In this document: piece after piece, positions 1 to 59,260 of the stretch
How positions within the stretch are numbered: position 1 is the first letter of the stretch
How the letters are laid out: each line of letters starts with the position of its first letter
NCBI GenBank assembly: GCA_041288095.1
Contig: JBGGMJ010000126.1
Span: forward strand, 1 to 59,260
Direction of reading: 5' to 3'
DNA from: Myxococcota bacterium
GTDB taxonomy: Bacteria; Myxococcota; XYA12-FULL-58-9; JALHOP01
Length of the DNA: 59,260 bases
Position numbers and translations under genes: made by a program
Notes under the pieces: generated by a model
What the model saw: only the letters and a program-made list of their open reading frames with translations
Databases searched by the model: none
What the model was told of the DNA's origin: nothing

Positions 1-286
1 GACTTCGAATCTGCGCCTCTACTGCCGCGCCCATAACCAAGCCCGCAACTTCACCAAAATGCGCGTTGACGCGCATTCCGCCACAGCGGACACACCGACA
101 TAGGCAGCGAAGCACAACTCCTCCGGCTCATGCAGAACCCCCACCCCCAAGCCGGCGAAGGCGCCCGGGTCTCCTCCACCCCCTCGGTGCAGATCCACCG
201 AGGCCCCAAACAGCAGACGCTAAAACGGCTCGCAAGCGGCAACGTCACGGTCACGCAAGCGCAAGCGCCAGCGTCACGCACATCGA

Positions 287-1111
287 CTAGATCGCCACGT
301 TATCGATGAGCCGCGTCTTCCCCACGAACGCGGCGACCAGCGCGCGCGCCGGCCGATCGAGCCGCGTAAGCACACGCAGATCCTCGGCCCCGACGATCTC
401 GAGATAGTCGACCTTCACCTCGCCGAGCAGAGCACGCCCGTTAGCGAGCAGCGCCGCCACCGTCTTTTCATTCACGGCTTCCTCGCGCATCGCGAACAAT
501 GTCCGCGATAGCGACAGAGCCCGCGCGCGCTCTTCGGTCGAGAGATAAACGTTGCGTGAGCTCATCGCCAGACCATCCGCCTCGCGCACGATGGAGTGCC
601 CGACGATGTCGACGTCGAGCCACAGGTCGCGCGTCATCCGCCGGATGATGGTGAGCTGCTGGTAGTCCTTCTCGCCGAAAACCGCGACGTCGCATTTGGT
701 GATGCGGAAAAGCAGGCACACGACCGTGCATACGCCGCGGAAGTGGCCGGGGCGGGAAGCGCCGCATAGACCGCGCGCGAGCTCTTCGGGCACGACGTAG
801 GTGTCGAAGCCGGTGGGGTAGAGCTCTTCGCGCGACGGCAAGAAGACCGCGTCCACACCGGCCGACGCGAGCTTGGCGAGGTCTCCGGCTTCGTCGCGAG
901 GGTAGCGAGAGAAGTCTTCGTTCGGCCCGAACTGTGTCGGGTTGACGAAGATGGAGGCGACGACCAGGTCGGCGAGCTCGCGCGCCCGCTTCACCAGGCC
1001 CAAGTGGCCGTCGTGGAGGTAGCCCATCGTAGGCACGAGCGCGACGCGTTCGTTCTTACGCGCGTCGCGCCACGCCCGCATGGCCGCGGCGTCCCGCAAC
1101 AACTCGGGCAT
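287..1111 (-). CDS. panC: Pantoate--beta-alanine ligase (pantothenate synthetase)
   Basis: Motifs VPTMGYLHDGH (HIGH-like), SIFVNPTQF, RPGHFRGV, FGEKDYQQ, GLAMSSRN and TRLIDN. ATG at 1111 overlaps the panB stop (TGATG); GTG at 1114 is an alternative start. Confidence 0.97.
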   Translation of the reverse strand: MPELLRDAAAMRAWRDARKNERVALVPTMGYLHDGHLGLVKRARELADLVVASIFVNPTQFGPNEDFSRYPRDEAGDLAKLASAGVDAVFLPSREELYPTGFDTYVVPEELARGLCGASRPGHFRGVCTVVCLLFRITKCDVAVFGEKDYQQLTIIRRMTRDLWLDVDIVGHSIVREADGLAMSSRNVYLSTEERARALSLSRTLFAMREEAVNEKTVAALLANGRALLGEVKVDYLEIVGAEDLRVLTRLDRPARALVAAFVGKTRLIDNVAI

Positions 1112-1962
1112 CACTTCTTCGCTGCGTACGGCGTCGCTTCGGGAACGACGCGCAAGCCGCCGGCGAATTCGTGCTCGGGGCCGGGAAAAGCACCAGCACG
1201 CACTTCCGCGACGTAGCTCTTCGTGGCCGCGATGACGGACTCACCGAGGTTGTCGTAGCGCTTCACGAACTTCGGCTTGAACGCGGGGTTCAGACCCACG
1301 AGGTCGTAGCCGACGAGCACCTGCCCATCGCACGAGGCGCCGGCGCCGATGCCGATGGTCGGGATGCTCAAGCGGCCGGTGATCTCGAGCGCGAGGTCCG
1401 CGGGAATCGCCTCGAGCACGACCGCGAAGCAGCCGGCGTCCTCGAGCGCCTGCGCGTCATCGACGATGTTGCGCGCTTCGCGGTTGGTGCGACCCTGGAC
1501 CTTGAAGCCGCCCAGGGTGTTCACGCTCTGCGGTGTGAGCCCGACGTGCCCCATGACGGGGATGCCGGCGCGCACCATGCGGGATACATGTGGGGTGTAG
1601 TCGCGGCCGCCCTCGAGCTTCACCGATTGCGCTCCGCCTTCCTGGACGAGACGCCCGGCGGCGCGCAACGCGTCTTCGAGCGACACCTGGTAGCTCATGA
1701 ACGGCAGGTCGACCGTCAGGTGGGCACGGCGTGCGCCACGGCGGACAGCCTGCGCGTGGTACACCATGTGATCGACGGTGACCGGCAAGGTCGTGTCGTG
1801 ACCCTGGACGACCATGCCGAGCGAGTCGCCCACGAGGAGCGCGTCGACGCCGCCCTGATCGAACAACGCGGCGAACGTCGCGTCGTAGGCGGTGACCATC
1901 ACGATTTTTTCGGGAGAGGATTTTCGCGCTCGGAGCTCGAGCGCGGTAACGGGACCAGACAT
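1111..1962 (-). CDS. panB: 3-methyl-2-oxobutanoate hydroxymethyltransferase
   Basis: Motifs [30 protein letters not shown] and IGIGAG..CDGQVLV. Start moved to ATG 1962, which has GGAGG upstream. Confidence 0.97.
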
Positions 1963-1969
1963 GCAAACC

Positions 1970-2027
1970 TCCGTCTCGGTCCATCGCGCACCCGAAGGCA
2001 TCACGAAGTCCGGATCCAAGCGGATGC
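1970..2027 (-). ncRNA. pan RNA motif-like 5' leader of panBC
   Basis: Minus-strand stem TCCG-CTT-GG-(A)-TCC pairs with GGA-CC-GAG-(A)-CGGA and has two bulged As. It lies directly 5' of panB and overlaps the GGAGG RBS. This fits my recollection of the pan motif (Firmicutes, Chloroflexi, Deltaproteobacteria). Confidence 0.65.
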
Positions 2028-2031
2028 CCTT

Positions 2032-2061
2032 AGTATAAGGGCGCGTTCTTTCTGGCGGCAA
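2032..2061 (-). promoter_or_regulatory. Putative sigma70 promoter for panBC
   Basis: TTGCCG-N18-TATACT on the minus strand; the predicted start site falls at the 5' edge of the pan-like leader. Confidence 0.5.
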
Positions 2062-2104
2062 GCGGGTTGTAACGAAGGAAACCCATCGGCATAACCCGCC
2101 CACC

Positions 2105-5100
2105 GTGCTGCGCAGACCCCTCCGTATCGCCATTCTGAGCCTTTCCGTTGCGGCTGGACGGCTGGCCGCGGCGCAAGGGACCAGTGGTTCCACGGGCGCC
2201 GGCTTGGTCCTCCCGGATCAGCCGCCGGAGACCCCCGAGACGCCGGCGGTCGAGCAGGGGCCGATGCCCCAGGAACCAGCCGAACCCGCCCCGGCACCGA
2301 CCCCCGTGGTGGAGCCGCCCCCGACGAGCGTCGAGCAACTCCCAGCCCTGCCGGTGAAGCCGCCGCCGCCACGGAGCACCATCGACATTGTCCTGCCTAC
2401 TCACGGTTGCCTCGATTCCGGCGACACCACGGTGCAGCTCCTCTCGGTGCTCTATGAGAACTTCGCGAGTCACCCGGGCTCCGTGAACGTGACCTCCGCT
2501 GGTTTCCCCGCTCTGCGGCGTGGACCGATCTACGTCTTTCCCGAGCGCGACAGCACGCAGGTGATGGACGCACGCCGCTTCGTTGCCGATCCGCTGGTCT
2601 ACGAGCGCGAGGTCTTGGCGGAGCGACTGCCGGTGCTGGTGAACGTCCAGGAGGTCGCGTTCCAGTACCCGTACGATTCGCTTTTCGACACGCTCGCCGG
2701 CATCGAAGAGGCCCTCGCTCCGGGCGAGCGCTTCCCGCTGACGACTCGCCGCTATGGCAGACTCACCCGCTATCGCGGCTCCGACACGTCGATTCTAGTG
2801 CTCGAGCTCGAGACCAACGAGCGCGCCAAGCTCTCGAACGAGGTCATCGATTACGTGCCCGAGTTCGCCGGCATCACCCAGGTGACGACCGCCGATTTCA
2901 AGACGACCTTCTACAGCCTGGGGCGGCGCCTCGGCCGCATCAGCCGCGTCTGGGCGGAGACCGAGCCCGATCGCACACGGGTGAAGAACCCGGCGATGCT
3001 GGTTTCGATGGGTGACGTGCTCGGCACGCGCATGGCGCCCGAGATCCTCGAGCACTGCGGCACCACCGCGAAGAATCTGGGCTACACCGCCATGGTCCCG
3101 GTCGCCTCCGAGCTCGGCCTCGGCCCCGACCACTTGTACGCTTTGGCGAACAAGTTCGGGCTGCCTTACCTCGCGTCGAATCTCTTTCGTCGTGAAACCA
3201 CCGTGAACGACTTCACGGCGCGGCCGTTCCCGCGCTTCATCTTGCAGGAGCGCGACGGGCTGACGATCGCTTTCATCGGGGTTGTCGACCCAGCCGAGCT
3301 CGACACCTTGCCTACCTCGGTCCGCAAGACCTGGCGTTTCGAGGACATGAGCATCGCCATCGGGCGGGTGGTCGACGAGCTCCGCACCTATCTCCATCGC
3401 CGGCCCGACCTCACCGTCGTGCTAGCGGCGTCCCGCGATCCGGCGCCGTTGACGCGCATCGAGGGCGTCGACCTGGTCATCGGGCCGCCAGTGAACTCGA
3501 ACATCGACCCGCTGCGCCGGGTCACCGACGTTCCGGAGTCGCCGAGCGAGCTCGAGGTGACTTACGGCAGCGGTGCCCTCGTGACCCTGCAGCCTCCCTG
3601 GCGCGCCGTCACCCGCATCAGTACCGACCTCGTCCGCCATAAAGGACGCAGGCGGGCGCGGCCGGTGCGCATCGTCGAGGAGCGCCAGCCGGTGCTCGAG
3701 GACGGGCCCGCGGATCCGGAGATCGAACGCACCTTCCGCGTCGCCGAGGAGAGGAGCCTCATCAAGGACGCGGCCATCCTCGTGCCGGAGGCGCGCTTGA
3801 TGGTCGAGGGGAAACCCGAGCTCGCGAGCCTCGTCTGGGGTGATCACATCCTCCACCGCCGCGGTTACCGCCGCGCGCCCCGCAGCCAGCCAGCGCGCTA
3901 CTCCGATCCTTTGTGGATGCGCATGGTGACCAACATCATCAACCGCGAAACCCGCTCCGACATCGCCATCAGCTACAACGTGCCTCGCGAGTGGGACATC
4001 GTCGGCCCGATCTCGCGCGAGACCGTCGGGAGCTGGCTGCGCACCGGCGACTCGGTACAAGTCGTGACCCTCACCGGCCTCGAGCTGCAGCCCGTGGTGC
4101 AGCGTTTGGCGAGGCAGCTCAAAGCCGAGGACTGGCCGGCGTCGCAGGTCTTGTTCGTCTCCGGCCTCGACCCCCTGACTGGTCTGGTGCGCGGACGCGC
4201 CCTCGACCCCCGCGAGCCTTATCGCGTGGCGGTGAGCGAGTCGGTGCTCACCGGGCGTGAGCTTGCCGACGTGTTCGCCAACAAGCAGGCCGACACAGGT
4301 AGGACGCTGTTGCGGAGCATGGTGCTCGACGCGTTCGAGCGCGAGAAGCAAGGCCCGAGCGGCGCCATCGACTACGTCGAGGCCATGCTCGAGGACGAGA
4401 GCACCAAGATGGTGCCGCGCTGGAAGCTGATGGTGAATCAGCTCTCCCTGTCCGCTTCGTCGTACAGTAACAGTGACAACATCCGGCGCTTCAAGGACAC
4501 GCGCGAGAGCCGGGTCACGCAGTCGGCGAACACGCAGTACGGCATCCGCGCCAACGTCGCCGCTGTCTATGACTCGGCTCCCTTCGCCTGGGAGACGCGC
4601 CTCAGGCTCGACTACGCCAAGCTCATCGCCAGGAACGACACCAACGACAACGGCGTGCCGGATCAGCGCATCTCGCAGGAGACCCTCGACGACGTCGTCC
4701 TCTCGAGCGAGCTTCGCTTGAACGCGTTGCAGTTCGGCACCATCGGTGACGTGCTGCGTGTCGTGCCCTTCGTGCAAGCGGCGTACGACACCGAGTTTAC
4801 ACGGGCCACCGAAAACGATCAGCGCCAGAAGCTCGGCCGCGGCATCGTAGGTCTCGTCTTCTTTCCCGGACCACGGATCCGCGAGGTGCGCGCCGGCCTA
4901 CTCGTGCAGGAAGACTTTTCGCAGCCGTCACCGTACGATCTCAATTGGGGCGTCGCCGCCGGTTACACCGTGGTGGTCCCGCTCTATCAGCAGCTGCGCC
5001 TCGAGAGCACGCTCGACCTCCGCTACCTCTTTCCCGATCAGAACGACCTGCCGTCCGACATCGGCTTCTATGCGCTCGACGTCACGCGCGTGCTCTGGCC

Positions 5101-5275
5101 GTTCTGGCAACAGAAGCTGTCGTTTTTCGTGTCGGCTGACATCGTCGTGGTGCGCGGCAAGTCGGACGATGTCTTGCTCGCCGACGGCACGACCATCTCG
5201 AACCGCCAGTTCGGCGGCAGCTGGATCTTGAGCGTCGGCCTGGATTTCTCCGGGGTCTTCACGCACCGCTTTTAG
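2105..5275 (+). CDS. Secreted protein: degenerate 5'-nucleotidase-like domains plus C-terminal outer-membrane beta-barrel-like region
   Basis: Signal peptide and Pro-rich linker. Metallophosphoesterase-like segments ([34 protein letters not shown]) and a nucleotidase C-domain-like region (DIAISYN..., YRVAVSE). The C-terminal ~280 aa are alternating beta-strands ending in F. Confidence 0.65.
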
Positions 5276-5282
5276 CGCGGCG

Positions 5283-7391
5283 CTACTCGAGCGTCTCGGG
5301 CGCGCCGAGCGAGACGAAGTCGCTGCGCGCCGACGTCACCTGGAACGCGAGTTGCGCTTGCGACCGCGCGACCCGCGACAAGCGGACCTCGTCGACCACG
5401 CCGTTGACCGCGAACGCGTCCGCCAAGGACAAGCCGCTGAGCTCGCCGTGGCTCGCCGCTGTGAGGCTGAACGCGAAATCGCCGCCGACGTAGATCGTCG
5501 CGGTGGTCCCCTGGACCACCATCGCCACGTGGCGCGGCGCCAGCGGGCCGCTCGAGGCGAAAACGAAGTCGGACACGGCGTTGGTCGTCGCGTAGATGGC
5601 ATTCGGCTGCACACCGATGGCGAAGTCTCCGAGGCCCACGCCACCGGCGCGTTCGCGGCTCTCCGCCGCGACGGGTGTCGTGCCCTGCCAGCGCCGGATG
5701 AACGTGGCGATGTAGATCGTGCGGAAGATCGGGCTAGTCTGGTCGTACGCGCCGAGCAGCAAGTGGTTGAGTGGCTGGGCCCACGCGCACGGAGTGACGC
5801 GCGAGAGGGTTTGGTCCACGAAAACGGACGCTTCGTTGTCGTGGAGGCCGATGCCGATGTCGTTGGTGAGGAAGGGCAGCGCGAGGTCACTGCCTTGGTC
5901 GAAGCCAGGGGTGACACCCTCCGACGTCCGCATTGCACCACCGCTCAAGCCCGGCGTGCGCACCACCCAGACGCCGGAGGTCGCCGTCGGCAAGTTGCTG
6001 CCGGGCTGCATTGCCGAGCTGATGTGCGGTAGCCCTCCCGAGTTGTCGAGCTCCACGGTGTCTGGCTCGGGTCGGGCGTAGGTCTGCACGAAGTAGCCGC
6101 CGCGCAGATCGAAGGGCAGCTGTACGCCGAGGCGACCCGCGTCGACGGTCAGGCTGCCGGTCGTGGTCGCGCTGCTCTGCGGGGTGAACTGCGCCCAACT
6201 GCTGTCGTTCGCCCAGAAGTGGAAGGTCGAGGGAGGATCGGAATCGTCGCTGATGCCGCTCTGCCCGTAGACGAACGTGAACACGCGCGGGCCGGCCTCG
6301 GGCGAACGGACCCACAGCTCCCATGCGTGGTCGGTTCGCAAGACCGCGTAGGCGCGCTGCTCTTCCGCTTCGACGACACGCAATCGCGTATACGTGTCGG
6401 TGTGCGCCCTGAACTCGAGGTCGTTCGGCATGTTCCAGAGCGCCTGCATGTCCGCGCCGGGGACGTTGACCGTTAGCGAGCGGCGATACGGTTGGGCAGG
6501 GAGGCTCGGTATGAACCAGCCCTCGACGGTGAAGTCGCTGTTCGCGGCGATGCCCGCCTTGGACGCGAAGGCGCCTTGGCTGCCGTTGTAGTGCTGTCCG
6601 CTGCCGAAGACACCGCCGCTGGGACTCACGGAGGCGCGGTCCGCGTGCCGCTCCCCCTCGGTGGCGTCGCGTAGGGGTTCCATCTCGGCCTCCTCGCCGA
6701 GATGCCAGATGCCGACGTAGTCGTCGTCCCAGATGTCGCTCGTCGACGCGGGCTCGGCCAAGGTGTTGCCGACGTAGAGCAACAGCCGGCGCGACTCGCC
6801 GGCCTGGAGGTCGGTGAGCAGTACCCAGACGATGTAGCCGCGCGCCGCGTCCCACGTCTCCACTTGGTGCTCGAGCTGGCGGTTCGCGAGATCGGTGATG
6901 CGCACATCGCGACCGTCCGCGGTGGTGATGGCGGTACCGGCGCTGCCGAACGTCGAAGCCGGTACGCGCAAGGGCACCACGACATCGCCCCTGTTGCTGG
7001 TGATCAAGCCGCCGTTGAGGGTGATGGGAATGCGGTGCGGCCAAGCCCCGTCGAACCAATTCTGCACGCAGCCGCTCAAGGTGCAGTCGCCCTTGCAGAG
7101 CCGGCTGGTACCGTCGCCGCACCCCAAGCTGCTGCCGAGCAGACACTCGAAGCCGTCGTCCGGGTTGCCGTCGCAGTCATTGTCGCGGCCGTCACAGATC
7201 TCGCCCGCGGGTGTGCAAGTGGGGTCGGGCAGGTCGCCACATCGGCCGCTATTGCAGACAGTGCCGTCCACGCAGTCACCGTCGGTGACGCACGGCCGAT
7301 TCAGGTCGACATGGTCGCGCTGACACGCCGCCGCCGAGATCACCGCAACCGCCGCCATCATCGCGACGTTCTTTGGGTTTCTCCACCACAT
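5283..7391 (-). CDS. Lipoprotein with Cys-rich repeat, DUF2341 and LamG/ConA-like domains
   Basis: Lipobox-like AAAC and EICDGRDNDCDG repeat. W..RIPITL...DGRDVRIT...VETWD...LYVGN is DUF2341-like; GIWHLGE and HVAMV...GVVDEVRLS are LamG-like. Start moved to ATG 7391. Confidence 0.75.
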   Translation of the reverse strand: MWWRNPKNVAMMAAVAVISAAACQRDHVDLNRPCVTDGDCVDGTVCNSGRCGDLPDPTCTPAGEICDGRDNDCDGNPDDGFECLLGSSLGCGDGTSRLCKGDCTLSGCVQNWFDGAWPHRIPITLNGGLITSNRGDVVVPLRVPASTFGSAGTAITTADGRDVRITDLANRQLEHQVETWDAARGYIVWVLLTDLQAGESRRLLLYVGNTLAEPASTSDIWDDDYVGIWHLGEEAEMEPLRDATEGERHADRASVSPSGGVFGSGQHYNGSQGAFASKAGIAANSDFTVEGWFIPSLPAQPYRRSLTVNVPGADMQALWNMPNDLEFRAHTDTYTRLRVVEAEEQRAYAVLRTDHAWELWVRSPEAGPRVFTFVYGQSGISDDSDPPSTFHFWANDSSWAQFTPQSSATTTGSLTVDAGRLGVQLPFDLRGGYFVQTYARPEPDTVELDNSGGLPHISSAMQPGSNLPTATSGVWVVRTPGLSGGAMRTSEGVTPGFDQGSDLALPFLTNDIGIGLHDNEASVFVDQTLSRVTPCAWAQPLNHLLLGAYDQTSPIFRTIYIATFIRRWQGTTPVAAESRERAGGVGLGDFAIGVQPNAIYATTNAVSDFVFASSGPLAPRHVAMVVQGTTATIYVGGDFAFSLTAASHGELSGLSLADAFAVNGVVDEVRLSRVARSQAQLAFQVTSARSDFVSLGAPETLE

Positions 7392-7435
7392 GTGTAGGCG
7401 ATCAGTATGCCGCGAAGGGTCGACGGTTGTCAGAC

Positions 7436-7462
7436 CAATCGACATGCCGGCTCGGCCATTGC
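7436..7462 (-). promoter_or_regulatory. sigma28-like motif GCAA-N15-GTCGATTG
   Basis: Recurrent intergenic motif, oriented toward the DUF2341 lipoprotein gene. Confidence 0.45.
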
Positions 7463-7542
7463 CCGGAAGGCGCATCGAGACTAAGTTCTTGCGGCTTCGA
7501 TCTTGTCAGTGTCCACACGACGGAATCGCGAGGGAGCTCACC

Positions 7543-9918
7543 GTGGCTGAACGACTTCAAACCGCTGCTGTCTTGGGCGCCGGCTTCATGGGAACGGCGA
7601 TTGCCGCGCATATCGCGGCCCTGGGTGTTCGGGTTCATCTGCTCGACATCGTGCCGCCCGACCTCGCCGAGAAGGACGCGAAAAACAAAGCGGCCCGTAA
7701 CAAGTTCGCCATCGGCGCCATCGACAAGGGCTTGAAGGCGAAGCCCGCCGTCTTCTTCGACGCCGACATCGCCCGCCTCATCACGCCGGGGAACTTCGAA
7801 GACGATATGGGCGTCCTCAAGGACTGCGACCTCGTCATCGAAGCGGTCGTCGAGCGCCTCGACATCAAGAAGAAGCTGTTCGCGAACGTCGCCAAGAACA
7901 TCGGCCCGAACGCCATCGTCGCCTCGAACACCAGCGGCCTCTCGCTCGCGTCGATGATCGAGGACCTGCCGGCCGATGTGCAGAAGCGCTTCGTCATCCT
8001 GCACTTCTTCAGCCCGGTTCGTTACATGCGGCTCCTCGAGATCATCGGGGGCCCGAAGACGGATGCGAAGGTGCTCGAGCGCGCCGTCGCCATCGGTGAG
8101 ATGCTCGGCAAAGGCGTGGTGCACGCCAAGGACACGCCGAACTTCATCGCCAACCGCATCGGCATTCACGACGCCATGGTGGCGATGCACCTGCACGACG
8201 AGATGGGGCTCACCATCGAAGAGGTCGACAAGATCGCCTCGACGCCGATGGGCCGCCCGTCGACGGGTGCCTTCCGCTTGGGTGACTTCGTCGGCATCGA
8301 CGTCATCGGGCACGTCGCCAAGACGTCGTACGACCAGGGCGCGAAGGATCCCGAGCGCGACATGTTCAAGGCGCCCGCCTGGGTCGAGAAGCTGGTGGCG
8401 TCCGGCCGCCACGGCCAGAAGACCGGCGCCGGCTTCTACAAGAAAGAGGGGAAGGACATCATGGTCCTCGACCCCAAGACGCTCGAGTACCGCGCCCAGA
8501 ACAAGGTGCGCTTCGACTCACTCGGCGCCGTCAAGAACATCGAGGAGCCGGGCCCGCGCTTGAAGGCGCTGGTCAACGCGGACGACAAGGCGGCGCAGTT
8601 CGCCTGGCGTCTGCTCGCGCGGACACTGCAATACAGCGCCATGCTGGTCGGCGAGATCGCGGACGACATCGTCAACATCGACCGCGCCATGCGTTGGGGC
8701 TTCAACTGGGACTTGGGGCCGTTCGAGGCGTGGGATGCCATCGGCGTCGAAGAGTCGGTCTCGCGCATGAAGAAGGAAGGCATGAAGGTGCCGGAGTGGG
8801 TCGAGCAGATGCTCGCCTCCGGCCGCAAGTCGTTCTACGCCGATGGTGAGGCCGCTAAAACGTACTTCGACCACAAGGCGAAGAAGAAGGCCGTGGTGCC
8901 TTTCGACGCCAAGCACATTCGCCTGGCGGCGCTCCACGAGGACCCCAAGAAGGTCGTCAAGGAGAACCTCGGCGCGTCGCTGCTCGATCTCGGTGACGGT
9001 GTCCTCTGCATGGAGGTGCACACCAAGATGAACACTCTCGATGGCGACGTGATCACGTTGCTCAACGAGGCCATCGACATCGCAGAGAAGGACTTCCAGG
9101 GCCTCGTCGTCGCCAACGAGGGTCAGCACTTCGGCGCCGGCGCCAACCTGATGCTCGTCTACATGGCGGCTCAGAACAAAGACTGGGCGCAGATCGACAC
9201 CATGGTGCGCGAGCTGCAGAACGTCTACCAGCGCCTCCGCTATAGCAGCATCCCGACCGTGGCGGCGCCGTTCCAATATACCTTCGGCGGTGCCTGCGAG
9301 ATGGTCATGTCGTGCAACGCCGCGGTGGCTCACGCCGAGACGTACATTGGCCTCGTCGAGGTCGGTGTTGGCGTCATCCCGGCGGGCACCGGCTCGCTGC
9401 GCTGTGTGGAGCGCTGGACCGAGCGCGAGATGAACACGCCGGGCGTCGACATCCTGCCGTTCATCGCGCAGGCCTCGCTCAACATCGCGACCGCCAAGGT
9501 GGCCACCGGCGCCGAGGAGGGGAAGCGCCTGCGCTACCTGTCGCCGACCGACGGTATCACCTTGAACCGCGACTATTTGACCTACAACGCCAAGCAACGG
9601 GCGCTGGGCATGGCGCGCTCGGGCTTCCGGCCGCCGCGGCCGAAGGTCTTGAAGGCGGCGGGTTACGACCTCGAAAAGACCATCGGCGCCAGCGTCTACA
9701 ACATGGTGCAAGCTGGTCACGCCACCGAGCACGATGCGCTGGTGGCGCGGAAGGTCGCGCATGTCCTCTGTGGCGGACACGTGGCGCTCGGCGCCGAGCG
9801 CACCGAGCAGGACTATCTCGATCTCGAGCGTGAGGCGTTCGTTTCGCTGTGCGGCGAGGAGAAGACGCAAGCGCGCATCCAGAGCATCCTGATGTCCGGA
9901 AAACCGCTGCGTAACTGA
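7543..9918 (+). CDS. 3-hydroxyacyl-CoA dehydrogenase / enoyl-CoA hydratase (FadN-like)
   Basis: GAGFMG Rossmann motif, IEAVVE, ASNTSG, HFFSP, FIANRIG; C-terminal crotonase domain (FGGACE, GLVEVGVGVIP) ending GKPLRN. GTG start at 7543 after GGGAG. Confidence 0.92.
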   Translation: MAERLQTAAVLGAGFMGTAIAAHIAALGVRVHLLDIVPPDLAEKDAKNKAARNKFAIGAIDKGLKAKPAVFFDADIARLITPGNFEDDMGVLKDCDLVIEAVVERLDIKKKLFANVAKNIGPNAIVASNTSGLSLASMIEDLPADVQKRFVILHFFSPVRYMRLLEIIGGPKTDAKVLERAVAIGEMLGKGVVHAKDTPNFIANRIGIHDAMVAMHLHDEMGLTIEEVDKIASTPMGRPSTGAFRLGDFVGIDVIGHVAKTSYDQGAKDPERDMFKAPAWVEKLVASGRHGQKTGAGFYKKEGKDIMVLDPKTLEYRAQNKVRFDSLGAVKNIEEPGPRLKALVNADDKAAQFAWRLLARTLQYSAMLVGEIADDIVNIDRAMRWGFNWDLGPFEAWDAIGVEESVSRMKKEGMKVPEWVEQMLASGRKSFYADGEAAKTYFDHKAKKKAVVPFDAKHIRLAALHEDPKKVVKENLGASLLDLGDGVLCMEVHTKMNTLDGDVITLLNEAIDIAEKDFQGLVVANEGQHFGAGANLMLVYMAAQNKDWAQIDTMVRELQNVYQRLRYSSIPTVAAPFQYTFGGACEMVMSCNAAVAHAETYIGLVEVGVGVIPAGTGSLRCVERWTEREMNTPGVDILPFIAQASLNIATAKVATGAEEGKRLRYLSPTDGITLNRDYLTYNAKQRALGMARSGFRPPRPKVLKAAGYDLEKTIGASVYNMVQAGHATEHDALVARKVAHVLCGGHVALGAERTEQDYLDLEREAFVSLCGEEKTQARIQSILMSGKPLRN

Positions 9919-9931
9919 CGCGGAGCACGCG

Positions 9932-10306
9932 ATGGCAACCCCGTTCCATCCGCTGATTCACGAGCTCGCCGAAGACCTCGGCGAGGATCTCGACATGCCG
10001 CAAGACCGGGCCGAGGCCTGGATCACGCGGTTGTCGCAGCACACCGACGGCGAGGAGATCGCGACGCACCTCGCCGTGCTGGCCATGCGCCTCGGCAAGC
10101 AGGGCGCGAGCCGCGCGGCGTCGCAGCTGGTGACCATCGCGATGATCGCCTTCAACGCGGCGGCGGCGGCCAGTGTCGCGACAGCGGCCGGCGTCGAGCT
10201 CAATCAGGCGAAGAAGCTCACCGGCTGGAAGTCCGAGCCCAAGAGCAAGGGTGTCGCCGGGCTCGCGCCGCCGACCTCGGGTGTCGGGCCACGGCGCAAG
10301 AAGTAA
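9932..10306 (+). CDS. Hypothetical protein (124 aa)
   Basis: ATG 13 nt after the fadN stop with GGAG RBS; typical GC3-rich codons. Confidence 0.7.
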   Translation: MATPFHPLIHELAEDLGEDLDMPQDRAEAWITRLSQHTDGEEIATHLAVLAMRLGKQGASRAASQLVTIAMIAFNAAAAASVATAAGVELNQAKKLTGWKSEPKSKGVAGLAPPTSGVGPRRKK

Positions 10307-10324
10307 CGCCGGCTGCGCCTCGGG

Positions 10325-10798
10325 CTAGCCGTTCACCCAGGACATGAACTTCGTCCACATCGAGGCGCGGCTCGTCAGCTCGTTCTGGATGGTCTGGTAG
10401 GCGACGACGCGCTGCTGCGTCGCCTGGTACTGCGTCGTCGCTTGGCGCACGCGGCCCTCGGCTGTGCGCACCTGTTCGCGGTGCTGAGCGATGCCGATGC
10501 CGCCAATGGCCATGTTGATGAGGCCGGGGAGCATGTTGCGGGTGTCGAAGTAGGCGCTCGCCGTCGGGGCCATCGCCTGCAGGTAAGCAAGCTGCTGAGC
10601 CTCTTGCTGATAGATCGCCGCGGCCTGTTGCTGGATGCCTTGAGCTTGCGCCAGGAGCTGGGACGCGGCGGTCAGCTCGTAGTCCTGCACACCGTCCGCT
10701 AGAGCGGCGGTCAAGAGCTGAACGTACTCGTCGTTCTGAACGACGCCATCGTTCGCCAGATACCCCTCAACGAGCTGACTCATTTCGTTGATGAACAC
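10325..10798 (-). CDS. Hypothetical Gln/Ala-rich coiled-coil protein
   Basis: GTG start after GGAGG; two Q-rich helical segments flank a short hydrophobic stretch. Confidence 0.7.
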   Translation of the reverse strand: MFINEMSQLVEGYLANDGVVQNDEYVQLLTAALADGVQDYELTAASQLLAQAQGIQQQAAAIYQQEAQQLAYLQAMAPTASAYFDTRNMLPGLINMAIGGIGIAQHREQVRTAEGRVRQATTQYQATQQRVVAYQTIQNELTSRASMWTKFMSWVNG

Positions 10799-10847
10799 GG
10801 AGCCTCCGACGAGTACGTTATAATAGACAAGCTATCGCGACCCTCTG

Positions 10848-11426
10848 CTAGCGGATGGGGCAGTAGTGCCGTCCGTGGCGGTTCACCGCACCGCTGGTGA
10901 AGAACGCTTCGAAGGCGCTGCAGGGGCGGTAGCCGCGGATCGGGTCACGGCGCCACGGTGAGTACCAGGGGCGGTGATAAACCGGCGGGCCAACGACGAC
11001 GGGCGGGCCGTAGACTGGTGGGCCGTAGATCGGCGGGCCGATCACGACCGGCGGCGCGACCACGACTGGCGGGCCGACGATCACCGGCGGATAGACCGGC
11101 GCGGGATAGACGGGATAGCCGGGCGGGGTGACGACGACGCCACCGGAGACGCCGTTGGGGCCGATGCTGATGGCGCCCGAGAAGTCGCGGGTGTTGCGAT
11201 CCTGCTGCGGGCCAAGGCGCGAGCCAGGACGCGGCGCGCTCGGAGCCTGACGGACGTCGGCTTGTGCAAGCTGGACGCGCGCGGCGCCACGCTCGGCTGG
11301 GGTGATGGGGCTCGCAAGGGCGCTCGACAGCGCGCCGCGACCAGGAAGTTGGCCGGCGCCGGGTACCGTGCCGGCGGCTTGAGACAGACGGGTGCCTTCG
11401 ATCTGCTGTGCAGCGTTCGTGCTCAT
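10848..11426 (-). CDS. Hypothetical Pro/Val-rich repeat protein
   Basis: ATG after GAGG; tandem PP[VI][VIY]xG-type repeats; no signal peptide. Confidence 0.65.
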   Translation of the reverse strand: MSTNAAQQIEGTRLSQAAGTVPGAGQLPGRGALSSALASPITPAERGAARVQLAQADVRQAPSAPRPGSRLGPQQDRNTRDFSGAISIGPNGVSGGVVVTPPGYPVYPAPVYPPVIVGPPVVVAPPVVIGPPIYGPPVYGPPVVVGPPVYHRPWYSPWRRDPIRGYRPCSAFEAFFTSGAVNRHGRHYCPIR

Positions 11427-11466
11427 GTTTGCCCTCGCGCACGGCGCTCCCGTCCGTGCCTGTCGT

Positions 11467-11493
11467 GTATCGACTCGGCGGGGCGGGGGTTGC
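11467..11493 (-). promoter_or_regulatory. sigma28-like motif GCAA-N15-GTCGATAC
   Basis: Recurrent motif 40 nt upstream of the 11426 start. Confidence 0.55.
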
Positions 11494-11634
11494 GCGAGAC
11501 AAACGTGAATTGCGCAGACTTGACGGCACGTTAGCGATCAAGTCCGTTTTAACGTAGGGGGGGCGAAAGCGCACCCTTGGTGTTAACGCAGTTATCGGAT
11601 GGGCAGGGCGTGGGGTGTGTCGAAGTGAGGGATC

Positions 11635-11812
11635 GCGGGGCTTTCGCTCCGGGCACGCCGCAGCCCGATTTGGGGTACACGCCCCATTCTGCGCAGGCCG
11701 TTGCCTGGCGATGACTCGCCGAACGAAACCCGATCCGCACGTCGCGAACCGGGATGCCGGTGGCGCCGTCGTACCCCAAATCGGACTGCGTCGTGTCCTC
11801 ACTACGCCCCGC
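11635..11812 (-). repeat. Structured element copy A (left arm of long inverted repeat; candidate ncRNA or REPIN/MITE-like unit)
   Basis: Its reverse complement is ~85% identical to 11904..12082 by manual alignment. It folds on itself: GCGGGGC/GCCCCGC ends and a CCGATTTGGGGTAC/GTACCCCAAATCGG stem. Confidence 0.85.
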
Positions 11813-11903
11813 TATGCGCTCACTTGCGGGGCTCGGCTTACCCGTCGTCTCTTTCCCTCTCACTCAAAAAGGCGGGGCGGTTTCTTGGGGAATCAGGCGG
11901 ATA

Positions 11904-12082
11904 GTAGGGCGTAGTGAGGACGTGCCGTGGTCCGATCCGGGGTACGACGGCGCCACCGGCATCCCGGTTCGCGGCGTGCGGACAGGTTTTCGCGCGGGCG
12001 AGTCATCGCCGGGCAACGGCATGCGCAGAAAGGGGCGTGTACCCCGGATCGGGCCGCGGCGCGCCCGGAGCGAGAGCCCTAC
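11904..12082 (+). repeat. Structured element copy B (right arm of long inverted repeat; candidate ncRNA or REPIN/MITE-like unit)
   Basis: GTAGGGC...GCCCTAC ends, CCGATCCGGGGTAC/GTACCCCGGATCGG stem, and internal hairpins ACCGG-catc-CCGGT and GGCGA-gtca-TCGCC. Confidence 0.85.
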
Positions 12083-12178
12083 GGTCGCCCCTTGTCGCGA
12101 ACCCCGCCCCGATCTGGACACTGGCCAATCTCTTCCATCGGCGTTAGCTTATTTGCCTTCGCTCAAAAGGAGCTTGCC

Positions 12179-13354
12179 GTGGCTTTCCCCCTGAATGCAG
12201 TCATCGCCAGCGCTGTCCGCACACCCATCGGCCGGGCCATCAAAGGCACGTTGCGGGATACGAGGCCGGATGATCTCGCGGCCGTCGCCATTGATGCGGC
12301 TATTGCTCGGGTCAAGGGGCTCAAGAAGGAGGATGTCGATGATGTCATCCTCGGCTGCGCGATGCCGGAAGGGGCGCAGGGCATGAACATCGCCCGCAAC
12401 GCCGCGCTTCTCGCCGGCCTCCCCGACACCGTCAGTGGCGAGACCATCAATCGGTTCTGCTCGAGCGGACTGCAGGCGGTCGCGCACGCGGCGCAGGCCG
12501 TGCACACGGGCATGCAGCCTGTGGTCATCGCCGGTGGCGTCGAATCGATGTCGATGGTGCCGATGCAGACGGCGCGGCTCTCGCTCAATCCGGAGCTCGT
12601 GAACCAACACCCCGAGATTTACATCTCGATGGGTAACACGGCGGAGAACGTCGCCAAGCGCTTCGATGTGTCGCGTGACGCCCAGGACCAGTTCGCCTTG
12701 CGCTCGCATCAGAAGGCCGTCGCCGCCATCAAGGCCGGCAGGTTCAAGGAGGAGATCGTCGCGGTGAAGGCCCGCCGGCTCGAAGGCAAAGACGTCACCG
12801 AGCTCATGTTCGACACCGATGAGTGTCCGCGCGGCGACACCACCATCGACGCCTTGCAGAAGCTCAAGCCCGCCTTCGCGGCCAAGGACGGTACGGTCAC
12901 CGCGGGGAATAGCTCGCCGCTCAATGACGGCGCCGCGGCGCTGGTGTTGCTGTCCGAGGCGAAGGCCAAGGAGCTGGGCATCACGGCGTTCGGTCGCATG
13001 CGCGCTTTCGCGGTCGCGGGCGTCGCGCCGGACATCATGGGCATCGGCCCCGTCCCGGCCATCCAGAAGCTGCTCAAGTCGGTCGGTTTGTCGGTGAATG
13101 ACATCGACCTCTTCGAGATCAACGAGGCGTTCGCGTCGCAGGCGATTTACTGCCAGCGCGAGCTCAAGATCCCGGACGAGAAGCTCAACGTGAACGGCGG
13201 CGGTATCGCTATTGGGCACCCGTTGGGCTGCACCGGCGCCCGCTTGACCACGACGCTGCTGCACGAGCTGCACAAGCGCAAGGGCAAGCTCGGTATCGTT
13301 TCGATGTGCGTCGGCGGCGGTATGGGTGCCGCCGGGCTCTTCGAGATCGCCTAG
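12179..13354 (+). CDS. fadA: Acetyl-CoA C-acyltransferase (3-ketoacyl-CoA thiolase)
   Basis: Motifs [45 protein letters not shown] and [12 protein letters not shown] start at 12179 after AAGGAG. Confidence 0.93.
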
Positions 13355-14134
13355 CTAGTAGGTGCCAGGAAAGCCGAATGACTTGCCCAGCGCTGCTTCC
13401 ACGGCACGCTGGGTCGCCCAGAAGTGCGGCTCGCGCTCCGGGTCCATGGCGTAGTTGACGAGCACGCAGGTTGCGCGTGCATGACGCAATTCCATGATGG
13501 CGTCGAGTGGCGAGCCATCCGCGGCCGCGGCGAGCGCGCGCGCACACACCGTTTCGAAGGTGCCTTGGAACTGGTCACGCTCGTGCATCGCGGTGACGGA
13601 CGTTTGCCAATCCTGGACCTCACGAGCAATCGTCGACCAGCCCACGGGGCGGGAGTCATGAATCGTGTGGGCGACGCGACCGTCGCGTTCCGCGGCGACG
13701 ATGATCTTGGAAAGGCTCGCGCGAACCTCGCCCACGAGGTCGAACACTGGACCCAAGGCGACGGCGCGGTTGCTCGTCGCGTTGGCGTAACGGAAGGCTG
13801 CGACGACAACCTTATTCAGCTCCAGAAACAGATCGGCGTTGAAGTCGCCGGTGCCGCGTGCCGTCGCTTCGATCTTGGCCAGGATGGCGCGGGCGCGCTC
13901 GATCTTGTGGTCGACGCGTAGCGGAAACGCCTTCGCGACCACCGCTTTTTTCTGCGCCAGCCAATCGACGCCGGCGGATGCGGCAGCGCGGTCGACCTCC
14001 CAGATGTCTCGGTCCGAGACCGGCGTCTTGGTTCGCACATTGGCCTCGAGCTGGGCGATCTTGGCGCGAACTTCGGGCTCGGTGCTCGGTGGGGGCGTGA
14101 CTCTCGAGCGCGTGCAGGGGGGCGAAATCGTCAT
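13355..14134 (-). CDS. Hypothetical alpha-helical protein
   Basis: Open frame converging on fadA. Likely start is ATG 14134 ([10 protein letters not shown]...), 6 nt after a sigma28-like -10 box. Confidence 0.65.
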
Positions 14135-14140
14135 GCCGAT

Positions 14141-14167
14141 GTATCGGCAAGCGGACTCGCGCCGTGC
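14141..14167 (-). promoter_or_regulatory. sigma28-like motif GCAC-N15-GCCGATAC
   Basis: Recurrent motif; the spacing implies a leaderless transcript starting at ATG 14134. Confidence 0.55.
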
Positions 14168-14245
14168 GGTGCCGCGGCACCACCGCCAGGTGTGACCAGG
14201 GTCTCCGTTGCCAAACCAGGCGACCAAGCGTTACATGGCCGGCGC

Positions 14246-15748
14246 ATGACAGCCCCAACCCGTCCCGTTCGCGTTCGCATCGCCCCGTCCCCGACCGGCG
14301 ATCCACACGTCGGCACCGCGTACATCGCGCTCTTCAACTACGTCTTCGCCAAGAAACACGGCGGCAAGTTCATCCTGCGCATCGAAGACACCGACCAGAC
14401 CCGCTCGCGCCCCGAGTGGGAGACGATGATCCAGCAAGCGCTGCGCTGGACCGGCGTGTCGTGGGACGAGGGTCCGGACGTCGGTGGCGAGTATGGTCCG
14501 TATCGCCAGAGCGAGCGTACCGAGATCTACCGCCAGCACTGCAACGAGCTGATGGAGAAGAGCGCGGCCTATCCGTGCTTCTGCACCTCCGAGCGTCTCG
14601 AGCAGCTGCGTCGTGATCAGCTCCGCCGTAAGGTCTCGCCGGGCTACGATGGCCGCTGTCGCGGACTCGATGCCTCCGAGGTGCAGGCCAAGCTCGCCGA
14701 GAAGGTGCCTTACACCGTCCGTCTCAAGATCCCGAAAGAGGGCGCCACCACGTTCGTCGATCGCCTGCGCGGCGAGGTGACCATCGAGAATCACCAGGTC
14801 GACGACCAGGTGCTCCTCAAGAGCGACGGCTTCCCGACCTACCACCTGGCGAACGTCGTCGATGATCACCTGATGAAGATCACGCACGTCATGCGCGCCG
14901 AGGAGTGGATCACTTCCACGCCCAAGCACGTGCTGCTCTACAAGGCCTTCGGCTGGGAAGCGCCCGAGTGGATTCACATGCCGCTCCTGCGCAACCAGGA
15001 CAAATCGAAGATCTCGAAGCGCAAGAACCCGGTGAGCATCAACTTCTACAAGCAGGCGGGATTCCTGCCGGAAGCGCTGCTCAATTACCTCGCGATGATG
15101 GGCTGGACCATGCCCGACGCGCGCGAGAAGTTCACGGTTGCCGACATGATCGAGAGCTTCACGCTCGACCGCATGTCGCTCGGTGGCCCGGTCTTCGACG
15201 TCAAGAAGCTCACCTGGCTCAACGGTCTCTACATCCGCGAGATGAAGCCCGAAGACCTCGTGCGCCGTATTCGCGAGACCGTTTTGACGGACGAGAGGCT
15301 GCTCGCGGTGATGCCGCTCGTGCACGAGCGCATCGAGAAGCTCGAGGATTTCGTCGACCACTCGGTCTTCTTCTTCAACGGCGACGTGCCGTACGACGGT
15401 GAAGTCGCCGCGGCGATGATTCCCAAGGGACAGAGCGCCAAGAGCACCTCGGCCGCCCTGGAAGCCGTCCTCGAGATCATCGACGCGGTGCCGCAGATCT
15501 ACCCCGAGGCGATGGAAGCGTCGCTGCGCGCTACAGCGGACAAGATTGCCTGGAAGGCCAAGGACTTGTTCATGCCGGTGCGCATCGCGGTCACGGGCCG
15601 CAAGGCGACGCCGCCGTTGTTCACGACCATGGAAGTGCTGGGTAAGGAGCGCTGCCGCCGCCGGCTGCGCAATGCCATTGCCCTGCTCAAGCTGCAGGCG
15701 GAAGCCGAGCCCCAGGAGTCCGCGACGCAAGCTCCGGCGGCGAGCTGA
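14246..15748 (+). CDS. gltX: Glutamate--tRNA ligase
   Basis: [13 protein letters not shown] (HIGH), [25 protein letters not shown] and KISKRK (KMSKS). Confidence 0.97.
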
Positions 15749-15752
15749 GACG

Positions 15753-16247
15753 ATGCGCTGGCTGTTGCTCGGTCTGATGCTCGTGGCCGCGTGTGGCGAC
15801 GACTATCTCCGCCGAGAGGTGCGTGTCTTGTACGCGCCCGAGAGCGCCACGGCGCTTCTCACCCTGACCGGACCCATCGTCACCTCGCGATTTCCCGACA
15901 GCGAGGCCGCGAGCACGCGAACCGATGCCTCTGTGTTCGTGATCGATCTCACGGACACCGCGCTCTCCTACCGTCAATTCATACCCATCGTGGCGACCTA
16001 CGATGAGCCATCGCTGACGGTGACCGGACCCATCGCCTCCGTGCCTTGCCGCGCCGGGGAGTATGCCTTCGTCATCCTCGACAACGTGCGCGACGCCGAG
16101 GACTCACGCATCGGTCGCTCGGGCGAGTTCGATCGCGCCTTCGAAGGCGATGGGCCCTTCGGTGAGCTACGCGCCAGCCTCGTTCAAGTGGGTGTCGAGC
16201 TGGCGAGCGTCGCGGGCGCGACACACTTTGCGGTGTCATGCCCATAA
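15753..16247 (+). CDS. Hypothetical lipoprotein
   Basis: MRWLLLGLMLVAAC lipobox; starts 4 nt after the gltX stop. Confidence 0.7.
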   Translation: MRWLLLGLMLVAACGDDYLRREVRVLYAPESATALLTLTGPIVTSRFPDSEAASTRTDASVFVIDLTDTALSYRQFIPIVATYDEPSLTVTGPIASVPCRAGEYAFVILDNVRDAEDSRIGRSGEFDRAFEGDGPFGELRASLVQVGVELASVAGATHFAVSCP

Positions 16248-17071
16248 AGCTTCTGGCGCTCGCCGCCATGCTCGCCGCTGGACCCGCAAACCCCGTGCGC
16301 CCGCTGAAGCTCAGTCGCATCCCGCACATCTCGCAGGAAGCGACCCGCCAGGAGAACGAGCCGCTCGCCGCCTACTTGTCACAGCGCCTCGGTCAGAAGG
16401 TCGTGCTCGAGATCCCCAAAGACTACGACGCGGTCATCGGCCAGCTTGCCCGCGGCGAGGTCGATATCGCCATCCTGGCGCCGCTCACCTACGTGGTCGC
16501 CAAGAAGCGTATGCCCGAGCTCCTCGTGGTGGCGCAGCTCGTCGCCGAAGGCAGCGGCCAGTACTGGAGCTACATCGTCACGGCCGCCGATGGGCCGATC
16601 AAAGCGCTCCCCGAGCTGTCGGGAAAGACGTTTGCCTTCGTCGACCGCCGCTCCACCAGCGGTTACCTCTTGCCGCTCGGCATGTTGCACGCGGCCGGCG
16701 TGAAGGTCGGCCCCGCATCGTTCGTGGGCTCGCACCCCGACGTCGTCGACCTGGTGCTCAAACACAAGGTGGATGCTGGTGCCATCGCCTCGACGACCTT
16801 TGGTCACATGCGCGACGCCAACTTGAAGGAGCGCCTGCGCATCCTCGCCAAGAGCGATCCCGTGCCGTTCGACGCGGTGGTCGTGCAGCCGAACCTGCCG
16901 AAGGCGACGGTGGCGCTATTGCGGACGACATTGCTCGAGCTCAGCACCCGTACCGACGAGGGCCGTGCCGTCCTGCAGGGGCTGACGCTCAGCAACGGCT
17001 TCGTCGAGGGAAGCGACGCGAACTACGACGGCGTGCGCAAGACGGTCGAGAGGGTCGGACTGTCTCCGTAG
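16238..17071 (+). CDS. Phosphate/phosphite/phosphonate ABC substrate-binding protein (PhnD family)
   Basis: Motifs DYDAVI..L..GEVDIA, Y.S.IV, FAFVD..STSGYL.P, GSH..V and VDAGA; signal peptide present. Confidence 0.88.
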   Translation: MPIKLLALAAMLAAGPANPVRPLKLSRIPHISQEATRQENEPLAAYLSQRLGQKVVLEIPKDYDAVIGQLARGEVDIAILAPLTYVVAKKRMPELLVVAQLVAEGSGQYWSYIVTAADGPIKALPELSGKTFAFVDRRSTSGYLLPLGMLHAAGVKVGPASFVGSHPDVVDLVLKHKVDAGAIASTTFGHMRDANLKERLRILAKSDPVPFDAVVVQPNLPKATVALLRTTLLELSTRTDEGRAVLQGLTLSNGFVEGSDANYDGVRKTVERVGLSP

Positions 17072-17106
17072 AGCGGCCCCCTGACGGCGGGACATGCGCG
17101 GCCGAG

Positions 17107-17133
17107 GCAACCTGCGCTCCGGCCCGCCGAGAT
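17107..17133 (+). promoter_or_regulatory. sigma28-like motif GCAA-N15-GCCGAGAT
   Basis: Recurrent motif 23 nt upstream of ATG 17157. Confidence 0.5.
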
Positions 17134-17156
17134 TGGCGTCGCACTCGCGAGGCATC

Positions 17157-18119
17157 ATGACATCCGCCGCTCGTTCTCTCCCGCGTCACCCGGTCTCGAC
17201 TTCATCCTTCCCGGCGCGCGGCGTGCCCACCGCCGAAGCGTTGGTTCGCCGTCACGTCCATGGCGCCGAGCTCGCTTGTCGGGAGTGGGGCCGGCCCGGT
17301 CACCCGCTGGTCCTGATGGTGCACGGCCTCAGCGCCAATGCCTTGTCAGCCGAGACCCTAGGGCGCGCGCTGGCGGCTAAGGGCTATCACGTCGTGGCGC
17401 CTGACCTGCGTGGCCGCAATTTGAGCCCCGCGACCGAGCCGGGCTCGCTCGGCTGGCGCACGCACGCCCACGACATGCTGGCCGTGGCCCGGCAAGTGAA
17501 TGGCAGCAAGCCCTTCACGGTCGTTGGTCACTCCATGGGTGCGTATGTCGCCATGGAGATGGCGGTCTTGGCGCGCCACAAGCTCGAACGCGTCGTCTTG
17601 ATCGACGGGCTCGGGCACATCGAGCCCGGCGCCTGGAAAGCGGTCGTCGCCTCGCCCGGACGTCTGGGTAAGGAGTACGCTTCGGCGGACGCGTACGTCG
17701 GCGCGCTCCTCGCGAAGGGCATCCCGCCCGCGTGGGCACGCTCGTTTCGCGAGGACCTCGTGACGCTGGCGAACGGCAAGGTGACGCCTCGTACCAATCG
17801 TGACGCCGTGCTCGAGGATCTCATGTACACGCAGCGGCAGCTGGAGCGCCCCGGCGCCTTCGCACGTCACTACTGGCGCACCCTTCCGGACGCGACGCTC
17901 CTGGTACGCGCGCCGGTGCCGCTGGTGCCGCAGCTCGGTAACATCGTGAGCGAGCGCGACGTGCGTAACTTCAAGGCGCAGCGTCCACGTGTCCGCGTCG
18001 TCGAAGCGCCCGGCACCAATCACTATTCGGTCTTCACCGATGCCGCCGTCGCCAAGATCGTCGTGGCGTTCGTGAAAAAAACTGATACCCAAACGCTGGT
18101 CGGGCAACCTTCAAGGTAG
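17157..18119 (+). CDS. Alpha/beta hydrolase
   Basis: VHG oxyanion motif, APDLRGR, GHSMG nucleophile elbow and C-terminal NHY histidine; Ser/Pro-rich N-terminal extension. Confidence 0.88.
   Translation: MTSAARSLPRHPVSTSSFPARGVPTAEALVRRHVHGAELACREWGRPGHPLVLMVHGLSANALSAETLGRALAAKGYHVVAPDLRGRNLSPATEPGSLGWRTHAHDMLAVARQVNGSKPFTVVGHSMGAYVAMEMAVLARHKLERVVLIDGLGHIEPGAWKAVVASPGRLGKEYASADAYVGALLAKGIPPAWARSFREDLVTLANGKVTPRTNRDAVLEDLMYTQRQLERPGAFARHYWRTLPDATLLVRAPVPLVPQLGNIVSERDVRNFKAQRPRVRVVEAPGTNHYSVFTDAAVAKIVVAFVKKTDTQTLVGQPSR
18082..18110 (+). promoter_or_regulatory. Putative ECF promoter CTGATACCCA-N15-ACCT (autoregulatory, cassette 1)
   Basis: Near-identical copy with the same spacing at 21757..21785. 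Confidence 0.5.
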
Positions 18120-18120
18120 G

Positions 18121-18726
18121 ATGGTCGCCGAAGAGGCGAAAGTAATGCCCACCGCGCACGCTGCCCTGGACGCGCTCGTTGCCGGGCTACAGGCCAGGGA
18201 GCGCTGGGCCGCGCAGGACCTACACGCACGCATGTTCGAGCGCGTGCGTAACTTGGTATGGAGACTCTTGGGCGCTGACCAAGACCACCACGATGTGGTC
18301 AATCAGGTCTTCCTCAATGTCCTGGGCGCCATCGGCACCTTGCGTGACCCGGCGGCCCTCGAGGGATGGGTGCTCGCTATCACGTGCAACACGGTACGCC
18401 GCGAGATTCGCGGTCGGCGGTATCGACGCTTGCTCTTCAAGCCCTTCGCGGCCGCGGACGAGCCGGTCTGTGAGATGCGCCCTGGCGCCAGCGAGCTCCT
18501 GCGCGGCTTCTATGCCGCGGCCCAGCGCCTCGCGACGGAAGAGCGGCTGGTTTTCCTCCTGCACTACGTTGACGGACAGACGCTGGCCGAGGTCGCCCAG
18601 GTGTGTGGTTGCTCTCTCGCGACCGCCAAGCGCCGGCTCGCGCGGGCGAGAACGTCGTTCATGAAGCGGTGCAAGGACTATCCAGGCTTGCGCGCCGCAA
18701 TCGGGGAGCTCCGCGATGAAAACTGA
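18121..18726 (+). CDS. ECF RNA polymerase sigma factor (cassette 1)
   Basis: Region 2 (DVVNQVFL...WVLAIT.N) and region 4 (ERLVFLLHYVDGQTLAEVAQVCGCSLATAKRRL). Confidence 0.92.
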   Translation: MVAEEAKVMPTAHAALDALVAGLQARERWAAQDLHARMFERVRNLVWRLLGADQDHHDVVNQVFLNVLGAIGTLRDPAALEGWVLAITCNTVRREIRGRRYRRLLFKPFAAADEPVCEMRPGASELLRGFYAAAQRLATEERLVFLLHYVDGQTLAEVAQVCGCSLATAKRRLARARTSFMKRCKDYPGLRAAIGELRDEN

Positions 18727-19930
18727 CGACGACGTGCTCCACCGATTGGGTGAGCAAGTACGCGCCGAGCTTGGCGCCGCGCCGGAGCGCGCGTTCCGTC
18801 ATGAAGGAGCCGTGGTCGCGCGGCGCAAGCCACGACGCTGGGTTGCGCTGAGCGCCGTCGGGCTCGCTGCGGCATGCCTGGCAGTGTTTGCGCTCGTCCC
18901 GCGCCTCACGCCTGCGCGCACGTTCTGGGTCGGCGACGTTTCGCGTCCAGGGGTCGTTGGCGCGTGGGTCGATGCTCCCGCGCAAGCGAGCCTGCCCATC
19001 GTCTTCAACGACGGTAGTCGGTTCGAGCTTGGCGCCGACACCGGCGTCCAAGTGCGCAAGGCGAGTCGTTCACGCGTGGAGCTGTCGCTGCGTCGCGGCT
19101 CCGTACGCGCCAGTGTGAAGAGCGCGCAGGCCTGCGTGTGGTCCGTCGAGGCAGGGCCCTACCTCGTCACCGTGACGGGGACGATCTTCACGACGGACTG
19201 GGACGCGAAGGAGCGAATTCTCGAGGTGACCGTGAGCTCGGGCCAAGTGCGGGTGACGGGGCACGGCTTGGACGAGGCTGGAGTCACGCTCACGGGCGGT
19301 CAGAGACTGCGGATCGGTGACCATGGCCCGATGCCGGTGGAGAGCCCACCCGCGGAACCAACCGTACCCTCTGATGCCGGCGCGAGCGACGCAGGTGAGC
19401 CGAAGTTGAATGACGGTGCGCCACAACCGGCAAAGCACGCTGGCCGCAAAGCAGCGATGCGGTCGGAGAGGTGGCTGGCGCTGGCCGACGACGGGAAGTT
19501 CGCGGACGCACACGCGGCGGCGGTGAGCGCCGGCGCCTACGCGGCGGACGAGCTCGCGCGTCAGAAGCCCGACGCCTTGCTCGTCCTCGCAAATCTCGCG
19601 CGCGGTCAACGCGACGCGGACCATGCAACACGGGCCCTCGAGACCTTGCGTCAGCGTCATCCAGGCAGCTCGGCGGCGCACCTCGCCGCCTTCTTGCTCG
19701 GTCGGATCGCCATGGATCTCAAGGATGACCCATCGCTTGCCGCGGTTTGGTTTGAAAGGTACCTCAAAGAAAATGCACAAGGCTCGGTGGCAGAAGAGGC
19801 GCTCGGCCGGCTCATGGACGTGTACGAGAGGTCGGGGCAGACGGATGCTGCGCGACGCACTGCACGCGACTACAGCGAGCGCTACCCTGACGGTTTGTTC
19901 CTCGAGCGGGCCCGAGGGCTCTTGCGATGA
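18716..19930 (+). CDS. FecR-domain anti-sigma/sensor with C-terminal TPR-like region
   Basis: Single TM helix, FecR-like segment (F.DGS...L.RG......V.AG...V.V.GT.F), Pro-rich linker, TPR-like tail (AEEALGR...Y..RYPDG). Overlaps the sigma gene. Confidence 0.85.
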   Translation: MKTDDDVLHRLGEQVRAELGAAPERAFRHEGAVVARRKPRRWVALSAVGLAAACLAVFALVPRLTPARTFWVGDVSRPGVVGAWVDAPAQASLPIVFNDGSRFELGADTGVQVRKASRSRVELSLRRGSVRASVKSAQACVWSVEAGPYLVTVTGTIFTTDWDAKERILEVTVSSGQVRVTGHGLDEAGVTLTGGQRLRIGDHGPMPVESPPAEPTVPSDAGASDAGEPKLNDGAPQPAKHAGRKAAMRSERWLALADDGKFADAHAAAVSAGAYAADELARQKPDALLVLANLARGQRDADHATRALETLRQRHPGSSAAHLAAFLLGRIAMDLKDDPSLAAVWFERYLKENAQGSVAEEALGRLMDVYERSGQTDAARRTARDYSERYPDGLFLERARGLLR

Positions 19931-19954
19931 GCGCCGCTTCGGTGGCGCGACGCC

Positions 19955-20989
19955 GTGACGGCGCTGCTGGCAATTGCCTTCGCTCTCGGCGCGCCCCCCA
20001 CACCAGAGCGCGCGGTGTTGCTCGTGCGCATGGGCCAATGTTGTGCCGCGGAGGCCCACGTGCGCGTTGAAAAAATGGTCGTGGCCGAGCTCGAGGCGCT
20101 CGACATCAAGGTCGTGCAAGTGGACGGGCAAGCGACCGGCGAGCGCGAGCGGCGCATCGAGCTCGCGTTGTTCGCCGAGGACCACAAGGCGCTGGCCGCG
20201 CTACGCATCGTGAGGTCGGAAGGGGAGCTGCTCGCCGAGGTATGGGTTCGCCAGGAGACGCTCGGTCGACCCATCTTCAAGCGTCTTGCGTTGCCCGCTA
20301 CAGGTCCGGAGGAGTCCGCGTCGATCGCGGCGCTGCGCGTCACCGAGTTGCTGCGCGTTCGCGCCGTGGACGAACAACCCGTCGTCGAGGATCGCAGCGC
20401 CGAGCCTCCACCTGAGCGCGCGCCGGAGCTCATCACGCCGGCACCCGCGCCAGCTCCGGCCCCGGAAGCGCCGCGTTCATGGAGCGTCCGCGCCGGAGTC
20501 ACGATGCTGGTCATGCCGGGAGGCATCGGACCAGCCGGCGGGTTCATGTTGGCCGTCCGCAAGGATCGTCTGCTCGGCAGGGCGGCGCTCGAGATCGATG
20601 GCTGGGCCTCGGTGATTGGCACACGCGTACGACGCGACGAGGCCTCGGCGTCGATGCAGCTCGCTGGCGCACGTGCCTTCGTGCTGTGGCCATGGACCCT
20701 CGGTGCAATCGAGTGGAGCGCGGGAGCCGGGACGGGTGTGCTGTTCGCATCAGCGAGCGGCGACGATGCGCCGCGCTTGTACGCGTCAGAGCGCGCGAGC
20801 GATGCAACCGGCTACGTCGGAGCAACACTCCAGGCGATGGTGCCGCTGAGTGAGCGCCTGCGCCTGCGGGCAGCGACTGATCTCGGCATGACCTTCTCCG
20901 AAATTCAGGTCGAGTTTGCGGGAGAACCCGTAGCGACGCTGGGGCGCCCCCTGTGGGGAAGCCACCTCGCGGTGGAGGTTGCGTTTTGA
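19955..20989 (+). CDS. Hypothetical exported protein with C-terminal beta-barrel-like region
   Basis: Signal-like N-terminus, Pro-rich linker and Gly-rich amphipathic strands ending in F. Confidence 0.7.
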   Translation: MTALLAIAFALGAPPTPERAVLLVRMGQCCAAEAHVRVEKMVVAELEALDIKVVQVDGQATGERERRIELALFAEDHKALAALRIVRSEGELLAEVWVRQETLGRPIFKRLALPATGPEESASIAALRVTELLRVRAVDEQPVVEDRSAEPPPERAPELITPAPAPAPAPEAPRSWSVRAGVTMLVMPGGIGPAGGFMLAVRKDRLLGRAALEIDGWASVIGTRVRRDEASASMQLAGARAFVLWPWTLGAIEWSAGAGTGVLFASASGDDAPRLYASERASDATGYVGATLQAMVPLSERLRLRAATDLGMTFSEIQVEFAGEPVATLGRPLWGSHLAVEVAF

Positions 20990-21744
20990 GATACCTTCGC
21001 GTTGCGTCCACCGTCGTGCTGCTGGCCGCGCTCGTTGGTTGCGGCAGCTCCGTGCTCGATCCGTATGCCGCGCTGGAAGATGACTCCCTCATCGCCTACT
21101 GGCCGTTCGACAGCGACGCACGCGACTTCTCGCCCAGCGGGTTTCACGGACAGCTTCAAGGCAACGCCGCGATCGTCGCGGACGCGCCCGTAGTGCAGTT
21201 CACCAATAACGGCGCGCTCCTCCTCGACGGCACCGGTGATTGGGTCGAGTGCGGCGACGTCCTCGACATGGGAGTGAATGACCTCACCGTCGCGGCTTGG
21301 ATCAAGCTCGCCGTCGGAGGCACACCCGGCATCATCGCGAGCAAGGGGGGGCTGTGGTCCGGCGTCGCGGCTTGGGGCGTCGCGGCCAACTACAGCACGG
21401 CGAACGTCGAGGCCTACCTGCGCGGGAGCAGCACGACCTACATTCTGTCGGGGAGCGATGGCGCCTCCCTCGGTGACCACGGGTGGCATCACGTCGCCTT
21501 CGTCTTCGACCGAGATGGCTTGCTCACACGTTATGTCGACGGAACGCCTTCCGGCTCGGCCACGAACCTGAGCGCGCTCGCGGGGATGACCATCGACAAC
21601 CCCGAGCCGTTGCGCATCGGTGACCGCGACGCGGCGAGCGGCACCGAGCCCTGGCCCGGCCAGATCGACGATCTGCGTGTGTATTCCCGCGTCTTGGACG
21701 GAGCGGAGGTAGCGCGCCTCGCGCAAGGGCTGGCATCGCCCTGA
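20986..21744 (+). CDS. LamG/concanavalin-A-like domain lipoprotein
   Basis: LVGC lipobox, AYWPFD, TVAAWIK, WHHVAFVFD and GQIDDLRVYSRVL. TTG start overlaps the upstream stop; GGAGG RBS. Confidence 0.85.
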   Translation: MRYLRVASTVVLLAALVGCGSSVLDPYAALEDDSLIAYWPFDSDARDFSPSGFHGQLQGNAAIVADAPVVQFTNNGALLLDGTGDWVECGDVLDMGVNDLTVAAWIKLAVGGTPGIIASKGGLWSGVAAWGVAANYSTANVEAYLRGSSTTYILSGSDGASLGDHGWHHVAFVFDRDGLLTRYVDGTPSGSATNLSALAGMTIDNPEPLRIGDRDAASGTEPWPGQIDDLRVYSRVLDGAEVARLAQGLASP

Positions 21745-21756
21745 CCGTCGCTTTTT

Positions 21757-21785
21757 CTGACACCCATTTCACACCCACGGCACCT
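21757..21785 (+). promoter_or_regulatory. Putative ECF promoter CTGACACCCA-N15-ACCT (cassette 1 target)
   Basis: Matches 18082..18110. GTG 21793 lies 7 nt downstream and lacks an RBS, consistent with a leaderless start. Confidence 0.5.
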
Positions 21786-21792
21786 ACCTGGT

Positions 21793-24156
21793 GTGAAGGC
21801 GTTGGCGTTCGTTCTTTTCTTCGCGTCGGTGACTCTGCCGGCTGCGCCCGCACGCGCTAATCTCCCACCCGAAGTCGTGGTTCAGGCGCCCGTCACCGAG
21901 GTGTGGATCGGGCAGTCGGTCGGGCTCGATGCGAGCGGGTCGTTCGATCCCGAAGGTAGTCCCTTGTCCTACACCTGGGACTTTGACGACGGCACCATGG
22001 GAAGCGGCGCCAAGCCGTCGCACGTGTTTGCTCGGGCGCGGCTCCACAACGTGCGCGTCATCGCGAGCGACGGCCTCACGACGGCCGAGGCGCGCATCGA
22101 GATCGTGGTGCTCGCGCCGCCGAGCGCCGCCAAAGCGACGTCGAGCTCGCCCATCGCGTTGGGGTTCGCGGACCGCGAGCTCTGGGTCGCCAACGCCGAC
22201 GCCGGCAGCGTGTCGCTCGTCGAGCTGCGCGTCGGCAACAGGGTCACCGAGCTCCCAGTGGGCGCCTCACCGCGGACCTTGGCGCTCAATGCCGACCACA
22301 CGCGTCTGTACGTTGCGTGCCGAGACAGTGATGCGGTCTGGGCCATCGACACGGCGACGCGGACAGTGATCGGTAGCCGTCGTACGGGAAGCGCTCCGCA
22401 TGGTGTCACTGTCGCCAATGACGGACACGTGCTGGTGAGTCACGAGGCTGGTGGCGAGCTCGTGGTGCTCGACGCCGAGCTCTCGCCGCTCGGTCGCGTC
22501 GCCCTGGCTGACAACCCGCGCGCGCTCGCGAGTGACGCGGATGGCAAGCGCGCCTATGTCACCCACTTTCTCACGCGAGGGTCGGTGGGGAAGGTGACGG
22601 TCGTCGATCTTGCGCACGTATCGATCGAGGCGGTGTTCGAGCTCGCGCACGACCCCGGGCCCGACACGCGCTCCTCGGGACGCGGCTACCCGAACCTGCT
22701 TGGCGCCGTCGCCGTCGCTCCAGCGGGCGACATGCTGTGGATCGGGGGCCTCAAGTCCAACACGGAGCGTGGGCTTTTTCTGGATGGCACCCCCCTCGAT
22801 CCGGAGAATCGCCTGCGCGGTGTGCTCTTGCCGGTCGATCTCACGAGCGGCACCGAGCTCCTCACGCGTCGCATCGACACCAACGACGCCGACAGCGTGT
22901 CCGCCATTGGCTTCTCGCCGAACGGCCGCTACGCGTACCTCGCCCATCAGGGCGCGGGCACGTTATCTGTCTACGACTTACCGCGCATCGCTCTGAACGG
23001 GGGTGGCGACGGCGATACCCCCGCATTCACCGCGCGGGTCGCGGTAGGCGAAGCGCCCAATGGCATCGCGGTGTCGTCCGACGGGCGCCGCGTCTATGTG
23101 GCGAGCTCGTTATCGCGGAGTGTCTTCGTGCTCGACGCGAGCGATCCGCGCAGCCCAACGGTGCTGAGCGAGATTGCGGTGAGCCCGGAGCCGCTTGCGC
23201 CCGCCATTGCGCTCGGCAAGCGGCTCTTCCACCGCAGCACCGAGCCCATGCACTCGGCGCAGAACTACATCGCGTGCGCCTCTTGCCATCCGGATGGCGG
23301 TCAAGACGGCCGGACGTGGGATTTCACCCAGGCCGGCGAAGGTCTGCGTAACACCATCGATCTTCGCGGCCGCGCGGGGCTTGGTCACGGGCCGGTCCAC
23401 TGGACCGCGAACTTCGACGAGATCCAGGACTTCGAGAACGACATTGTGCACGGTTTTGGCGGCGAGGGCTTGGCGCATGACGGCGCGCAGCCGTACCCGC
23501 CCCTGGGGACATCACCAAACGCCGGACGCAGCATCGAGCTCGATGCACTCGCCGCCTACGTGTCGTCGCTCGCGACGTTTCCGAAGACCCCACACCGATC
23601 CAGCGACGGCGCGCTCTCAGAGCCCGCGCGGCGAGGCAAAGCCCTGTTCTACGACCCGACGACCGGATGCGCGGGGTGCCACGCTCCGCCGCGCTTCACT
23701 GACAGTACGCTCACCGCCGATCCGGCCAACTTCGCGCTGCATGACGTCGGCACCTGGACGCCCGCAAGTGGGGAAGGGCGCGGATCGAGCTACGTTGGCT
23801 TCGATGTCCCGACCCTGCTGGGAGTCTTCGCGACGGCTCCCTATCTGCACGACGGCAGCGCACCGACGCTCCGCGATGTTCTGACGAACCGTAACCCGAG
23901 CAACACGCATGGCGTGACCTCGCACTTGAGTCACACGGAGCTCGACGACCTCGTGGCGTTCCTCATGGCGCTCGACGGCCGGCCAGACGAGCTGCCGGAT
24001 GATGTCGTGCCCGAGGAGTCGTCCGCCATCGCGGGCTGCCACGCGACGGCGTCCGCTCCTGGGGTGTGGATCGAGGCGTTGGTTGGAGTGGTGTTCATGC
24101 GCGGCAAGCGCTGGAGGAACAAGCATGCAAGCACATCGCGTAACTCAATGGCTTAG
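21793..24156 (+). CDS. PKD + YVTN beta-propeller + di-heme cytochrome c (peroxidase-like) protein
   Basis: Signal peptide, PKD domain (LDASGSFDPEG..LSYTWDFDDG), YVTN-type repeats, CASCH and CAGCH heme motifs, PTLLG...TAPYLHDGSA, and a GC-hydrophobic-basic tail. Confidence 0.85.
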   Translation: MKALAFVLFFASVTLPAAPARANLPPEVVVQAPVTEVWIGQSVGLDASGSFDPEGSPLSYTWDFDDGTMGSGAKPSHVFARARLHNVRVIASDGLTTAEARIEIVVLAPPSAAKATSSSPIALGFADRELWVANADAGSVSLVELRVGNRVTELPVGASPRTLALNADHTRLYVACRDSDAVWAIDTATRTVIGSRRTGSAPHGVTVANDGHVLVSHEAGGELVVLDAELSPLGRVALADNPRALASDADGKRAYVTHFLTRGSVGKVTVVDLAHVSIEAVFELAHDPGPDTRSSGRGYPNLLGAVAVAPAGDMLWIGGLKSNTERGLFLDGTPLDPENRLRGVLLPVDLTSGTELLTRRIDTNDADSVSAIGFSPNGRYAYLAHQGAGTLSVYDLPRIALNGGGDGDTPAFTARVAVGEAPNGIAVSSDGRRVYVASSLSRSVFVLDASDPRSPTVLSEIAVSPEPLAPAIALGKRLFHRSTEPMHSAQNYIACASCHPDGGQDGRTWDFTQAGEGLRNTIDLRGRAGLGHGPVHWTANFDEIQDFENDIVHGFGGEGLAHDGAQPYPPLGTSPNAGRSIELDALAAYVSSLATFPKTPHRSSDGALSEPARRGKALFYDPTTGCAGCHAPPRFTDSTLTADPANFALHDVGTWTPASGEGRGSSYVGFDVPTLLGVFATAPYLHDGSAPTLRDVLTNRNPSNTHGVTSHLSHTELDDLVAFLMALDGRPDELPDDVVPEESSAIAGCHATASAPGVWIEALVGVVFMRGKRWRNKHASTSRNSMA

Positions 24157-27100
24157 CTTGACGGTGTGCCTGGCGAGCACGGCGCCTGCGCATGCACAGA
24201 CAGCCTGGCCCGGCTTTATCTCGCTCGGCGATGAGCTCCGTACGGACACCTTCAAGTTCACCGGCTCGAATCCCGAGGCGGTAAACACCAACGAGAACTA
24301 CTACGACGGCGACTTTGCCGACCTGGATGGGGATGGCTTGCCTGATCGCGCCCTCGGGTCGCGTTACGGCCTGCTCTTCAACACCGGTGGTGGAGTGATG
24401 ACGACCTTCGCCGGCCGGACCGGTTTTCTCCTGCGGGGCATGAGTGGCGCCGCGGGGTGGGGCGAAGACATGTTCCAGTGGTTGGACGCCGACAACGACG
24501 GAGACTTCGATGTCTTGTCGGGTGGCAACTTCGAACCGCTGGTCTTGCAAACCAATCGAGCCGGTAAGTTCTCCACCAAGTGGAGCAAGACCGGCGGAGG
24601 CACCAGCGCCATCCACGTCACGCTCACCGATATCGAGCGCGATGGCGATGTCGATTTCGTCGTCATCGACGGTGCCCAGTTTGCAAAAAACATTGGGCTG
24701 TGGGTCAACGACGGTGCCGGCAACTTCACCCGCGAAGATGCCGCGCGTGGCTTGTCCAGCCTCGACGGGAAAGGACTCGAGGGCTCGGTCGCGGGCGACA
24801 TCGACAACGACGGCGACTTCGACCTGATCATCAACTCCAGTGAAGATCGCAGCGTCGGCGTCGAGAAACTATTCTACGTATGCCGCAACAACGGCAGTGG
24901 GCACTTCGCGATCAGCACTCTCAGCTTCGCGACACCCTACACGGGCGCGGCGTCTGGGGCCTCGGCGTTTTATCAGACGATGAACTTGGGTGACATCGAT
25001 GACGACGGCGACCTGGACCTGGTCATGGCGTCAGGAGGCAAGGCGACGAATCTCGGCGCGCATCCTCTCGTCGCCCACGTGGTCTTCATCAACAACGGGC
25101 AGGGAACCTACCACGAAGACAGCGCCAACCGCTGGGAGCTCGGCAGCCTCGACGTACAAGCGCGCTTCGGTACGCCTCGCATCCATGCCAACAGCGGCAA
25201 GCTGTTCGACGTCGACTATGACGGCGACCTCGACTTCGTGACCTTCTCCGAGGGCGACGGGAACGTCAGCGTGTTTCTGAATGATGGCGTCGGAGTATTC
25301 TATTACGACGACCTCGTGTCGATGGTGGTGCCCACCAAGCCCACGGCGGGTTTCGTCGGCGAAGACCTCGACGTCACCGATCTGGACGGCGACGGCACCT
25401 ACGACCTCTGGGTCGGTATCGGCGGCTGGCAGGCGCGCATCTTGCTCAATCAGTACGCAAGAGCGGATGGCACGCGGGCAGACCTGCCGCGCAATCTGCG
25501 TGTCGTATCGGCGACCAGCGCCGGCGTTACGCTGGCGTGGGCGCCGCCCGCCTTCGCGGCCACCATGCGCTCCTACAACGTCTACCGCGCCACGGCGCCA
25601 GGCCTCGAGGACGGTGACCGCGCGCTCATCAAGCGCGTGACCCTCTCGCGTCACGGTGACGAAACATTCTTCGCGCCAATCACCCGGCACACCACGACCG
25701 CGTCCCTGCGCGACCCGGATGTGACGCTGAGCTCTGGGACGGTTCAGTTCATCGATCGAACCGCGCGGCCGGGCATCCGCTACTATTACACCGTCAGCCA
25801 CGTCGGCACCGAGAACACCGTGAGCAAGCAGACCGCCGAGGTCGCCGCCATGAGCCCCGCGGCGGCCGGCGCCGACACGCAAGGCCCGACGATCCACATT
25901 CATGGTCCGACGACACAAAGCTGGCAGCCCTATGCGCGCCCCGTGGTTCATCTCGGCGACGCGACCGGTGTCGATCTCAGCACTCTTCACGTCAGCTTCG
26001 ACCGCGCGCTCGGTGGCATGGCGGCGGGCACGAACATCGCGGCGATGGCGCAGCGATCAGACGCCGGGGTATGGCTCGCGGCGCTGCGGCCGCCATTCGT
26101 GCTGCCCGGCAACGGAGCCGCGACGCTGACCGTCCGCGTCGCCGACACCGTGGGCAACGTGGCGACGCAGCAGGTCACGTTCGCCGTGGGAGCTTCGCCT
26201 ACGAGCCCACCGCAAGCCGCCATCACCGCTGGCCCTCTCACGAGCGGTGATCCTCCACTCACCGTGAGCTTCGATGGCAGCGGCAGCACCGACAACGATC
26301 GTCTCTTTCGCTGGGAGTGGTACTTCGGCGACGGCAGCACGGCGACGGGGCGCCAAGTCTCCCATACGTACATCAGCGGGGGCAGCTACACGGCGATGCT
26401 CCTCGTGCGCGACAACGAAGGTGGTGTCGCGACCGCGACGCAACAGATCACGGTCTCTGGAGGCGGCGCGCCTTGCACCAGCGGGACGCAGAGGAGCTGC
26501 TATACCGGACCTCTCGGAACGGACGGGACGGGCCTTTGCGCCGCCGGCACGCAGCACTGCTTGCAAGGCGTTTGGGGCGTCTGCCACGGCGAGATCACGC
26601 CCGCCCTCGAGTTGTGCGACGGTGAAGACAACGACTGCAACGGCACGGTGGACGAATCGTGGCCGCAGCTCGGCGCGAGCTGCGGCAGCGGCGTCGGCGC
26701 TTGCGTGAGCCAAGGGCAGTGGGTGTGCAACGGAACGTTCGCGGCGTGCGATGCCCAGACGATCGCACCGCGTACCGAACTTTGCGACGGCCACGTCGAC
26801 GAAAACTGCAACGGCGCCGTGGACGACGGCTGCCCCTGCAGCAGCGGCGAGACGCGTGGCTGCTATGGCGGGCCGCTCGGAACGGCGAGCGTCGGCATCT
26901 GCGTGAGCGGCGCCCAGGGTTGCTCGCAGTCGGGTACGTGGGGCTTGTGCGCCGGGCAGGTATTGCCCGCGCCCGCCGAGGATTGCGGCGACTCGCTCGA
27001 CAACGACTGCGACGGCCATGTCGATGGCGACGACGCCCCGGAATGCACTGGTGGCGCTGGACCGCCGGGCAGCGACCTCGCGAGCGCAGGCTCTGACGCG

Positions 27101-27211
27101 TTGCTCGGCGACAATGCGGTGCTTGGTGGCTGCGGCGCGGCGATGGGCGGCGAGGGCTGGCTCGTTGGCCTCTTCATGGTGCTGAGACGTCGACGCCGCC
27201 GAGCTCTCTGA
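24125..27211 (+). CDS. FG-GAP/VCBS-repeat surface protein with Fn3, PKD, Cys-rich repeats and MYXO-CTERM-like tail
   Basis: Repeated DxDxDGDxD motifs, PKD domain (WYFGDG), ELCDGEDNDCNG repeats and GGC...WLVGLFMVLRRRRRR. ATG 24125 follows GGAGG. Confidence 0.85.
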   Translation: MQAHRVTQWLSLTVCLASTAPAHAQTAWPGFISLGDELRTDTFKFTGSNPEAVNTNENYYDGDFADLDGDGLPDRALGSRYGLLFNTGGGVMTTFAGRTGFLLRGMSGAAGWGEDMFQWLDADNDGDFDVLSGGNFEPLVLQTNRAGKFSTKWSKTGGGTSAIHVTLTDIERDGDVDFVVIDGAQFAKNIGLWVNDGAGNFTREDAARGLSSLDGKGLEGSVAGDIDNDGDFDLIINSSEDRSVGVEKLFYVCRNNGSGHFAISTLSFATPYTGAASGASAFYQTMNLGDIDDDGDLDLVMASGGKATNLGAHPLVAHVVFINNGQGTYHEDSANRWELGSLDVQARFGTPRIHANSGKLFDVDYDGDLDFVTFSEGDGNVSVFLNDGVGVFYYDDLVSMVVPTKPTAGFVGEDLDVTDLDGDGTYDLWVGIGGWQARILLNQYARADGTRADLPRNLRVVSATSAGVTLAWAPPAFAATMRSYNVYRATAPGLEDGDRALIKRVTLSRHGDETFFAPITRHTTTASLRDPDVTLSSGTVQFIDRTARPGIRYYYTVSHVGTENTVSKQTAEVAAMSPAAAGADTQGPTIHIHGPTTQSWQPYARPVVHLGDATGVDLSTLHVSFDRALGGMAAGTNIAAMAQRSDAGVWLAALRPPFVLPGNGAATLTVRVADTVGNVATQQVTFAVGASPTSPPQAAITAGPLTSGDPPLTVSFDGSGSTDNDRLFRWEWYFGDGSTATGRQVSHTYISGGSYTAMLLVRDNEGGVATATQQITVSGGGAPCTSGTQRSCYTGPLGTDGTGLCAAGTQHCLQGVWGVCHGEITPALELCDGEDNDCNGTVDESWPQLGASCGSGVGACVSQGQWVCNGTFAACDAQTIAPRTELCDGHVDENCNGAVDDGCPCSSGETRGCYGGPLGTASVGICVSGAQGCSQSGTWGLCAGQVLPAPAEDCGDSLDNDCDGHVDGDDAPECTGGAGPPGSDLASAGSDALLGDNAVLGGCGAAMGGEGWLVGLFMVLRRRRRRAL

Positions 27212-27212
27212 G

Positions 27213-28097
27213 CTAGATCCAGCCGCCAGCGCGCAGCACCTCGCGCAGCTTCTCGCGATTGGGCGCGGTCATTTCGACCAGCGGCAGGCGCAAAGCGTCG
27301 GTGAGCCGCCCCATCATCGACAGCGCCGCCTTTGCCGGGATCGGGTTCGACTCCCAGAAGAGCGCCATGCAGATGTCGCGGAGCTTCGCGTGCATTTCGC
27401 GCGCCTTCGCGGCGTCTCCACGCAACGCGTGCGCGACCATCTCCGCGGTCTCTTTCGGGACCACATTCGAGATGACACTGATGACGCCGTGCCCACCCAT
27501 GAGGGTGAAAGCGCAGGCGGTCGCGTCTTCGCCGGACAGCTGGGTGAAGCTTTTCGAGACACCGCGGGCGGTGACGGTGACGCGGTCGAGGTCGCTGGTC
27601 GCGTCTTTGACGGCGACGATGCGTGGGTGCTGAGCGAGCTTCATGACCGTCTCCGGCTTCAAGTCGATGCCGGTTCGTGGCGGTACGTTATAGAGGACGC
27701 TAGGGATGTCGACCGCGTCGGCGACGGCGGTGAAGTGGCGCACCATGCCGTCTTGCGTGGGCTTGTTGTAGAACGGCGTCACGACGAGCGCGTGCGATGC
27801 GCCCAGGTCCTTCACGCGCTTCTGGTTCTCGATGGTGACGTTGGTGGCGTTCGAGCCGGTGCCGGCGATAACGGGGACGCGACCGTTGACGCGCTTCACC
27901 ACGCGGGACACCACGGTGTCGCGCTCTTCGAGCGAAAGTGTCGCCGTCTCGCCGGTGGTGCCGCAGGGGACGAGGCCGGTGATGCCCCCGGCGAGTTGCG
28001 CGTCCACGAGGGCATCGAGCGCGCCGAGGTCGAGCGAGCCGTCGCGGTTCATGGGGGTGACGAGCGCCGTGAAGGTGCCCGTGAGAGGTGTGCTCAT
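27213..28097 (-). CDS. dapA: 4-hydroxy-tetrahydrodipicolinate synthase
   Basis: Motifs ALVTP, GTTGE, PFYNKP, YNVPPRTG, VKDA and ESNPIP. Confidence 0.96.
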   Translation of the reverse strand: MSTPLTGTFTALVTPMNRDGSLDLGALDALVDAQLAGGITGLVPCGTTGETATLSLEERDTVVSRVVKRVNGRVPVIAGTGSNATNVTIENQKRVKDLGASHALVVTPFYNKPTQDGMVRHFTAVADAVDIPSVLYNVPPRTGIDLKPETVMKLAQHPRIVAVKDATSDLDRVTVTARGVSKSFTQLSGEDATACAFTLMGGHGVISVISNVVPKETAEMVAHALRGDAAKAREMHAKLRDICMALFWESNPIPAKAALSMMGRLTDALRLPLVEMTAPNREKLREVLRAGGWI

Positions 28098-29383
28098 TGT
28101 GCGAACCCTTTTGGGAGGTGCTCGTCGTACGCCCGGCCGGTTGGCGAGCGCTCACCACGCCAAAGGTCGGCGAGGCTTTCGCGCTCGCGCACCAACACCG
28201 GATTGGCTCCGGTCACCAGGACCTCGGCCGCCCGCGGGCGCGCGTTGTAGTTCGAGCTCATGACGAAGCCATACGCTCCGGCGCTGCGAAAGACGAGTAG
28301 ATCGCCTTCGACGACCTTGGGCAGCGTGACATCCTTCGCGAAGGTGTCGCTGCTTTCGCACACCGGACCGACGATGGTGACCGTGGCGGCGTCTCCGCCT
28401 TCCACGACCTTCTCGATGGTGTGCTGCGCCTTGTAGAGGGCGGGGCGAATGAGGTCGTTCATGCCGGCGTCGACGATGACGAAGCGCCGGTCGGCCCCCT
28501 CTTTGACGCGGATGACGCGCGTGACGAGCACACCGGCGTTGCCGACAATGACACGCCCGGGCTCGAGGACGACGGTGAGCCCCAACGGCTTCAAGGTCTT
28601 GGCGAGCGCCGCGCCGTATTCGGCGGGAGAGGGCGGGTTGTCCGCCGCGGCGTACGGAATGCCCAAGCCACCGCCGATGCCGACGTAGGCGAGCGGCACC
28701 TTGCGCGCCAGCAGTGTCCGCGCGAGCTCGGCCACCTTGCCGGCGGCGTCGACGAAGGGACCGACGGTCGTGATCTGCGACCCGATGTGACAGGTCACAC
28801 CGACCATCGACACGCTCACCATCCCCATGCCGCGCTCGTACAGGGCCAGGGCCTCGCCATAGGGCACGCCGAACTTGTTCTCGCGCAGTCCGGTCGAGAT
28901 GTACGGATGGGTGACCGCGTCTACTTCGGGATTCACCCGCACCGAAACCCGCGCGGTGACACCGAGGCGGGCCGCCACCATGCCGACGGTTTCGAGCTCG
29001 GCGGTTGACTCGATGCTCACGTAGAGCACACCGGCTTTGAGAGCGGCTTCGATCTCGTCGGCGCGCTTGCCGACGCCGCTGACGATGATGCGTAGCGGGT
29101 CGACTCCGACTTTCAACGCGCGCGCCAGCTCACCGACCGAGACCGCATCGAGGCCGCAGCCGGTTTGCGCCAGAGTCTCGAGCACCGCGAGGTTGCCGTT
29201 GGCCTTGACGGCGTAACAGACGAGATGGGGCACGCCTTCGAGCGCCTCGAAGAGCACGCGCGCGTGGCGCTCGAGAGTTGCCCGGGAGTAGACGTACGTG
29301 GGGGTCCCGAACTGCTCCGCGATGGCGGTCAGGGACACGTCCTCGGCGAACAGCTCTCCGCCGTGGCGGACGAAGTGATCCAT
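28094..29383 (-). CDS. lysA: Diaminopimelate decarboxylase
   Basis: Motifs YAVKAN, HPYISTG...KFG, HIGSQ, GGGLG, EPGR, GPVCES.D and GAYG..MSSNYN. Confidence 0.96.
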   Translation of the reverse strand: MDHFVRHGGELFAEDVSLTAIAEQFGTPTYVYSRATLERHARVLFEALEGVPHLVCYAVKANGNLAVLETLAQTGCGLDAVSVGELARALKVGVDPLRIIVSGVGKRADEIEAALKAGVLYVSIESTAELETVGMVAARLGVTARVSVRVNPEVDAVTHPYISTGLRENKFGVPYGEALALYERGMGMVSVSMVGVTCHIGSQITTVGPFVDAAGKVAELARTLLARKVPLAYVGIGGGLGIPYAAADNPPSPAEYGAALAKTLKPLGLTVVLEPGRVIVGNAGVLVTRVIRVKEGADRRFVIVDAGMNDLIRPALYKAQHTIEKVVEGGDAATVTIVGPVCESSDTFAKDVTLPKVVEGDLLVFRSAGAYGFVMSSNYNARPRAAEVLVTGANPVLVRERESLADLWRGERSPTGRAYDEHLPKGFAQ

Positions 29384-29395
29384 ACAGCCGTTCTA

Positions 29396-31204
29396 CTAGA
29401 AGGTGACGTAGAGGCGATACTGCAAGGTCCAGGCGAACTTCGGGCCGATGTCGTCCTGGCTGCGGAAGGCGCCGAAGGGGAACGCGATACCGCCCTGGAG
29501 GACGCCGCGCAGACCCGTGGTCTCGCCTTCGGGCGGGGCGCCCATGTGCACCTCGCCGTTGAACTCGAGCGCCATCGGCAAGGCGCCGCCGGGCGTGGTC
29601 CCGCGGAAGAACGTTTGTGAGTAGATGCCGCGCAAGCGGCCTTCGACGGCGTCGTTGAAGAAGTAGCGAACCTCGGGAGCCGCGTACCAGGCGTCGGTGA
29701 CGCCGCCGATCACCCGGCGGAAGGTCAGCAGGTCGACGTGGTAGTCGGGGCTGAAGTTGAAGTTGGTGAGCGAGCGGTCGAAGGACGAGCCGTCGGGACG
29801 TTGGCCGCGCTGGGTGCCGGCTTTGTCGAGAGCGCCCCAGCCAGGGAACGAATCGCCCGAAGCGGCGCCGCCGCGCAACATCAGGAGCGGTCCGCGGCGT
29901 CGGTCGTCCGGCCAGAACTTGAGCTCGAGTGCGCCGCCGAGCTGCATGATACTGGTGGTCTGCAGGCTGCCGTCGGTCGAGGTGCTGGTATCGCGCAGAC
30001 GTCCCGCGCGCACGCCGCCCTCGGCGCTCAGCTCCACGGGCCCGCTGTACAGCTTCATGTACGCGTTACCGGTGTAGAGAATGGCGCCGCGCGTCTCGCG
30101 CGCGGTCGAACCTGCTCCATCGTCGTCGGGGATGACGAGTCGCGCGGGGTCGAACTCGGCGACAGTATCCGAATAGTTGGTCGCGTTCAGGTCCGCGGAC
30201 TGACGGCGGAACGAGTTGTGAACGCCATAGTCGAACACGGTGTTGCCCTGCGCCACCTGCTCGCGGATGTCGTCCGGATGCGTGAGGTGCTGGATGCGCA
30301 CGCCATACTCGGGCACGTCGTCGTAGGTGACGGCGTCGAGCGGTTGTCCGTCATAGCGGTAGAAGCCCTGGTAAACGGGGCCGCTCGACACCCAGTCCAT
30401 GAGCGGCGTGATTAGCAGGCCGCCCAAGCGGAGGGTTGCCTGCACGCGATCGACGTTCATGCCGAAGTCGCAGTCGAGGCAATCGCCGCTGTTGAACATG
30501 ACGCCCATGCCCCAGTGGTTGGGCATGCGGCCGATCTTCACCTCGAGCTGCTCGTTCAAGGCGGTGATGCGGGCGTAGAGGCGCTTGACGCGAATGCTGT
30601 CCGCCAAAGCGTTCAGGTCGGTGACCGGCGAGAGCTGACGGTCGTTGAGGAAGTTGTTCGGCGTGCTGGCGCGGGAAGAGTCGGAGCCGAAGGGCAGGGT
30701 CGAGGGCGTGCTGCCGAAGCCGATGTTGTCGAGCACGTCGATGGTCGACAACAGCGAGACCTTCTCGCCGACGTTGATCGACGGCTCGAGACGCATACGC
30801 ATGTTGGTCTGCGTGAAGCTCGCGTTGTCGCTCGAGCTGTTCGGATAGCGGGACACGAGGTTGTTGCCGGCGCCGGTGCCGCTGTCGTTCGCCTCGGTGC
30901 CGGCCTGATTGCCGAAGTCGAGCCGCCGCATCAGATCGCCGCGCACCCGGAAGTACCCGTGCATCTCGAAGAGCTGGATGGACGGCTTCACCAGGGTCCA
31001 ATCGTCGCGATCCCAATCGTCGAGCTTGATGTCGGTACCGGGGGCCCCGGGCGGTGGCGCGATGGTCGTGCCGCCGGGGGCGGTTTCGTTGGGTTTGGCG
31101 TTGTCCGGGGCGGGTGCGGGCTCCGCTGGAGGCGCTTCCTGGGCGCGGGCGGAAACCGCCAAGAGGAGGGTGGCGCAGGAAAAGCTCAACGCTAAGCGTA
31201 ACAT
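29396..31204 (-). CDS. TIGR04551-type myxobacterial outer-membrane protein
   Basis: Signal peptide, HGYFRVR, GRMPNHWGMG...GDCLDCD, F.FSPDYHVDL..FR and terminal F. Start at ATG 31204. Confidence 0.75.
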   Translation of the reverse strand: MLRLALSFSCATLLLAVSARAQEAPPAEPAPAPDNAKPNETAPGGTTIAPPPGAPGTDIKLDDWDRDDWTLVKPSIQLFEMHGYFRVRGDLMRRLDFGNQAGTEANDSGTGAGNNLVSRYPNSSSDNASFTQTNMRMRLEPSINVGEKVSLLSTIDVLDNIGFGSTPSTLPFGSDSSRASTPNNFLNDRQLSPVTDLNALADSIRVKRLYARITALNEQLEVKIGRMPNHWGMGVMFNSGDCLDCDFGMNVDRVQATLRLGGLLITPLMDWVSSGPVYQGFYRYDGQPLDAVTYDDVPEYGVRIQHLTHPDDIREQVAQGNTVFDYGVHNSFRRQSADLNATNYSDTVAEFDPARLVIPDDDGAGSTARETRGAILYTGNAYMKLYSGPVELSAEGGVRAGRLRDTSTSTDGSLQTTSIMQLGGALELKFWPDDRRRGPLLMLRGGAASGDSFPGWGALDKAGTQRGQRPDGSSFDRSLTNFNFSPDYHVDLLTFRRVIGGVTDAWYAAPEVRYFFNDAVEGRLRGIYSQTFFRGTTPGGALPMALEFNGEVHMGAPPEGETTGLRGVLQGGIAFPFGAFRSQDDIGPKFAWTLQYRLYVTF

Positions 31205-31264
31205 GGGGCGGACCGATACCGTTTTTGGCTCGGGTGAGCAACCAGAGTATTCTCCAGGGACCCG

Positions 31265-32476
31265 ATGGAAACCTCGTCTCCAAGCCCCCTCCTCGAATCG
31301 ATCGTCGCCACCATCCCCGACCCCGGTCTCGCCGGCCGCGTCGGCGCCACCCTGTCGATGACGCGCTCGGCCCTGGACGAGCTCAAGCGCGTGCACTTAC
31401 CCCAGGACAGCTTCGAGGAGAGCGACGTCGAAACCGTCGACCGCCACCTCGAGATCGCGCCCTATGCGCTTTCGGCCCTGGCGAGCATCAACCGGCTCCT
31501 CGCGCACTTGGGTGAGAGCTACGTGCCTCCGGCCGAGCCGACGACGGCCAGCGATGACTTCGACCTCACCTTCGACCTCGTCGACGGTCCCACCGGTGAC
31601 GCGCCTGGGCTCTCCAAGGAGCAGCCCGCCGGCAAACAGCTCTCCGTGGAAGAACAAGTCGCCGATGCCGCGCATGCCTTCGGGGGCATGTTGCGCGGCC
31701 ACGTCATCAAGTTCGCGGACCGTCTCGAAGCCGCGCTTCGCCAGCAGGACACCTGGCCGCTCCTCGCCGAGATCGACGACTACAAGCGCAAGCTCACCAA
31801 GGCGCTGCAGGGCTTGCTCTTCGGAGTGCTCGGCGTCTTCGCCAAGGATGCACGCCGCGACGAGATCTTGCCCGAGTACAAGTCCGGTGTCGCCGAAGCG
31901 GTAGCGCTGCGATCCACTTTAGCGGATATGACACTCGCCATCACGCGCTTCAACACGGCCATCGCGCAGTCGACGCAAGAGGCCGCGGTGCCGCTCGTGG
32001 TCGCGGTTTCGGACCGGCTGCAGCGCTTCGCGACGCGACCCGAGTTCAGTACGCTACGCGCCGACGACAAGAAGGCCTTCATCGACTTCGCGACCTCGCT
32101 GCATCGCCTCCGTCGCACCAAGGGCGGCATCCCGATGACGCAGCTCAAGTTCGCCGTCGAAGGCTTCTCGAAGTTCCTCGAGGCCATGGGCGCGATCAAC
32201 CACCGCGAGGTGCTCGTCATCCACGATCGGCAGCGGCTCGAGCACGCCCTCGAGCTCGTGGCCTCGGCCCAGGGCATCGCCGGCTCGGACCCCGAGGGCG
32301 CTCGCGCCAAGCTCGATAGCGCGGTCGAGCTCCTCGCCGCGGTGCACGGGCGCAATCAAGATCTCGACGATCAGCGGCGCTTGCACCGCATCGATCCGCC
32401 GCTTGCCGACGACATGGCCGAGCGCTTGGACGAGTGGTCGACCCTCGTCCAGGGGACGCTGCAGCGCGTCGGTTAG
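31265..32476 (+). CDS. Hypothetical all-alpha protein (403 aa)
   Basis: Long ORF with strong GC3 codon bias; no motif recognised. Confidence 0.8.
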   Translation: METSSPSPLLESIVATIPDPGLAGRVGATLSMTRSALDELKRVHLPQDSFEESDVETVDRHLEIAPYALSALASINRLLAHLGESYVPPAEPTTASDDFDLTFDLVDGPTGDAPGLSKEQPAGKQLSVEEQVADAAHAFGGMLRGHVIKFADRLEAALRQQDTWPLLAEIDDYKRKLTKALQGLLFGVLGVFAKDARRDEILPEYKSGVAEAVALRSTLADMTLAITRFNTAIAQSTQEAAVPLVVAVSDRLQRFATRPEFSTLRADDKKAFIDFATSLHRLRRTKGGIPMTQLKFAVEGFSKFLEAMGAINHREVLVIHDRQRLEHALELVASAQGIAGSDPEGARAKLDSAVELLAAVHGRNQDLDDQRRLHRIDPPLADDMAERLDEWSTLVQGTLQRVG

Positions 32477-34125
32477 AACTGAAAGCCGCTGCTCACGAAG
32501 CCGCCACCGATGGTCGGCACGAAGGACAAGACCGGTCCACTCTCGATGCGAGGCGTGGCGGCCGGGCCGTCCGTCAGGAAGAGAATCGCCGAGGTGATGC
32601 CCGCGGCCGCGGCGACGCCCGCCAGCACGTAGGTCGGCGCCATGCTGTCGCCGGGCGTGATCGCCTGTCGCACGACTGGGTCACCCGAGCGATTCGGATT
32701 GTTGCCGTTGCCCGCGGGTGGGTTGCTCGTGGTCGTCGTCGTCGATCCGTCATCGCGGACGGCCCAGTAGACGACGGCGCCGGCGGCGCTCGCGAGCGCT
32801 ACGCCCGCCGTACCCCATGCGAAGATCCGCTGGGTCGACATCGTCGAGGACGAGCGCGCTACCGCCGTGACCGCCGGCCCCGCCACATCGAAGGTGTCGC
32901 CACCGCTTTCCACGGGAAGCTCGCCCGAGGTCGCGACGTAGCCCGCGTAGAACGACGGACCATAGGGCACCTGGTAGAGCCCGGCCGAGAGCGCGTCGTT
33001 GGTGGCGTCGCGCGTATTCATACGCGTGGCGCGCCACGTGCCGGAGGCGACCGACACGGTGCCGGGAGCGTTGCTGGGGACCTCGATCTCGGAGTCGCCG
33101 CGGCGGACGTAGTAGCGGGGGCCGGGCACCAAGCCCACCGTCACCGCGTGCTCGGGCGCCTTGTTGAGATCGAGATAGCGGACACCTCGCTCGTCCTCGA
33201 GTTCGAAGTGACCGGTCTGCTCGCTTTCGAAGCGCACGAAGGTGGTGGCGCGCATGCGACGCAGGTCGAAGAGAGGCTCCGAGAGGTTGGCGGCGGGGGC
33301 CTTCGAGAACACGGTGACGCGCGCCTTGTCGGTGTCGACTCGGAGATTGGCGGCGGCGACGTAGGCAGCCAGCTCGCTGTAGGCGATACGACCATCACCA
33401 TTGACGTCGGCGGCGCCGAGCAGGGCCGAGCGCACCTCGTAGGAGAAGACGCCGGCGCCGTAGCGCGACCACTCGTGAGTTTCCTTGATGCCCGCGGTCG
33501 ACACCAGAACACCGGTGTTCGGGTAGCGCTCGAGCACGCGACTCTCGGTGTATTCGGCGAGGAGCGCGGGGTCGACGCTCTTGCTGCGGTCACTGCGCCA
33601 GTTGCCGTTGCCGCCGCGGGCGTTGACCATGAAGTAAGAGTCGCAGGCGTCGATGATCAGGTGATTGTAGGTCGCCTTGGAGCGGCCGATGATGCTCTCG
33701 TAGAGCGCCGTGCGCGTGAGCTTGCCGTCGTGCAGCGTGACGAAGCCCTCACGGTTGGCGGTGACGCCGCCGTGGCCCGTGTAGACCAGGTAGAAGATCG
33801 CCTGCTTGCCGGCCCGCGCGTCCGCTTCCATGGACGCGTTGATGGCGTCGAAAGCACGGTCGAGATTGGCCCGCGTCGGCACCAGAGTCTCGCCGGCTAG
33901 GGTCCGCGCTTGCCGCTGCGTCTCTTCGTCGAGGACGGAGAGCAGGACGGTGCGGTCGGCGACCGTGTTGAAGAGCTCGTAGTAACGGACACCGTCGTCA
34001 TCGGCGTAGCGCAAAGGCCGCATATGGGCCTCGGGTGCGCCGTTGTACGACACGATCAGCGCGTAGGTCCGCGGTTGCTCGGGACCGGCCGCGAGCAGCG
34101 TGAGCAAAGCTGACAGTGCAATCAT
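32473..34125 (-). CDS. Secreted caspase-family (peptidase C14) protein
   Basis: Signal peptide, LRYADDD, YTGHG (His) and IIDACDS (Cys) dyad, GVFS...SALLGAADVNGDG, and a hydrophobic C-terminal region ending in F. Confidence 0.85.
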   Translation of the reverse strand: MIALSALLTLLAAGPEQPRTYALIVSYNGAPEAHMRPLRYADDDGVRYYELFNTVADRTVLLSVLDEETQRQARTLAGETLVPTRANLDRAFDAINASMEADARAGKQAIFYLVYTGHGGVTANREGFVTLHDGKLTRTALYESIIGRSKATYNHLIIDACDSYFMVNARGGNGNWRSDRSKSVDPALLAEYTESRVLERYPNTGVLVSTAGIKETHEWSRYGAGVFSYEVRSALLGAADVNGDGRIAYSELAAYVAAANLRVDTDKARVTVFSKAPAANLSEPLFDLRRMRATTFVRFESEQTGHFELEDERGVRYLDLNKAPEHAVTVGLVPGPRYYVRRGDSEIEVPSNAPGTVSVASGTWRATRMNTRDATNDALSAGLYQVPYGPSFYAGYVATSGELPVESGGDTFDVAGPAVTAVARSSSTMSTQRIFAWGTAGVALASAAGAVVYWAVRDDGSTTTTTSNPPAGNGNNPNRSGDPVVRQAITPGDSMAPTYVLAGVAAAAGITSAILFLTDGPAATPRIESGPVLSFVPTIGGGFVSSGFQF

Positions 34126-34940
34126 TGCATGAGCTCCAGGCGAATCCTTTGCACTCCCAGCCGCCCTGTCGCCAGATCCCGAGCAGTCGGAGCAGCGCCC
34201 GTCGGGGCACTTTCCAACCAGCTCGATACGGTGTCGACGCTGAGCGGCTCGCTGGAGAATAACGCATATATCCAGAGAGCGCCCGCCTGGTGATTCACTG
34301 CCAATTCGATTCCGTCAGGGGCAAGGTGCTCGCCGTCGGTCGCCGCGACCGAGAAGCTCAATGCCTCGCCAGGGTTGGGGAAATACCACAGTGGTTGATG
34401 CCGCGCGTCGGCACCCACTAGGAACACATAACGTGCCCACGGCCGTGCCTCGGCGGACACACTGTAGGCGAGCTGCAAAGTATCGCCCAGGCCGCAGCTC
34501 GTTGTCTGATTGGTCTCGGAGATGGCGACCGCGCGGACCGCGTCACGGGCCCCGCGCACGACGCAGAACGCGCGCGCTTCGACTCCCTGGTCGCCGAAGC
34601 CGCGGGGCTGGAGGTCGTCGCGCTCGCGCAAACGCGGCACCGCGACGAGCAACAGGAGCGCCACGGCTGTCGCGCCGAACTGGGCCCAGATGAGCCAACG
34701 CGACCCGCGCTCGGGCTTACCGGAGAGCTGTGTGAACAAGCGCTCGCGGATGGCGTCGATGCGGGTGCTGTCGAGACCGGCTTCGCCCGCGAGGTTGGCG
34801 CGCACCGCGGCCACGCGGTCGTAGTACTGGCGCGCATCGGGAGACTCCTCGAGGGCCTCGCGCAACGTCCGCCATCGCCGACTGGAGAGACCGGCGACGA
34901 ACCACCGGTCGATCAAGCGCTTCGCGCGATTGGGCATCAT
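34122..34940 (-). CDS. Putative membrane anti-sigma factor with periplasmic DUF4384-like domain
   Basis: N-terminal cytoplasmic helix bundle (L..SPDARQYYDR, degenerate ZAS-like), a TM helix and a periplasmic domain (GDTLQLAY...WYFP...ALFSSEPL). ATGA coupling to both the sigma and caspase genes. Confidence 0.65.
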   Translation of the reverse strand: MMPNRAKRLIDRWFVAGLSSRRWRTLREALEESPDARQYYDRVAAVRANLAGEAGLDSTRIDAIRERLFTQLSGKPERGSRWLIWAQFGATAVALLLLVAVPRLRERDDLQPRGFGDQGVEARAFCVVRGARDAVRAVAISETNQTTSCGLGDTLQLAYSVSAEARPWARYVFLVGADARHQPLWYFPNPGEALSFSVAATDGEHLAPDGIELAVNHQAGALWIYALFSSEPLSVDTVSSWLESAPTGAAPTARDLATGRLGVQRIRLELMQ

Positions 34941-35662
34941 GCTCCGCACCTCCACATCTCCCACGCCACTGAACCCGACATGACGATCCAACATCCGGCG
35001 CCGCGGACGAGCACCGGCAGAGTGACCTCGTGATCGGTGAGGTAACCGTTGGCGCGCAGGTGGCTCAGCAAGTCCGCGAGCATCTTCGCTTCGATACGGC
35101 GAACCTGGACGCGCGTGAGCCCCATGCGCTGCGCCGCTTCGTTCTGAGTTGCGTGCTCGCTATAGCGGATAGCGTAGAGGGTGCGCTCGCGTTCGCTGCG
35201 GCCCTGCACGAACGAGTCGAGCAGGCCCTGGAGCTCCTTGCCTTCGGCGGCGGCGTTCGGTGCCTTGCCGGTGTGCTCTTCGGCGATGCGCATCGCGGTA
35301 TCGGGGTCGACGTCCTCGAGGTCGATGGAGGTGAAGCGATTGCTGCCGCGCCGCGCCTCGTCGATGACGTAGTTCTTGGCGATGGCGCAGAGGTAGTTCA
35401 GGTAGGGCCGGATGCCGTCGTAGTTGGCCCGCGCATGCGGTGTGAAGGCGCGCGCGAAGACCTCTTGCAAGGCGTTGTCGAGCTCGAACGCGGTCCGGAT
35501 CCCGCGAAAGAAACGCTGCTCGCCTTTGCTCTGAAAGCCAAAACCGGCCTGCAAAAACGACGCGAGCGGACGCACGTAGTGATTGTAGGTGAGCTCGAGT
35601 GCCTCCCGGTCACCTGCGCGGAAAGCCATCAATAATCGCCGGTCCCGCGCAAACAGGGTCAT
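34937..35662 (-). CDS. ECF RNA polymerase sigma factor (cassette 2)
   Basis: FRAGDREAL...Y, QEVFARAF, YL.AIAKN.VID and region 4 Q.EAA..MGLTR.QVR..E. Start at ATG 35662. Confidence 0.88.
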   Translation of the reverse strand: MTLFARDRRLLMAFRAGDREALELTYNHYVRPLASFLQAGFGFQSKGEQRFFRGIRTAFELDNALQEVFARAFTPHARANYDGIRPYLNYLCAIAKNYVIDEARRGSNRFTSIDLEDVDPDTAMRIAEEHTGKAPNAAAEGKELQGLLDSFVQGRSERERTLYAIRYSEHATQNEAAQRMGLTRVQVRRIEAKMLADLLSHLRANGYLTDHEVTLPVLVRGAGCWIVMSGSVAWEMWRCGA

Positions 35663-35671
35663 GGTGTTCCC

Positions 35672-35738
35672 TACGTACTCTTTTACCTGGCTGGATCGGC
35701 ATTTTTTTTGCCGATCCACGCGTCCCAGCGGGCCCGTA
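35672..35738. promoter_or_regulatory. Symmetric back-to-back ECF promoters TGCCGATCCA-N16-CGTA
   Basis: Perfect 10-bp inverted repeat (35692..35701 / 35709..35718) around T7. Each half is followed at identical spacing by CGTA (35735..35738 plus; 35675..35672 minus). Confidence 0.65.
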
Positions 35739-35781
35739 AGGGAGGGTGCAATCAACCCGTCTCTGTCCGAGGAGGTCGCAA

Positions 35782-36588
35782 GTGAAACGCGCCCATTTGA
35801 TGCTTTTGGGCATTGCCTTGGTCGGCTGCGACGACGACCGCGGTCTCTACGACGACCACCAGGACGAAACCGTGGCGGTCATCGGGGACAACGAGGTGAC
35901 TCTCAGCGGCCCGGTGGGGTCGGGCGATTGCGTGCAGGTCAGCGACAGCCTGTGCGTGCCCGTCGACACCGAGGGGTCGTGGTGCGAGCGCGAGGGTGGC
36001 CCAGTCGACGTCGTTCTCGTGGACGGCGTCGCGGTCGAGGTCGTCTGTTATCCGCCCGCCGACGACGAAGAGCGCCCGACGGTCATCGTCGATGGCGCGA
36101 CCGTTGGTGACGTGGATGTCGCGCAGAACGCCAACAACACGACGGTCGTCTTCGACGATGCGCTCGACGGCGTGCCGTTCGTCGGCAACGTCAGCGTCGA
36201 CGGCAACAACGTATCGATCTACGGCAACGGCCCAGACAAGACGATCATCGACGGCGATGTCGTCATCACCGGTAACAACGTCCGCCTTCGCGGAGTGACC
36301 ATCACCGGAAACTTGAGCATCACGCTCAACAGCGCCGCCGTCGTGTTGTCCCGCATCCATGGTGACGTGCTCATCACCAAGAACGGCACTGTCTTCGTCG
36401 AGAACGACGTCTTCGGCGCTTTCACGAGCACCTCGAACGGCAATCTCTACGTCGGCAACGACGTTCAGGGCGCCTGGAGCATCACCGGGAACGGCTCGAC
36501 CTGCGACGAGAACAACGCTTTCGCGGATGGGGATGCCGATCATCAGATCGATGACGGTGAGCTCGCGGATCCGCTGGTTTGCCCCTGA
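35782..36588 (+). CDS. Acidic Asn/Asp-rich beta-helix lipoprotein (paralog 1)
   Basis: GTG start after GGAGG, LVGC lipobox and repeated GN/GD-V-x-I-x-x-NN beta-solenoid turns. Confidence 0.8.
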   Translation: MKRAHLMLLGIALVGCDDDRGLYDDHQDETVAVIGDNEVTLSGPVGSGDCVQVSDSLCVPVDTEGSWCEREGGPVDVVLVDGVAVEVVCYPPADDEERPTVIVDGATVGDVDVAQNANNTTVVFDDALDGVPFVGNVSVDGNNVSIYGNGPDKTIIDGDVVITGNNVRLRGVTITGNLSITLNSAAVVLSRIHGDVLITKNGTVFVENDVFGAFTSTSNGNLYVGNDVQGAWSITGNGSTCDENNAFADGDADHQIDDGELADPLVCP

Positions 36589-36628
36589 GACCTTGCAGAA
36601 AGAAACCTTCAGACACAGGTTCAAACCC

Positions 36629-37333
36629 ATGAAGAAAATAGCTTTGACGTTGATCTTGGGCTTCGCGGCCGCTGCTTGCGGTGGTGACGATGAGTCCGCC
36701 TGGTGTGATCGTAACGACGGGTCGAGCGAAGAAATCCGCTCGGGCGGAGAGGTGCTGGCGACGGTCTGCTATGGCCCGACGACCGGCAGCCTTGCGATTC
36801 GCGTCGAGGACGAAGCAGATGACGGGCTCGATCTGAATTTCCCGCAGACACGCAACAACGAGGTCGTGGTCTTCGACGAGTCGACCAACGGCGACGCGAT
36901 TCCGGGCGACGTGTTCATCGACGGCAACAAGATCACGATTTACGGCAACGGCGCCGAGAACACGATTATCGACGGCAACCTCACGGTCGCCGGCAACAAC
37001 GTGCGTATCCGCGGCATCACCGTTACCGGCAATCTGATCATCACGAAGAACAACGCTTCGGTCGTCGACAGCGTCGTCCACGGCAACGTCGTCATCAGCA
37101 AGAACAACACGCTGATCGCCGGCACCGACATCTACGGCAACGTCGATGCCGATTCGAACAACAACCTATTCGCCGGCAACGCCGTGCAGGGCAACTGGAA
37201 CATCGGCGGCAACAACGCCGGCTGCGAAGACAACGTCGCCTTCAGCGACGAGGACGACGACTTCGTGATCGACGACGACGAAACGGGCGCCGCGCTGATC
37301 TGCGGTGACGGCGACGACGACACCGACGACTAA
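36629..37333 (+). CDS. Acidic Asn/Asp-rich beta-helix lipoprotein (paralog 2)
   Basis: MKKIALTLILGFAAAAC lipobox; shares WC.R..G, VCY, IYGNG...TIIDG, GNNVR.RG.T.TGNL and C..N.AF.D with paralog 1. Confidence 0.82.
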   Translation: MKKIALTLILGFAAAACGGDDESAWCDRNDGSSEEIRSGGEVLATVCYGPTTGSLAIRVEDEADDGLDLNFPQTRNNEVVVFDESTNGDAIPGDVFIDGNKITIYGNGAENTIIDGNLTVAGNNVRIRGITVTGNLIITKNNASVVDSVVHGNVVISKNNTLIAGTDIYGNVDADSNNNLFAGNAVQGNWNIGGNNAGCEDNVAFSDEDDDFVIDDDETGAALICGDGDDDTDD

Positions 37334-38052
37334 ACGGTCAGTACGTCCGCGATGGCGGTAGCGAGCGCCTTCTGCGCGGCTCTACGAGCCGTAGCGAAGG
37401 CTTCGTTACCGCGCCGCAGTGAAAACGGGGTCACGAGTGGCAGCTCGCGCACCGTGACCACCGTCGTCCGCGGCCGACGCGTGAGGGGCCGGTTGCCGCG
37501 AGACGGTAGATGATGCGCGAGCGTGAAGGTCTCGCTATCGAGGCCGAGCCACCCGGGCCGGTCGAGGATACCGCCGTCGGAGTACGGCCGTCGCTCGAGC
37601 CACACCGGATGGAACAAGCCGGGTAGGGCGCACGACGCGTGAATCGCCGCCGCGACGCTGCCGCGCTTGCGCACCACGGTGCGACGCCCGAGGATGTCGA
37701 AAACCGAGATGGCGAGCGGCACGCCGGCGTCCTCGATAGCGGACACCGGCAAGAGCTTTTCGAGGCGTTCGCGGAACAGGCGCCCGCGCAGGAGACCGAG
37801 GCCGACGCCCGGGTCCCAGAAGTCGCGCCGCTCGAGCTCACAGAGGACGCGGCTCATGGTCTGAGCGCTGACCCCGGCCGCCCATAGCCCGCCTGCCAGC
37901 GCGCCCGCGGAGGAGCCGGTGACGAGGCTCGGCGTGAGCCCGTGGTCCTCGAGCGCCGAGAGCAGCCCAGCGTGCGCATAGAAGCCGAAAAAACCTGATG
38001 AAAGCGCCAGGCTGAAGGGCTCTTCACGCAGCTTTTCGAGCAGCAGCGGCAT
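37330..38052 (-). CDS. Patatin-like phospholipase
   Basis: Oxyanion motif SSGFFG..H.G, GSSAG nucleophile, ASCALP and DGG. Confidence 0.9.
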   Translation of the reverse strand: MPLLLEKLREEPFSLALSSGFFGFYAHAGLLSALEDHGLTPSLVTGSSAGALAGGLWAAGVSAQTMSRVLCELERRDFWDPGVGLGLLRGRLFRERLEKLLPVSAIEDAGVPLAISVFDILGRRTVVRKRGSVAAAIHASCALPGLFHPVWLERRPYSDGGILDRPGWLGLDSETFTLAHHLPSRGNRPLTRRPRTTVVTVRELPLVTPFSLRRGNEAFATARRAAQKALATAIADVLTV

Positions 38053-38154
38053 AGCGGTGCTTATAAGGGAGTTAGGCAGACCAGGCTAGCCCGGGCGAGG
38101 GCCTACCGGTCGCCTTTCGTCAGATCCCCGCTGGCCGTTATCCCGACGTCTTCA

Positions 38155-38182
38155 CTTGACAGGTAAGCGCTTGCCTCCATAT
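38155..38182 (+). promoter_or_regulatory. sigma32-like heat-shock promoter
   Basis: CTTGAC-N14-CTCCATAT upstream of dnaK, compared with the consensus CTTGAA-N13/14-CCCCATAT. Confidence 0.55.
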
Positions 38183-38252
38183 TAGGCATCACTCGCGCCG
38201 GGCTTGCTTAGCAAACCGGTAATCGACCGAGTCACAGGAGCTTTGTAAGATC

Positions 38253-40175
38253 ATGGCGAAAGTCATCGGAATCGACCTGGGCACGACCAATAGCGTCGTC
38301 GCCATCATGGAAGGGTCGCAGCCCAAGGTGATCACCAACGAAGAGGGCGCCCGCACGACCCCATCCGTCGTCGCCTTCGGCAAAGACGAAGAGGTCCTGG
38401 TCGGCCAGGTCGCCCGCCGTCAGGCCATCACCAACCCCGAAAACACCGTCTTCTCGATCAAACGCTTCATGGGCCGACGCATGGACGAGGTGCCCGACGA
38501 GGTCCGTCGCGTACCCTACAAGGTCGAGCGCGGTCAGAACGACCTCGCCATCGTCGAGCTGCGCGGCAAGAAGTACGCGCCGCCGGAGATCAGCGCCAAG
38601 GTCCTGCAGAAGCTCAAGCGCGCCGCCGAGCAGTACCTCGGCGAGACCGTGACCGAAGCAGTCATCACGGTTCCGGCGTACTTCAACGACGCCCAACGCC
38701 AAGCCACGAAAGACGCGGGCAAGATCGCCGGCCTCGACGTCAAGCGCATCGTCAACGAGCCGACTGCGGCCGCTTTGGCGTACGGCCTCGACAAGAAGAA
38801 GGACGAGGTCGTCGCCGTTTACGACTTCGGTGGCGGTACGTTCGACATCTCGATTCTCGAGGTTGGCGAGAACGTCGTCGAGGTCTTGTCGACCAATGGC
38901 GACACGCACTTGGGTGGCGACGACTTCGACCAGCGCATCATCGACTACCTGGTTGCCGAGTTCAAAAAGGACCAGGGCATCGATGTCAGCAAAGACAAGA
39001 TGGTCATGCAGCGCCTCAAGGAGGCCGCCGAGAAAGCCAAGATCGAGCTCTCGAGCGTGAGCGAGACCGACATCAACCTGCCGTTCCTCACGGCGGACGC
39101 GAGCGGTCCCAAGCACATGAACATGAAGCTGTCGCGCGCCAAGCTCGAGAGCCTCATTCACGATTTGATCGAGCGATCGATCGAGCCCTGCCAGAAGGCG
39201 CTCAAGGATTCGAACAAGGCGGCGAGCGAGATCGACGAGGTTATTCTCGTCGGTGGCTCGACGCGCGTGCCGCTCGTGCAAGAGACCGTGCGCAAGGTGT
39301 TCGGCAAGGAGCCCAACCGCTCGGTGAACCCCGACGAAGTCGTCGCGGTCGGCGCGGCGGTGCAAGCGGGCGTCTTGTCGGGCGAGGTCAAGGACCTCTT
39401 GCTCCTCGACGTCACGCCGCTGTCGCTCGGCATCGAGACGTTGGGTGGCGTGATGACCACGCTCATCCCGCGCAACACGACGATTCCCACGAAGAAGAGC
39501 GAGGTCTTCTCGACCGCCGCCGACAGTCAGCCCTCCGTCGAGGTGCATGTCTGCCAGGGTGAGCGTCCGATGGCGGGTCAGAACCGCACGCTGGGCCGCT
39601 TCCACCTGGACGGCATCACACCGGCGCCGCGTGGCGTGCCGCAGATCGAGGTCACGTTCGACATCGACGCGAACGGCATCGTTCACGTCGCCGCGCGCGA
39701 CAAGGCGACCAACAAAGAGCAGCGCATTCGTATCGAGGCGGGCACCGGTCTGTCGGACAACGACGTCATGCGGATGGTCAACGACGCGAAGGACCACGAG
39801 GCCGGCGACAAGAAGAAGAAGGAAGAGATCGAGCTGCGCAACAAGGCCGACTCTCTTGCCTATCAGGTCGAGCGCTCGCTCGCGGATCACAAGGACAAGC
39901 TCGACGAGGAGACCCGCAAGGACCTCGAAGAGAAGGTGCAGAAGGTTCGCGACGCGGTCGCCTCCGGCGATGCCACGCGCATGAAGACCGAGATGGACGC
40001 GCTCACCGCGGCCTCGCACAAGATGGCCGAGAAGATGTACGCGGCCGCCTCCGATGCGGCGAACAGCAGCCCGACTCCGGGTGCCGGCGAAGCACAGCCA
40101 CCGCCCCCGGGAGCGCAGGGCAATCCGGCGACCGGCGGCAAGGTCGTCGACGCCGAGTTCGAAGACACCAACTAG
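38253..40175 (+). CDS. dnaK: Chaperone DnaK (Hsp70)
   Basis: Motifs [32 protein letters not shown] and terminal VVDAEFE; AGGAG RBS. Confidence 0.99.
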
Positions 40176-40199
40176 GCCGTATGCTATAGCAGACGAAGT

Positions 40200-40288
40200 C
40201 TAAATGGGGACACCAACCATTTTTCCGCGGGAGCAAAAGTGAGCCTCGGCGGGGAAAAATGGTTGGTGTCCCCAATTTAGTTTTTTTT
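40200..40288 (+). repeat. REP-doublet-like inverted repeat, probably also the dnaK terminator
   Basis: CTAAAT-GGGGACACCAACCATTTTTCC (40200..40226) inverts to 40253..40280 with one indel and is followed by T8. Each arm has its own AAATGG/CCA(A)TTT hairpin. Confidence 0.75.
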
Positions 40289-40405
40289 GCTGGTCTAATC
40301 CGGCGAACGTTGGGCGGTTTTCGCGACGCGTCAGGATTCGGGGTTGATCGGCGTGCGGACGCGCGCAAAGGTCGCCGCTCACTTTTTCAACCAGGAGCCG
40401 TATCG

Positions 40406-41227
40406 ATGGCGTTCATCACGACGAAGGATAAGGCGGAGATCTTCTTCAAGGACTGGGGCAAGGGACAGCCGGTCGTGTTCAGCCACGGTTGGCCGCTCTG
40501 CGCCGACGCTTGGGACGATCAGATGGAGTTCATGGCGCGTAACGGATTCCGCGCCATTGCCCATGATCGCCGCGGCCACGGCCGCTCGACGCAGACATGG
40601 GAAGGCAACGAGATGAACACGTACGCCGACGACCTGGCGATGTTGTTCGACAAGCTCGACCTGAAGGACGCGATCATGGTCGGACACTCGACCGGTGGCG
40701 GCGAGGTTGCTCGCTATCTCGGACGCCACGGCACCAAGCGCGTCGCCAAGGCGGTGCTGATCGGCGCCGTCCCACCCATCATGCTCAAGACCGCCAGCAG
40801 TCCGAACGGCTTGCCGCTCGAGGCCTTCGACAACATCCGCAATGGCGTATCGGCGGACCGGGCGCAGTTCTACAAGGATCTGACCACGCCGTTCTTCGGC
40901 GCCAACCGGCCCGGCGCGCAGGTCTCGCAAGGGGTTCGCGACACGTTCTGGCTGCAGGGCATGATGGGCGGCTTGAAGCCGCAGCTCGACTGCATCAAGG
41001 CGTTCTCCGAGACCGACTTCACCGAGGATCTGAAGAAGATCGACGTGCCGACGTTGTTCATTCATGGCGACGACGACCAAATCGTTCCCATCGATGCCTC
41101 GGCGCGTCGCGCCGCGGAGCTGGTGAAGGGCTCGAAGCTCAAGGTCTACAAGGGTGGCGACCACGGTCTCGCGGTCACGCACAAGGCCGAGCTCAACAAC
41201 GACCTCTTGGCGTTCGCCAAGGGCTAG
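40406..41227 (+). CDS. Non-heme chloroperoxidase/arylesterase-type alpha/beta hydrolase
   Basis: Motifs [34 protein letters not shown] and [12 protein letters not shown] 40406 after AGGAG. Confidence 0.93.
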
Positions 41228-41961
41228 ACGCGGGCGACCCGTAGCGCGAGCGGCCAGCGGATTTCGACCCGCTGGTCGCCTATGGCGGCCGTGACCTCTT
41301 CGTGGAATTTCGCGAAGGGCTCACGGCCTAGCTTTTTCTCGGCGGGGCGGATCGCCGACCACGTGGAGATGTATCCAAGGAGCTCGTGCGCTCCCCAGTG
41401 CGCGCGCATGGCGATGGCCGGCGCGGTTGTTTCAGCGAACGGGAAGGGCAGGTCTCGGTAGCCGTTCTCGACGTGAGCGCGCTCCGGTGGCCAGAACGGG
41501 CCGACGACCTCGTGGTAGAACGTGGCGACGAGCTCGCCCAACGGGCCGTCCGCTTCGGTGATGCCGTAGGTAATGAGCGCTATGACGGCGTCTTGCTTGG
41601 CGATGCGGCGCACCTCACCGTAGAACGCGGGCAAGTCGAACCAATGCGCGGCCTGGGCGACTGTCACCAGATCGGTGCTGCTCGCCGCGAGGCCGGAATG
41701 TTCCGCCGGCAGTGCCGCGTACGTGACCCTTGGGTGCGGTGCGGCCTTGGCGATCTGCTCAGCGCTGGCATCGGTGGCCCGCACGCGAGCATAGCGGTCG
41801 GCGAGCAAGACCGAGAGCTGGCCGGTACCGCAGCCGGCGTCATAGGCGAGGTCGTGCGCTCCACCGAGCGACGCCAGGTAGTCGACGAGCTCGCGCGGAT
41901 ACGTCGGCCGGAAGGAGGCGTAGTCGGCCGCGTGCGAGGAGAAGTGGTCCTTGAAGGTCAC
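41224..41961 (-). CDS. Class I SAM-dependent methyltransferase
   Basis: Motifs [21 protein letters not shown] and [12 protein letters not shown] start after GGAGG. Confidence 0.92.
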
Positions 41962-42138
41962 CCAACCTCCATAAGCACTTCACGAACCGCGACCGCAAGC
42001 GCGGCCGTGGAGGCCGCGCAACGATGTCAGGGTGCCACGACCCCAGTCGGTTTTGGCGGCTTACCAGCTGATGTGGGCGTAGCGACCTCAACCCGGACGG
42101 ATTGTGGTGGAGTAGGTCATACGCGGGTTGCGAAGCCC

Positions 42139-42165
42139 GCAATGTGCGTCGAAACTTGCCGATAG
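42139..42165 (+). promoter_or_regulatory. sigma28-like motif GCAA-N15-GCCGATAG
   Basis: Recurrent motif 10 nt upstream of ATG 42176. Confidence 0.6.
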
Positions 42166-42175
42166 ATTGCGCCGA

Positions 42176-43135
42176 ATGACTGGAACTGAAGAGCCTGTTC
42201 GCAAACTGCGACCCCTCATCGCGGTCGTGATGGGCACGGCTATCGCCGGGGGCATCGCGGCCGCCATCGTCATGCCGCGAATCGTGCAGGACCCCGTGGC
42301 TCGGGATGAGCGTGCGCGCGGGCCGCGCACTGTCGACACCGTGATCGTGCAGGCCGCGCCGTCGACCATCAATCTCGCGCTCGACGGCACCGCCGCGCCG
42401 ATCGCTTCGCAGCAGCTGCACGCGCGGGCCGCGGGTGTCGTCGAGTCGGTCACAGCCTCGCTGGGTGATCGCGTGACCCGAGGTCAGCCGCTCGCGACCG
42501 TTTCGGTGCGTGTGCCCGCTACAGCGGACATGCCGACGATTGGCGCCACCGATACGTTGCTCGCGCCGTTCGACGGTTTGATCACGCGGCGCAATGTCGA
42601 GGTGGGCGCGAAGGTCACCGACAGCAGCGGCCCACTGTTCGAGATCTCCGACGTCGGCATCCTGAAGGTCTACGTCGACGTGCCGCAGACGCTGGCGCCC
42701 TGGGTGAAGGTCGGCGAATCGGTGGCGGTCACCGCGCGGGCCGTGTCCTTCGCGACCATCACGGGCCATGTGGCTCGCACCGCCGGCGCGCTCGACGCGC
42801 AGACGCACACGCTGCGCCTCGAAGTGCAGATGCCGGGAGAGCGCTTGCTCGCCGGTTCCGCGGTCACCGTCCGTTTCGCGGTCAAGCGCGAAGTCACGCC
42901 GCCGATGATCCCGGCGCGCGCCCTGGTTTTTGGCAACAAGTGGCCGCGCGTCGTCCGCATCGTCGACGGCCGTGCCCGTTACTCGACCGTCGAGCTCGGC
43001 TGGGACCGGGGCGGCGACGTCGAGATTGCCGGCGGGCTCGAGGTCGGCGACGTCGTGGCCGTCAGCGCCCCCGACAACATCCGCGAAGGCGAGCCGCTCG
43101 TCCTGCAAGAGACCAAGACCACCGCTGCACGCTAG
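42176..43135 (+). CDS. RND efflux periplasmic adaptor (membrane fusion protein)-like
   Basis: N-terminal TM helix, lipoyl halves (ARAAGVV...GDRV..GQPL / APFDG.IT.RNVE.G), beta-barrel (L.VYVDVPQ) and membrane-proximal domain (GL..GD.V). Confidence 0.82.
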   Translation: MTGTEEPVRKLRPLIAVVMGTAIAGGIAAAIVMPRIVQDPVARDERARGPRTVDTVIVQAAPSTINLALDGTAAPIASQQLHARAAGVVESVTASLGDRVTRGQPLATVSVRVPATADMPTIGATDTLLAPFDGLITRRNVEVGAKVTDSSGPLFEISDVGILKVYVDVPQTLAPWVKVGESVAVTARAVSFATITGHVARTAGALDAQTHTLRLEVQMPGERLLAGSAVTVRFAVKREVTPPMIPARALVFGNKWPRVVRIVDGRARYSTVELGWDRGGDVEIAGGLEVGDVVAVSAPDNIREGEPLVLQETKTTAAR

Positions 43136-44610
43136 GCCGGTGCGAACAGCTCGGGGATGGTCGCGCTGATCTCGCCCAAAGGCCCGGTATGGCCGGCGGC
43201 GCGCATCGCGCTCAACGTGACGCTCGCTGGGTGGCGTCCGTTGCCGCGGACGTGTTGTCCCGGGCGGAGACCGCCGGCGCGGCCCGCGATCAGCGCCGCC
43301 ATGTTCTCGGTCGAGTGCGAGCTATTCAACGCCGACCCCGGCGCCTCGCTCGCATCGACGCCGTAACCACCTTCGTGGTGCATCACGAGCACGGTGTTCT
43401 CCAGCATGCTCTGCGCGCCCTCGCGCGTGTCGCGAATCTTGGCGACGAGGTACGCGAAGTGCTTGTTGTGCCAAGCGATGGCGTCGGCCATTTCGCGGGT
43501 CGTGCCCTTGCCGTGCCCGATCTCGTGCAGATCGGACTGGACGCCGATGAGCGGATAGAAGTTCATCCACGAGTGGAAATGCGTGAACATGAGCGACACC
43601 GAGCGCGTCAGGTCACAGGCGAGCGCCACGTGGACGAGGTCGCAGAACAAGCGGGCGCGCAGCTCTTCGTTCGAATAGCCGCTGTTGGTCGTGTAGTCAC
43701 CCGATGGGCGCTCACCGCCGATCGGCGGGTCGTTCGCGTACGCCGGGGGCTGGACGCAGACCGCCGTCTGTTCGGGAGGTAACGCCGCGATGCCGCGCTC
43801 GAGCGCGTAGATCTCCTCGAGGTGGCTCTGCAGCCGTTGCTGATCATCGCGCCCCAAGCGCTGCATGAGCCGTTGTGCGTTACCGCGGACGAGGTCGACG
43901 ACGCTCCGCCTTCCCGCGTTGCGGTAGTCGCGGAGCTCGGCGTCGCCGTCGGTCGTCGGACGGAAGCTGCGGAACAAGGTATCGTAAGCTTGCTTCGGGC
44001 TGATGACGGGATCGACACGGGTCGCCAGGGTGCCGCCCGGGGCAAGGCGATACGAGACGGCGCCGCGGTTCGGGTCCGAGCTGATGTAGGACGACACCTG
44101 GACGCGGTAGACGAGCGACTTGAACTGGGTCGCTGAAGCGGACATGTCGGCCATGACCTGGTCCGCGGTAGTGCCGTAGACCCGCGCCTGAAACTCGCTC
44201 GGCGCGGTGCGCACACCGGCGAGCATCGGGCTCATCATGGTTTCGTGATGGTTGTTGGGACGGCCGCCCGACGGCACGGTACCGCCGTTTTCACCAGCCC
44301 AAGGGATCTTCAGGCCGGTCACCACGGAGATCTCGTTCTTGATGTTGTCGTGGCTCGCGAAGGGCGCCAAGGCGCGCTTCAAGTCGTAGTTGGCGCCAAC
44401 GGTGCTCGGCACGTAGGTCTCGCTGATGGGCACGCTGCCCGAGCCCAGCGAGCAGCCCGCGGTGCACACCACGAAGCGCTTCGGCATCGGCGATGCCGTC
44501 TGCGCCAGGGCCTCGCCGTTCGCATCGAGCATCGCTTCGAGAACCGGCAAGCCGACGACGGCGCCACCGACACCGGCCAAAAAGGCACGACGACCCAATC
44601 GGATGCTCAT
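43132..44610 (-). CDS. DUF1552 domain protein (Tat signal)
   Basis: RRAFLAGVG....LP.LEAM, TTADQ, RRSVVD.V, D..RL..HL..I..LE and ALACDLTR. Confidence 0.88.
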   Translation of the reverse strand: MSIRLGRRAFLAGVGGAVVGLPVLEAMLDANGEALAQTASPMPKRFVVCTAGCSLGSGSVPISETYVPSTVGANYDLKRALAPFASHDNIKNEISVVTGLKIPWAGENGGTVPSGGRPNNHHETMMSPMLAGVRTAPSEFQARVYGTTADQVMADMSASATQFKSLVYRVQVSSYISSDPNRGAVSYRLAPGGTLATRVDPVISPKQAYDTLFRSFRPTTDGDAELRDYRNAGRRSVVDLVRGNAQRLMQRLGRDDQQRLQSHLEEIYALERGIAALPPEQTAVCVQPPAYANDPPIGGERPSGDYTTNSGYSNEELRARLFCDLVHVALACDLTRSVSLMFTHFHSWMNFYPLIGVQSDLHEIGHGKGTTREMADAIAWHNKHFAYLVAKIRDTREGAQSMLENTVLVMHHEGGYGVDASEAPGSALNSSHSTENMAALIAGRAGGLRPGQHVRGNGRHPASVTLSAMRAAGHTGPLGEISATIPELFAPA

Positions 44611-46232
44611 CCGTCACTCCTCGAGGTTACACGCGCGAATTGATCGCTCGCGATCAGCGCCAAGAGCAGCTCGCGAAAGTCGTGGCCGCCCGTGGCGAAC
44701 TTGCGCCGCAGCGACTCGATGTAGTCGCGCTCGCCGCGCGACGCTTCGAGACGGCCGTAAGCGAAACGGAAGACCTGCTGCACGACGCAGGCCTCGAGGT
44801 CGCCGCCGTCGACGAGGAGCTGGGCGAGCTCGCCGGGGCCGCGGAAGGGGCCGAGGTCGCCAAGCTCGCCTTCGCCGGTAATGACGCACTCGGGCCGACC
44901 GGCGTCGTGGGTGCGGTACTTGCCGGTGGCATCGAAGCTCTCGAGGCCGAAGCCGACCGGGTCGGTGAGCAGGTGGCAAGCGGCGCAGGCGCCGGCGCGA
45001 TGCACCTCGTAGCGCTCCGCCTTGCACGGGTTCGCGCTCGCCGACACCGGGGGCTCGTCGGCGTTCACTTCCGGCGGTGGCGGCGGGATGGGCTGACACA
45101 TCAAGCGTTCGCGGATGAGGATGCCGCGCTGAGTCGGGCTGGTGTCCGAGAACTTCGCGAAAGCGGACAGGAAGGTGCCCTGCGAGAGAATGCCGCGCCG
45201 GCCGGTGTCACCATAGGGCAGCCACGCCGCTTCCGAGGCGCTCGAAGGAATGCCGTAGTGGGACGCGAGCAGCGGGTCGATGAAGGTCTCGTCGGCGAGG
45301 AAGAGGTTCCAGTAGGAACCACCGCGGTCCAGCACGACGCGCTTCAAGAGGGCAGCGGTTTCGCGGCGCATGGCGGACACCAGCTCTTGTGAGAGGGCCA
45401 TGTTGTCGTAGCCGAGCCACTGCGCGTGGAAGCGGTCGAGTTGCTCCAGCGCGCGCGGGTCGGCGAGCATGCGTCGCGCGACCTCGACGCGAGGGCCCGG
45501 ATCCCGCAGGTGGCCCGCAGCCGCATCGTCGAGCAAGGCGTCGTCCGGCCCGCGGCCCCAGAGGAAGAAGGCCATCCGCGTCGCGAGCTCGAACTCCCCG
45601 AGCAGCGCCGCGTCACCGACCTGTTCGCCGACCTCGACGCGGTAAAGGAGCTCGAAATCCTGCAAGAAGGCCTCGACGACCAGCGCCAAGGAGTCCGCGA
45701 ACGTTGGCGTGAAGGTGTCGTAGTCCAGTTGCGCGACCTCCATGAGTCCGAGATAGCGGTCGACATCGTCGGCGCCGAGAGGGCGGCGAAGCGCCTTGCG
45801 GCCGAAGCTCTCGATGAACTGGCGCATGCAGGCCGCGTCGCTGCGACCACTCGGAACGCAGGGCAAGTAGGCGTCCAAGCGCGCCGCGTCTTGCACGAAG
45901 CGCTTGGCGACGTCGGCGGCGACGAAGGCCGCGGCTTCCACGAACGCCGATGACCCGAGCTGGGTCGTGTAATCGTTTTCGAAGGGATTGCGCGGCGCGC
46001 CGGCGTCTTCCGGGAACATGATGTGCGCGGGCCGCGTGGTATCTCCGAGCAGGTCTTCGACAGTGGCGTCGTACTCCGCCGCGGTCAGCCGCCGGGCTCC
46101 CGTCTCCAAGGCGAAGGGAATCGCGAGGGGCCGTTCGTCCTCTCCAGGTGCCGTACCCGATGGCTCGCCGATGAAGCCGGTGCATGCCGTGAGGGGAGCG
46201 AGCACCATGACGATTGTCGACCGTGACCACAT
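44607..46232 (-). CDS. DUF1592/1588/1595/1587/1585 (PSD/PSCyt) lipoprotein with one CxxCH
   Basis: RRLT..EY..TV.DL, FGRKALRRPL, ELATRMAFFLW...PD, RRGIL, TSPTQRG and CAACH...DP.GF.LESFD..G.YR. LTAC lipobox with the start at ATG 46232 (GGGAG RBS). Confidence 0.88.
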   Translation of the reverse strand: MWSRSTIVMVLAPLTACTGFIGEPSGTAPGEDERPLAIPFALETGARRLTAAEYDATVEDLLGDTTRPAHIMFPEDAGAPRNPFENDYTTQLGSSAFVEAAAFVAADVAKRFVQDAARLDAYLPCVPSGRSDAACMRQFIESFGRKALRRPLGADDVDRYLGLMEVAQLDYDTFTPTFADSLALVVEAFLQDFELLYRVEVGEQVGDAALLGEFELATRMAFFLWGRGPDDALLDDAAAGHLRDPGPRVEVARRMLADPRALEQLDRFHAQWLGYDNMALSQELVSAMRRETAALLKRVVLDRGGSYWNLFLADETFIDPLLASHYGIPSSASEAAWLPYGDTGRRGILSQGTFLSAFAKFSDTSPTQRGILIRERLMCQPIPPPPPEVNADEPPVSASANPCKAERYEVHRAGACAACHLLTDPVGFGLESFDATGKYRTHDAGRPECVITGEGELGDLGPFRGPGELAQLLVDGGDLEACVVQQVFRFAYGRLEASRGERDYIESLRRKFATGGHDFRELLLALIASDQFARVTSRSDG

Positions 46233-46272
46233 GCAAGCGCTCCCTGCGGCGAGCTGGAGGGTTCGTGTAGGG

Positions 46273-46383
46273 GTGCCGGGGGGCGGTGAAACCGGCTCAC
46301 GATCTTTTTCCACGGCTCGCTACGTGCCCGGGCCCTCTGTATATTTCGCGAACGCGTGAGCCGGTTTTGAACCTCGACGACAC
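46273..46383. promoter_or_regulatory. Divergent pair of putative ECF promoters GTGAGCCGGTTT-N11-GxCAC (cassette 3)
   Basis: 13-bp inverted repeat at 46289..46301 / 46355..46367. Each copy is followed by CAC at identical spacing (46381..46383 plus; 46275..46273 minus). Confidence 0.6.
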
Positions 46384-46420
46384 TACTCAGGAGACCGCCG
46401 ATCCGCGGTCGACTGAAGCC

Positions 46421-46912
46421 TTGAAGGTGCTCGATATCGACGTCGTGTTCCGCGAGCAGGCGCGTTTCGTCGCCTGGGTGGCTCTGCGCATTCTCGGGCG
46501 GGACGAAGAAGTCGACGATGTCGTGCAGGAGGTGTTCTTGAGCGCGATGGCTGGCCTCAAGACCCTGCGGGAGCCGGCGGCCGTGAAGGCCTGGCTCAAG
46601 ACGGTCACCGTGCGCACGGCGCGGCGACGCCTCTACAAGCGACGCCTGAAGATGGTATTTCGCCTCGACGACCGGCCGGACGCCGCGGAGCTCGCGAGCG
46701 CCGACGCCAGCCCCGAGGATCAGGCCACTCTGCGCGCCGTGTACGCTATTCTGGATCGAATACCCGTCGAGCAACGCTTGGCGTGGACGCTGCGGCATGT
46801 CGACGGTGAGTCCTTGCCGGCGGTCGCCGCGCTCGTCGGCTGTTCGTTGGCTACTGTCAAACGCCGCATCGCCGCCGCCCAGGAGCGGCTCGACAAGGAG
46901 CTGCGCCCATGA
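46421..46912 (+). CDS. ECF RNA polymerase sigma factor (cassette 3)
   Basis: DDVVQEVFL...L.EP.AV..WL...TVR and region 4 RLAWTLRHVDG.SL..VA..VGCSLATVKRRI; paralogous to cassette 1 sigma. Start uncertain (TTG 46421 or GTG 46427; ORF is open from 46286). Confidence 0.9.
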   Translation: MKVLDIDVVFREQARFVAWVALRILGRDEEVDDVVQEVFLSAMAGLKTLREPAAVKAWLKTVTVRTARRRLYKRRLKMVFRLDDRPDAAELASADASPEDQATLRAVYAILDRIPVEQRLAWTLRHVDGESLPAVAALVGCSLATVKRRIAAAQERLDKELRP

Positions 46913-47910
46913 GCGAGTCTCCAGAGACCCGCGCGCTGCGCGAGAAGATGGCGCTGCGTTGGGACGACCGGCGCCAGGATGCCATCGCGGCCAAGATCGT
47001 CGTCACGCATCGCCGTCGCCGCGTGGTGCGACGCGTCGGTGCGGCGACCGCGGCCATCCTGGTGGTCGCCACGGGTTTTGCCTTGAGCCGCCGCGCCGGC
47101 GGGCCTGAGCAGCAAACCCTCGCCGATGGCTCGACCATCGAGAGACTCGAGAGCGAGACCACGCTTGCCGTGAGCAGCGATGCACCGGGTGAGGTGCGTG
47201 TGAGCCTCGAACGGGGCAGGGCGCGTTTCGCGGTCACCAAGGATCCGAAGCGCGTGTTTCGGGTGCAGTCGGGTGACGTGAGCGTCGTCGTCCTGGGGAC
47301 CGTCTTCGAGGTCGGCCGCGCTGGAGCGCACACCCGCGTGAAGGTGAGCGAGGGACGCGTGCGCGTCACCCGCGGCGAGCTGACGATGCTCTTGGGACCG
47401 GGGGAGGAGCGTGAGCTCGAGACCGTCGCGCCCGCCGCTCCCGATCCAGTCGAGGCTCCCGTGCCGCCGCCCGCGCCCGCACCGCCGGAGCGGACACCCC
47501 CGCCGCTCACGAAGGCCAAAGCGCCGGCCGCGGCCGTACCCACGCTCACCGAGACGTTGTGGGAAGTCGATCGTCTGCGTCTCGCAAAGGACGCCGCCGG
47601 AGCCGCCGAGCTCCTGAAGAAGGCCTTGCGCCGGCACCCGCGCGCCGCGGAGACGCCGCAGGCGACCTTCGTGCTCGGACGCTTGCAGCAGGAGGACCTC
47701 CACGACGCCAAGGCCGCGGCGCGCAGCTTCGCGACGGTGCGCCGGCTCGCGCCGACCTCGCCCATCGCCGAGGATGCGCTGGCGCGTGAGGTCGAGTGCC
47801 TGGTGGCGAGCGGCGATTCCGCTGGCGCTCGGGAGCGGCTTGCGCTTTACGAAGAGGCGTACCCGCGCGGTGCTCACCGCGAGCGCTTGAAAAAGCTCGC
47901 ACCCCGCTGA
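46909..47910 (+). CDS. FecR-domain anti-sigma/sensor with C-terminal TPR-like region
   Basis: TM helix, LADGS...L.RG.ARF.V......F.V.SG...V.VLGT.F.V, Pro linker and AEDALARE...Y...YP.G. ATGA overlap with the sigma gene. Confidence 0.85.
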   Translation: MSESPETRALREKMALRWDDRRQDAIAAKIVVTHRRRRVVRRVGAATAAILVVATGFALSRRAGGPEQQTLADGSTIERLESETTLAVSSDAPGEVRVSLERGRARFAVTKDPKRVFRVQSGDVSVVVLGTVFEVGRAGAHTRVKVSEGRVRVTRGELTMLLGPGEERELETVAPAAPDPVEAPVPPPAPAPPERTPPPLTKAKAPAAAVPTLTETLWEVDRLRLAKDAAGAAELLKKALRRHPRAAETPQATFVLGRLQQEDLHDAKAAARSFATVRRLAPTSPIAEDALAREVECLVASGDSAGARERLALYEEAYPRGAHRERLKKLAPR

Positions 47911-47912
47911 GA

Positions 47913-48938
47913 ATGGTCCACATGGTTGCCGCCCGTGTCGCGCTGTTCGTCGCCCAACTCGTCGTCGGCCAGCCACAGCTCGAGCTGCGCATCGATAGCT
48001 GCGCCGACGTCAACGTCGCCGAGGTCGGGCGTGTCGTCTCCGTCGAGCTGCGCGCCGCCATCGTCGCCGGGAGCGCCGCTGGCGACACCACCACGCAGGT
48101 CTCGGTGGGCTGCCGCGGACCTTTCTACCAGGTGCGTGTCAACGAGCCCGAGAGCCAAGAGGTCGTCGTCGACACCGTCGTGCAGCGAGGTTACCTCGAG
48201 CTCCGTGTCGACGACCCGATCACCGGCAAGACGCTGCAGCGCCTCATCGACGTCAAGAACGAGCCCGACGCGGCACGCTCGCGGCTCATCGGCATCGCCA
48301 TCGGCGAGCTCGTGCGCGCCAGCTGGATCGAGCTCCTCGCCAATCCATCGCCGCGTGTGAAGCCCGTGGAAAAAACCACGACGCCGTCGTTGCAGCGCGC
48401 AGTGGTCGAGCGAGCACGTCCGTCGCTGAGCACGAGCATCGCGCCGGAGTGCGGCGCGACCTTCTACGGAGCGGCCACGGGCCAGACCATGTGGGGCTGC
48501 GGGCTCGGCATGCGAGCCAGCGCGGCCCTCTGGCACCTGTCCGCTGAAGCAGACGTCGGCGCTGGTGAACGTGACGTGGCGATGGGACGCATCGACACCA
48601 CGGTCGCGTCCGGTTTTGCCGCTGGAGGCGCGCATCTTACGCTCGGGCCCACGGTGCTCGCGGCCGAGCTCGGGGGCCGGATCGGTTTCATGAGCATCGC
48701 GGGTGACGCGGCGCCGCTCTTGCCCGTGGTTGGCGGTGGGCTCCGCGGCGCTTGGGGCGGCCCAGCGGCGAGGCTCTCGGTCGACGTCGTCCTCACGTCG
48801 TGGCTCGGGGTACGCACGTCGGCGGAAGTCGGCTACGCCGTCCTTGGCCCACGGGGCACCGCGCTCGACGAGGTGGTTACAGACAGCCAGGGGCTGTGGC
48901 TCAGGCCGGCCGTGCACCTCGTTGTCGGCCTACCCTGA
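47913..48938 (+). CDS. Hypothetical exported protein with C-terminal beta-strand-rich region
   Basis: Third gene of the cassette with the same layout as 19955..20989 (ELVRASW.EL segment and Gly-rich strands). Confidence 0.7.
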   Translation: MVHMVAARVALFVAQLVVGQPQLELRIDSCADVNVAEVGRVVSVELRAAIVAGSAAGDTTTQVSVGCRGPFYQVRVNEPESQEVVVDTVVQRGYLELRVDDPITGKTLQRLIDVKNEPDAARSRLIGIAIGELVRASWIELLANPSPRVKPVEKTTTPSLQRAVVERARPSLSTSIAPECGATFYGAATGQTMWGCGLGMRASAALWHLSAEADVGAGERDVAMGRIDTTVASGFAAGGAHLTLGPTVLAAELGGRIGFMSIAGDAAPLLPVVGGGLRGAWGGPAARLSVDVVLTSWLGVRTSAEVGYAVLGPRGTALDEVVTDSQGLWLRPAVHLVVGLP

Positions 48939-51434
48939 GCCGTTCAGCGGATAAGCGTACATCGTCACCCCGCTGACGCCGTTGGGGCCCGCGTCGACGA
49001 AGGTGCAGCGCTGCTCGCGGTAGTCGCCCTCGCCTTGGTAAGCGCCGACGTTGGGCGCGAAGATGCAGGCTTCGGTCGATTCACAAAGACCATCGTCATC
49101 ACCGACATCGTCGAGCACCACCTCGATGGCATGCGCAAGGAAGCGATTGAAGCAGCTCTCGCCGGGCTCACAGACGCCGTCGTCGTCCCCGGCCCCGTCG
49201 CCGGCGCGTTCGACCGCTATCGCGGTGGAGTCGTAGGGACGCCGCTGTTGGTCCTCGATGAAGGTGTCGCCCGCGATGCTGCTCGGACAGAAAGTGCCGT
49301 TCGCAAGGGTGCCGAAAGCGGCCCTGGCGGTGGTGTCGCTCGTCCGCGGGCGCCAGTCCCAGATGCGGCACTGGCCGCTAGCGCAGACACCGGCGCCGTC
49401 GCCCCACGCCGCGCCAGGCAAACCTCCCCAGGTGCGGAAGGGGCTCGCGACGTCCGTCCATGCGTCACCGGTGATGGAGCTCGCGGCTGCCACCCCCGCG
49501 CTATCGATGGTGCTCGTCGCGTCATCGGTGACTGGGCCCACGACGACGCTGCTGCTTGCGACGTTGGTTCGCAGAGTAGCCGTCGAAGCTTCGCTGCCGT
49601 AGCTGCTCGACCCATCGGCGCCGGTGGTCGTGCAGGTACGGTCGACGAGACCCTGGCCGCTGCTCACGGTCTCGTTGACGTTGCAGGTGAGCGCGGCCGG
49701 CCCGGGCGCGCCGCTCACCCAGAGCCGTCCGTCGAAGCGCTGACCCGAGCCAAAGCCGGGCTCGACCCACCAAACGAGTTGCATCGGCTGCGTGGCGCTC
49801 ACGTCGTTGTCGAGGACCATGGCATCGCGCACCTGGTTGCCCACGAGGTCGCCGTTCGTCGCATCGCCCGCGCCGATCAAGCCGGGCTCGGCGTTCACGA
49901 GGCTCAGCAGGCCCGCGAGGACACCGTTGTCGGCGGAGAGCACGCCGATACCTTCCTGTGCGTTGAGCGCGCTGGTTACGTGCACGAGCGTGACGCGTGA
50001 GCCCTCGCTCTGCACGTAAGCGCCGATGACGTTGGTGCTGGCGATCAACAGACCCACCACGGTGTTATCGAACGCGTTGACGCCGCCGAAGGCCTGCACG
50101 CGAAGGCCCCAGCCGGCGCAGTTCGAGACCACGCCGTTCACCAGCTTGTTGCCCGGGCCGTTCACGGCGACGCACGAGTTGCTGCTGACCTCGACTTGCC
50201 GGTGCACGCGGTAGTCGATCAACCAGTTGTCGCGAGCGCCATTCTCCAGCTTGATGCCGCCGCCGCGCGCATCGACGACGCGGATGTTCGACAGCTTGTT
50301 GTGCTCCGTGGTTCCGCCGGAGAGCACCAGGCTCCAGATGCTCGAGCTGCCCGAGTCGGCGATGTCGACACCGCGAATCACGTTCCAGCTGCTGCCGTTG
50401 TCCACGCGCACGCCTTCCGACAACGAGCCGCGATTGCGGAGGCTCGTCACCTCGTTGTACGCGCCACCGTCGAGAGAGAGTCCTTGCTGGCCCGCGTTAC
50501 GCAGCTCGAGTCCGCTGAAGCGGCTGCTGTTGCAGCCGGCGCAGCGAATCAACGCGCCGGCGCTGGTGTCGGCGGCGACCGCGTTCAAGCGCGAGAAGCG
50601 TGTGCCATTGAGGCTGATGTGCGAGTCCACCGCCGCGCCGGCGCTCGCAACCGTTCGCGTCTCGAGCCACAGGAAGCTCCGGTTGCCGCCGCAGAGGATG
50701 GTGCGCTCCCCCGCGATATCCAGGGTGCCGTCGCCCGCGCAGTTGCCCTGCGCGCTGTCGCCGAAGGTCAACGTTTGGTCCGCCAAGGTCACGACGCTGA
50801 TGCCGTCCGCCGCGATGTTGTAGCCGTTGGTCGCGCCGCTGGTGGCGAGCACGTAGACCCCGCCGGCAAGCTCGAGCACCGCGGTCGCGCCGGTGCCGTT
50901 GTCGGGTAGCGGCACGACGGCGTTGGGCCAGCCCCACACGGACGGCGGGCTTTCGGCCACGGTGATGCCCGTCGCGGTGTGGACGACGCGCAGCACATTT
51001 TCGAGAAAGCCGCCCGCGCCCACGACGTCGCGCAGGCCGCGGCCGGGAGCGAGCCCAGTGGTGAAGAGCTCGAGTCCGTCCGCGGTCTCGGCGCACCGCC
51101 ATAGCCAGAGGCCGAGGTCGTCCGTGATCGTGAGAGACGCGCAAGCGGCGCGCGGGCTCATGCGCGCCATGCGCAGCTCTCCCGCGTGCACACAGCGGTC
51201 AGGTCCGCCAAAGCCGACATCGGAGGCGAGGTCACAATCGAGGTCGGCCTGATGCGCGACGTCGCTCGCCCGATCGCGAAGCGCGACGTAGGTGCTCCAC
51301 GCCGTGTGGAGCGGATAGGCGGCGCCGACTTCGAGGACCTCCACGGGACCAGGCCGAAAGATTTCGGACCCAAGATCGTCCCGGCTGCAGGATGCGACGA
51401 GGATCCCGCAGAGCATGGCAGCGCGCGCTCGCAT
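48930..51434 (-). CDS. Right-handed beta-helix lipoprotein with Cys/Asp-rich termini
   Basis: VASC lipobox, parallel beta-helix repeats (G..L..G..N) and a duplicated C-terminal GDDDGxCExxExC motif. Confidence 0.78.
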   Translation of the reverse strand: MRARAAMLCGILVASCSRDDLGSEIFRPGPVEVLEVGAAYPLHTAWSTYVALRDRASDVAHQADLDCDLASDVGFGGPDRCVHAGELRMARMSPRAACASLTITDDLGLWLWRCAETADGLELFTTGLAPGRGLRDVVGAGGFLENVLRVVHTATGITVAESPPSVWGWPNAVVPLPDNGTGATAVLELAGGVYVLATSGATNGYNIAADGISVVTLADQTLTFGDSAQGNCAGDGTLDIAGERTILCGGNRSFLWLETRTVASAGAAVDSHISLNGTRFSRLNAVAADTSAGALIRCAGCNSSRFSGLELRNAGQQGLSLDGGAYNEVTSLRNRGSLSEGVRVDNGSSWNVIRGVDIADSGSSSIWSLVLSGGTTEHNKLSNIRVVDARGGGIKLENGARDNWLIDYRVHRQVEVSSNSCVAVNGPGNKLVNGVVSNCAGWGLRVQAFGGVNAFDNTVVGLLIASTNVIGAYVQSEGSRVTLVHVTSALNAQEGIGVLSADNGVLAGLLSLVNAEPGLIGAGDATNGDLVGNQVRDAMVLDNDVSATQPMQLVWWVEPGFGSGQRFDGRLWVSGAPGPAALTCNVNETVSSGQGLVDRTCTTTGADGSSSYGSEASTATLRTNVASSSVVVGPVTDDATSTIDSAGVAAASSITGDAWTDVASPFRTWGGLPGAAWGDGAGVCASGQCRIWDWRPRTSDTTARAAFGTLANGTFCPSSIAGDTFIEDQQRRPYDSTAIAVERAGDGAGDDDGVCEPGESCFNRFLAHAIEVVLDDVGDDDGLCESTEACIFAPNVGAYQGEGDYREQRCTFVDAGPNGVSGVTMYAYPLNGSG

Positions 51435-51474
51435 GGACGTTCAGGATAACACACCAAAAAAGGCTGACACGCTG

Positions 51475-51501
51475 GCAACCATTTTGCGTGAACGTCGATA
51501 T
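51475..51501 (+). promoter_or_regulatory. sigma28-like motif GCAA-N15-GTCGATAT
   Basis: Recurrent motif ~90 nt upstream of ATG 51594. Confidence 0.55.
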
Positions 51502-51593
51502 ACCGACGGAGCCGTCCCCGGCTCTCCTCCGGCCGCACTGCCCCGCGGCACTCCTTCTGAGCTTGGTTAATCGTCAGATTCGTGAGGTTTCGC

Positions 51594-53123
51594 ATGGTTG
51601 CGACAGTCCGTGCCCTGGCTCCGGCCCGGGTAGGCGAAAGCTTGGGCGGGGAGTCTCCCGTCGCCGAGCGCCATGCCGATGCCGCGGCGGTCATTCCGCT
51701 TGGCACCGCTGGCATCAGTCTGTCCGCCTTGCATCCGGCGTTCATCGACCCGAGCCGGGGCGTGCAACTGCGTGCCCCCGTGCAGGCGGTCAGCGGGCCG
51801 CGCGCCATGGTTGCCGTCAATGAACAGCACCCCGAGCTCACGTCGTCGGTCGTGGACCGCTTCCTGGGTGTCGCGCGCCACGAGATCACGGCTGCCAGCG
51901 AGCGCACCCTTCACGAGGACGAGACGCGTCGCTTGCGTGTGCTCCTCGGCGCCAACGCGCGGCTCGATCCGAAGACAGTGCCGCCGACCTACGACGATCA
52001 GCGGCTCTTGCAGCGCCTGCTCAACATCACGCTCGGCGCGGCGCTGAATCCGCCGCTCTCGGTGGACGGCAATATCGGCGGGGCCACACGCGGCGCGCTC
52101 CAGCTCTACCGCCGGACCCGCGGCTTGCCCGCGACCGCGACCAACGGCGCCCTCGTCGACCGCGCGTTGCTCGAACGCATGGGTCGTGAAGCGATGCAGG
52201 CGCGCACGGCGCCCAATCCGCGCGTTCCCGCGGTTGGCGACGAAGCATCGCCCGCGGAGCGTTCCGTCAACGGCATGCTCGACCTCTTGTCGCGCGAGGA
52301 CCCTGTCCGCTACGGCGCATTGCTGCGCTCCGCCGGCATGACCAGCACGCGGCCGCTCACCGCCGCCGATCTGCGACGCGTCATCGCCGCCGGTGCCGCG
52401 CTCAATCTCAATTTCGATGCCGACACCGCCACCCGCTTGCAGCTTGCGCAGCCGGGTTTCGGCGAGCCATTGCCTTGGAACTACGAGGCCACGCGGGTCG
52501 TCGCGAGCTTCCTCAGCGGTGAGCTGTCGCCGAACCGTGGTGTCGCCGGCCTCGGCAACTATCGCGGCTGGGCGCGGCGTGCCGACCACGCCGGTCTCGT
52601 GCTGCCGCGCGTCCTCGAGATCGATGCCCTCGTCGAGTCGAGCTACAACCCGCGCTTGGTGAGCAGCGCCCGTGCACGCGGTTTGCACCAGCTGACCAAG
52701 GACGTCACTGACCGCTACGGCAGACTCGACCCGTTCAACCCAGTCTTGAACATCGGCATGGCGCGGCGCGAGCTCGCGCGCGTCTATGACGAGCAGCTAC
52801 GCCGACTGCGCGCTATCGATGACAGCTACGCCCGCCGATATCCCGACGAGGCCTCGATGCCGACGCGCGACACCGAACGCAACGATGGGTCGATCTGGCG
52901 CATGGCGTGGGCCGCGAACAACGCCGGCCCGCGGCGGCTCCTGCGCTATCAGGGCGTACCGCCGTTCGACGAGACCCAGCGTCACGTCATGTTCCTCGCT
53001 TGGTACAACGCGACCCTGCCGGGCGACGGCGCCGTGCCGCCAATCGGCTTCGCGCCACCGATCCCGCAGGGTCCGCAGGGCCCCGACGACTACGGCATCA
53101 AGACGGTCACCAAGGAATTCTAG
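51594..53123 (+). CDS. Peptidoglycan-binding + lytic transglycosylase (SLT) domain protein (paralog 1)
   Basis: LQRLLN...L.VDG..G..TR.AL..Y.R..GL (PG-binding). SLT motifs VESSYNP..VS...ARGL.QL, P..NI, AANNAGP and GVPPF.ETQ.HV. No signal peptide. Confidence 0.8.
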   Translation: MVATVRALAPARVGESLGGESPVAERHADAAAVIPLGTAGISLSALHPAFIDPSRGVQLRAPVQAVSGPRAMVAVNEQHPELTSSVVDRFLGVARHEITAASERTLHEDETRRLRVLLGANARLDPKTVPPTYDDQRLLQRLLNITLGAALNPPLSVDGNIGGATRGALQLYRRTRGLPATATNGALVDRALLERMGREAMQARTAPNPRVPAVGDEASPAERSVNGMLDLLSREDPVRYGALLRSAGMTSTRPLTAADLRRVIAAGAALNLNFDADTATRLQLAQPGFGEPLPWNYEATRVVASFLSGELSPNRGVAGLGNYRGWARRADHAGLVLPRVLEIDALVESSYNPRLVSSARARGLHQLTKDVTDRYGRLDPFNPVLNIGMARRELARVYDEQLRRLRAIDDSYARRYPDEASMPTRDTERNDGSIWRMAWAANNAGPRRLLRYQGVPPFDETQRHVMFLAWYNATLPGDGAVPPIGFAPPIPQGPQGPDDYGIKTVTKEF

Positions 53124-53494
53124 TCACTAGCGAGGTTCAAGATGTTCCCGTCGGGATCCTTGAACCAGGCAGTGCGGAACTCTCCCGAGCTGTAGATATC
53201 GCCTTGGCGCTCCATGTCCGGCATGTCGTAGTGCTCGAACTTCACGCCCTTGTCCTTGAGCGACTTCACTTCGGCGTCGAGGTCTTCGACTTGCCAGGTG
53301 AGAGCGGTGGCCTTGTTGGTGCCGGCGAACTCCGAGCGGTAGACGTTGATCTTCGTCTGTCCGCTTTCGAAGACGGCGACCTCCTCGCCCATGGTGTCGA
53401 CCTCTTTCAATCCAAGCGTTTCGGCGTAGAAACGTTTCGCCGCGGCGAGGTCTTTCACCGCGATCATGGCGACTGCTGCCGACTTGTTGAGCAT
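53120..53494 (-). CDS. VOC/glyoxalase-like protein
   Basis: V.DL..A..FY...LGL, V.DL......LK.KGV.FE.YD.P and AWFKDPDGNIL. Confidence 0.92.
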   Translation of the reverse strand: MLNKSAAVAMIAVKDLAAAKRFYAETLGLKEVDTMGEEVAVFESGQTKINVYRSEFAGTNKATALTWQVEDLDAEVKSLKDKGVKFEHYDMPDMERQGDIYSSGEFRTAWFKDPDGNILNLASD

Positions 53495-53557
53495 GACTCT
53501 TCCCCCTCGGCACAAGCGTAAGTCGTGCGAGCATCACGCGGTAGGGCGCTTCGAGCT

Positions 53558-55039
53558 TTAGCTGTTACCCGGTGGTGTGAAGCGGGCGCGCGCCCCGAAG
53601 AGGGCGACGTAGGCGCGGATTTGATCGACGTGATTGCGTGTCTCGGCGAAGTTCGGCGTGCCCACGTAGCGGTCGACACGGCCCATGCCGGAGTTGTAGC
53701 CCGCGTGGACCGTGGACCAGATACGGTCGTCGTTGCGTGGTCCCCCGGTGGGCAGGTTCATCGCTCGCGCCGCGCGATCATAGAGCCAGGCGACGTTGTG
53801 CGCGCCGAGGCGAAGGTTCTGCGTTTGGTCGTTGACGTTGACGCGCTGGCCGCGACCGCCGTTCCAGCCGACGAACACCATACGGCCGTCGCGGATGCGC
53901 CAAGCCTCCGCCAGTCCGGCGGTGACCTGCGAATAGCCGACCGCGCCGAACTCGTTGGCGCTCAGCCATTTGCCGTCCGATTCGACGGACACGAGCGCTT
54001 GGTAATGGTGCAGCGGGATGCCCGCTTCCTCGGCGGCGCGGCGCAGCCTCGCATCGGTGAAGATGGCTCGATCGAGGTTGCGCGTCAGGCGCTGCGGCTC
54101 GGATGCCGCGGGTTGGGCGCGGCCGCTCCCGATATCGGCGGCGACGCGCGCCGCCTCGTAGTTCCACTCGCCGTTGGGGCGCGGCGCGGTGTCGAAGCTC
54201 AAGCGCGCGTTGGTCTCGGCGTTGATCGGCAGGCCATGGCCACGCGTGGGGTTCTGGATGGCGTGCACGACTCGGTCCGCCATCGCGGGCGTAATTTCTC
54301 CGTTCGCCGGGATCTGCACACCGGCTCTTCGCATGAGCGCGTCGAAGCGCTTCGGATCCTGACTGTTCAAGAGCGCGAGCATGTTGCCCGCGGCCGTCTG
54401 TGCCGGAGTCGCCGCATCGAAGCCGGTGAACGTGCGACCGCGCTCGGCGGGTCGAGTGCGCGCGCCCGCCAGCAGCGCATCCATCGTGCGCTGGTCGAGA
54501 CCGGTGCCGTAGCCGCTGCCGGCTCCCAGACCGTTGGCTCGGCGGAACTCGCCGAGAGCCGCGCGGAAGCGCGCCCCCAAGCTGCCGTCGACTTCGAGAC
54601 TCGCGCCGTTGGCGTTGAGCAGTCGCTGCACGGCGCGGCCGGTTTCGAGGCCCAGCGAGACCGGGTCTTGTCCCCGCGGCGGTCGCGTGCCGCTCTGTAC
54701 GGCGCGGTCGCGATCGAAGTCGGTGATGCGGACTTCGGGAGGGGCGCGAACGGTACCAGGCGCGGCGTCGCGACCTTCTTCGGGGGACGCAACCGTCAGC
54801 GGGCGGAACGGGGAGACCGGGTGCGCCAGCGGGCCACGCTCAGGCACGTCACGCGGCGTGAAGGCGCCGGGCAGGGGCTCGGTGGGCACGCGTATGTGCG
54901 GAACGATCGGCGTCGCGCGCTCGACCTCGGCAGCGGGGTCCGGAACGGTCTTCGGGACGATAACCTGCCGCTCCGGGGTGGGCGCGCGATACAGGCCCTC
55001 CCAGAGAACGCGCCCTTGCGGCTCGGTTACCCCTGACAT
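53558..55039 (-). CDS. Peptidoglycan-binding + lytic transglycosylase (SLT) domain protein (paralog 2)
   Basis: VQRLLN...LEVDG..G...R.AL.EF.R.NGL; ALVSVES, GAVGYSQV, NL.LGA, AGYNSG.G.V and P.F.ETRNHV. Pro-rich N-terminus; ATG 55039 after GGAGAG. Confidence 0.8.
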   Translation of the reverse strand: MSGVTEPQGRVLWEGLYRAPTPERQVIVPKTVPDPAAEVERATPIVPHIRVPTEPLPGAFTPRDVPERGPLAHPVSPFRPLTVASPEEGRDAAPGTVRAPPEVRITDFDRDRAVQSGTRPPRGQDPVSLGLETGRAVQRLLNANGASLEVDGSLGARFRAALGEFRRANGLGAGSGYGTGLDQRTMDALLAGARTRPAERGRTFTGFDAATPAQTAAGNMLALLNSQDPKRFDALMRRAGVQIPANGEITPAMADRVVHAIQNPTRGHGLPINAETNARLSFDTAPRPNGEWNYEAARVAADIGSGRAQPAASEPQRLTRNLDRAIFTDARLRRAAEEAGIPLHHYQALVSVESDGKWLSANEFGAVGYSQVTAGLAEAWRIRDGRMVFVGWNGGRGQRVNVNDQTQNLRLGAHNVAWLYDRAARAMNLPTGGPRNDDRIWSTVHAGYNSGMGRVDRYVGTPNFAETRNHVDQIRAYVALFGARARFTPPGNS

Positions 55040-55145
55040 CGACACTCTCCGGGCGGCGGCTCGGACAGTCTATGATCCACGTACCCACATGACCGGACCA
55101 CGGGCTGTCGGATGGTGGTATGGTCGCACAGCCGTTGAGATTTTT

Positions 55146-57953
55146 CTACCGGCAGCTAGCGGAGAGGGTCGCGGTCTTGCCGGCCACGACGTGCGCCGTG
55201 TCCTTCATCTGCTTGCCGTCTGGGCACTCGAATCGCACGGTGTAGTCGCCTTCGTAGACGTCGAGTCGGAGTGGGGTCTCCACCGGCTGCCGTGAGCCGA
55301 TGCGCACCCAAGCCCAAGGCGTTGCGTTCACCGCGAGCGAGCCCCGGCGGAGCTTGATGTCGATGTTCTCGATGGAGCCGTTGCCGACGCGGATCTTGCG
55401 CGTCATGCTGATACCTTCGCGGTCGTTCACGAGGCGTAGCTTTTGCTGGCCGACATCGAGCGCAACCCGCTTGAGCGGAGTGTCCCCGAGCAGGCGCTCA
55501 CCGATGTAGACCTTGAGCGGCACCGACGAGTCGATGCTGACGTAACCCTTGCCGGCGACCTTGGGTGCCTTGAGTCCGTCGACTTCGTCTTCGTCACGCG
55601 TCTCGCGCGACAGGGTCGGCGAGGGCTTGTTTACGAGGGCCGGCCGATCGGACTTGTCCGGGGTGCGGGCTTCCGAGCGTGGGAGCGGCGCTGGCGAAGC
55701 ACCCGCCTTGGGCGCGACGAGCGGCGGCGGTGCGGTCGGAGCAGGGGACAAGGCGCCCGCGGCAGCGACCTTCTCCAGCGTGGCTTCGAAGAAGCGGCGC
55801 TCACCCGGTTCGACGTAGAGTTGATCGGTGCGCGTCGTGTGGCCGGCGAGCTTCAGCTCGACCTTGTGCTGCATCGAGCCGTCGACGCGGACGTCGGTGA
55901 CCGGGGTCGTGCCGCGCTTCTCGCCATCGACCCAGAGCTCGGCGCCCGGCGGCGTCGTCATGATTACGAGCGTTGCTTTCTCTGTGCCCGCTTCAGCGGT
56001 CAGCTCGGCGAACAACGGCTCGGGCACGACCTCTTCCTCGACCTTGGGTAGCGTCTGCTTGACGATGACGTAGCCGTCTTTCACGAACTCGGCTTCGAGC
56101 ATCGCTTCGACGGGGATGCCTTCGCTCACGGTGAACGGCGTACGCGCTCCGTCATAGCGGGCGTTCAGCATATCGGCGCCGAGGCCGTAGAAGATGATGC
56201 GGGCGCCGCGCGGCTCGGAGTCGATGGCCAAGGGGCCCGAGCGCGGTAGCTCCCCAGGCGAGCGGCGATGTGACGCGTAGACCAAGACGATGGCGGCGGC
56301 GATACCGAAGACCAGCACGACCATCGCGATACGCGGCAACCACGGCGTCGCCGGCGGCTCGGGGATGGCGCGCGCTTCGGCGAGCTGGTCGTGTTTGACC
56401 TCGACCATGCCCTCGGCGGCGGCGGGCTGCTGCTGCACCACGAGCTCGGGCACCGCTTGCGTCGCGGTCTGCGATTCGGAGAGGCTGCCTTCCGACTGGC
56501 CCCAATCGCTGTCCGCCTCGCGCTGCAGAGCACGAGCCACGGCGCTGTTGGTGGATTCGCGCGGCTTCGACTCACTGGCTTCCCAGCCGGGAATCTCGCC
56601 GCTCTGCGAGTCGATGGCGATGCTCGCCTCGTTGCCCCAGGCACCGCTGCCGTCACTCTTGCTCTTCGATGTCGACTTGGCGCCGCGGCTCTTCTGGCCA
56701 CTGCCTTCCATGACCGTCTCTTCGCCGGCGAGCGAGGCACGCGAGCTCTTCGAGGGGCGGGATGACGCGCTCTTGGCGGCCTTCGAAGCGGCCAACGCCG
56801 CTGCATGACGTTCACTCACGCTGGTCTCTTCCTGAAGCTCGGACGCCGAGACGCTGACCTCTTCGGCACGCGTGGACGCCTCGGTCGAGCGCGAGCGCGG
56901 CGATGAGCCCCAGTCGTCCTTGGGACGCGAGCCGCTCTTCGAGTCTTTGTCTTTGTCTTTTTTCTTCTTCTTGCCATTCGGCGTGAAGCTCGAGGGGCGG
57001 GTCGCCGGGCCGAGCAACATGTCGTCGGCGAGCTTCTCGGCGAAGAGGTCCTGCATGTACGGACCGAGGCTGGAGGCGCCGGTCGCCTGGCCACGCTTGA
57101 CCAGAAACTTCTCGAGCGCTTCGCGGAGGTCGCCGGCGGTCTGGTAACGATCATCGGGATCGTGAGCGAGCGCCTTCATGAGGATGGCTTCGAACTCGCG
57201 ATCGTACTTCGGGACGATCTCGGAGGGCTTGGTGACTTTGCAGTCGATGACCGCGTGCAGGGTCTCGAGCTCGGTCTCGCGCTTGAAGAGGCGAACGCCG
57301 GTGGTCACCTCGTAGAGGGTGATGCCGAGCGCGAAGATGTCGGTGCGCGCGTCGATGGGGTCGCCGGCGGCCTGCTCGGGCGACATGTACGAGTATTTGC
57401 CCTTGAGGACGCCGATGCGCGTCTCCGCGAGCTTGCCCGAGGCCTTGGCGACGCCGAAGTCGACGATCTTCACGTGGCCGTCGTAGGTCACGAGGATGTT
57501 CTGCGGGCTTACGTCGCGATGGACGATGCCCAGCGGACGCCCGTCAATCGAGGTCTGGCGGTGAGCAATATCGAGGCCGGCGGCCGCGCCCATGATGACC
57601 TGGGCGGCGGGCTCGAGCGGCATGGCCCGACCCCGTGCGACCTCTTGGTTGTAGATGCGCCGCAGGTCTTCGCCGCGCACGTACTCCATGGCGATGTAGT
57701 AGGAGCCCTGGACCCGGCCGATATCGTAGATCTGGGCGATGTTCGGATGAACGAGGTTTGCCGCGATGCGCGCCTCGTCTTGGAACATGTTGATGAAGTC
57801 TTCCTGCTCACCCAGGTGGGGCAGGATGCGCTTGATGCAGACCAGGCGCTCGAATCCGCCAATGCCGGTCTGCTTGGCCAGAAACACCTCGGCCATACCG
57901 CCGGCGGCGATTTTTCGCAGGATCTCGTAGTTACCGAAGCGTTCGGAGGACAT
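55146..57953 (-). CDS. Membrane Ser/Thr protein kinase with PEGA domains
   Basis: IAAGGMAEVF, HPNI, HRDVSPQN, DFGVAK and GKYSYMSPEQ; Ser-rich linker, TM helix and PEGA repeats (S.P.GA....DG...G.TP). Start uncertain (57953 preferred). Confidence 0.93.
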   Translation of the reverse strand: MSSERFGNYEILRKIAAGGMAEVFLAKQTGIGGFERLVCIKRILPHLGEQEDFINMFQDEARIAANLVHPNIAQIYDIGRVQGSYYIAMEYVRGEDLRRIYNQEVARGRAMPLEPAAQVIMGAAAGLDIAHRQTSIDGRPLGIVHRDVSPQNILVTYDGHVKIVDFGVAKASGKLAETRIGVLKGKYSYMSPEQAAGDPIDARTDIFALGITLYEVTTGVRLFKRETELETLHAVIDCKVTKPSEIVPKYDREFEAILMKALAHDPDDRYQTAGDLREALEKFLVKRGQATGASSLGPYMQDLFAEKLADDMLLGPATRPSSFTPNGKKKKKDKDKDSKSGSRPKDDWGSSPRSRSTEASTRAEEVSVSASELQEETSVSERHAAALAASKAAKSASSRPSKSSRASLAGEETVMEGSGQKSRGAKSTSKSKSDGSGAWGNEASIAIDSQSGEIPGWEASESKPRESTNSAVARALQREADSDWGQSEGSLSESQTATQAVPELVVQQQPAAAEGMVEVKHDQLAEARAIPEPPATPWLPRIAMVVLVFGIAAAIVLVYASHRRSPGELPRSGPLAIDSEPRGARIIFYGLGADMLNARYDGARTPFTVSEGIPVEAMLEAEFVKDGYVIVKQTLPKVEEEVVPEPLFAELTAEAGTEKATLVIMTTPPGAELWVDGEKRGTTPVTDVRVDGSMQHKVELKLAGHTTRTDQLYVEPGERRFFEATLEKVAAAGALSPAPTAPPPLVAPKAGASPAPLPRSEARTPDKSDRPALVNKPSPTLSRETRDEDEVDGLKAPKVAGKGYVSIDSSVPLKVYIGERLLGDTPLKRVALDVGQQKLRLVNDREGISMTRKIRVGNGSIENIDIKLRRGSLAVNATPWAWVRIGSRQPVETPLRLDVYEGDYTVRFECPDGKQMKDTAHVVAGKTATLSASCR

Positions 57954-58153
57954 CGGTGTGCTTGAGCGCGAGAGGGAAGCGTTTTTCTGCCGCTTTTTCG
58001 GCTTCTTCGCCTCCTCCTCTTGAACCTGCGACGCTCTAGTCATGTCACACCTGTCTAGGCCTCGCAAAGATGGGGATGGGTGCCTTTCGGGCTCGGTTTC
58101 GGCCTGCAGGCGGTCCTATGAGCGTACACGTACCCATTGTCGTCTTCTTTGAG

Positions 58154-58180
58154 TTATCGGCGACGACGAAAAAGTGTTGC
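58154..58180 (-). promoter_or_regulatory. sigma28-like motif GCAA-N15-GCCGATAA
   Basis: Perfect FliA-type -10 box (GCCGATAA) with 15-nt spacer, oriented toward the kinase gene. Confidence 0.65.
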
Positions 58181-58294
58181 TAGGGCTGGTCAATCGGGTG
58201 CGGGACCGAATAAAGGGGTACACCTTCCGGGCTCAAACCCCCGGTATTTGGGACCTCGCAGCCCGCGATGGCCCCTAAAAGGAGACGTCGCCCA

Positions 58295-59260
58295 GTGAAG
58301 CTTGCTCCCCCACACCTCGTTTTCAATGACTCGAAACTCCGTGACAAGTACGCCCGCCGTCGCATGCCGATGACGACGATGTACGAGGCGTACTTTGACG
58401 GCGCCATCGACATCGTGGGGGACATGAATACGTTTTTGCGGACACGCAACGACGTCGTCACTTTTTCGATCACCAAGTCGCACCTGAAGTGGGCGATCAC
58501 GAACTTCATTCCTGAAGTCGTCGTCCACACCAAGAGCCAGGACACCCGCATCGTCCGCGAGCACTACGACCGCGGCAACGACTTCTTCGGCTGGTTCCTC
58601 GGCGAGCGCATGGTCTACACCTCGGGCTTCTTCACCAACCCCGGTGAGACCCTCGAGCAGGCCCAGGACAACAAGCTCAACCTGGTTTGCCAGAAGCTGC
58701 AGATCAAGCCGGGCGACAAGCTCCTCGACATCGGCTGCGGCTGGGGCACCATGGTGCGCCACGCGGCTCGCGAGTACGGCGCCGACGCCACGGGCGTTAC
58801 GCTATCGCGGAATCAGACCGAGATGGCCATGGAGCGCATCAAGGCCGACGGCACCCAGGACCGCGCGCGCATCCTGTGCTGCGACTACCGCGACACGCCC
58901 AAGAAGACCTTCGACAAGATCGTCTCGCTCGAGATGGTCGAGCACGTCGGCGTGAAGAACCTCAAGGGGTTCTACGAGATGTGCTACGAGCTGCTCGCCG
59001 ACGACGGCCTGTTCCTCTTGCAGTGGACCGGTCTGCGCCGCGGCCTGCGTCCCGAGGATCTCATCTGGGGCTTGTTCATGAACAAGTACATCTTCCCGGG
59101 TGCGGACGCCTCGCTCTGCCCGTCGCCGATGATCAAGGTGATGGAGAAGGCCGGCTTCGAGATGCACACGGCCGAGAATGTGACCATCCACTACGGCCTG
59201 ACCATGAAGAAGTGGCACGAGAACTGGCTCTCGAACCGCGAGGCCATCGTCGCCAAGTAC
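58295..59260 (+). CDS. Cyclopropane-fatty-acyl synthase family methyltransferase, sphingolipid C9-methyltransferase-like (3' partial)
   Basis: Absent from the ORF track because it runs off the window; manually translated from GTG 58295 (AAGGAG RBS). Motifs HYDRGNDFF.WFLG.RMVYTSG, LEQAQDNKL, LLDIGCGWG, SLEMVEHVG and EDLIWGLFMNKYIFPGADAS. Confidence 0.9.
   Translation, partial: MKLAPPHLVFNDSKLRDKYARRRMPMTTMYEAYFDGAIDIVGDMNTFLRTRNDVVTFSITKSHLKWAITNFIPEVVVHTKSQDTRIVREHYDRGNDFFGWFLGERMVYTSGFFTNPGETLEQAQDNKLNLVCQKLQIKPGDKLLDIGCGWGTMVRHAAREYGADATGVTLSRNQTEMAMERIKADGTQDRARILCCDYRDTPKKTFDKIVSLEMVEHVGVKNLKGFYEMCYELLADDGLFLLQWTGLRRGLRPEDLIWGLFMNKYIFPGADASLCPSPMIKVMEKAGFEMHTAENVTIHYGLTMKKWHENWLSNREAIVAKY

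Follow-up and report, generated by a model that had tools for sequence, protein, structure and literature searches.

In enterobacteria, FliA and FlgM control the class 3 flagellar genes, and the promoters follow the sigma-28 consensus TAAA-N15-GCCGATAA. Transcription from sigma-28 promoters begins some 7-9 nt beyond the -10 box, and late flagellar genes for flagellin, the motor and chemotaxis are their usual targets. Large non-flagellar sigma-28 regulons are known as well, namely in Bdellovibrio, Streptomyces and Chlamydia, so a programme of this kind is not new in itself. In Bdellovibrio bacteriovorus, FliA accounts for 92 of the 140 mapped attack-phase promoters, with the sequence TTAAG-N16-CCGATA, and many of its attack-phase targets are uncharacterised proteins (available part of Karunker et al. 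2013, PMC3627812). WhiG of Streptomyces and the Actinomycetota is a sigma-28 member that has been re-used for sporulation (PMC12871210; PMC8325347, both in part). Its consensus is T(A/C)AA-N16-GCCGATAA with an invariant central CGA, and autoregulation has been noted; the protein answers to RsiG, an anti-sigma armed by c-di-GMP, and WhiG regulons are small (PMC12871210, available part).

Two further systems are relevant here. [quoted passage not shown] Myxococcus xanthus, a cultured representative of the phylum, possesses the alternative sigma SigF (Ueki, Xu and Inouye 2005), which is reported to be up-regulated during predation (as cited in PMC9548883 and PMC10849154); the available parts of these two citing papers give neither a promoter motif nor a T3SS link for SigF. 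For the same species, the review PMC12288465 mentions an existing Cappable-seq map.

A bipartite motif in intergenic DNA

The window (the whole stretch of 59,260 nucleotides of Myxococcota DNA that was analysed) had been described in an initial annotation as carrying seven copies of a bipartite motif with a 15-nt spacer, ascribed to a variant sigma-28 with a GCAA -35 box and a large non-flagellar programme. All seven sites are present at their positions, and a sigma-28-type factor with a GCAA(C) -35 box and a mostly non-flagellar programme is supported by all computational tests that were run. In the intergenic DNA of the genome, the bipartite motif is the strongest signal, and a weight matrix refines its consensus to cGCAAC-N14/15-GCCGATAA. 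The four most over-represented intergenic hexamers are CCGATA, CGATAA, GCCGAT and GATAAC, the first of which occurs 386 times against 131.5 expected.

The -10 columns of the matrix (G 0.59, C 0.63, C 0.98, G 1.0, A 1.0, T 0.75, A 0.82, A 0.54) correspond to the sigma-28 box GCCGATAA with its invariant CGA core. The same can be said of the spacing, with about 15 nt from the -35 tetramer to the -10 octamer. It is in the -35 box that the motif departs from the family: cGCAAC stands in place of the TAAA(G) of sigma-28 promoters. At a distance of N15 from an intergenic -10 box, TAAA occurs 0 times, TCAA once and GCAA 43 times.

The strict pattern GCAM-N15-GYCGAK has nine matches in the window, compared to a mean of 2.91 in 100 shuffles of the window, only one of which reaches nine. 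Seven of the nine are the sites already described. Genome-wide, the intergenic matches for spacers from N11 to N20 number 23, 14, 23, 14, 104, 57, 19, 16, 25 and 22. The peak at N15 with N16 beside it, against 14-25 elsewhere, indicates that the 15-nt spacing is specific and that 16 nt forms a minor class; among sites of at least 14 bits, the threshold applied to the matrix, the spacer is 15 nt in 290 and 16 nt in 122. At this threshold, 416 intergenic sites are found against 17.9 predicted from the density in coding regions, and 386 against 15.6 in dinucleotide shuffles when the intergenic segments are scanned alone; as the matrix was trained on intergenic sites, this enrichment is partly circular, while the spacer test is free of circularity. 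The presupposed excess over background with a fixed spacing is thereby borne out (416 sites where some 16-18 are expected, and a peak at N15). The gene calls behind these counts come from a simple, purpose-made caller.

The motif also behaves in the manner of a promoter. The annotation had every site pointing at the next gene, and genome-wide this holds for 396 of the 416 sites, with 17 facing the other way and a median distance to the start of 43.5 nt. Sites occur in 4 of 135 convergent gaps, compared to 168 of 747 divergent gaps. ATG codons that open a reading frame follow the -10 box at offsets of 7, 8, 9, 10 and 11 nt in 13, 20, 22, 9 and 9 cases, against 1-4 at each neighbouring offset. 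Genome-wide, such leaderless-type starts form a class of about 78 with a modal offset of 8-9 nt. From this behaviour we infer that the motif is a promoter.

It is not the housekeeping promoter, since none of the 51 tRNA and tmRNA genes carries a site; read by eye, these genes possess promoters of the TTGAC...TAnnnT type instead.

Sites and genes in the window

The matches in the window are the following.

58154..58180 (-): strong site GCAAC-N14-GCCGATAA, 21.0 bits, upstream of the PEGA Ser/Thr kinase gene
11467..11493 (-): strong site, 19.4 bits, upstream of the orphan 10848-11426
17107..17133 (+): strong site, 17.2 bits, upstream of an alpha/beta hydrolase gene (Pfam)
2124..2151 (-): strong site, 17.1 bits, 161 nt upstream of panB and heading panB-panC
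51475..51501 (+): strong site, 16.7 bits, upstream of an SLT-domain protein (51582/51642-53123)
11592..11618 (-): tandem second site, 16.6 bits, intergenic, 125 nt farther upstream of the orphan 10848-11426
42139..42165 (+): moderate site, 13.1 bits, upstream of the gene for a HlyD-type membrane-fusion protein (Pfam), which ends at 43135
14141..14167 (-): moderate site, 12.4 bits, before the orphan 13355-14134, whose ATG follows the -10 octamer at 6 nt
7436..7462 (-): weak match, 4.4 bits, before the DUF2341 protein
31193..31219 (+): unsupported TAAG-N15-ACCGATAC site, 2.9 bits
4166-4190 (-): extra match to the strict pattern, within coding sequence, -24.9 bits
23253-23277 (-): extra match to the strict pattern, within coding sequence, 0.4 bits

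Of the seven sites first described, four are thus strong and two moderate, and only the match at 7436 lacks support. At this position, a T replaces the C after GCAA and the -10 box reads GTCGATTG; the match probably lies outside the regulon. The weaker TAAG-N15 site that had been added at 31193 does not stand either, given its 2.9 bits and the 0-1 occurrences, in all intergenic DNA, of -35 boxes of the TAAA or TCAA type together with this -10 box.

The strongest site precedes the PEGA Ser/Thr kinase gene (about 55146-58043), whose kinase domains were found by domain search. Both of its boxes are invariant in all four genomes of the genus, in contrast to the variable 3' half of the spacer. The hydrolase gene starts with the ATG at 17157 and ends at 18119; downstream of it lie genes for an ECF sigma and a FecR-like protein. 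No Pfam family was found for the orphan 10848-11426. Its tandem site at 11592..11618 and the site at 2124..2151 are both absent from the earlier list. The latter contradicts the statement that no core housekeeping gene is preceded by the motif, which is not strictly true: this 17.1-bit site lies before panB-panC (pantoate transferase and ligase), where panB has its probable start at 1962 in a GGAGG-ATG context.

The orphan 13355-14134 is a candidate for a leaderless transcript starting from the site at 14141..14167. Such a start at 14134 had been predicted and fits the class of about 78, although its 6-nt offset is below the modal 8-9 nt. The targets had also been described as orphan or effector-like genes. 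The first part is confirmed genome-wide, with 52 of the 60 top targets having no Pfam family, compared to 27 of 60 controls. The second part is not, and the targets are depleted in Sec signal peptides rather than enriched.

Candidate sigma factors and the type III secretion cluster

Two FliA/WhiG-like sigma paralogs are present in the genome (G000), here called C92 (G000:C92:35188-36072) and C127 (C127:21744-22571). The expected sigma-28-family gene thus exists, but its best candidate, C92, is a T3SS-linked paralog and not the flagellar FliA. FliA_WhiG (TIGR02479) is the best-scoring NCBIfam family for both paralogs, at 166.1 and 163.7 bits, albeit below its curated cut-off of 189.6 bits. For C92, the sole paralog searched against solved structures, the best relatives are FliA and WhiG, with the FliA structures 6pmi, 1rp3 and 9wsm among those listed. 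The public names of its relatives are either generic ('sigma-70 family') or automatic ('FliA').

Inspection of region 4.2, as had been proposed, revealed an altered recognition helix in the C92 paralog: LSKSWTSRLH, where canonical FliA has VSESRVSQLH. The helix GLSKSW(T/A)SRLH is identical in all 38 C92 orthologs (48-99% identity). In C127-type paralogs, the helix is VTDSRVCQLH and thus near canonical FliA.

The operon of the C92 sigma encodes, in this order, a conserved 185-aa protein, a small TPR protein, a 159-aa protein and, at its end, the sigma itself. The operon starts with the motif, and the sigma would therefore be autoregulated. No solved relative of the first gene was found in a profile search (best E = 0.4). 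A needle or pilus subunit is a conceivable identity, for which 1 of 20 members gives a weak HrpA_pilin match (E = 0.0026).

G000 has a T3SS cluster with sctJ, L, N, O, Q, R, S and T, while sctU and sctV are located elsewhere. A profile search of the genome gave a single hit each for sctU, sctR and sctJ, and the SctV model scores 851 bits (cut-off 692) against 695 bits for the FlhA model (cut-off 772). The genome thus contains the single-copy core of a Myxococcales-type non-flagellar T3SS (sctV, U, R, S, T, Q, N, L and J), closer to injectisomes than to flagellar models. Sites precede the T3SS cluster (15.4 bits) and sctV (18.5 bits), and one follows sctU (21.4 bits). The site upstream of sctV is kept in all four genomes of the genus; none was detected at the same place in the other 22 loci. 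In relatives, at least 14 of 29 genomes have the C92-type sigma gene on the strand of sctJ and 0.8-1.8 kb upstream of it, and many of the 39 relatives' loci have strong sites on both sides of the sigma gene, at a distance of about 2 kb upstream and close by downstream. Two distant genomes of 9-10 Mb display the order site (20-23 bits), geneA, TPR, sigma, sctJ...sctR. Between the sigma gene and sctJ, only 9 of 29 genomes have a syntenic site of at least 12.5 bits.

The abundance of the motif across relatives tracks the C92-type sigma and not flagella. The strict pattern has a median of 18 matches (control 3.5) in the 22 relatives with a C92 ortholog of at least 56% identity and of 2 (control 1) in the 13 relatives lacking such an ortholog, these genomes being kin and so not independent samples. 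The non-flagellate G004, G010 and G015 are enriched (26, 17 and 40 matches), while the flagellate, ortholog-less G024, G031, G032 and G038 are not (1, 5, 1 and 0). G017 has a C92 ortholog and is not enriched (16 vs 14 in the control).

In G000 itself, an assembly of about 90% completeness, searches for flagellin, rod, FliG and FlhA genes gave no hit, and late flagellar genes, typical targets of sigma-28 promoters, are not among the targets of the motif. The description of G000 as a non-flagellate organism was nevertheless withdrawn, as all three other genomes of the genus have flagellar markers, located in one cluster, and the assembly is incomplete. Scanning the flagellar clusters of relatives with the -10 box alone gave too much noise for counting, and promoters could be read for flagellin genes only. 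In G002 and G003, these are cTCAAGg-N-GnCGATGA, with a TCAAG-type -35 box, and closely resemble the motif.

From synteny and co-occurrence we infer that the motif is probably a sigma-28-family promoter read by the C92-type, T3SS-linked sigma, with a regulon of some 400 promoters. In the promoter of this alternative sigma, both the -10 box GCCGATAA and the spacer of 15-16 nt would be those of the FliA/WhiG family, with GCAAC in place of TAAA as the -35 box and the C92 paralog as the likeliest reader. Ancestrally, the sigma operon would have been located directly upstream of sctJ...sctN...sctQRST in the T3SS cluster, with this cluster and sctV also under the motif. In this genus, the regulon may then have grown to about 400 promoters, most of which would precede lineage-specific proteins that have no signal peptide. 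About one fifth of the promoters may drive leaderless mRNAs.

It is rather unlikely, though worth weighing, that this sigma-28-type promoter is read mainly by the C127 paralog, by the flagellar FliA of the same genus, or by several overlapping factors. A FlgM-family gene (PF04316, 31.2-31.3 bits, cut-off 25) is located 40 nt downstream of the C127 sigma, and the pair is kept in G001 and G005; no FlgM-family gene was found beside the C92 paralog. G005 in particular has no detectable C92-type ortholog, its sigma-28-like set comprising the FlgM-linked and the flagellar paralog only, yet it contains 37 pattern matches against 3 in the control. This motif, or one like it, may hence be read by the other paralog, and the motif-like flagellin promoters of G002 and G003 point in the same direction. 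However, the near-canonical helix of C127 predicts a TAAA-like -35 box, which is found 0-1 times in intergenic DNA. The enriched G004, G010 and G015 have neither a C127-type match (E <= 1e-20) nor flagellar genes, genomes with the flagellar paralog only are unenriched, and across the phylum the motif and the C92-type operon occur in synteny.

An unrelated sigma-70-family member, such as one of the many ECF sigmas, is a very unlikely reader. The genome has at least 32 region-4 matches and thus many sigma factors, and the -35 box GCAAC contains the AAC of ECF promoters. These promoters typically combine the AAC with a -10 box of the CGTC type, however, and the -10 box here is GCCGATAA. Some 400 sites are also far above the usual size of an ECF regulon, and in distant genomes the motif is kept before the operon of the FliA-like sigma and inside the adjoining T3SS cluster. 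That the motif is no promoter at all, but an operator, a dispersed repeat or a compositional artefact, is hardly credible in view of its rigid bipartite spacing, its orientation towards gene starts, the start codons coupled to it at 7-11 nt, the lack of conservation outside the two boxes (in the consensus and in the 58154 footprint) and an at least 23-fold excess over shuffles and coding DNA.

If the C92-type sigma is indeed the reader, it may be the output of a secretion-coupled checkpoint derived from the flagellum, with the regulon products as T3SS substrates, although this extension is itself doubtful. The early-branching, needle-less T3SS of Myxococcota would have retained the checkpoint as a flagellar inheritance. 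As long as the machine rests, a small partner would hold the sigma, a role that could fall to the 159-aa protein or the TPR chaperone-like protein, both from the sigma operon, or to the FlgM-like protein. Contact with prey would open the machine, and the partner would be exported or titrated away. Once free, the sigma could fire the operon that encodes it, the T3SS genes and the approximately 400 promoters present in this genus. The mostly orphan products, lacking signal peptides and with N-termini rich in Ser, Thr and Pro, would be the long-sought T3SS substrates.

Comparison with described systems

Three aspects appear to be new: a sigma-28 subfamily in which an invariant, altered -35-reading helix is matched by an altered -35 box; the conserved position of this sigma in the Myxococcota T3SS cluster, including in large genomes resembling those of cultured myxobacteria; and the expansion of the regulon, within a single uncultured genus, to about 400 promoters. 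No description of the link between sigma, motif and T3SS was found in the literature searched, whose reach did not extend to the 2005 paper on SigF. The substrates of the needle-less T3SS of myxobacteria, and the way in which this system is activated, are of interest for bacterial predation. A defined promoter motif offers a direct computational and genetic handle on both, with the regulon as a list of candidate substrates.

With enterobacterial FliA, the system shares the -10 octamer, the 15-nt spacer, the sigma family by best match and a FlgM-family gene beside one paralog. It differs in the -35 box, the region-4.2 helix of the candidate sigma, the non-flagellar targets and the absence of flagellar genes from the assembly. 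A large, mostly non-flagellar sigma-28-type programme and the CCGATA core are common to Bdellovibrio FliA (available part of PMC3627812). There, a flagellar FliA with a canonical T/A-rich -35 box operates in a flagellate organism and the start sites have been mapped, whereas the -35 box here is GCAAC, the candidate sigma is a separate, T3SS-linked paralog and the start sites are predicted. The regulon here would be about 3-4 times larger than that of Bdellovibrio FliA (PMC3627812, available part). Similar to WhiG, a sigma-28 family member would here have been re-assigned to a non-flagellar programme; the -35 box, the T3SS link of the sigma and the very large regulon set it apart.

The needle-less T3SS* of Myxococcales occurs in the same phylum (Abby and Rocha 2012, PMC3459982; review PMC10849154), and the likeness is based on the core sct genes and on a gene order common to the 9-10 Mb relatives; the available parts of both papers mention no sigma factor or promoter motif for it. 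BtrS offers a precedent for a sigma activity that is coupled, as with FliA-FlgM, to a T3SS of the non-flagellar kind (available part of PMC10732220), although the candidate sigma here is FliA/WhiG-like and not an ECF sigma. SigF of M. xanthus could be an ortholog of the C92-type sigma, in which case the protein would already be known genetically.

The GCAAC motif as a predicted genome-wide promoter class

The initial annotation, made from the sequence alone, proposed a sigma28(FliA)-like regulon with a GCAA -35 box on the basis of seven intergenic sites. All seven are present and account for seven of the nine GCAM-N15-GYCGAK matches in the window (shuffle mean: 2.91). The other two fall inside coding sequence, and the refined matrix gives them scores around or under zero. 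The window is the entire contig C126 of a 5.85-Mb draft genome (66% G+C, ~90% complete), for which a simple dicodon model called 5,061 genes and left 6.7% of the DNA intergenic. Genome-wide, the intergenic counts of the pattern for spacers N11 to N20 are 23, 14, 23, 14, 104, 57, 19, 16, 25 and 22; coding DNA displays no pattern beyond the three-base periodicity that is expected there. Among intergenic hexamers, CCGATA (386 observed versus 131.5 expected), CGATAA, GCCGAT and GATAAC rank as the four most over-represented.

A weight matrix built on the intergenic matches yielded the consensus cGCAAC-N14/15-GCCGATAA. At 14 bits or more, 416 intergenic and 248 coding sites were found (1.055 versus 0.045 per kb; 17.9 intergenic sites predicted from the coding density), a contrast that is somewhat inflated by training on intergenic sites, while the spacer test is unaffected. 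When the intergenic segments were scanned alone, 386 such sites were obtained, compared to 15.6 in their dinucleotide shuffles. Among the genome's sites, no conservation was observed beyond the two boxes. For the strongest site of the window (58154), both boxes are invariant across four same-genus genomes and part of the spacer is variable.

The sites also behave as promoters would. Of the 416, 396 point toward a gene start and 17 toward a gene end (three have no neighbour), with the called start a median of 43.5 nt away. Sites occur in 168 of 747 divergent gaps, in 104 of 699 and 97 of 649 tandem gaps, and in 4 of 135 convergent ones. ATGs opening ORFs of at least 60 amino acids number 13, 20, 22, 9 and 9 at offsets of 7-11 nt past the -10 octamer, and 1-4 at neighbouring offsets. 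This spike yields 78 candidate leaderless genes and suggests a start point at the position usual for sigma-28 promoters. A reading as housekeeping promoters was rejected: of the 51 tRNA/tmRNA genes, none is preceded within 300 nt by a site of at least 14 bits, and TTGAC...TAnnnT-type promoters were recognized there by eye instead. Four ribosomal protein genes are among the site-free controls. Overall, the motif is a real, genome-wide class of predicted sigma-28-type promoters whose -35 box is new.

Sites in the window and their targets

Upon rescoring, 58154, 11467, 17107 and 51475 stood high and 42139 and 14141 lower, while 7436 and the additionally proposed 31193 retained only a few bits. 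Two strong sites had been overlooked (11592-11618 and 2124-2151).

Rescored sites in the window
58154: 21.0 bits, target PEGA kinase
11467: 19.4 bits, in tandem with 11592-11618
17107 (+): 17.2 bits, heads an alpha/beta hydrolase gene
2124-2151 (-): 17.1 bits, 161 nt upstream of the probable panB-panC start
51475: 16.7 bits
11592-11618 (-): 16.6 bits, tandem partner of 11467
42139: 13.1 bits
14141: 12.4 bits
7436: 4.4 bits
31193: 2.9 bits

The annotated targets (DUF2341 protein, orphans, hydrolase, membrane-fusion protein, SLT protein and PEGA kinase) were upheld. Upstream of panB (1962-2151, -), a sigma-70-like TTGCCG-N18-TATACT pair was also seen by eye, nearer the start codon; panB thus seems to have two promoters, this pair and the sigma-28-like 2124-2151. 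The 110-nt leader between promoter 58154 and the probable ATG of the PEGA kinase (58043-58153, -) is near-invariant in the four genus genomes and better conserved than the sequence lying upstream of the promoter, suggesting a regulatory 5' UTR. The hydrolase gene behind site 17107 is followed by an ECF sigma gene (18121-18726) and a FecR-type anti-sigma gene (18884-19930; whole region 17107-19930, +), an arrangement that suggests a possible sigma cascade. Another ECF/FecR pair (46367-47910) has no site.

Outside the window, 52 of the 60 top-scoring targets lack a Pfam family (E <= 1e-7), compared to 27 of 60 length-matched first genes without a site (Fisher's exact test, p = 2e-6). By a crude rule, signal peptides are predicted for 17.3% of 394 targets versus 39.0% of 2,041 controls, and a lipobox for 2.3% versus 11.6%. 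Compared with control N-termini, those of the targets contain more Ser, Thr, Pro and Gln and less Asp, Glu, Lys, Phe and Tyr; the remainder of the proteins does not differ in composition. This bias is compatible with type III secretion signals, though it falls well short of identifying them. Annotated targets are few and encode ordinary enzymes (glutathione peroxidase, homoserine dehydrogenase, amine oxidase and panBC).

A candidate sigma factor encoded beside a secretion cluster

The genome contains at least 32 region-4 matches. The initial annotation had recommended looking for fliA/whiG homologs and inspecting their region 4.2, and FliA_WhiG is indeed the best family for two proteins (166.1 and 163.7 bits, both below the curated cut-off of 189.6). 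One, the C127 paralog, is linked to a FlgM-family gene 40 nt downstream (31 bits, cut-off 25), a pair that is conserved in G001 (same genus) and G005 (same order). The other, the C92 sigma, is the one that was searched against solved structures, with FliA and WhiG as best relatives; its public relatives carry generic names or an automatic 'FliA'.

Features of contigs C92 and C127
C127:21744-22571: FlgM-linked sigma paralog
C92:35188-36072: C92 sigma
C92:37386-37943 (-): geneA, first gene of the C92 sigma operon (L198:17389-17943)
C92:24471-33560 (-): RND efflux operon (outer-membrane factor, two AcrB-type pumps, membrane-fusion protein)
C92:600-24182: type III secretion (T3SS) cluster with sctJ, L, N, O, Q, R, S and T
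C92:6713-8617 and 9523-10041 (-): Kup-type potassium transporter and GNAT acetyltransferase, within the T3SS cluster between sctQ and the FliK-like/sctO genes

The region-4.2 helix of the C127 paralog (VTDSRVCQLH) is near that of solved FliA (VSESRVSQLH), and the C92 sigma has LSKSWTSRLH at the corresponding place. GLSKSW(T/A)SRLH is identical in all 38 C92-type orthologs (48-99% identity). The residues of the recognition helix that contact bases are known from sigma-70 work. Given the altered helix and altered -35 box, next to a canonical -10 and region-2 side, the C92 paralog would be expected to read GCAAC.

Its operon encodes a 185-aa conserved protein (geneA), a 138-aa TPR protein, a 159-aa protein and lastly the sigma, and is preceded by two tandem sites (17.9 and 17.1 bits). 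A site of 15.4 bits precedes the first gene of the T3SS cluster, one of 18.5 bits lies 380 nt upstream of sctV and one of 21.4 bits after the sctU-TPR genes. The sctV-upstream site is conserved in all four genus genomes and not at the same position in the other 22 loci. SctV, sctU, sctR and sctJ are single-copy, and sctV matches the injectisome model better than that of FlhA. In relatives, the sigma gene and sctJ share a strand, with the sigma gene 0.8-1.8 kb upstream. In 14 of 29 loci, the last 1 kb before sctJ includes the sequence coding for the sigma helix, and in 9 of the 29 the syntenic gap holds a site of at least 12.5 bits; in the genus studied here, the RND efflux operon is an insertion that separates the sigma operon from the T3SS cluster. 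Across 39 loci of named public MAGs (with the labels Myxococcota, Bdellovibrionales or Deltaproteobacteria), strong sites recur at the operon head, ~2 kb upstream of the sigma gene, and again directly downstream of that gene. The complete order (site, geneA, TPR, sigma, small gene, sctJ...sctL, sctN...sctQ, sctR) is retained in two distant genomes of 9-10 Mb, where the sigma identity is only 45-46% and the operon-head sites score 20.4 and 23.0 bits.

The geneA product has orthologs in 27 of 39 loci (L008-L046); its middle part is rich in Gly, Ser and Ala, and its C-terminal helix is strongly conserved. The small, chaperone-like TPR protein is encoded next. This arrangement resembles that of a needle or pilus subunit of a T3SS encoded together with a TPR chaperone. 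No significant match to geneA emerged from sequence searches (best PDB hit E = 0.4; HrpA_pilin E = 0.0026 in one of 20 members).

Distribution in relatives and comparison with known systems

C92 sigma homologs (E <= 1e-45) were found in 118 of 201 genomes sampled phylum-wide, counting one unpublished genome (117 of 200 without it). The four genus genomes each hold between 74 and 103 matches to GCAAC-N14/15-CCGATA (reversed-pattern control: 3-4). Among 40 relatives, which are kin and thus do not constitute a statistical test, the median is 18 (control 3.5) in the 22 whose ortholog is 56% identical or more and 2 (control 1) in the 13 without an ortholog. Three non-flagellate genomes with only the C92-type paralog (G004, G010, G015) are enriched (26, 17, 40), and four flagellate ones without it (G024, G031, G032, G038) are not (1, 5, 1, 0). 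There are two exceptions: G017 has an ortholog, yet 16 matches against 14 in the control; G005 has no C92-type sigma at E <= 1e-20, and of the paralogs just the FlgM-linked and a flagellar one, yet shows 37 strict matches, a T3SS and, 103 nt before sctJ, a site of 17.7 bits. Overall, the C92 paralog, which is encoded with the secretion cluster and conserved across the phylum, most likely reads the motif, and the predicted C92-type regulon is expanded about a hundred-fold in this genus.

No match to flagellin, rod, FliG or FlhA was found in the ~90% complete assembly. In each of the three same-genus genomes (G001-G003), a ~35-kb flagellar cluster includes a third sigma-28 paralog next to flhA, a paralog absent from the assembly. 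The organism is for this reason not called non-flagellate: its cluster may merely be unassembled (a missing contig), or else recently lost. The flagellin promoters of G002 and G003 read cTCAAGg-N-GnCGATGA; TAAA- or TCAA-type promoters are not enriched in the genome studied here.

The needle-less T3SS of myxobacteria has been described as early-branching and predation-linked, and the available portions of these papers name no sigma factor or promoter for it (PMC3459982; PMC10849154). Literature searches returned no such description; a 2005 paper on M. xanthus SigF, which may be an ortholog of the C92 sigma, lies outside their coverage. The nearest analogue is the FliA attack-phase regulon of Bdellovibrio, with TTAAG-N16-CCGATA at 92 of 140 mapped promoters (PMC3627812). 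WhiG of Actinomycetota is a further analogue (PMC12871210), and Bordetella BtrS/BtrA provides a secretion-coupled precedent.

Follow-up and report, generated by a model that had tools for sequence, protein, structure and literature searches.

The locus examined here raises the question of what a pair of large, structured, inverted copies is doing between two fatty-acid genes, and whether it is selected as RNA, as single-stranded DNA or not at all. The window, i.e., the whole stretch of 59,260 nt that was analysed, comes from a Myxococcota assembly of 212 contigs and 90% completeness (hereafter G000), and was compared with the three other genomes of the genus (G001-G003). On the right side of the pair lies a thiolase gene assigned by Pfam (12179-13354, plus strand), while the left neighbour is a proline/valine-rich ORF without a Pfam family match (10848-11426, minus strand), with a FadB-like gene further left. 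An earlier note on this DNA had described two head-to-head copies of about 85% identity, some 90 bp apart and each located 5' of a gene. Our analysis supports this description, as the two copies, designated A and B, share 85-87% identity, their cores are 85 nt apart and both point to their neighbouring gene. The coordinates of the features are collected below.

Features of the intergenic region that carries copies A and B (positions in the window)
Feature	Position	Strand	Remarks
Copy A (read as arm subtype I)	11631..11815	-	Closing stem, two invariant internal loops, ~40-bp rod, branched head
Copy B (read as arm subtype II)	11901..12086	+	Orthologous to the only copy of G002, a sister genome
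Spacer between the 5' ends of A and B	11816..11900	.	85 nt
5' internal-loop motif GTAGTGA	B 11911..11917; A equivalent 11799-11805	B +; A -	Invariant in 5/5 full copies
3' internal-loop motif GGAGCGA	B 12067..12073; A equivalent 11644-11650	B +; A -	Invariant in 5/5 full copies
Final 11 nt of copy A, GCCCCGCGATC on A's strand	11631..11641	-	Sole part of A left at the G002 site (alignments A4, A7)
Block between B and the thiolase start codon, outside the element	12106..12178	+	Conserved in 4/4 genus genomes (alignment A7)

A repeat search resolved the inverted repeat into two blocks, 11719-11819/11897-11997 (101 nt, 84%) and 11631-11720/11997-12086 (90 nt, 88%), and detected a 28-nt arm pair within each copy (11651-11678/11771-11798 in A, 89%; 11918-11945/12039-12066 in B, 86%). 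BLAST against the own assembly matched A (11638-11815, minus strand) to B at 87% identity, and the trimmed alignment gave 158 identical positions out of 186 (84.9%). The covariance model R1, built from the five full copies of the genus, scored A at 208.4 bits on the minus strand vs 43.2 bits on the plus strand, and B at 196.5 bits on the plus strand vs 26.3 bits on the minus strand. The outermost ~11 nt of the spacer on each side still belong to the repeat unit (..GAGCGCATAG on A's strand and ..AATCAGGCGGATAG on B's strand; alignments A1 and A2). In agreement with these limits, contigs of run X4 show homology up to 11821-11823 and again from 11891, and in short beach-sand contigs the homology to copy B extends across 11891-12093. 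The A-B arrangement is not an assembly artefact: across the left flank, A, the spacer and the first part of B, the window agrees without any difference with contigs of two DNA runs that possibly represent the source material, one of 597 nt from run X1 (11337-11933) and one of 157 nt from run X2 (11755-11911).

In silico folding supports the earlier proposal that each copy folds independently into a rod with a branched head. The predicted fold of copy B reached -119.5 kcal/mol (z -6.1) and that of copy A -108.9 kcal/mol (z -5.6), with 0 of 200 shuffles as stable in either case. The unit measures ~185-200 nt. A 7-bp stem closes it and is followed by two asymmetric internal loops that are invariant (GUA/GARA and GA/GGA), a rod of ~40-45 bp, and a head whose first ~40 nt are conserved and whose distal ~45 nt are variable. 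The five full copies (A, B, one from G002 and two from G001; alignment A5) represent about 3-4 independent lineages, on which the covariation rests; RNAalifold assigned to them 53 consensus pairs with 97.3% of the cells paired. Eight of these pairs are changed on both sides, a number equalled by one of 500 shuffles, and sliding the partners by 1-3 columns left 0-1 such pairs. Every compensatory change that had been listed from the two copies of the window was recovered in this alignment, namely those of the closing stem (pairs 5-181 and 6-180), the replacement of GATCC/GGATC by GATTT/AAATC (pairs 37-147 and 38-146), two changes from G-C to A-U (pairs 22-162 and 29-155) and two from U-G to C-G (pairs 23-161 and 28-156). 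The claim of invariant motifs was upheld in part: the internal loops GTAGTGA and GGAGCGA are identical in the five full copies, and GGAGCGA persists even in the 3' remnants of G001, whereas the head hairpins are invariant between A and B only, since the sister genomes have GGCAA in place of GGCGA, and one of them has ACCGA in place of ACCGG. By eye, the internal loops did not fit the consensus rules of K-turn or loop-E motifs.

The base pairs also indicate to which strand the fold belongs. Seven pair positions hold G-U or U-G combinations, four of which recur in every full copy, and the seven non-standard cells are G-A, A-G, U-C, C-C or G-G and never A-C; if mismatches were strand-neutral, finding all seven on one strand would have a two-sided P of 0.016 (sign test). 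With RNA parameters the sense strand is more stable by 11-19 kcal/mol in copy B (-116.6 vs -97.8 kcal/mol for the antisense strand), copy A (-108.9 vs -96.8) and the G002 copy (-101.3 vs -90.2), while the two G001 copies, located on contigs C7 (-91.9 vs -91.6) and C9 (-90.8 vs -95.7), have no sense advantage. With DNA parameters the sense strand is the more stable one in all five. The predicted single-stranded fold is strand-specific, and the fold data are compatible with RNA or single-stranded DNA alike.

Copy B is syntenic with L003:636-818 in G002, and the comparison of arms and surroundings in this orthologous pair is the most telling piece of evidence. Within the arms 90 of 93 positions are identical (96.8%), compared with 84.7% in the left and 84.5% in the right flank; relative to the flanks the probability of three or fewer arm differences is about 1e-4, for a rod/head split that was chosen after the alignment had been seen. 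Of the three differences, two form one compensated pair and the third is a bulge. This contrast, together with the compensation, shows that the arms are held in place by selection on both sequence and pairing, and that they are under purifying selection at the orthologous site. The proposal that selection acts on a single-stranded fold is thus supported by three observations: pairs that covary, G-U pairs confined to one strand, and an arm conservation far above that of the flanks. The ~45-bp duplex is conserved in sequence too, beyond the need of a plain stabiliser hairpin, an observation that counts against the reading that we favour below.

Arms and heads give a mosaic picture. The arms of A are 88% identical to those of the G001 copies and 82% identical to those of B, and we read this as two arm subtypes, with A and the G001 copies in subtype I and B and the G002 copy in subtype II. 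In the heads, the identity between A and B (88.2%) is above that between B and its own G002 ortholog (73/93, 78.5%), a pattern that we read as gene conversion of the head between the neighbouring copies in G000.

Concerning known families, a search of the whole window against Rfam 15 at the gathering threshold gave 0 matches, and in the interval 11400-12300 at E<=10 there were six sub-threshold matches to eukaryotic miRNA, lncRNA and snoRNA families, the best at 29.2 of the 77 bits needed. The suspicion that the element belongs to no known RNA family thus found no credible match against it in Rfam. In addition, literature searches on ISKra4 MITEs and on bacterial MITEs with compensatory RNA structure returned no description of it. 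By BLAST, covariance model and exact motifs, G000 contains two copies, A and B. One full copy was detected in G002, two full copies and fragments in G001, and none in G003 (84% complete). These numbers are far below those of the bcr1, ERIC and Correia repeats, which also counts against the favoured reading.

Beyond the genus, the covariance model recognized the element in 3 of 22 genomes of the order, the same 22 being the whole class as sampled, and in 3 of 151 sampled genomes of the phylum. BLAST of 61 genomes produced matches with E<=0.01 in 16; those outside G000-G002 were 20-72 nt long with E-values of 2e-4 to 8e-3 and were treated as noise. An exact two-part pattern was found in four stretches among the genomes of 185,579 species. 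Three of them belong to two MAG records (a Myxococcota MAG, with two contigs, and an uncultured Bdellovibrionales MAG), and the fourth, from Nonomuraea, is unsupported by the covariance model. The sole match of the loop signature outside the genus among 401 phylum genomes (G310) is at chance level, as a reversed control pattern matched 13 genomes, and a weak covariance model match of 26 bits on contig C10 of G001 was dropped as it is without the loop motifs. Two pattern scans of metagenome contigs gave 0 matches, and phage and plasmid records contained no match to the element. Contigs of 74-157 nt from a beach-sand run, on the other hand, carry A-like and B-like rods of about 92-98% identity with different or much diverged flanks, so that the family has more members in nature than genome collections reveal. 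Rods of 92-98% identity are present in beach-sand and soil data sets, and one short contig has six changes in the 5' arm, the pairing partners of which fall immediately beyond its end. We conclude that the element is a real structured repeat, previously uncatalogued and restricted to the genus, where it is present in three of four genomes.

The intergenic site itself was followed across the genus. Two genomes, G001 (contig C13) and G003 (contig C51), retain the flanks on either side and contain neither A nor B there; the place is filled by about 100 nt of unrelated sequence in G001 and about 50 nt in G003. These empty sites show that the element comes and goes between genomes. That the G001 filler is a decayed rod was rejected, since its score was reached by 89 of 300 shuffles, and the filler has no counterpart elsewhere in the four genomes. 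In G002, B is present, while A and most of the spacer are replaced by GATCGCGGGGC, which is exactly the last 11 nt of A. As the 7-nt half of the closing stem is unlikely to be there by chance, copy A was most probably lost by deletion in G002, and in that case the A-B pair would be older than the split between G000 and G002.

The same comparison bears on the idea that the copies are dedicated 5' leaders of the flanking genes, which had been offered as one possibility and does not hold: both copies are missing from the G001 and G003 sites, A is missing from G002, and a conserved block separates B from the thiolase start. This block of ~70 nt probably comprises the ribosome site of the thiolase gene and its promoter or operator, the promoter role being deduced from its conservation in all four genomes, which places the putative thiolase control region downstream of B. 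A riboswitch was rejected likewise, as presence of the element upstream of orthologous genes is not conserved. No sigma-70-like promoter was found in 11300-12300, spacer included; the sole terminator-like site in that interval lies inside the head of A, and no terminator was found after A or after B. Upstream sequence is common between contexts for ~11-17 nt only. A small ORF running through the rod was also rejected, as the copies do not share a reading frame and 1-nt indels in the head interrupt the frames.

Carriage by an IS-derived MITE, which is absent from the earlier note, was observed in sister genome G001. Both full rods of that genome are enclosed in 427-nt units, which share 97% identity and occupy unrelated contexts, adjoining TPR and PilZ genes; a Pfam scan around the copies (34 stop-to-stop frames of at least 120 aa) detected TPR, PilZ and M13 peptidase domains. 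The units end in imperfect terminal inverted repeats (TIRs) of ~21 bp (GGGCGCRCGTTCAAGTTGGG and its imperfect complement) and are flanked by a 9-bp target duplication, which matches at 9/9 positions in one copy (CCTCACGCT on both sides) and at 7/9 in two others. Parts of the unit were matched at 12 places in G001, and half or more of the copies there are deleted derivatives, among them one unit without most of the rod, one without the 3' half of the rod, 3'-only pieces and small fragments, one of which is 13 nt from a tRNA-Gly gene.

The origin of the carrier is suggested by one G001 unit that has the same ends and another interior. It contains a 136-codon frame beginning with 16 codons that are also present in the rod-bearing units, and the frame matches the N-terminus of ISKra4-family transposases (NF033572, E 3.8e-7, 29.6 bits, a fragment below the 205-bit cut-off). 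Of the transposase gene, the rod-bearing units thus retain these 16 initial codons and, at the other end, the final ~65 nt. A full autonomous ISKra4-like copy was not found in G000-G003; ISKra4-like matches occur in 25 of 401 phylum genomes, where full relatives have 470-482 codons. Another genus of the phylum (G238) holds a 1,596-nt IS in four copies, with homologous TIRs and flanking duplications of 7-9 bp. The ORF of this IS ends 14 nt from the right end and leaves no room for a rod, which indicates that the rod is not native to the IS. Judged by sequence comparison, what replaces the transposase gene in G001 is foreign: a non-coding insert of ~330 nt, made up of the rod together with about 95 nt on its upstream and 25 nt on its downstream side. 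With TIRs, a target duplication, no transposase, several copies and a related IS, the carrier unit is a MITE. No trace of the MITE ends or TIRs was found in G000, nor around the rod in G002, and the rod thus also exists independently of its MITE carrier. At the rod itself, inspection by eye of A, B, the G002 copy and the interior of the G001 units revealed no convincing direct repeats that would indicate a target duplication.

A search for partner genes and targets was also performed. Y1_Tnp genes are present at six places in three of the four genomes, the same three that hold rods; G002 has four of these genes and one rod. The covariance model gave matches of 7-13 bits only over the six loci, and no rod lies near any of them. 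The earlier suggestion of a REPIN mobilised by a RAYT transposase is therefore not supported, given two copies in the genome, none beside the six Y1_Tnp loci, and terminal GTAG/CTAC that is not conserved. These ends are present in copy B as had been noted, but absent from A (GCGGGGC/GCCCCGC) and from the G001 copies (GCGCGGC/GACGCGC); the GTAG that is invariant in all five full copies is internal. The TROVE/Ro domain (PF05731) was found in none of the four genomes, while control genomes gave the expected matches; the TnpB zinc-ribbon domain (PF07282) was likewise found in 0/4, and the IS110 domain (PF02371) in one of the four, on contig C22 of G001, away from the rod loci. Pfam scans of seven window ORFs and 34 neighbouring frames of at least 120 aa detected no reverse transcriptase. 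No mobilising enzyme for the rod itself was found among the candidates considered, and the search for a trans target in G000 by complementarity returned matches of 14-19 nt only, with E-values of 0.2-3, i.e., at chance level.

The account that we prefer, although we would put it at somewhat below an even chance, is that A and B belong to a low-copy structured palindromic repeat family of the bcr1/ERIC kind, whose single-stranded hairpin is selected, putatively within read-through RNA, and which can also travel as transposon cargo. A compensated hairpin with a non-conserved distribution (different loci, empty sites) is the mark of bcr1- and ERIC-type repeats and was found here. The unit, putatively devoid of a promoter and a terminator of its own, would be transcribed by read-through: in the window the RNA would run towards the adjacent gene, and in the MITE it would start at the transposase promoter. 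Together with its two loops, the long sequence-specific duplex could then constitute an element for protein binding, processing or stability at the RNA level. New copies may be generated when the unit hitch-hikes on a transposon or is duplicated locally in inverted orientation, with gene conversion as a later step. A stronger version, which we consider unlikely, is that the rod represents a new class of host-retained, protein-binding structured RNA or single-stranded DNA module with the duplex and loops as its recognition surface, spread between loci, and perhaps species, as MITE cargo. It is also doubtful that A and B are two divergent genes for a free-standing regulatory or protein-binding RNA of ~185 nt, again of a new class, with promoters in the 85-nt spacer. 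The strand-specific fold, the invariant loops, the purifying selection on the arms, the 5' ends facing a common spacer, the contigs from another habitat (run X4) that appear to retain an A-like and a B-like copy, and the lack of an Rfam match would all suit such genes. However, the spacer has no sigma-70-like promoter and neither copy is followed by a terminator, the spacer is largely missing in G002 and nothing comparable lies upstream of the G001 copies, the element is absent from G003 and from the syntenic site of G001, at least half of the copies in G001 are deletion derivatives, and complementary targets do not exceed 16-19 nt, all at chance E-values.

If the hairpin acts as single-stranded DNA, the copies could be non-autonomous mobile elements recognized, through the rod and its loops, by a structure-specific enzyme, either an HUH/Y1 transposase or another recombinase missing from the assemblies, with A and B as two insertions at a hot spot, a scenario to which we give a rather low probability. 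Presence and absence at the syntenic site, arm subtypes common to genomes at different loci (A resembles the G001 arms more than those of B), the greater stability of the sense strand with DNA parameters in 5/5 copies, the invariant GTAG in the loop, the occurrence of Y1_Tnp genes in the same three genomes as the rods, and conserved arms around a variable centre, which is the usual pattern of transposon ends, are in its favour. On the other hand, no rod lies near the six Y1_Tnp loci, G002 combines four such genes with one rod, G000 has two copies only and no target duplication was found for the rod. Moreover, an immobile ortholog should decay neutrally, yet the arms are 96.8% identical as against ~84.6% in the flanks, and the 11-nt remnant speaks for a deletion of A in G002 and against a new insertion in G000. 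Long palindromes are also known to undergo hairpin-templated correction. The copies might be functionless quasi-palindromes whose arms are kept complementary by hairpin-templated repair or template switching and by gene conversion, without selection; this we regard as very improbable. The similarity of the A and B heads, which exceeds that between B and its ortholog and points to conversion within G000, and the many one-armed deletion derivatives in G001, as expected of unstable palindromes, fit such a process. Templated correction would, however, be expected to remove the asymmetric loops as well as the four fixed G-U pairs, whereas loops and pairs alike are invariant in 5/5 copies, and it would not explain an arm conservation between species well above that of the flanks.

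While a few well-studied bacteria commonly contain small structured repeats, Myxococcota and uncultured lineages have yielded almost no descriptions of them. The present one shows a rare combination of strand-specific covariation, purifying selection on an orthologous copy, whose arms have diverged about five times less than the coding DNA next to them, and capture as the sole cargo of a transposon-derived MITE. If active as RNA, it would provide an example of a non-coding RNA element moved by an insertion-sequence derivative, and if it were indeed a protein-binding module spread by MITEs, it would be a mobile ncRNA gene and not junk. If active as DNA, it would point to a structure-specific mobilisation system that has so far escaped notice. 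In both cases the family is tiny and genus-restricted, and for the time being its practical importance is modest.

Among known systems, the ERIC/IRU repeats of enterobacteria and the Correia/NEMIS repeats of Neisseria are intergenic imperfect-hairpin repeats of the same kind as bcr1, and roles in processing, stability or protein binding at the RNA level have been proposed for bcr1, ERIC and Correia repeats. The bcr1 repeat of the Bacillus cereus group is described as ~155 bp long and transcribed, with compensatory changes and a non-conserved distribution (PMC3184786). The element of the window resembles these repeats in being intergenic and non-coding, in its size class (130-190 nt) and in a long imperfect hairpin that is kept by compensatory changes and patchy among close relatives. 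It differs from bcr1, ERIC and Correia repeats in having no sequence relationship to them, in its 1-2 intact copies per genome instead of tens to hundreds, in the rod showing no convincing flanking direct repeats by eye and in arms that are conserved in sequence at an orthologous site.

Several RNAs associated with mobile DNA, i.e., TnpB/IscB omega RNA, IS110 bridge RNA, retron msr-msd and bacterial Y RNA, share with the element a size of 150-250 nt, a long terminal stem and a branched distal part; unlike them, the rod has no adjoining partner gene and no Rfam match. A bacterial Y RNA was rejected on the absence of PF05731, a TnpB omega RNA on that of PF07282, an IS110 bridge RNA on the single PF02371 gene not being at a rod locus, and a retron on the lack of a reverse transcriptase among the scanned ORFs near the copies. 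REP/REPIN doublets are likewise GC-rich palindromic units with GTAG at the stem base and Y1 transposase genes in the genomes, but the stem of the element is ten times longer, its head is branched, there are two copies and not hundreds, no RAYT gene is adjacent and the terminal GTAG/CTAC occurs in copy B only; a REP/REPIN-RAYT system was rejected on copy number, RAYT adjacency and termini alike. Finally, the G001 carrier is similar to ISKra4-derived MITEs and mobile insertion cassettes in its ~21-bp TIRs, 9-bp duplication, retained transposase-gene ends and several copies, and what sets the element apart from ISKra4-derived MITEs is that the rod is a foreign insert there, and that in the window and in G002 it stands without any trace of TIRs.

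It seems that the A-B site, which is occupied in our genome (G000) by a pair of structured hairpin repeats (rods) and is flanked by two conserved control regions, tolerates or attracts insertions. The filler found there in the sister genome G001 (see table) is unique among the four genomes of the genus. On the side of copy A, the proline/valine-rich ORF is without a Pfam family match and contains a tandem repeat of three 18-bp units (11032-11097). The sister genomes keep both this ORF and its upstream region. The palindrome falls within a block that all four members of the genus conserve, and it looks like an operator for a regulator of the surrounding fatty-acid genes.

Features at and beside the A-B site and a rod-head fragment elsewhere in G001
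Feature	Location	Strand	Remarks
Proline/valine-rich ORF	window 10848-11426	minus	PPVVVGPP-type repeats in the encoded protein
Short palindrome, CTTGAC..12 nt..ATCAAG	window ~11519-11545		upstream of the minus-strand ORF
GC-rich filler with hairpin, ~100 nt	L066:735-858 (G001, contig C13)		exact position of the A-B pair of G000
Rod-head fragment, 55 nt	L059:1501-1554 (G001, contig C9)		84% identity

Partial matches to the rod were also found. Only 13 nt lie between the rod-head fragment of G001 and a tRNA-Gly(CCC) gene, and the surroundings of the fragment contain no recognisable rod arms. In the window, positions 44555-44574 match the G001 rod head exactly over 20 nt (ACGACGGCGCCACCGACACC); given that comparable matches of 14-15 nt are dispersed across the genome, the 20-nt match probably reflects a GC-rich word that is common in coding sequence. 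Moreover, a soil contig of the DNA sequencing run X1 matches the 3' arm of copy B (window 12024-12072) and continues into ~255 nt of unrelated sequence, and it could represent a further copy that has different surroundings or belongs to a different organism of that sample.

Finally, G238, a genome from another genus of the phylum, was found to carry four copies (loci L085-L088; 95-100% identical) of a 1,596-nt ISKra4-family insertion sequence, with a 475-codon frame, terminal inverted repeats of ~22 bp and target duplications of 7-9 bp.
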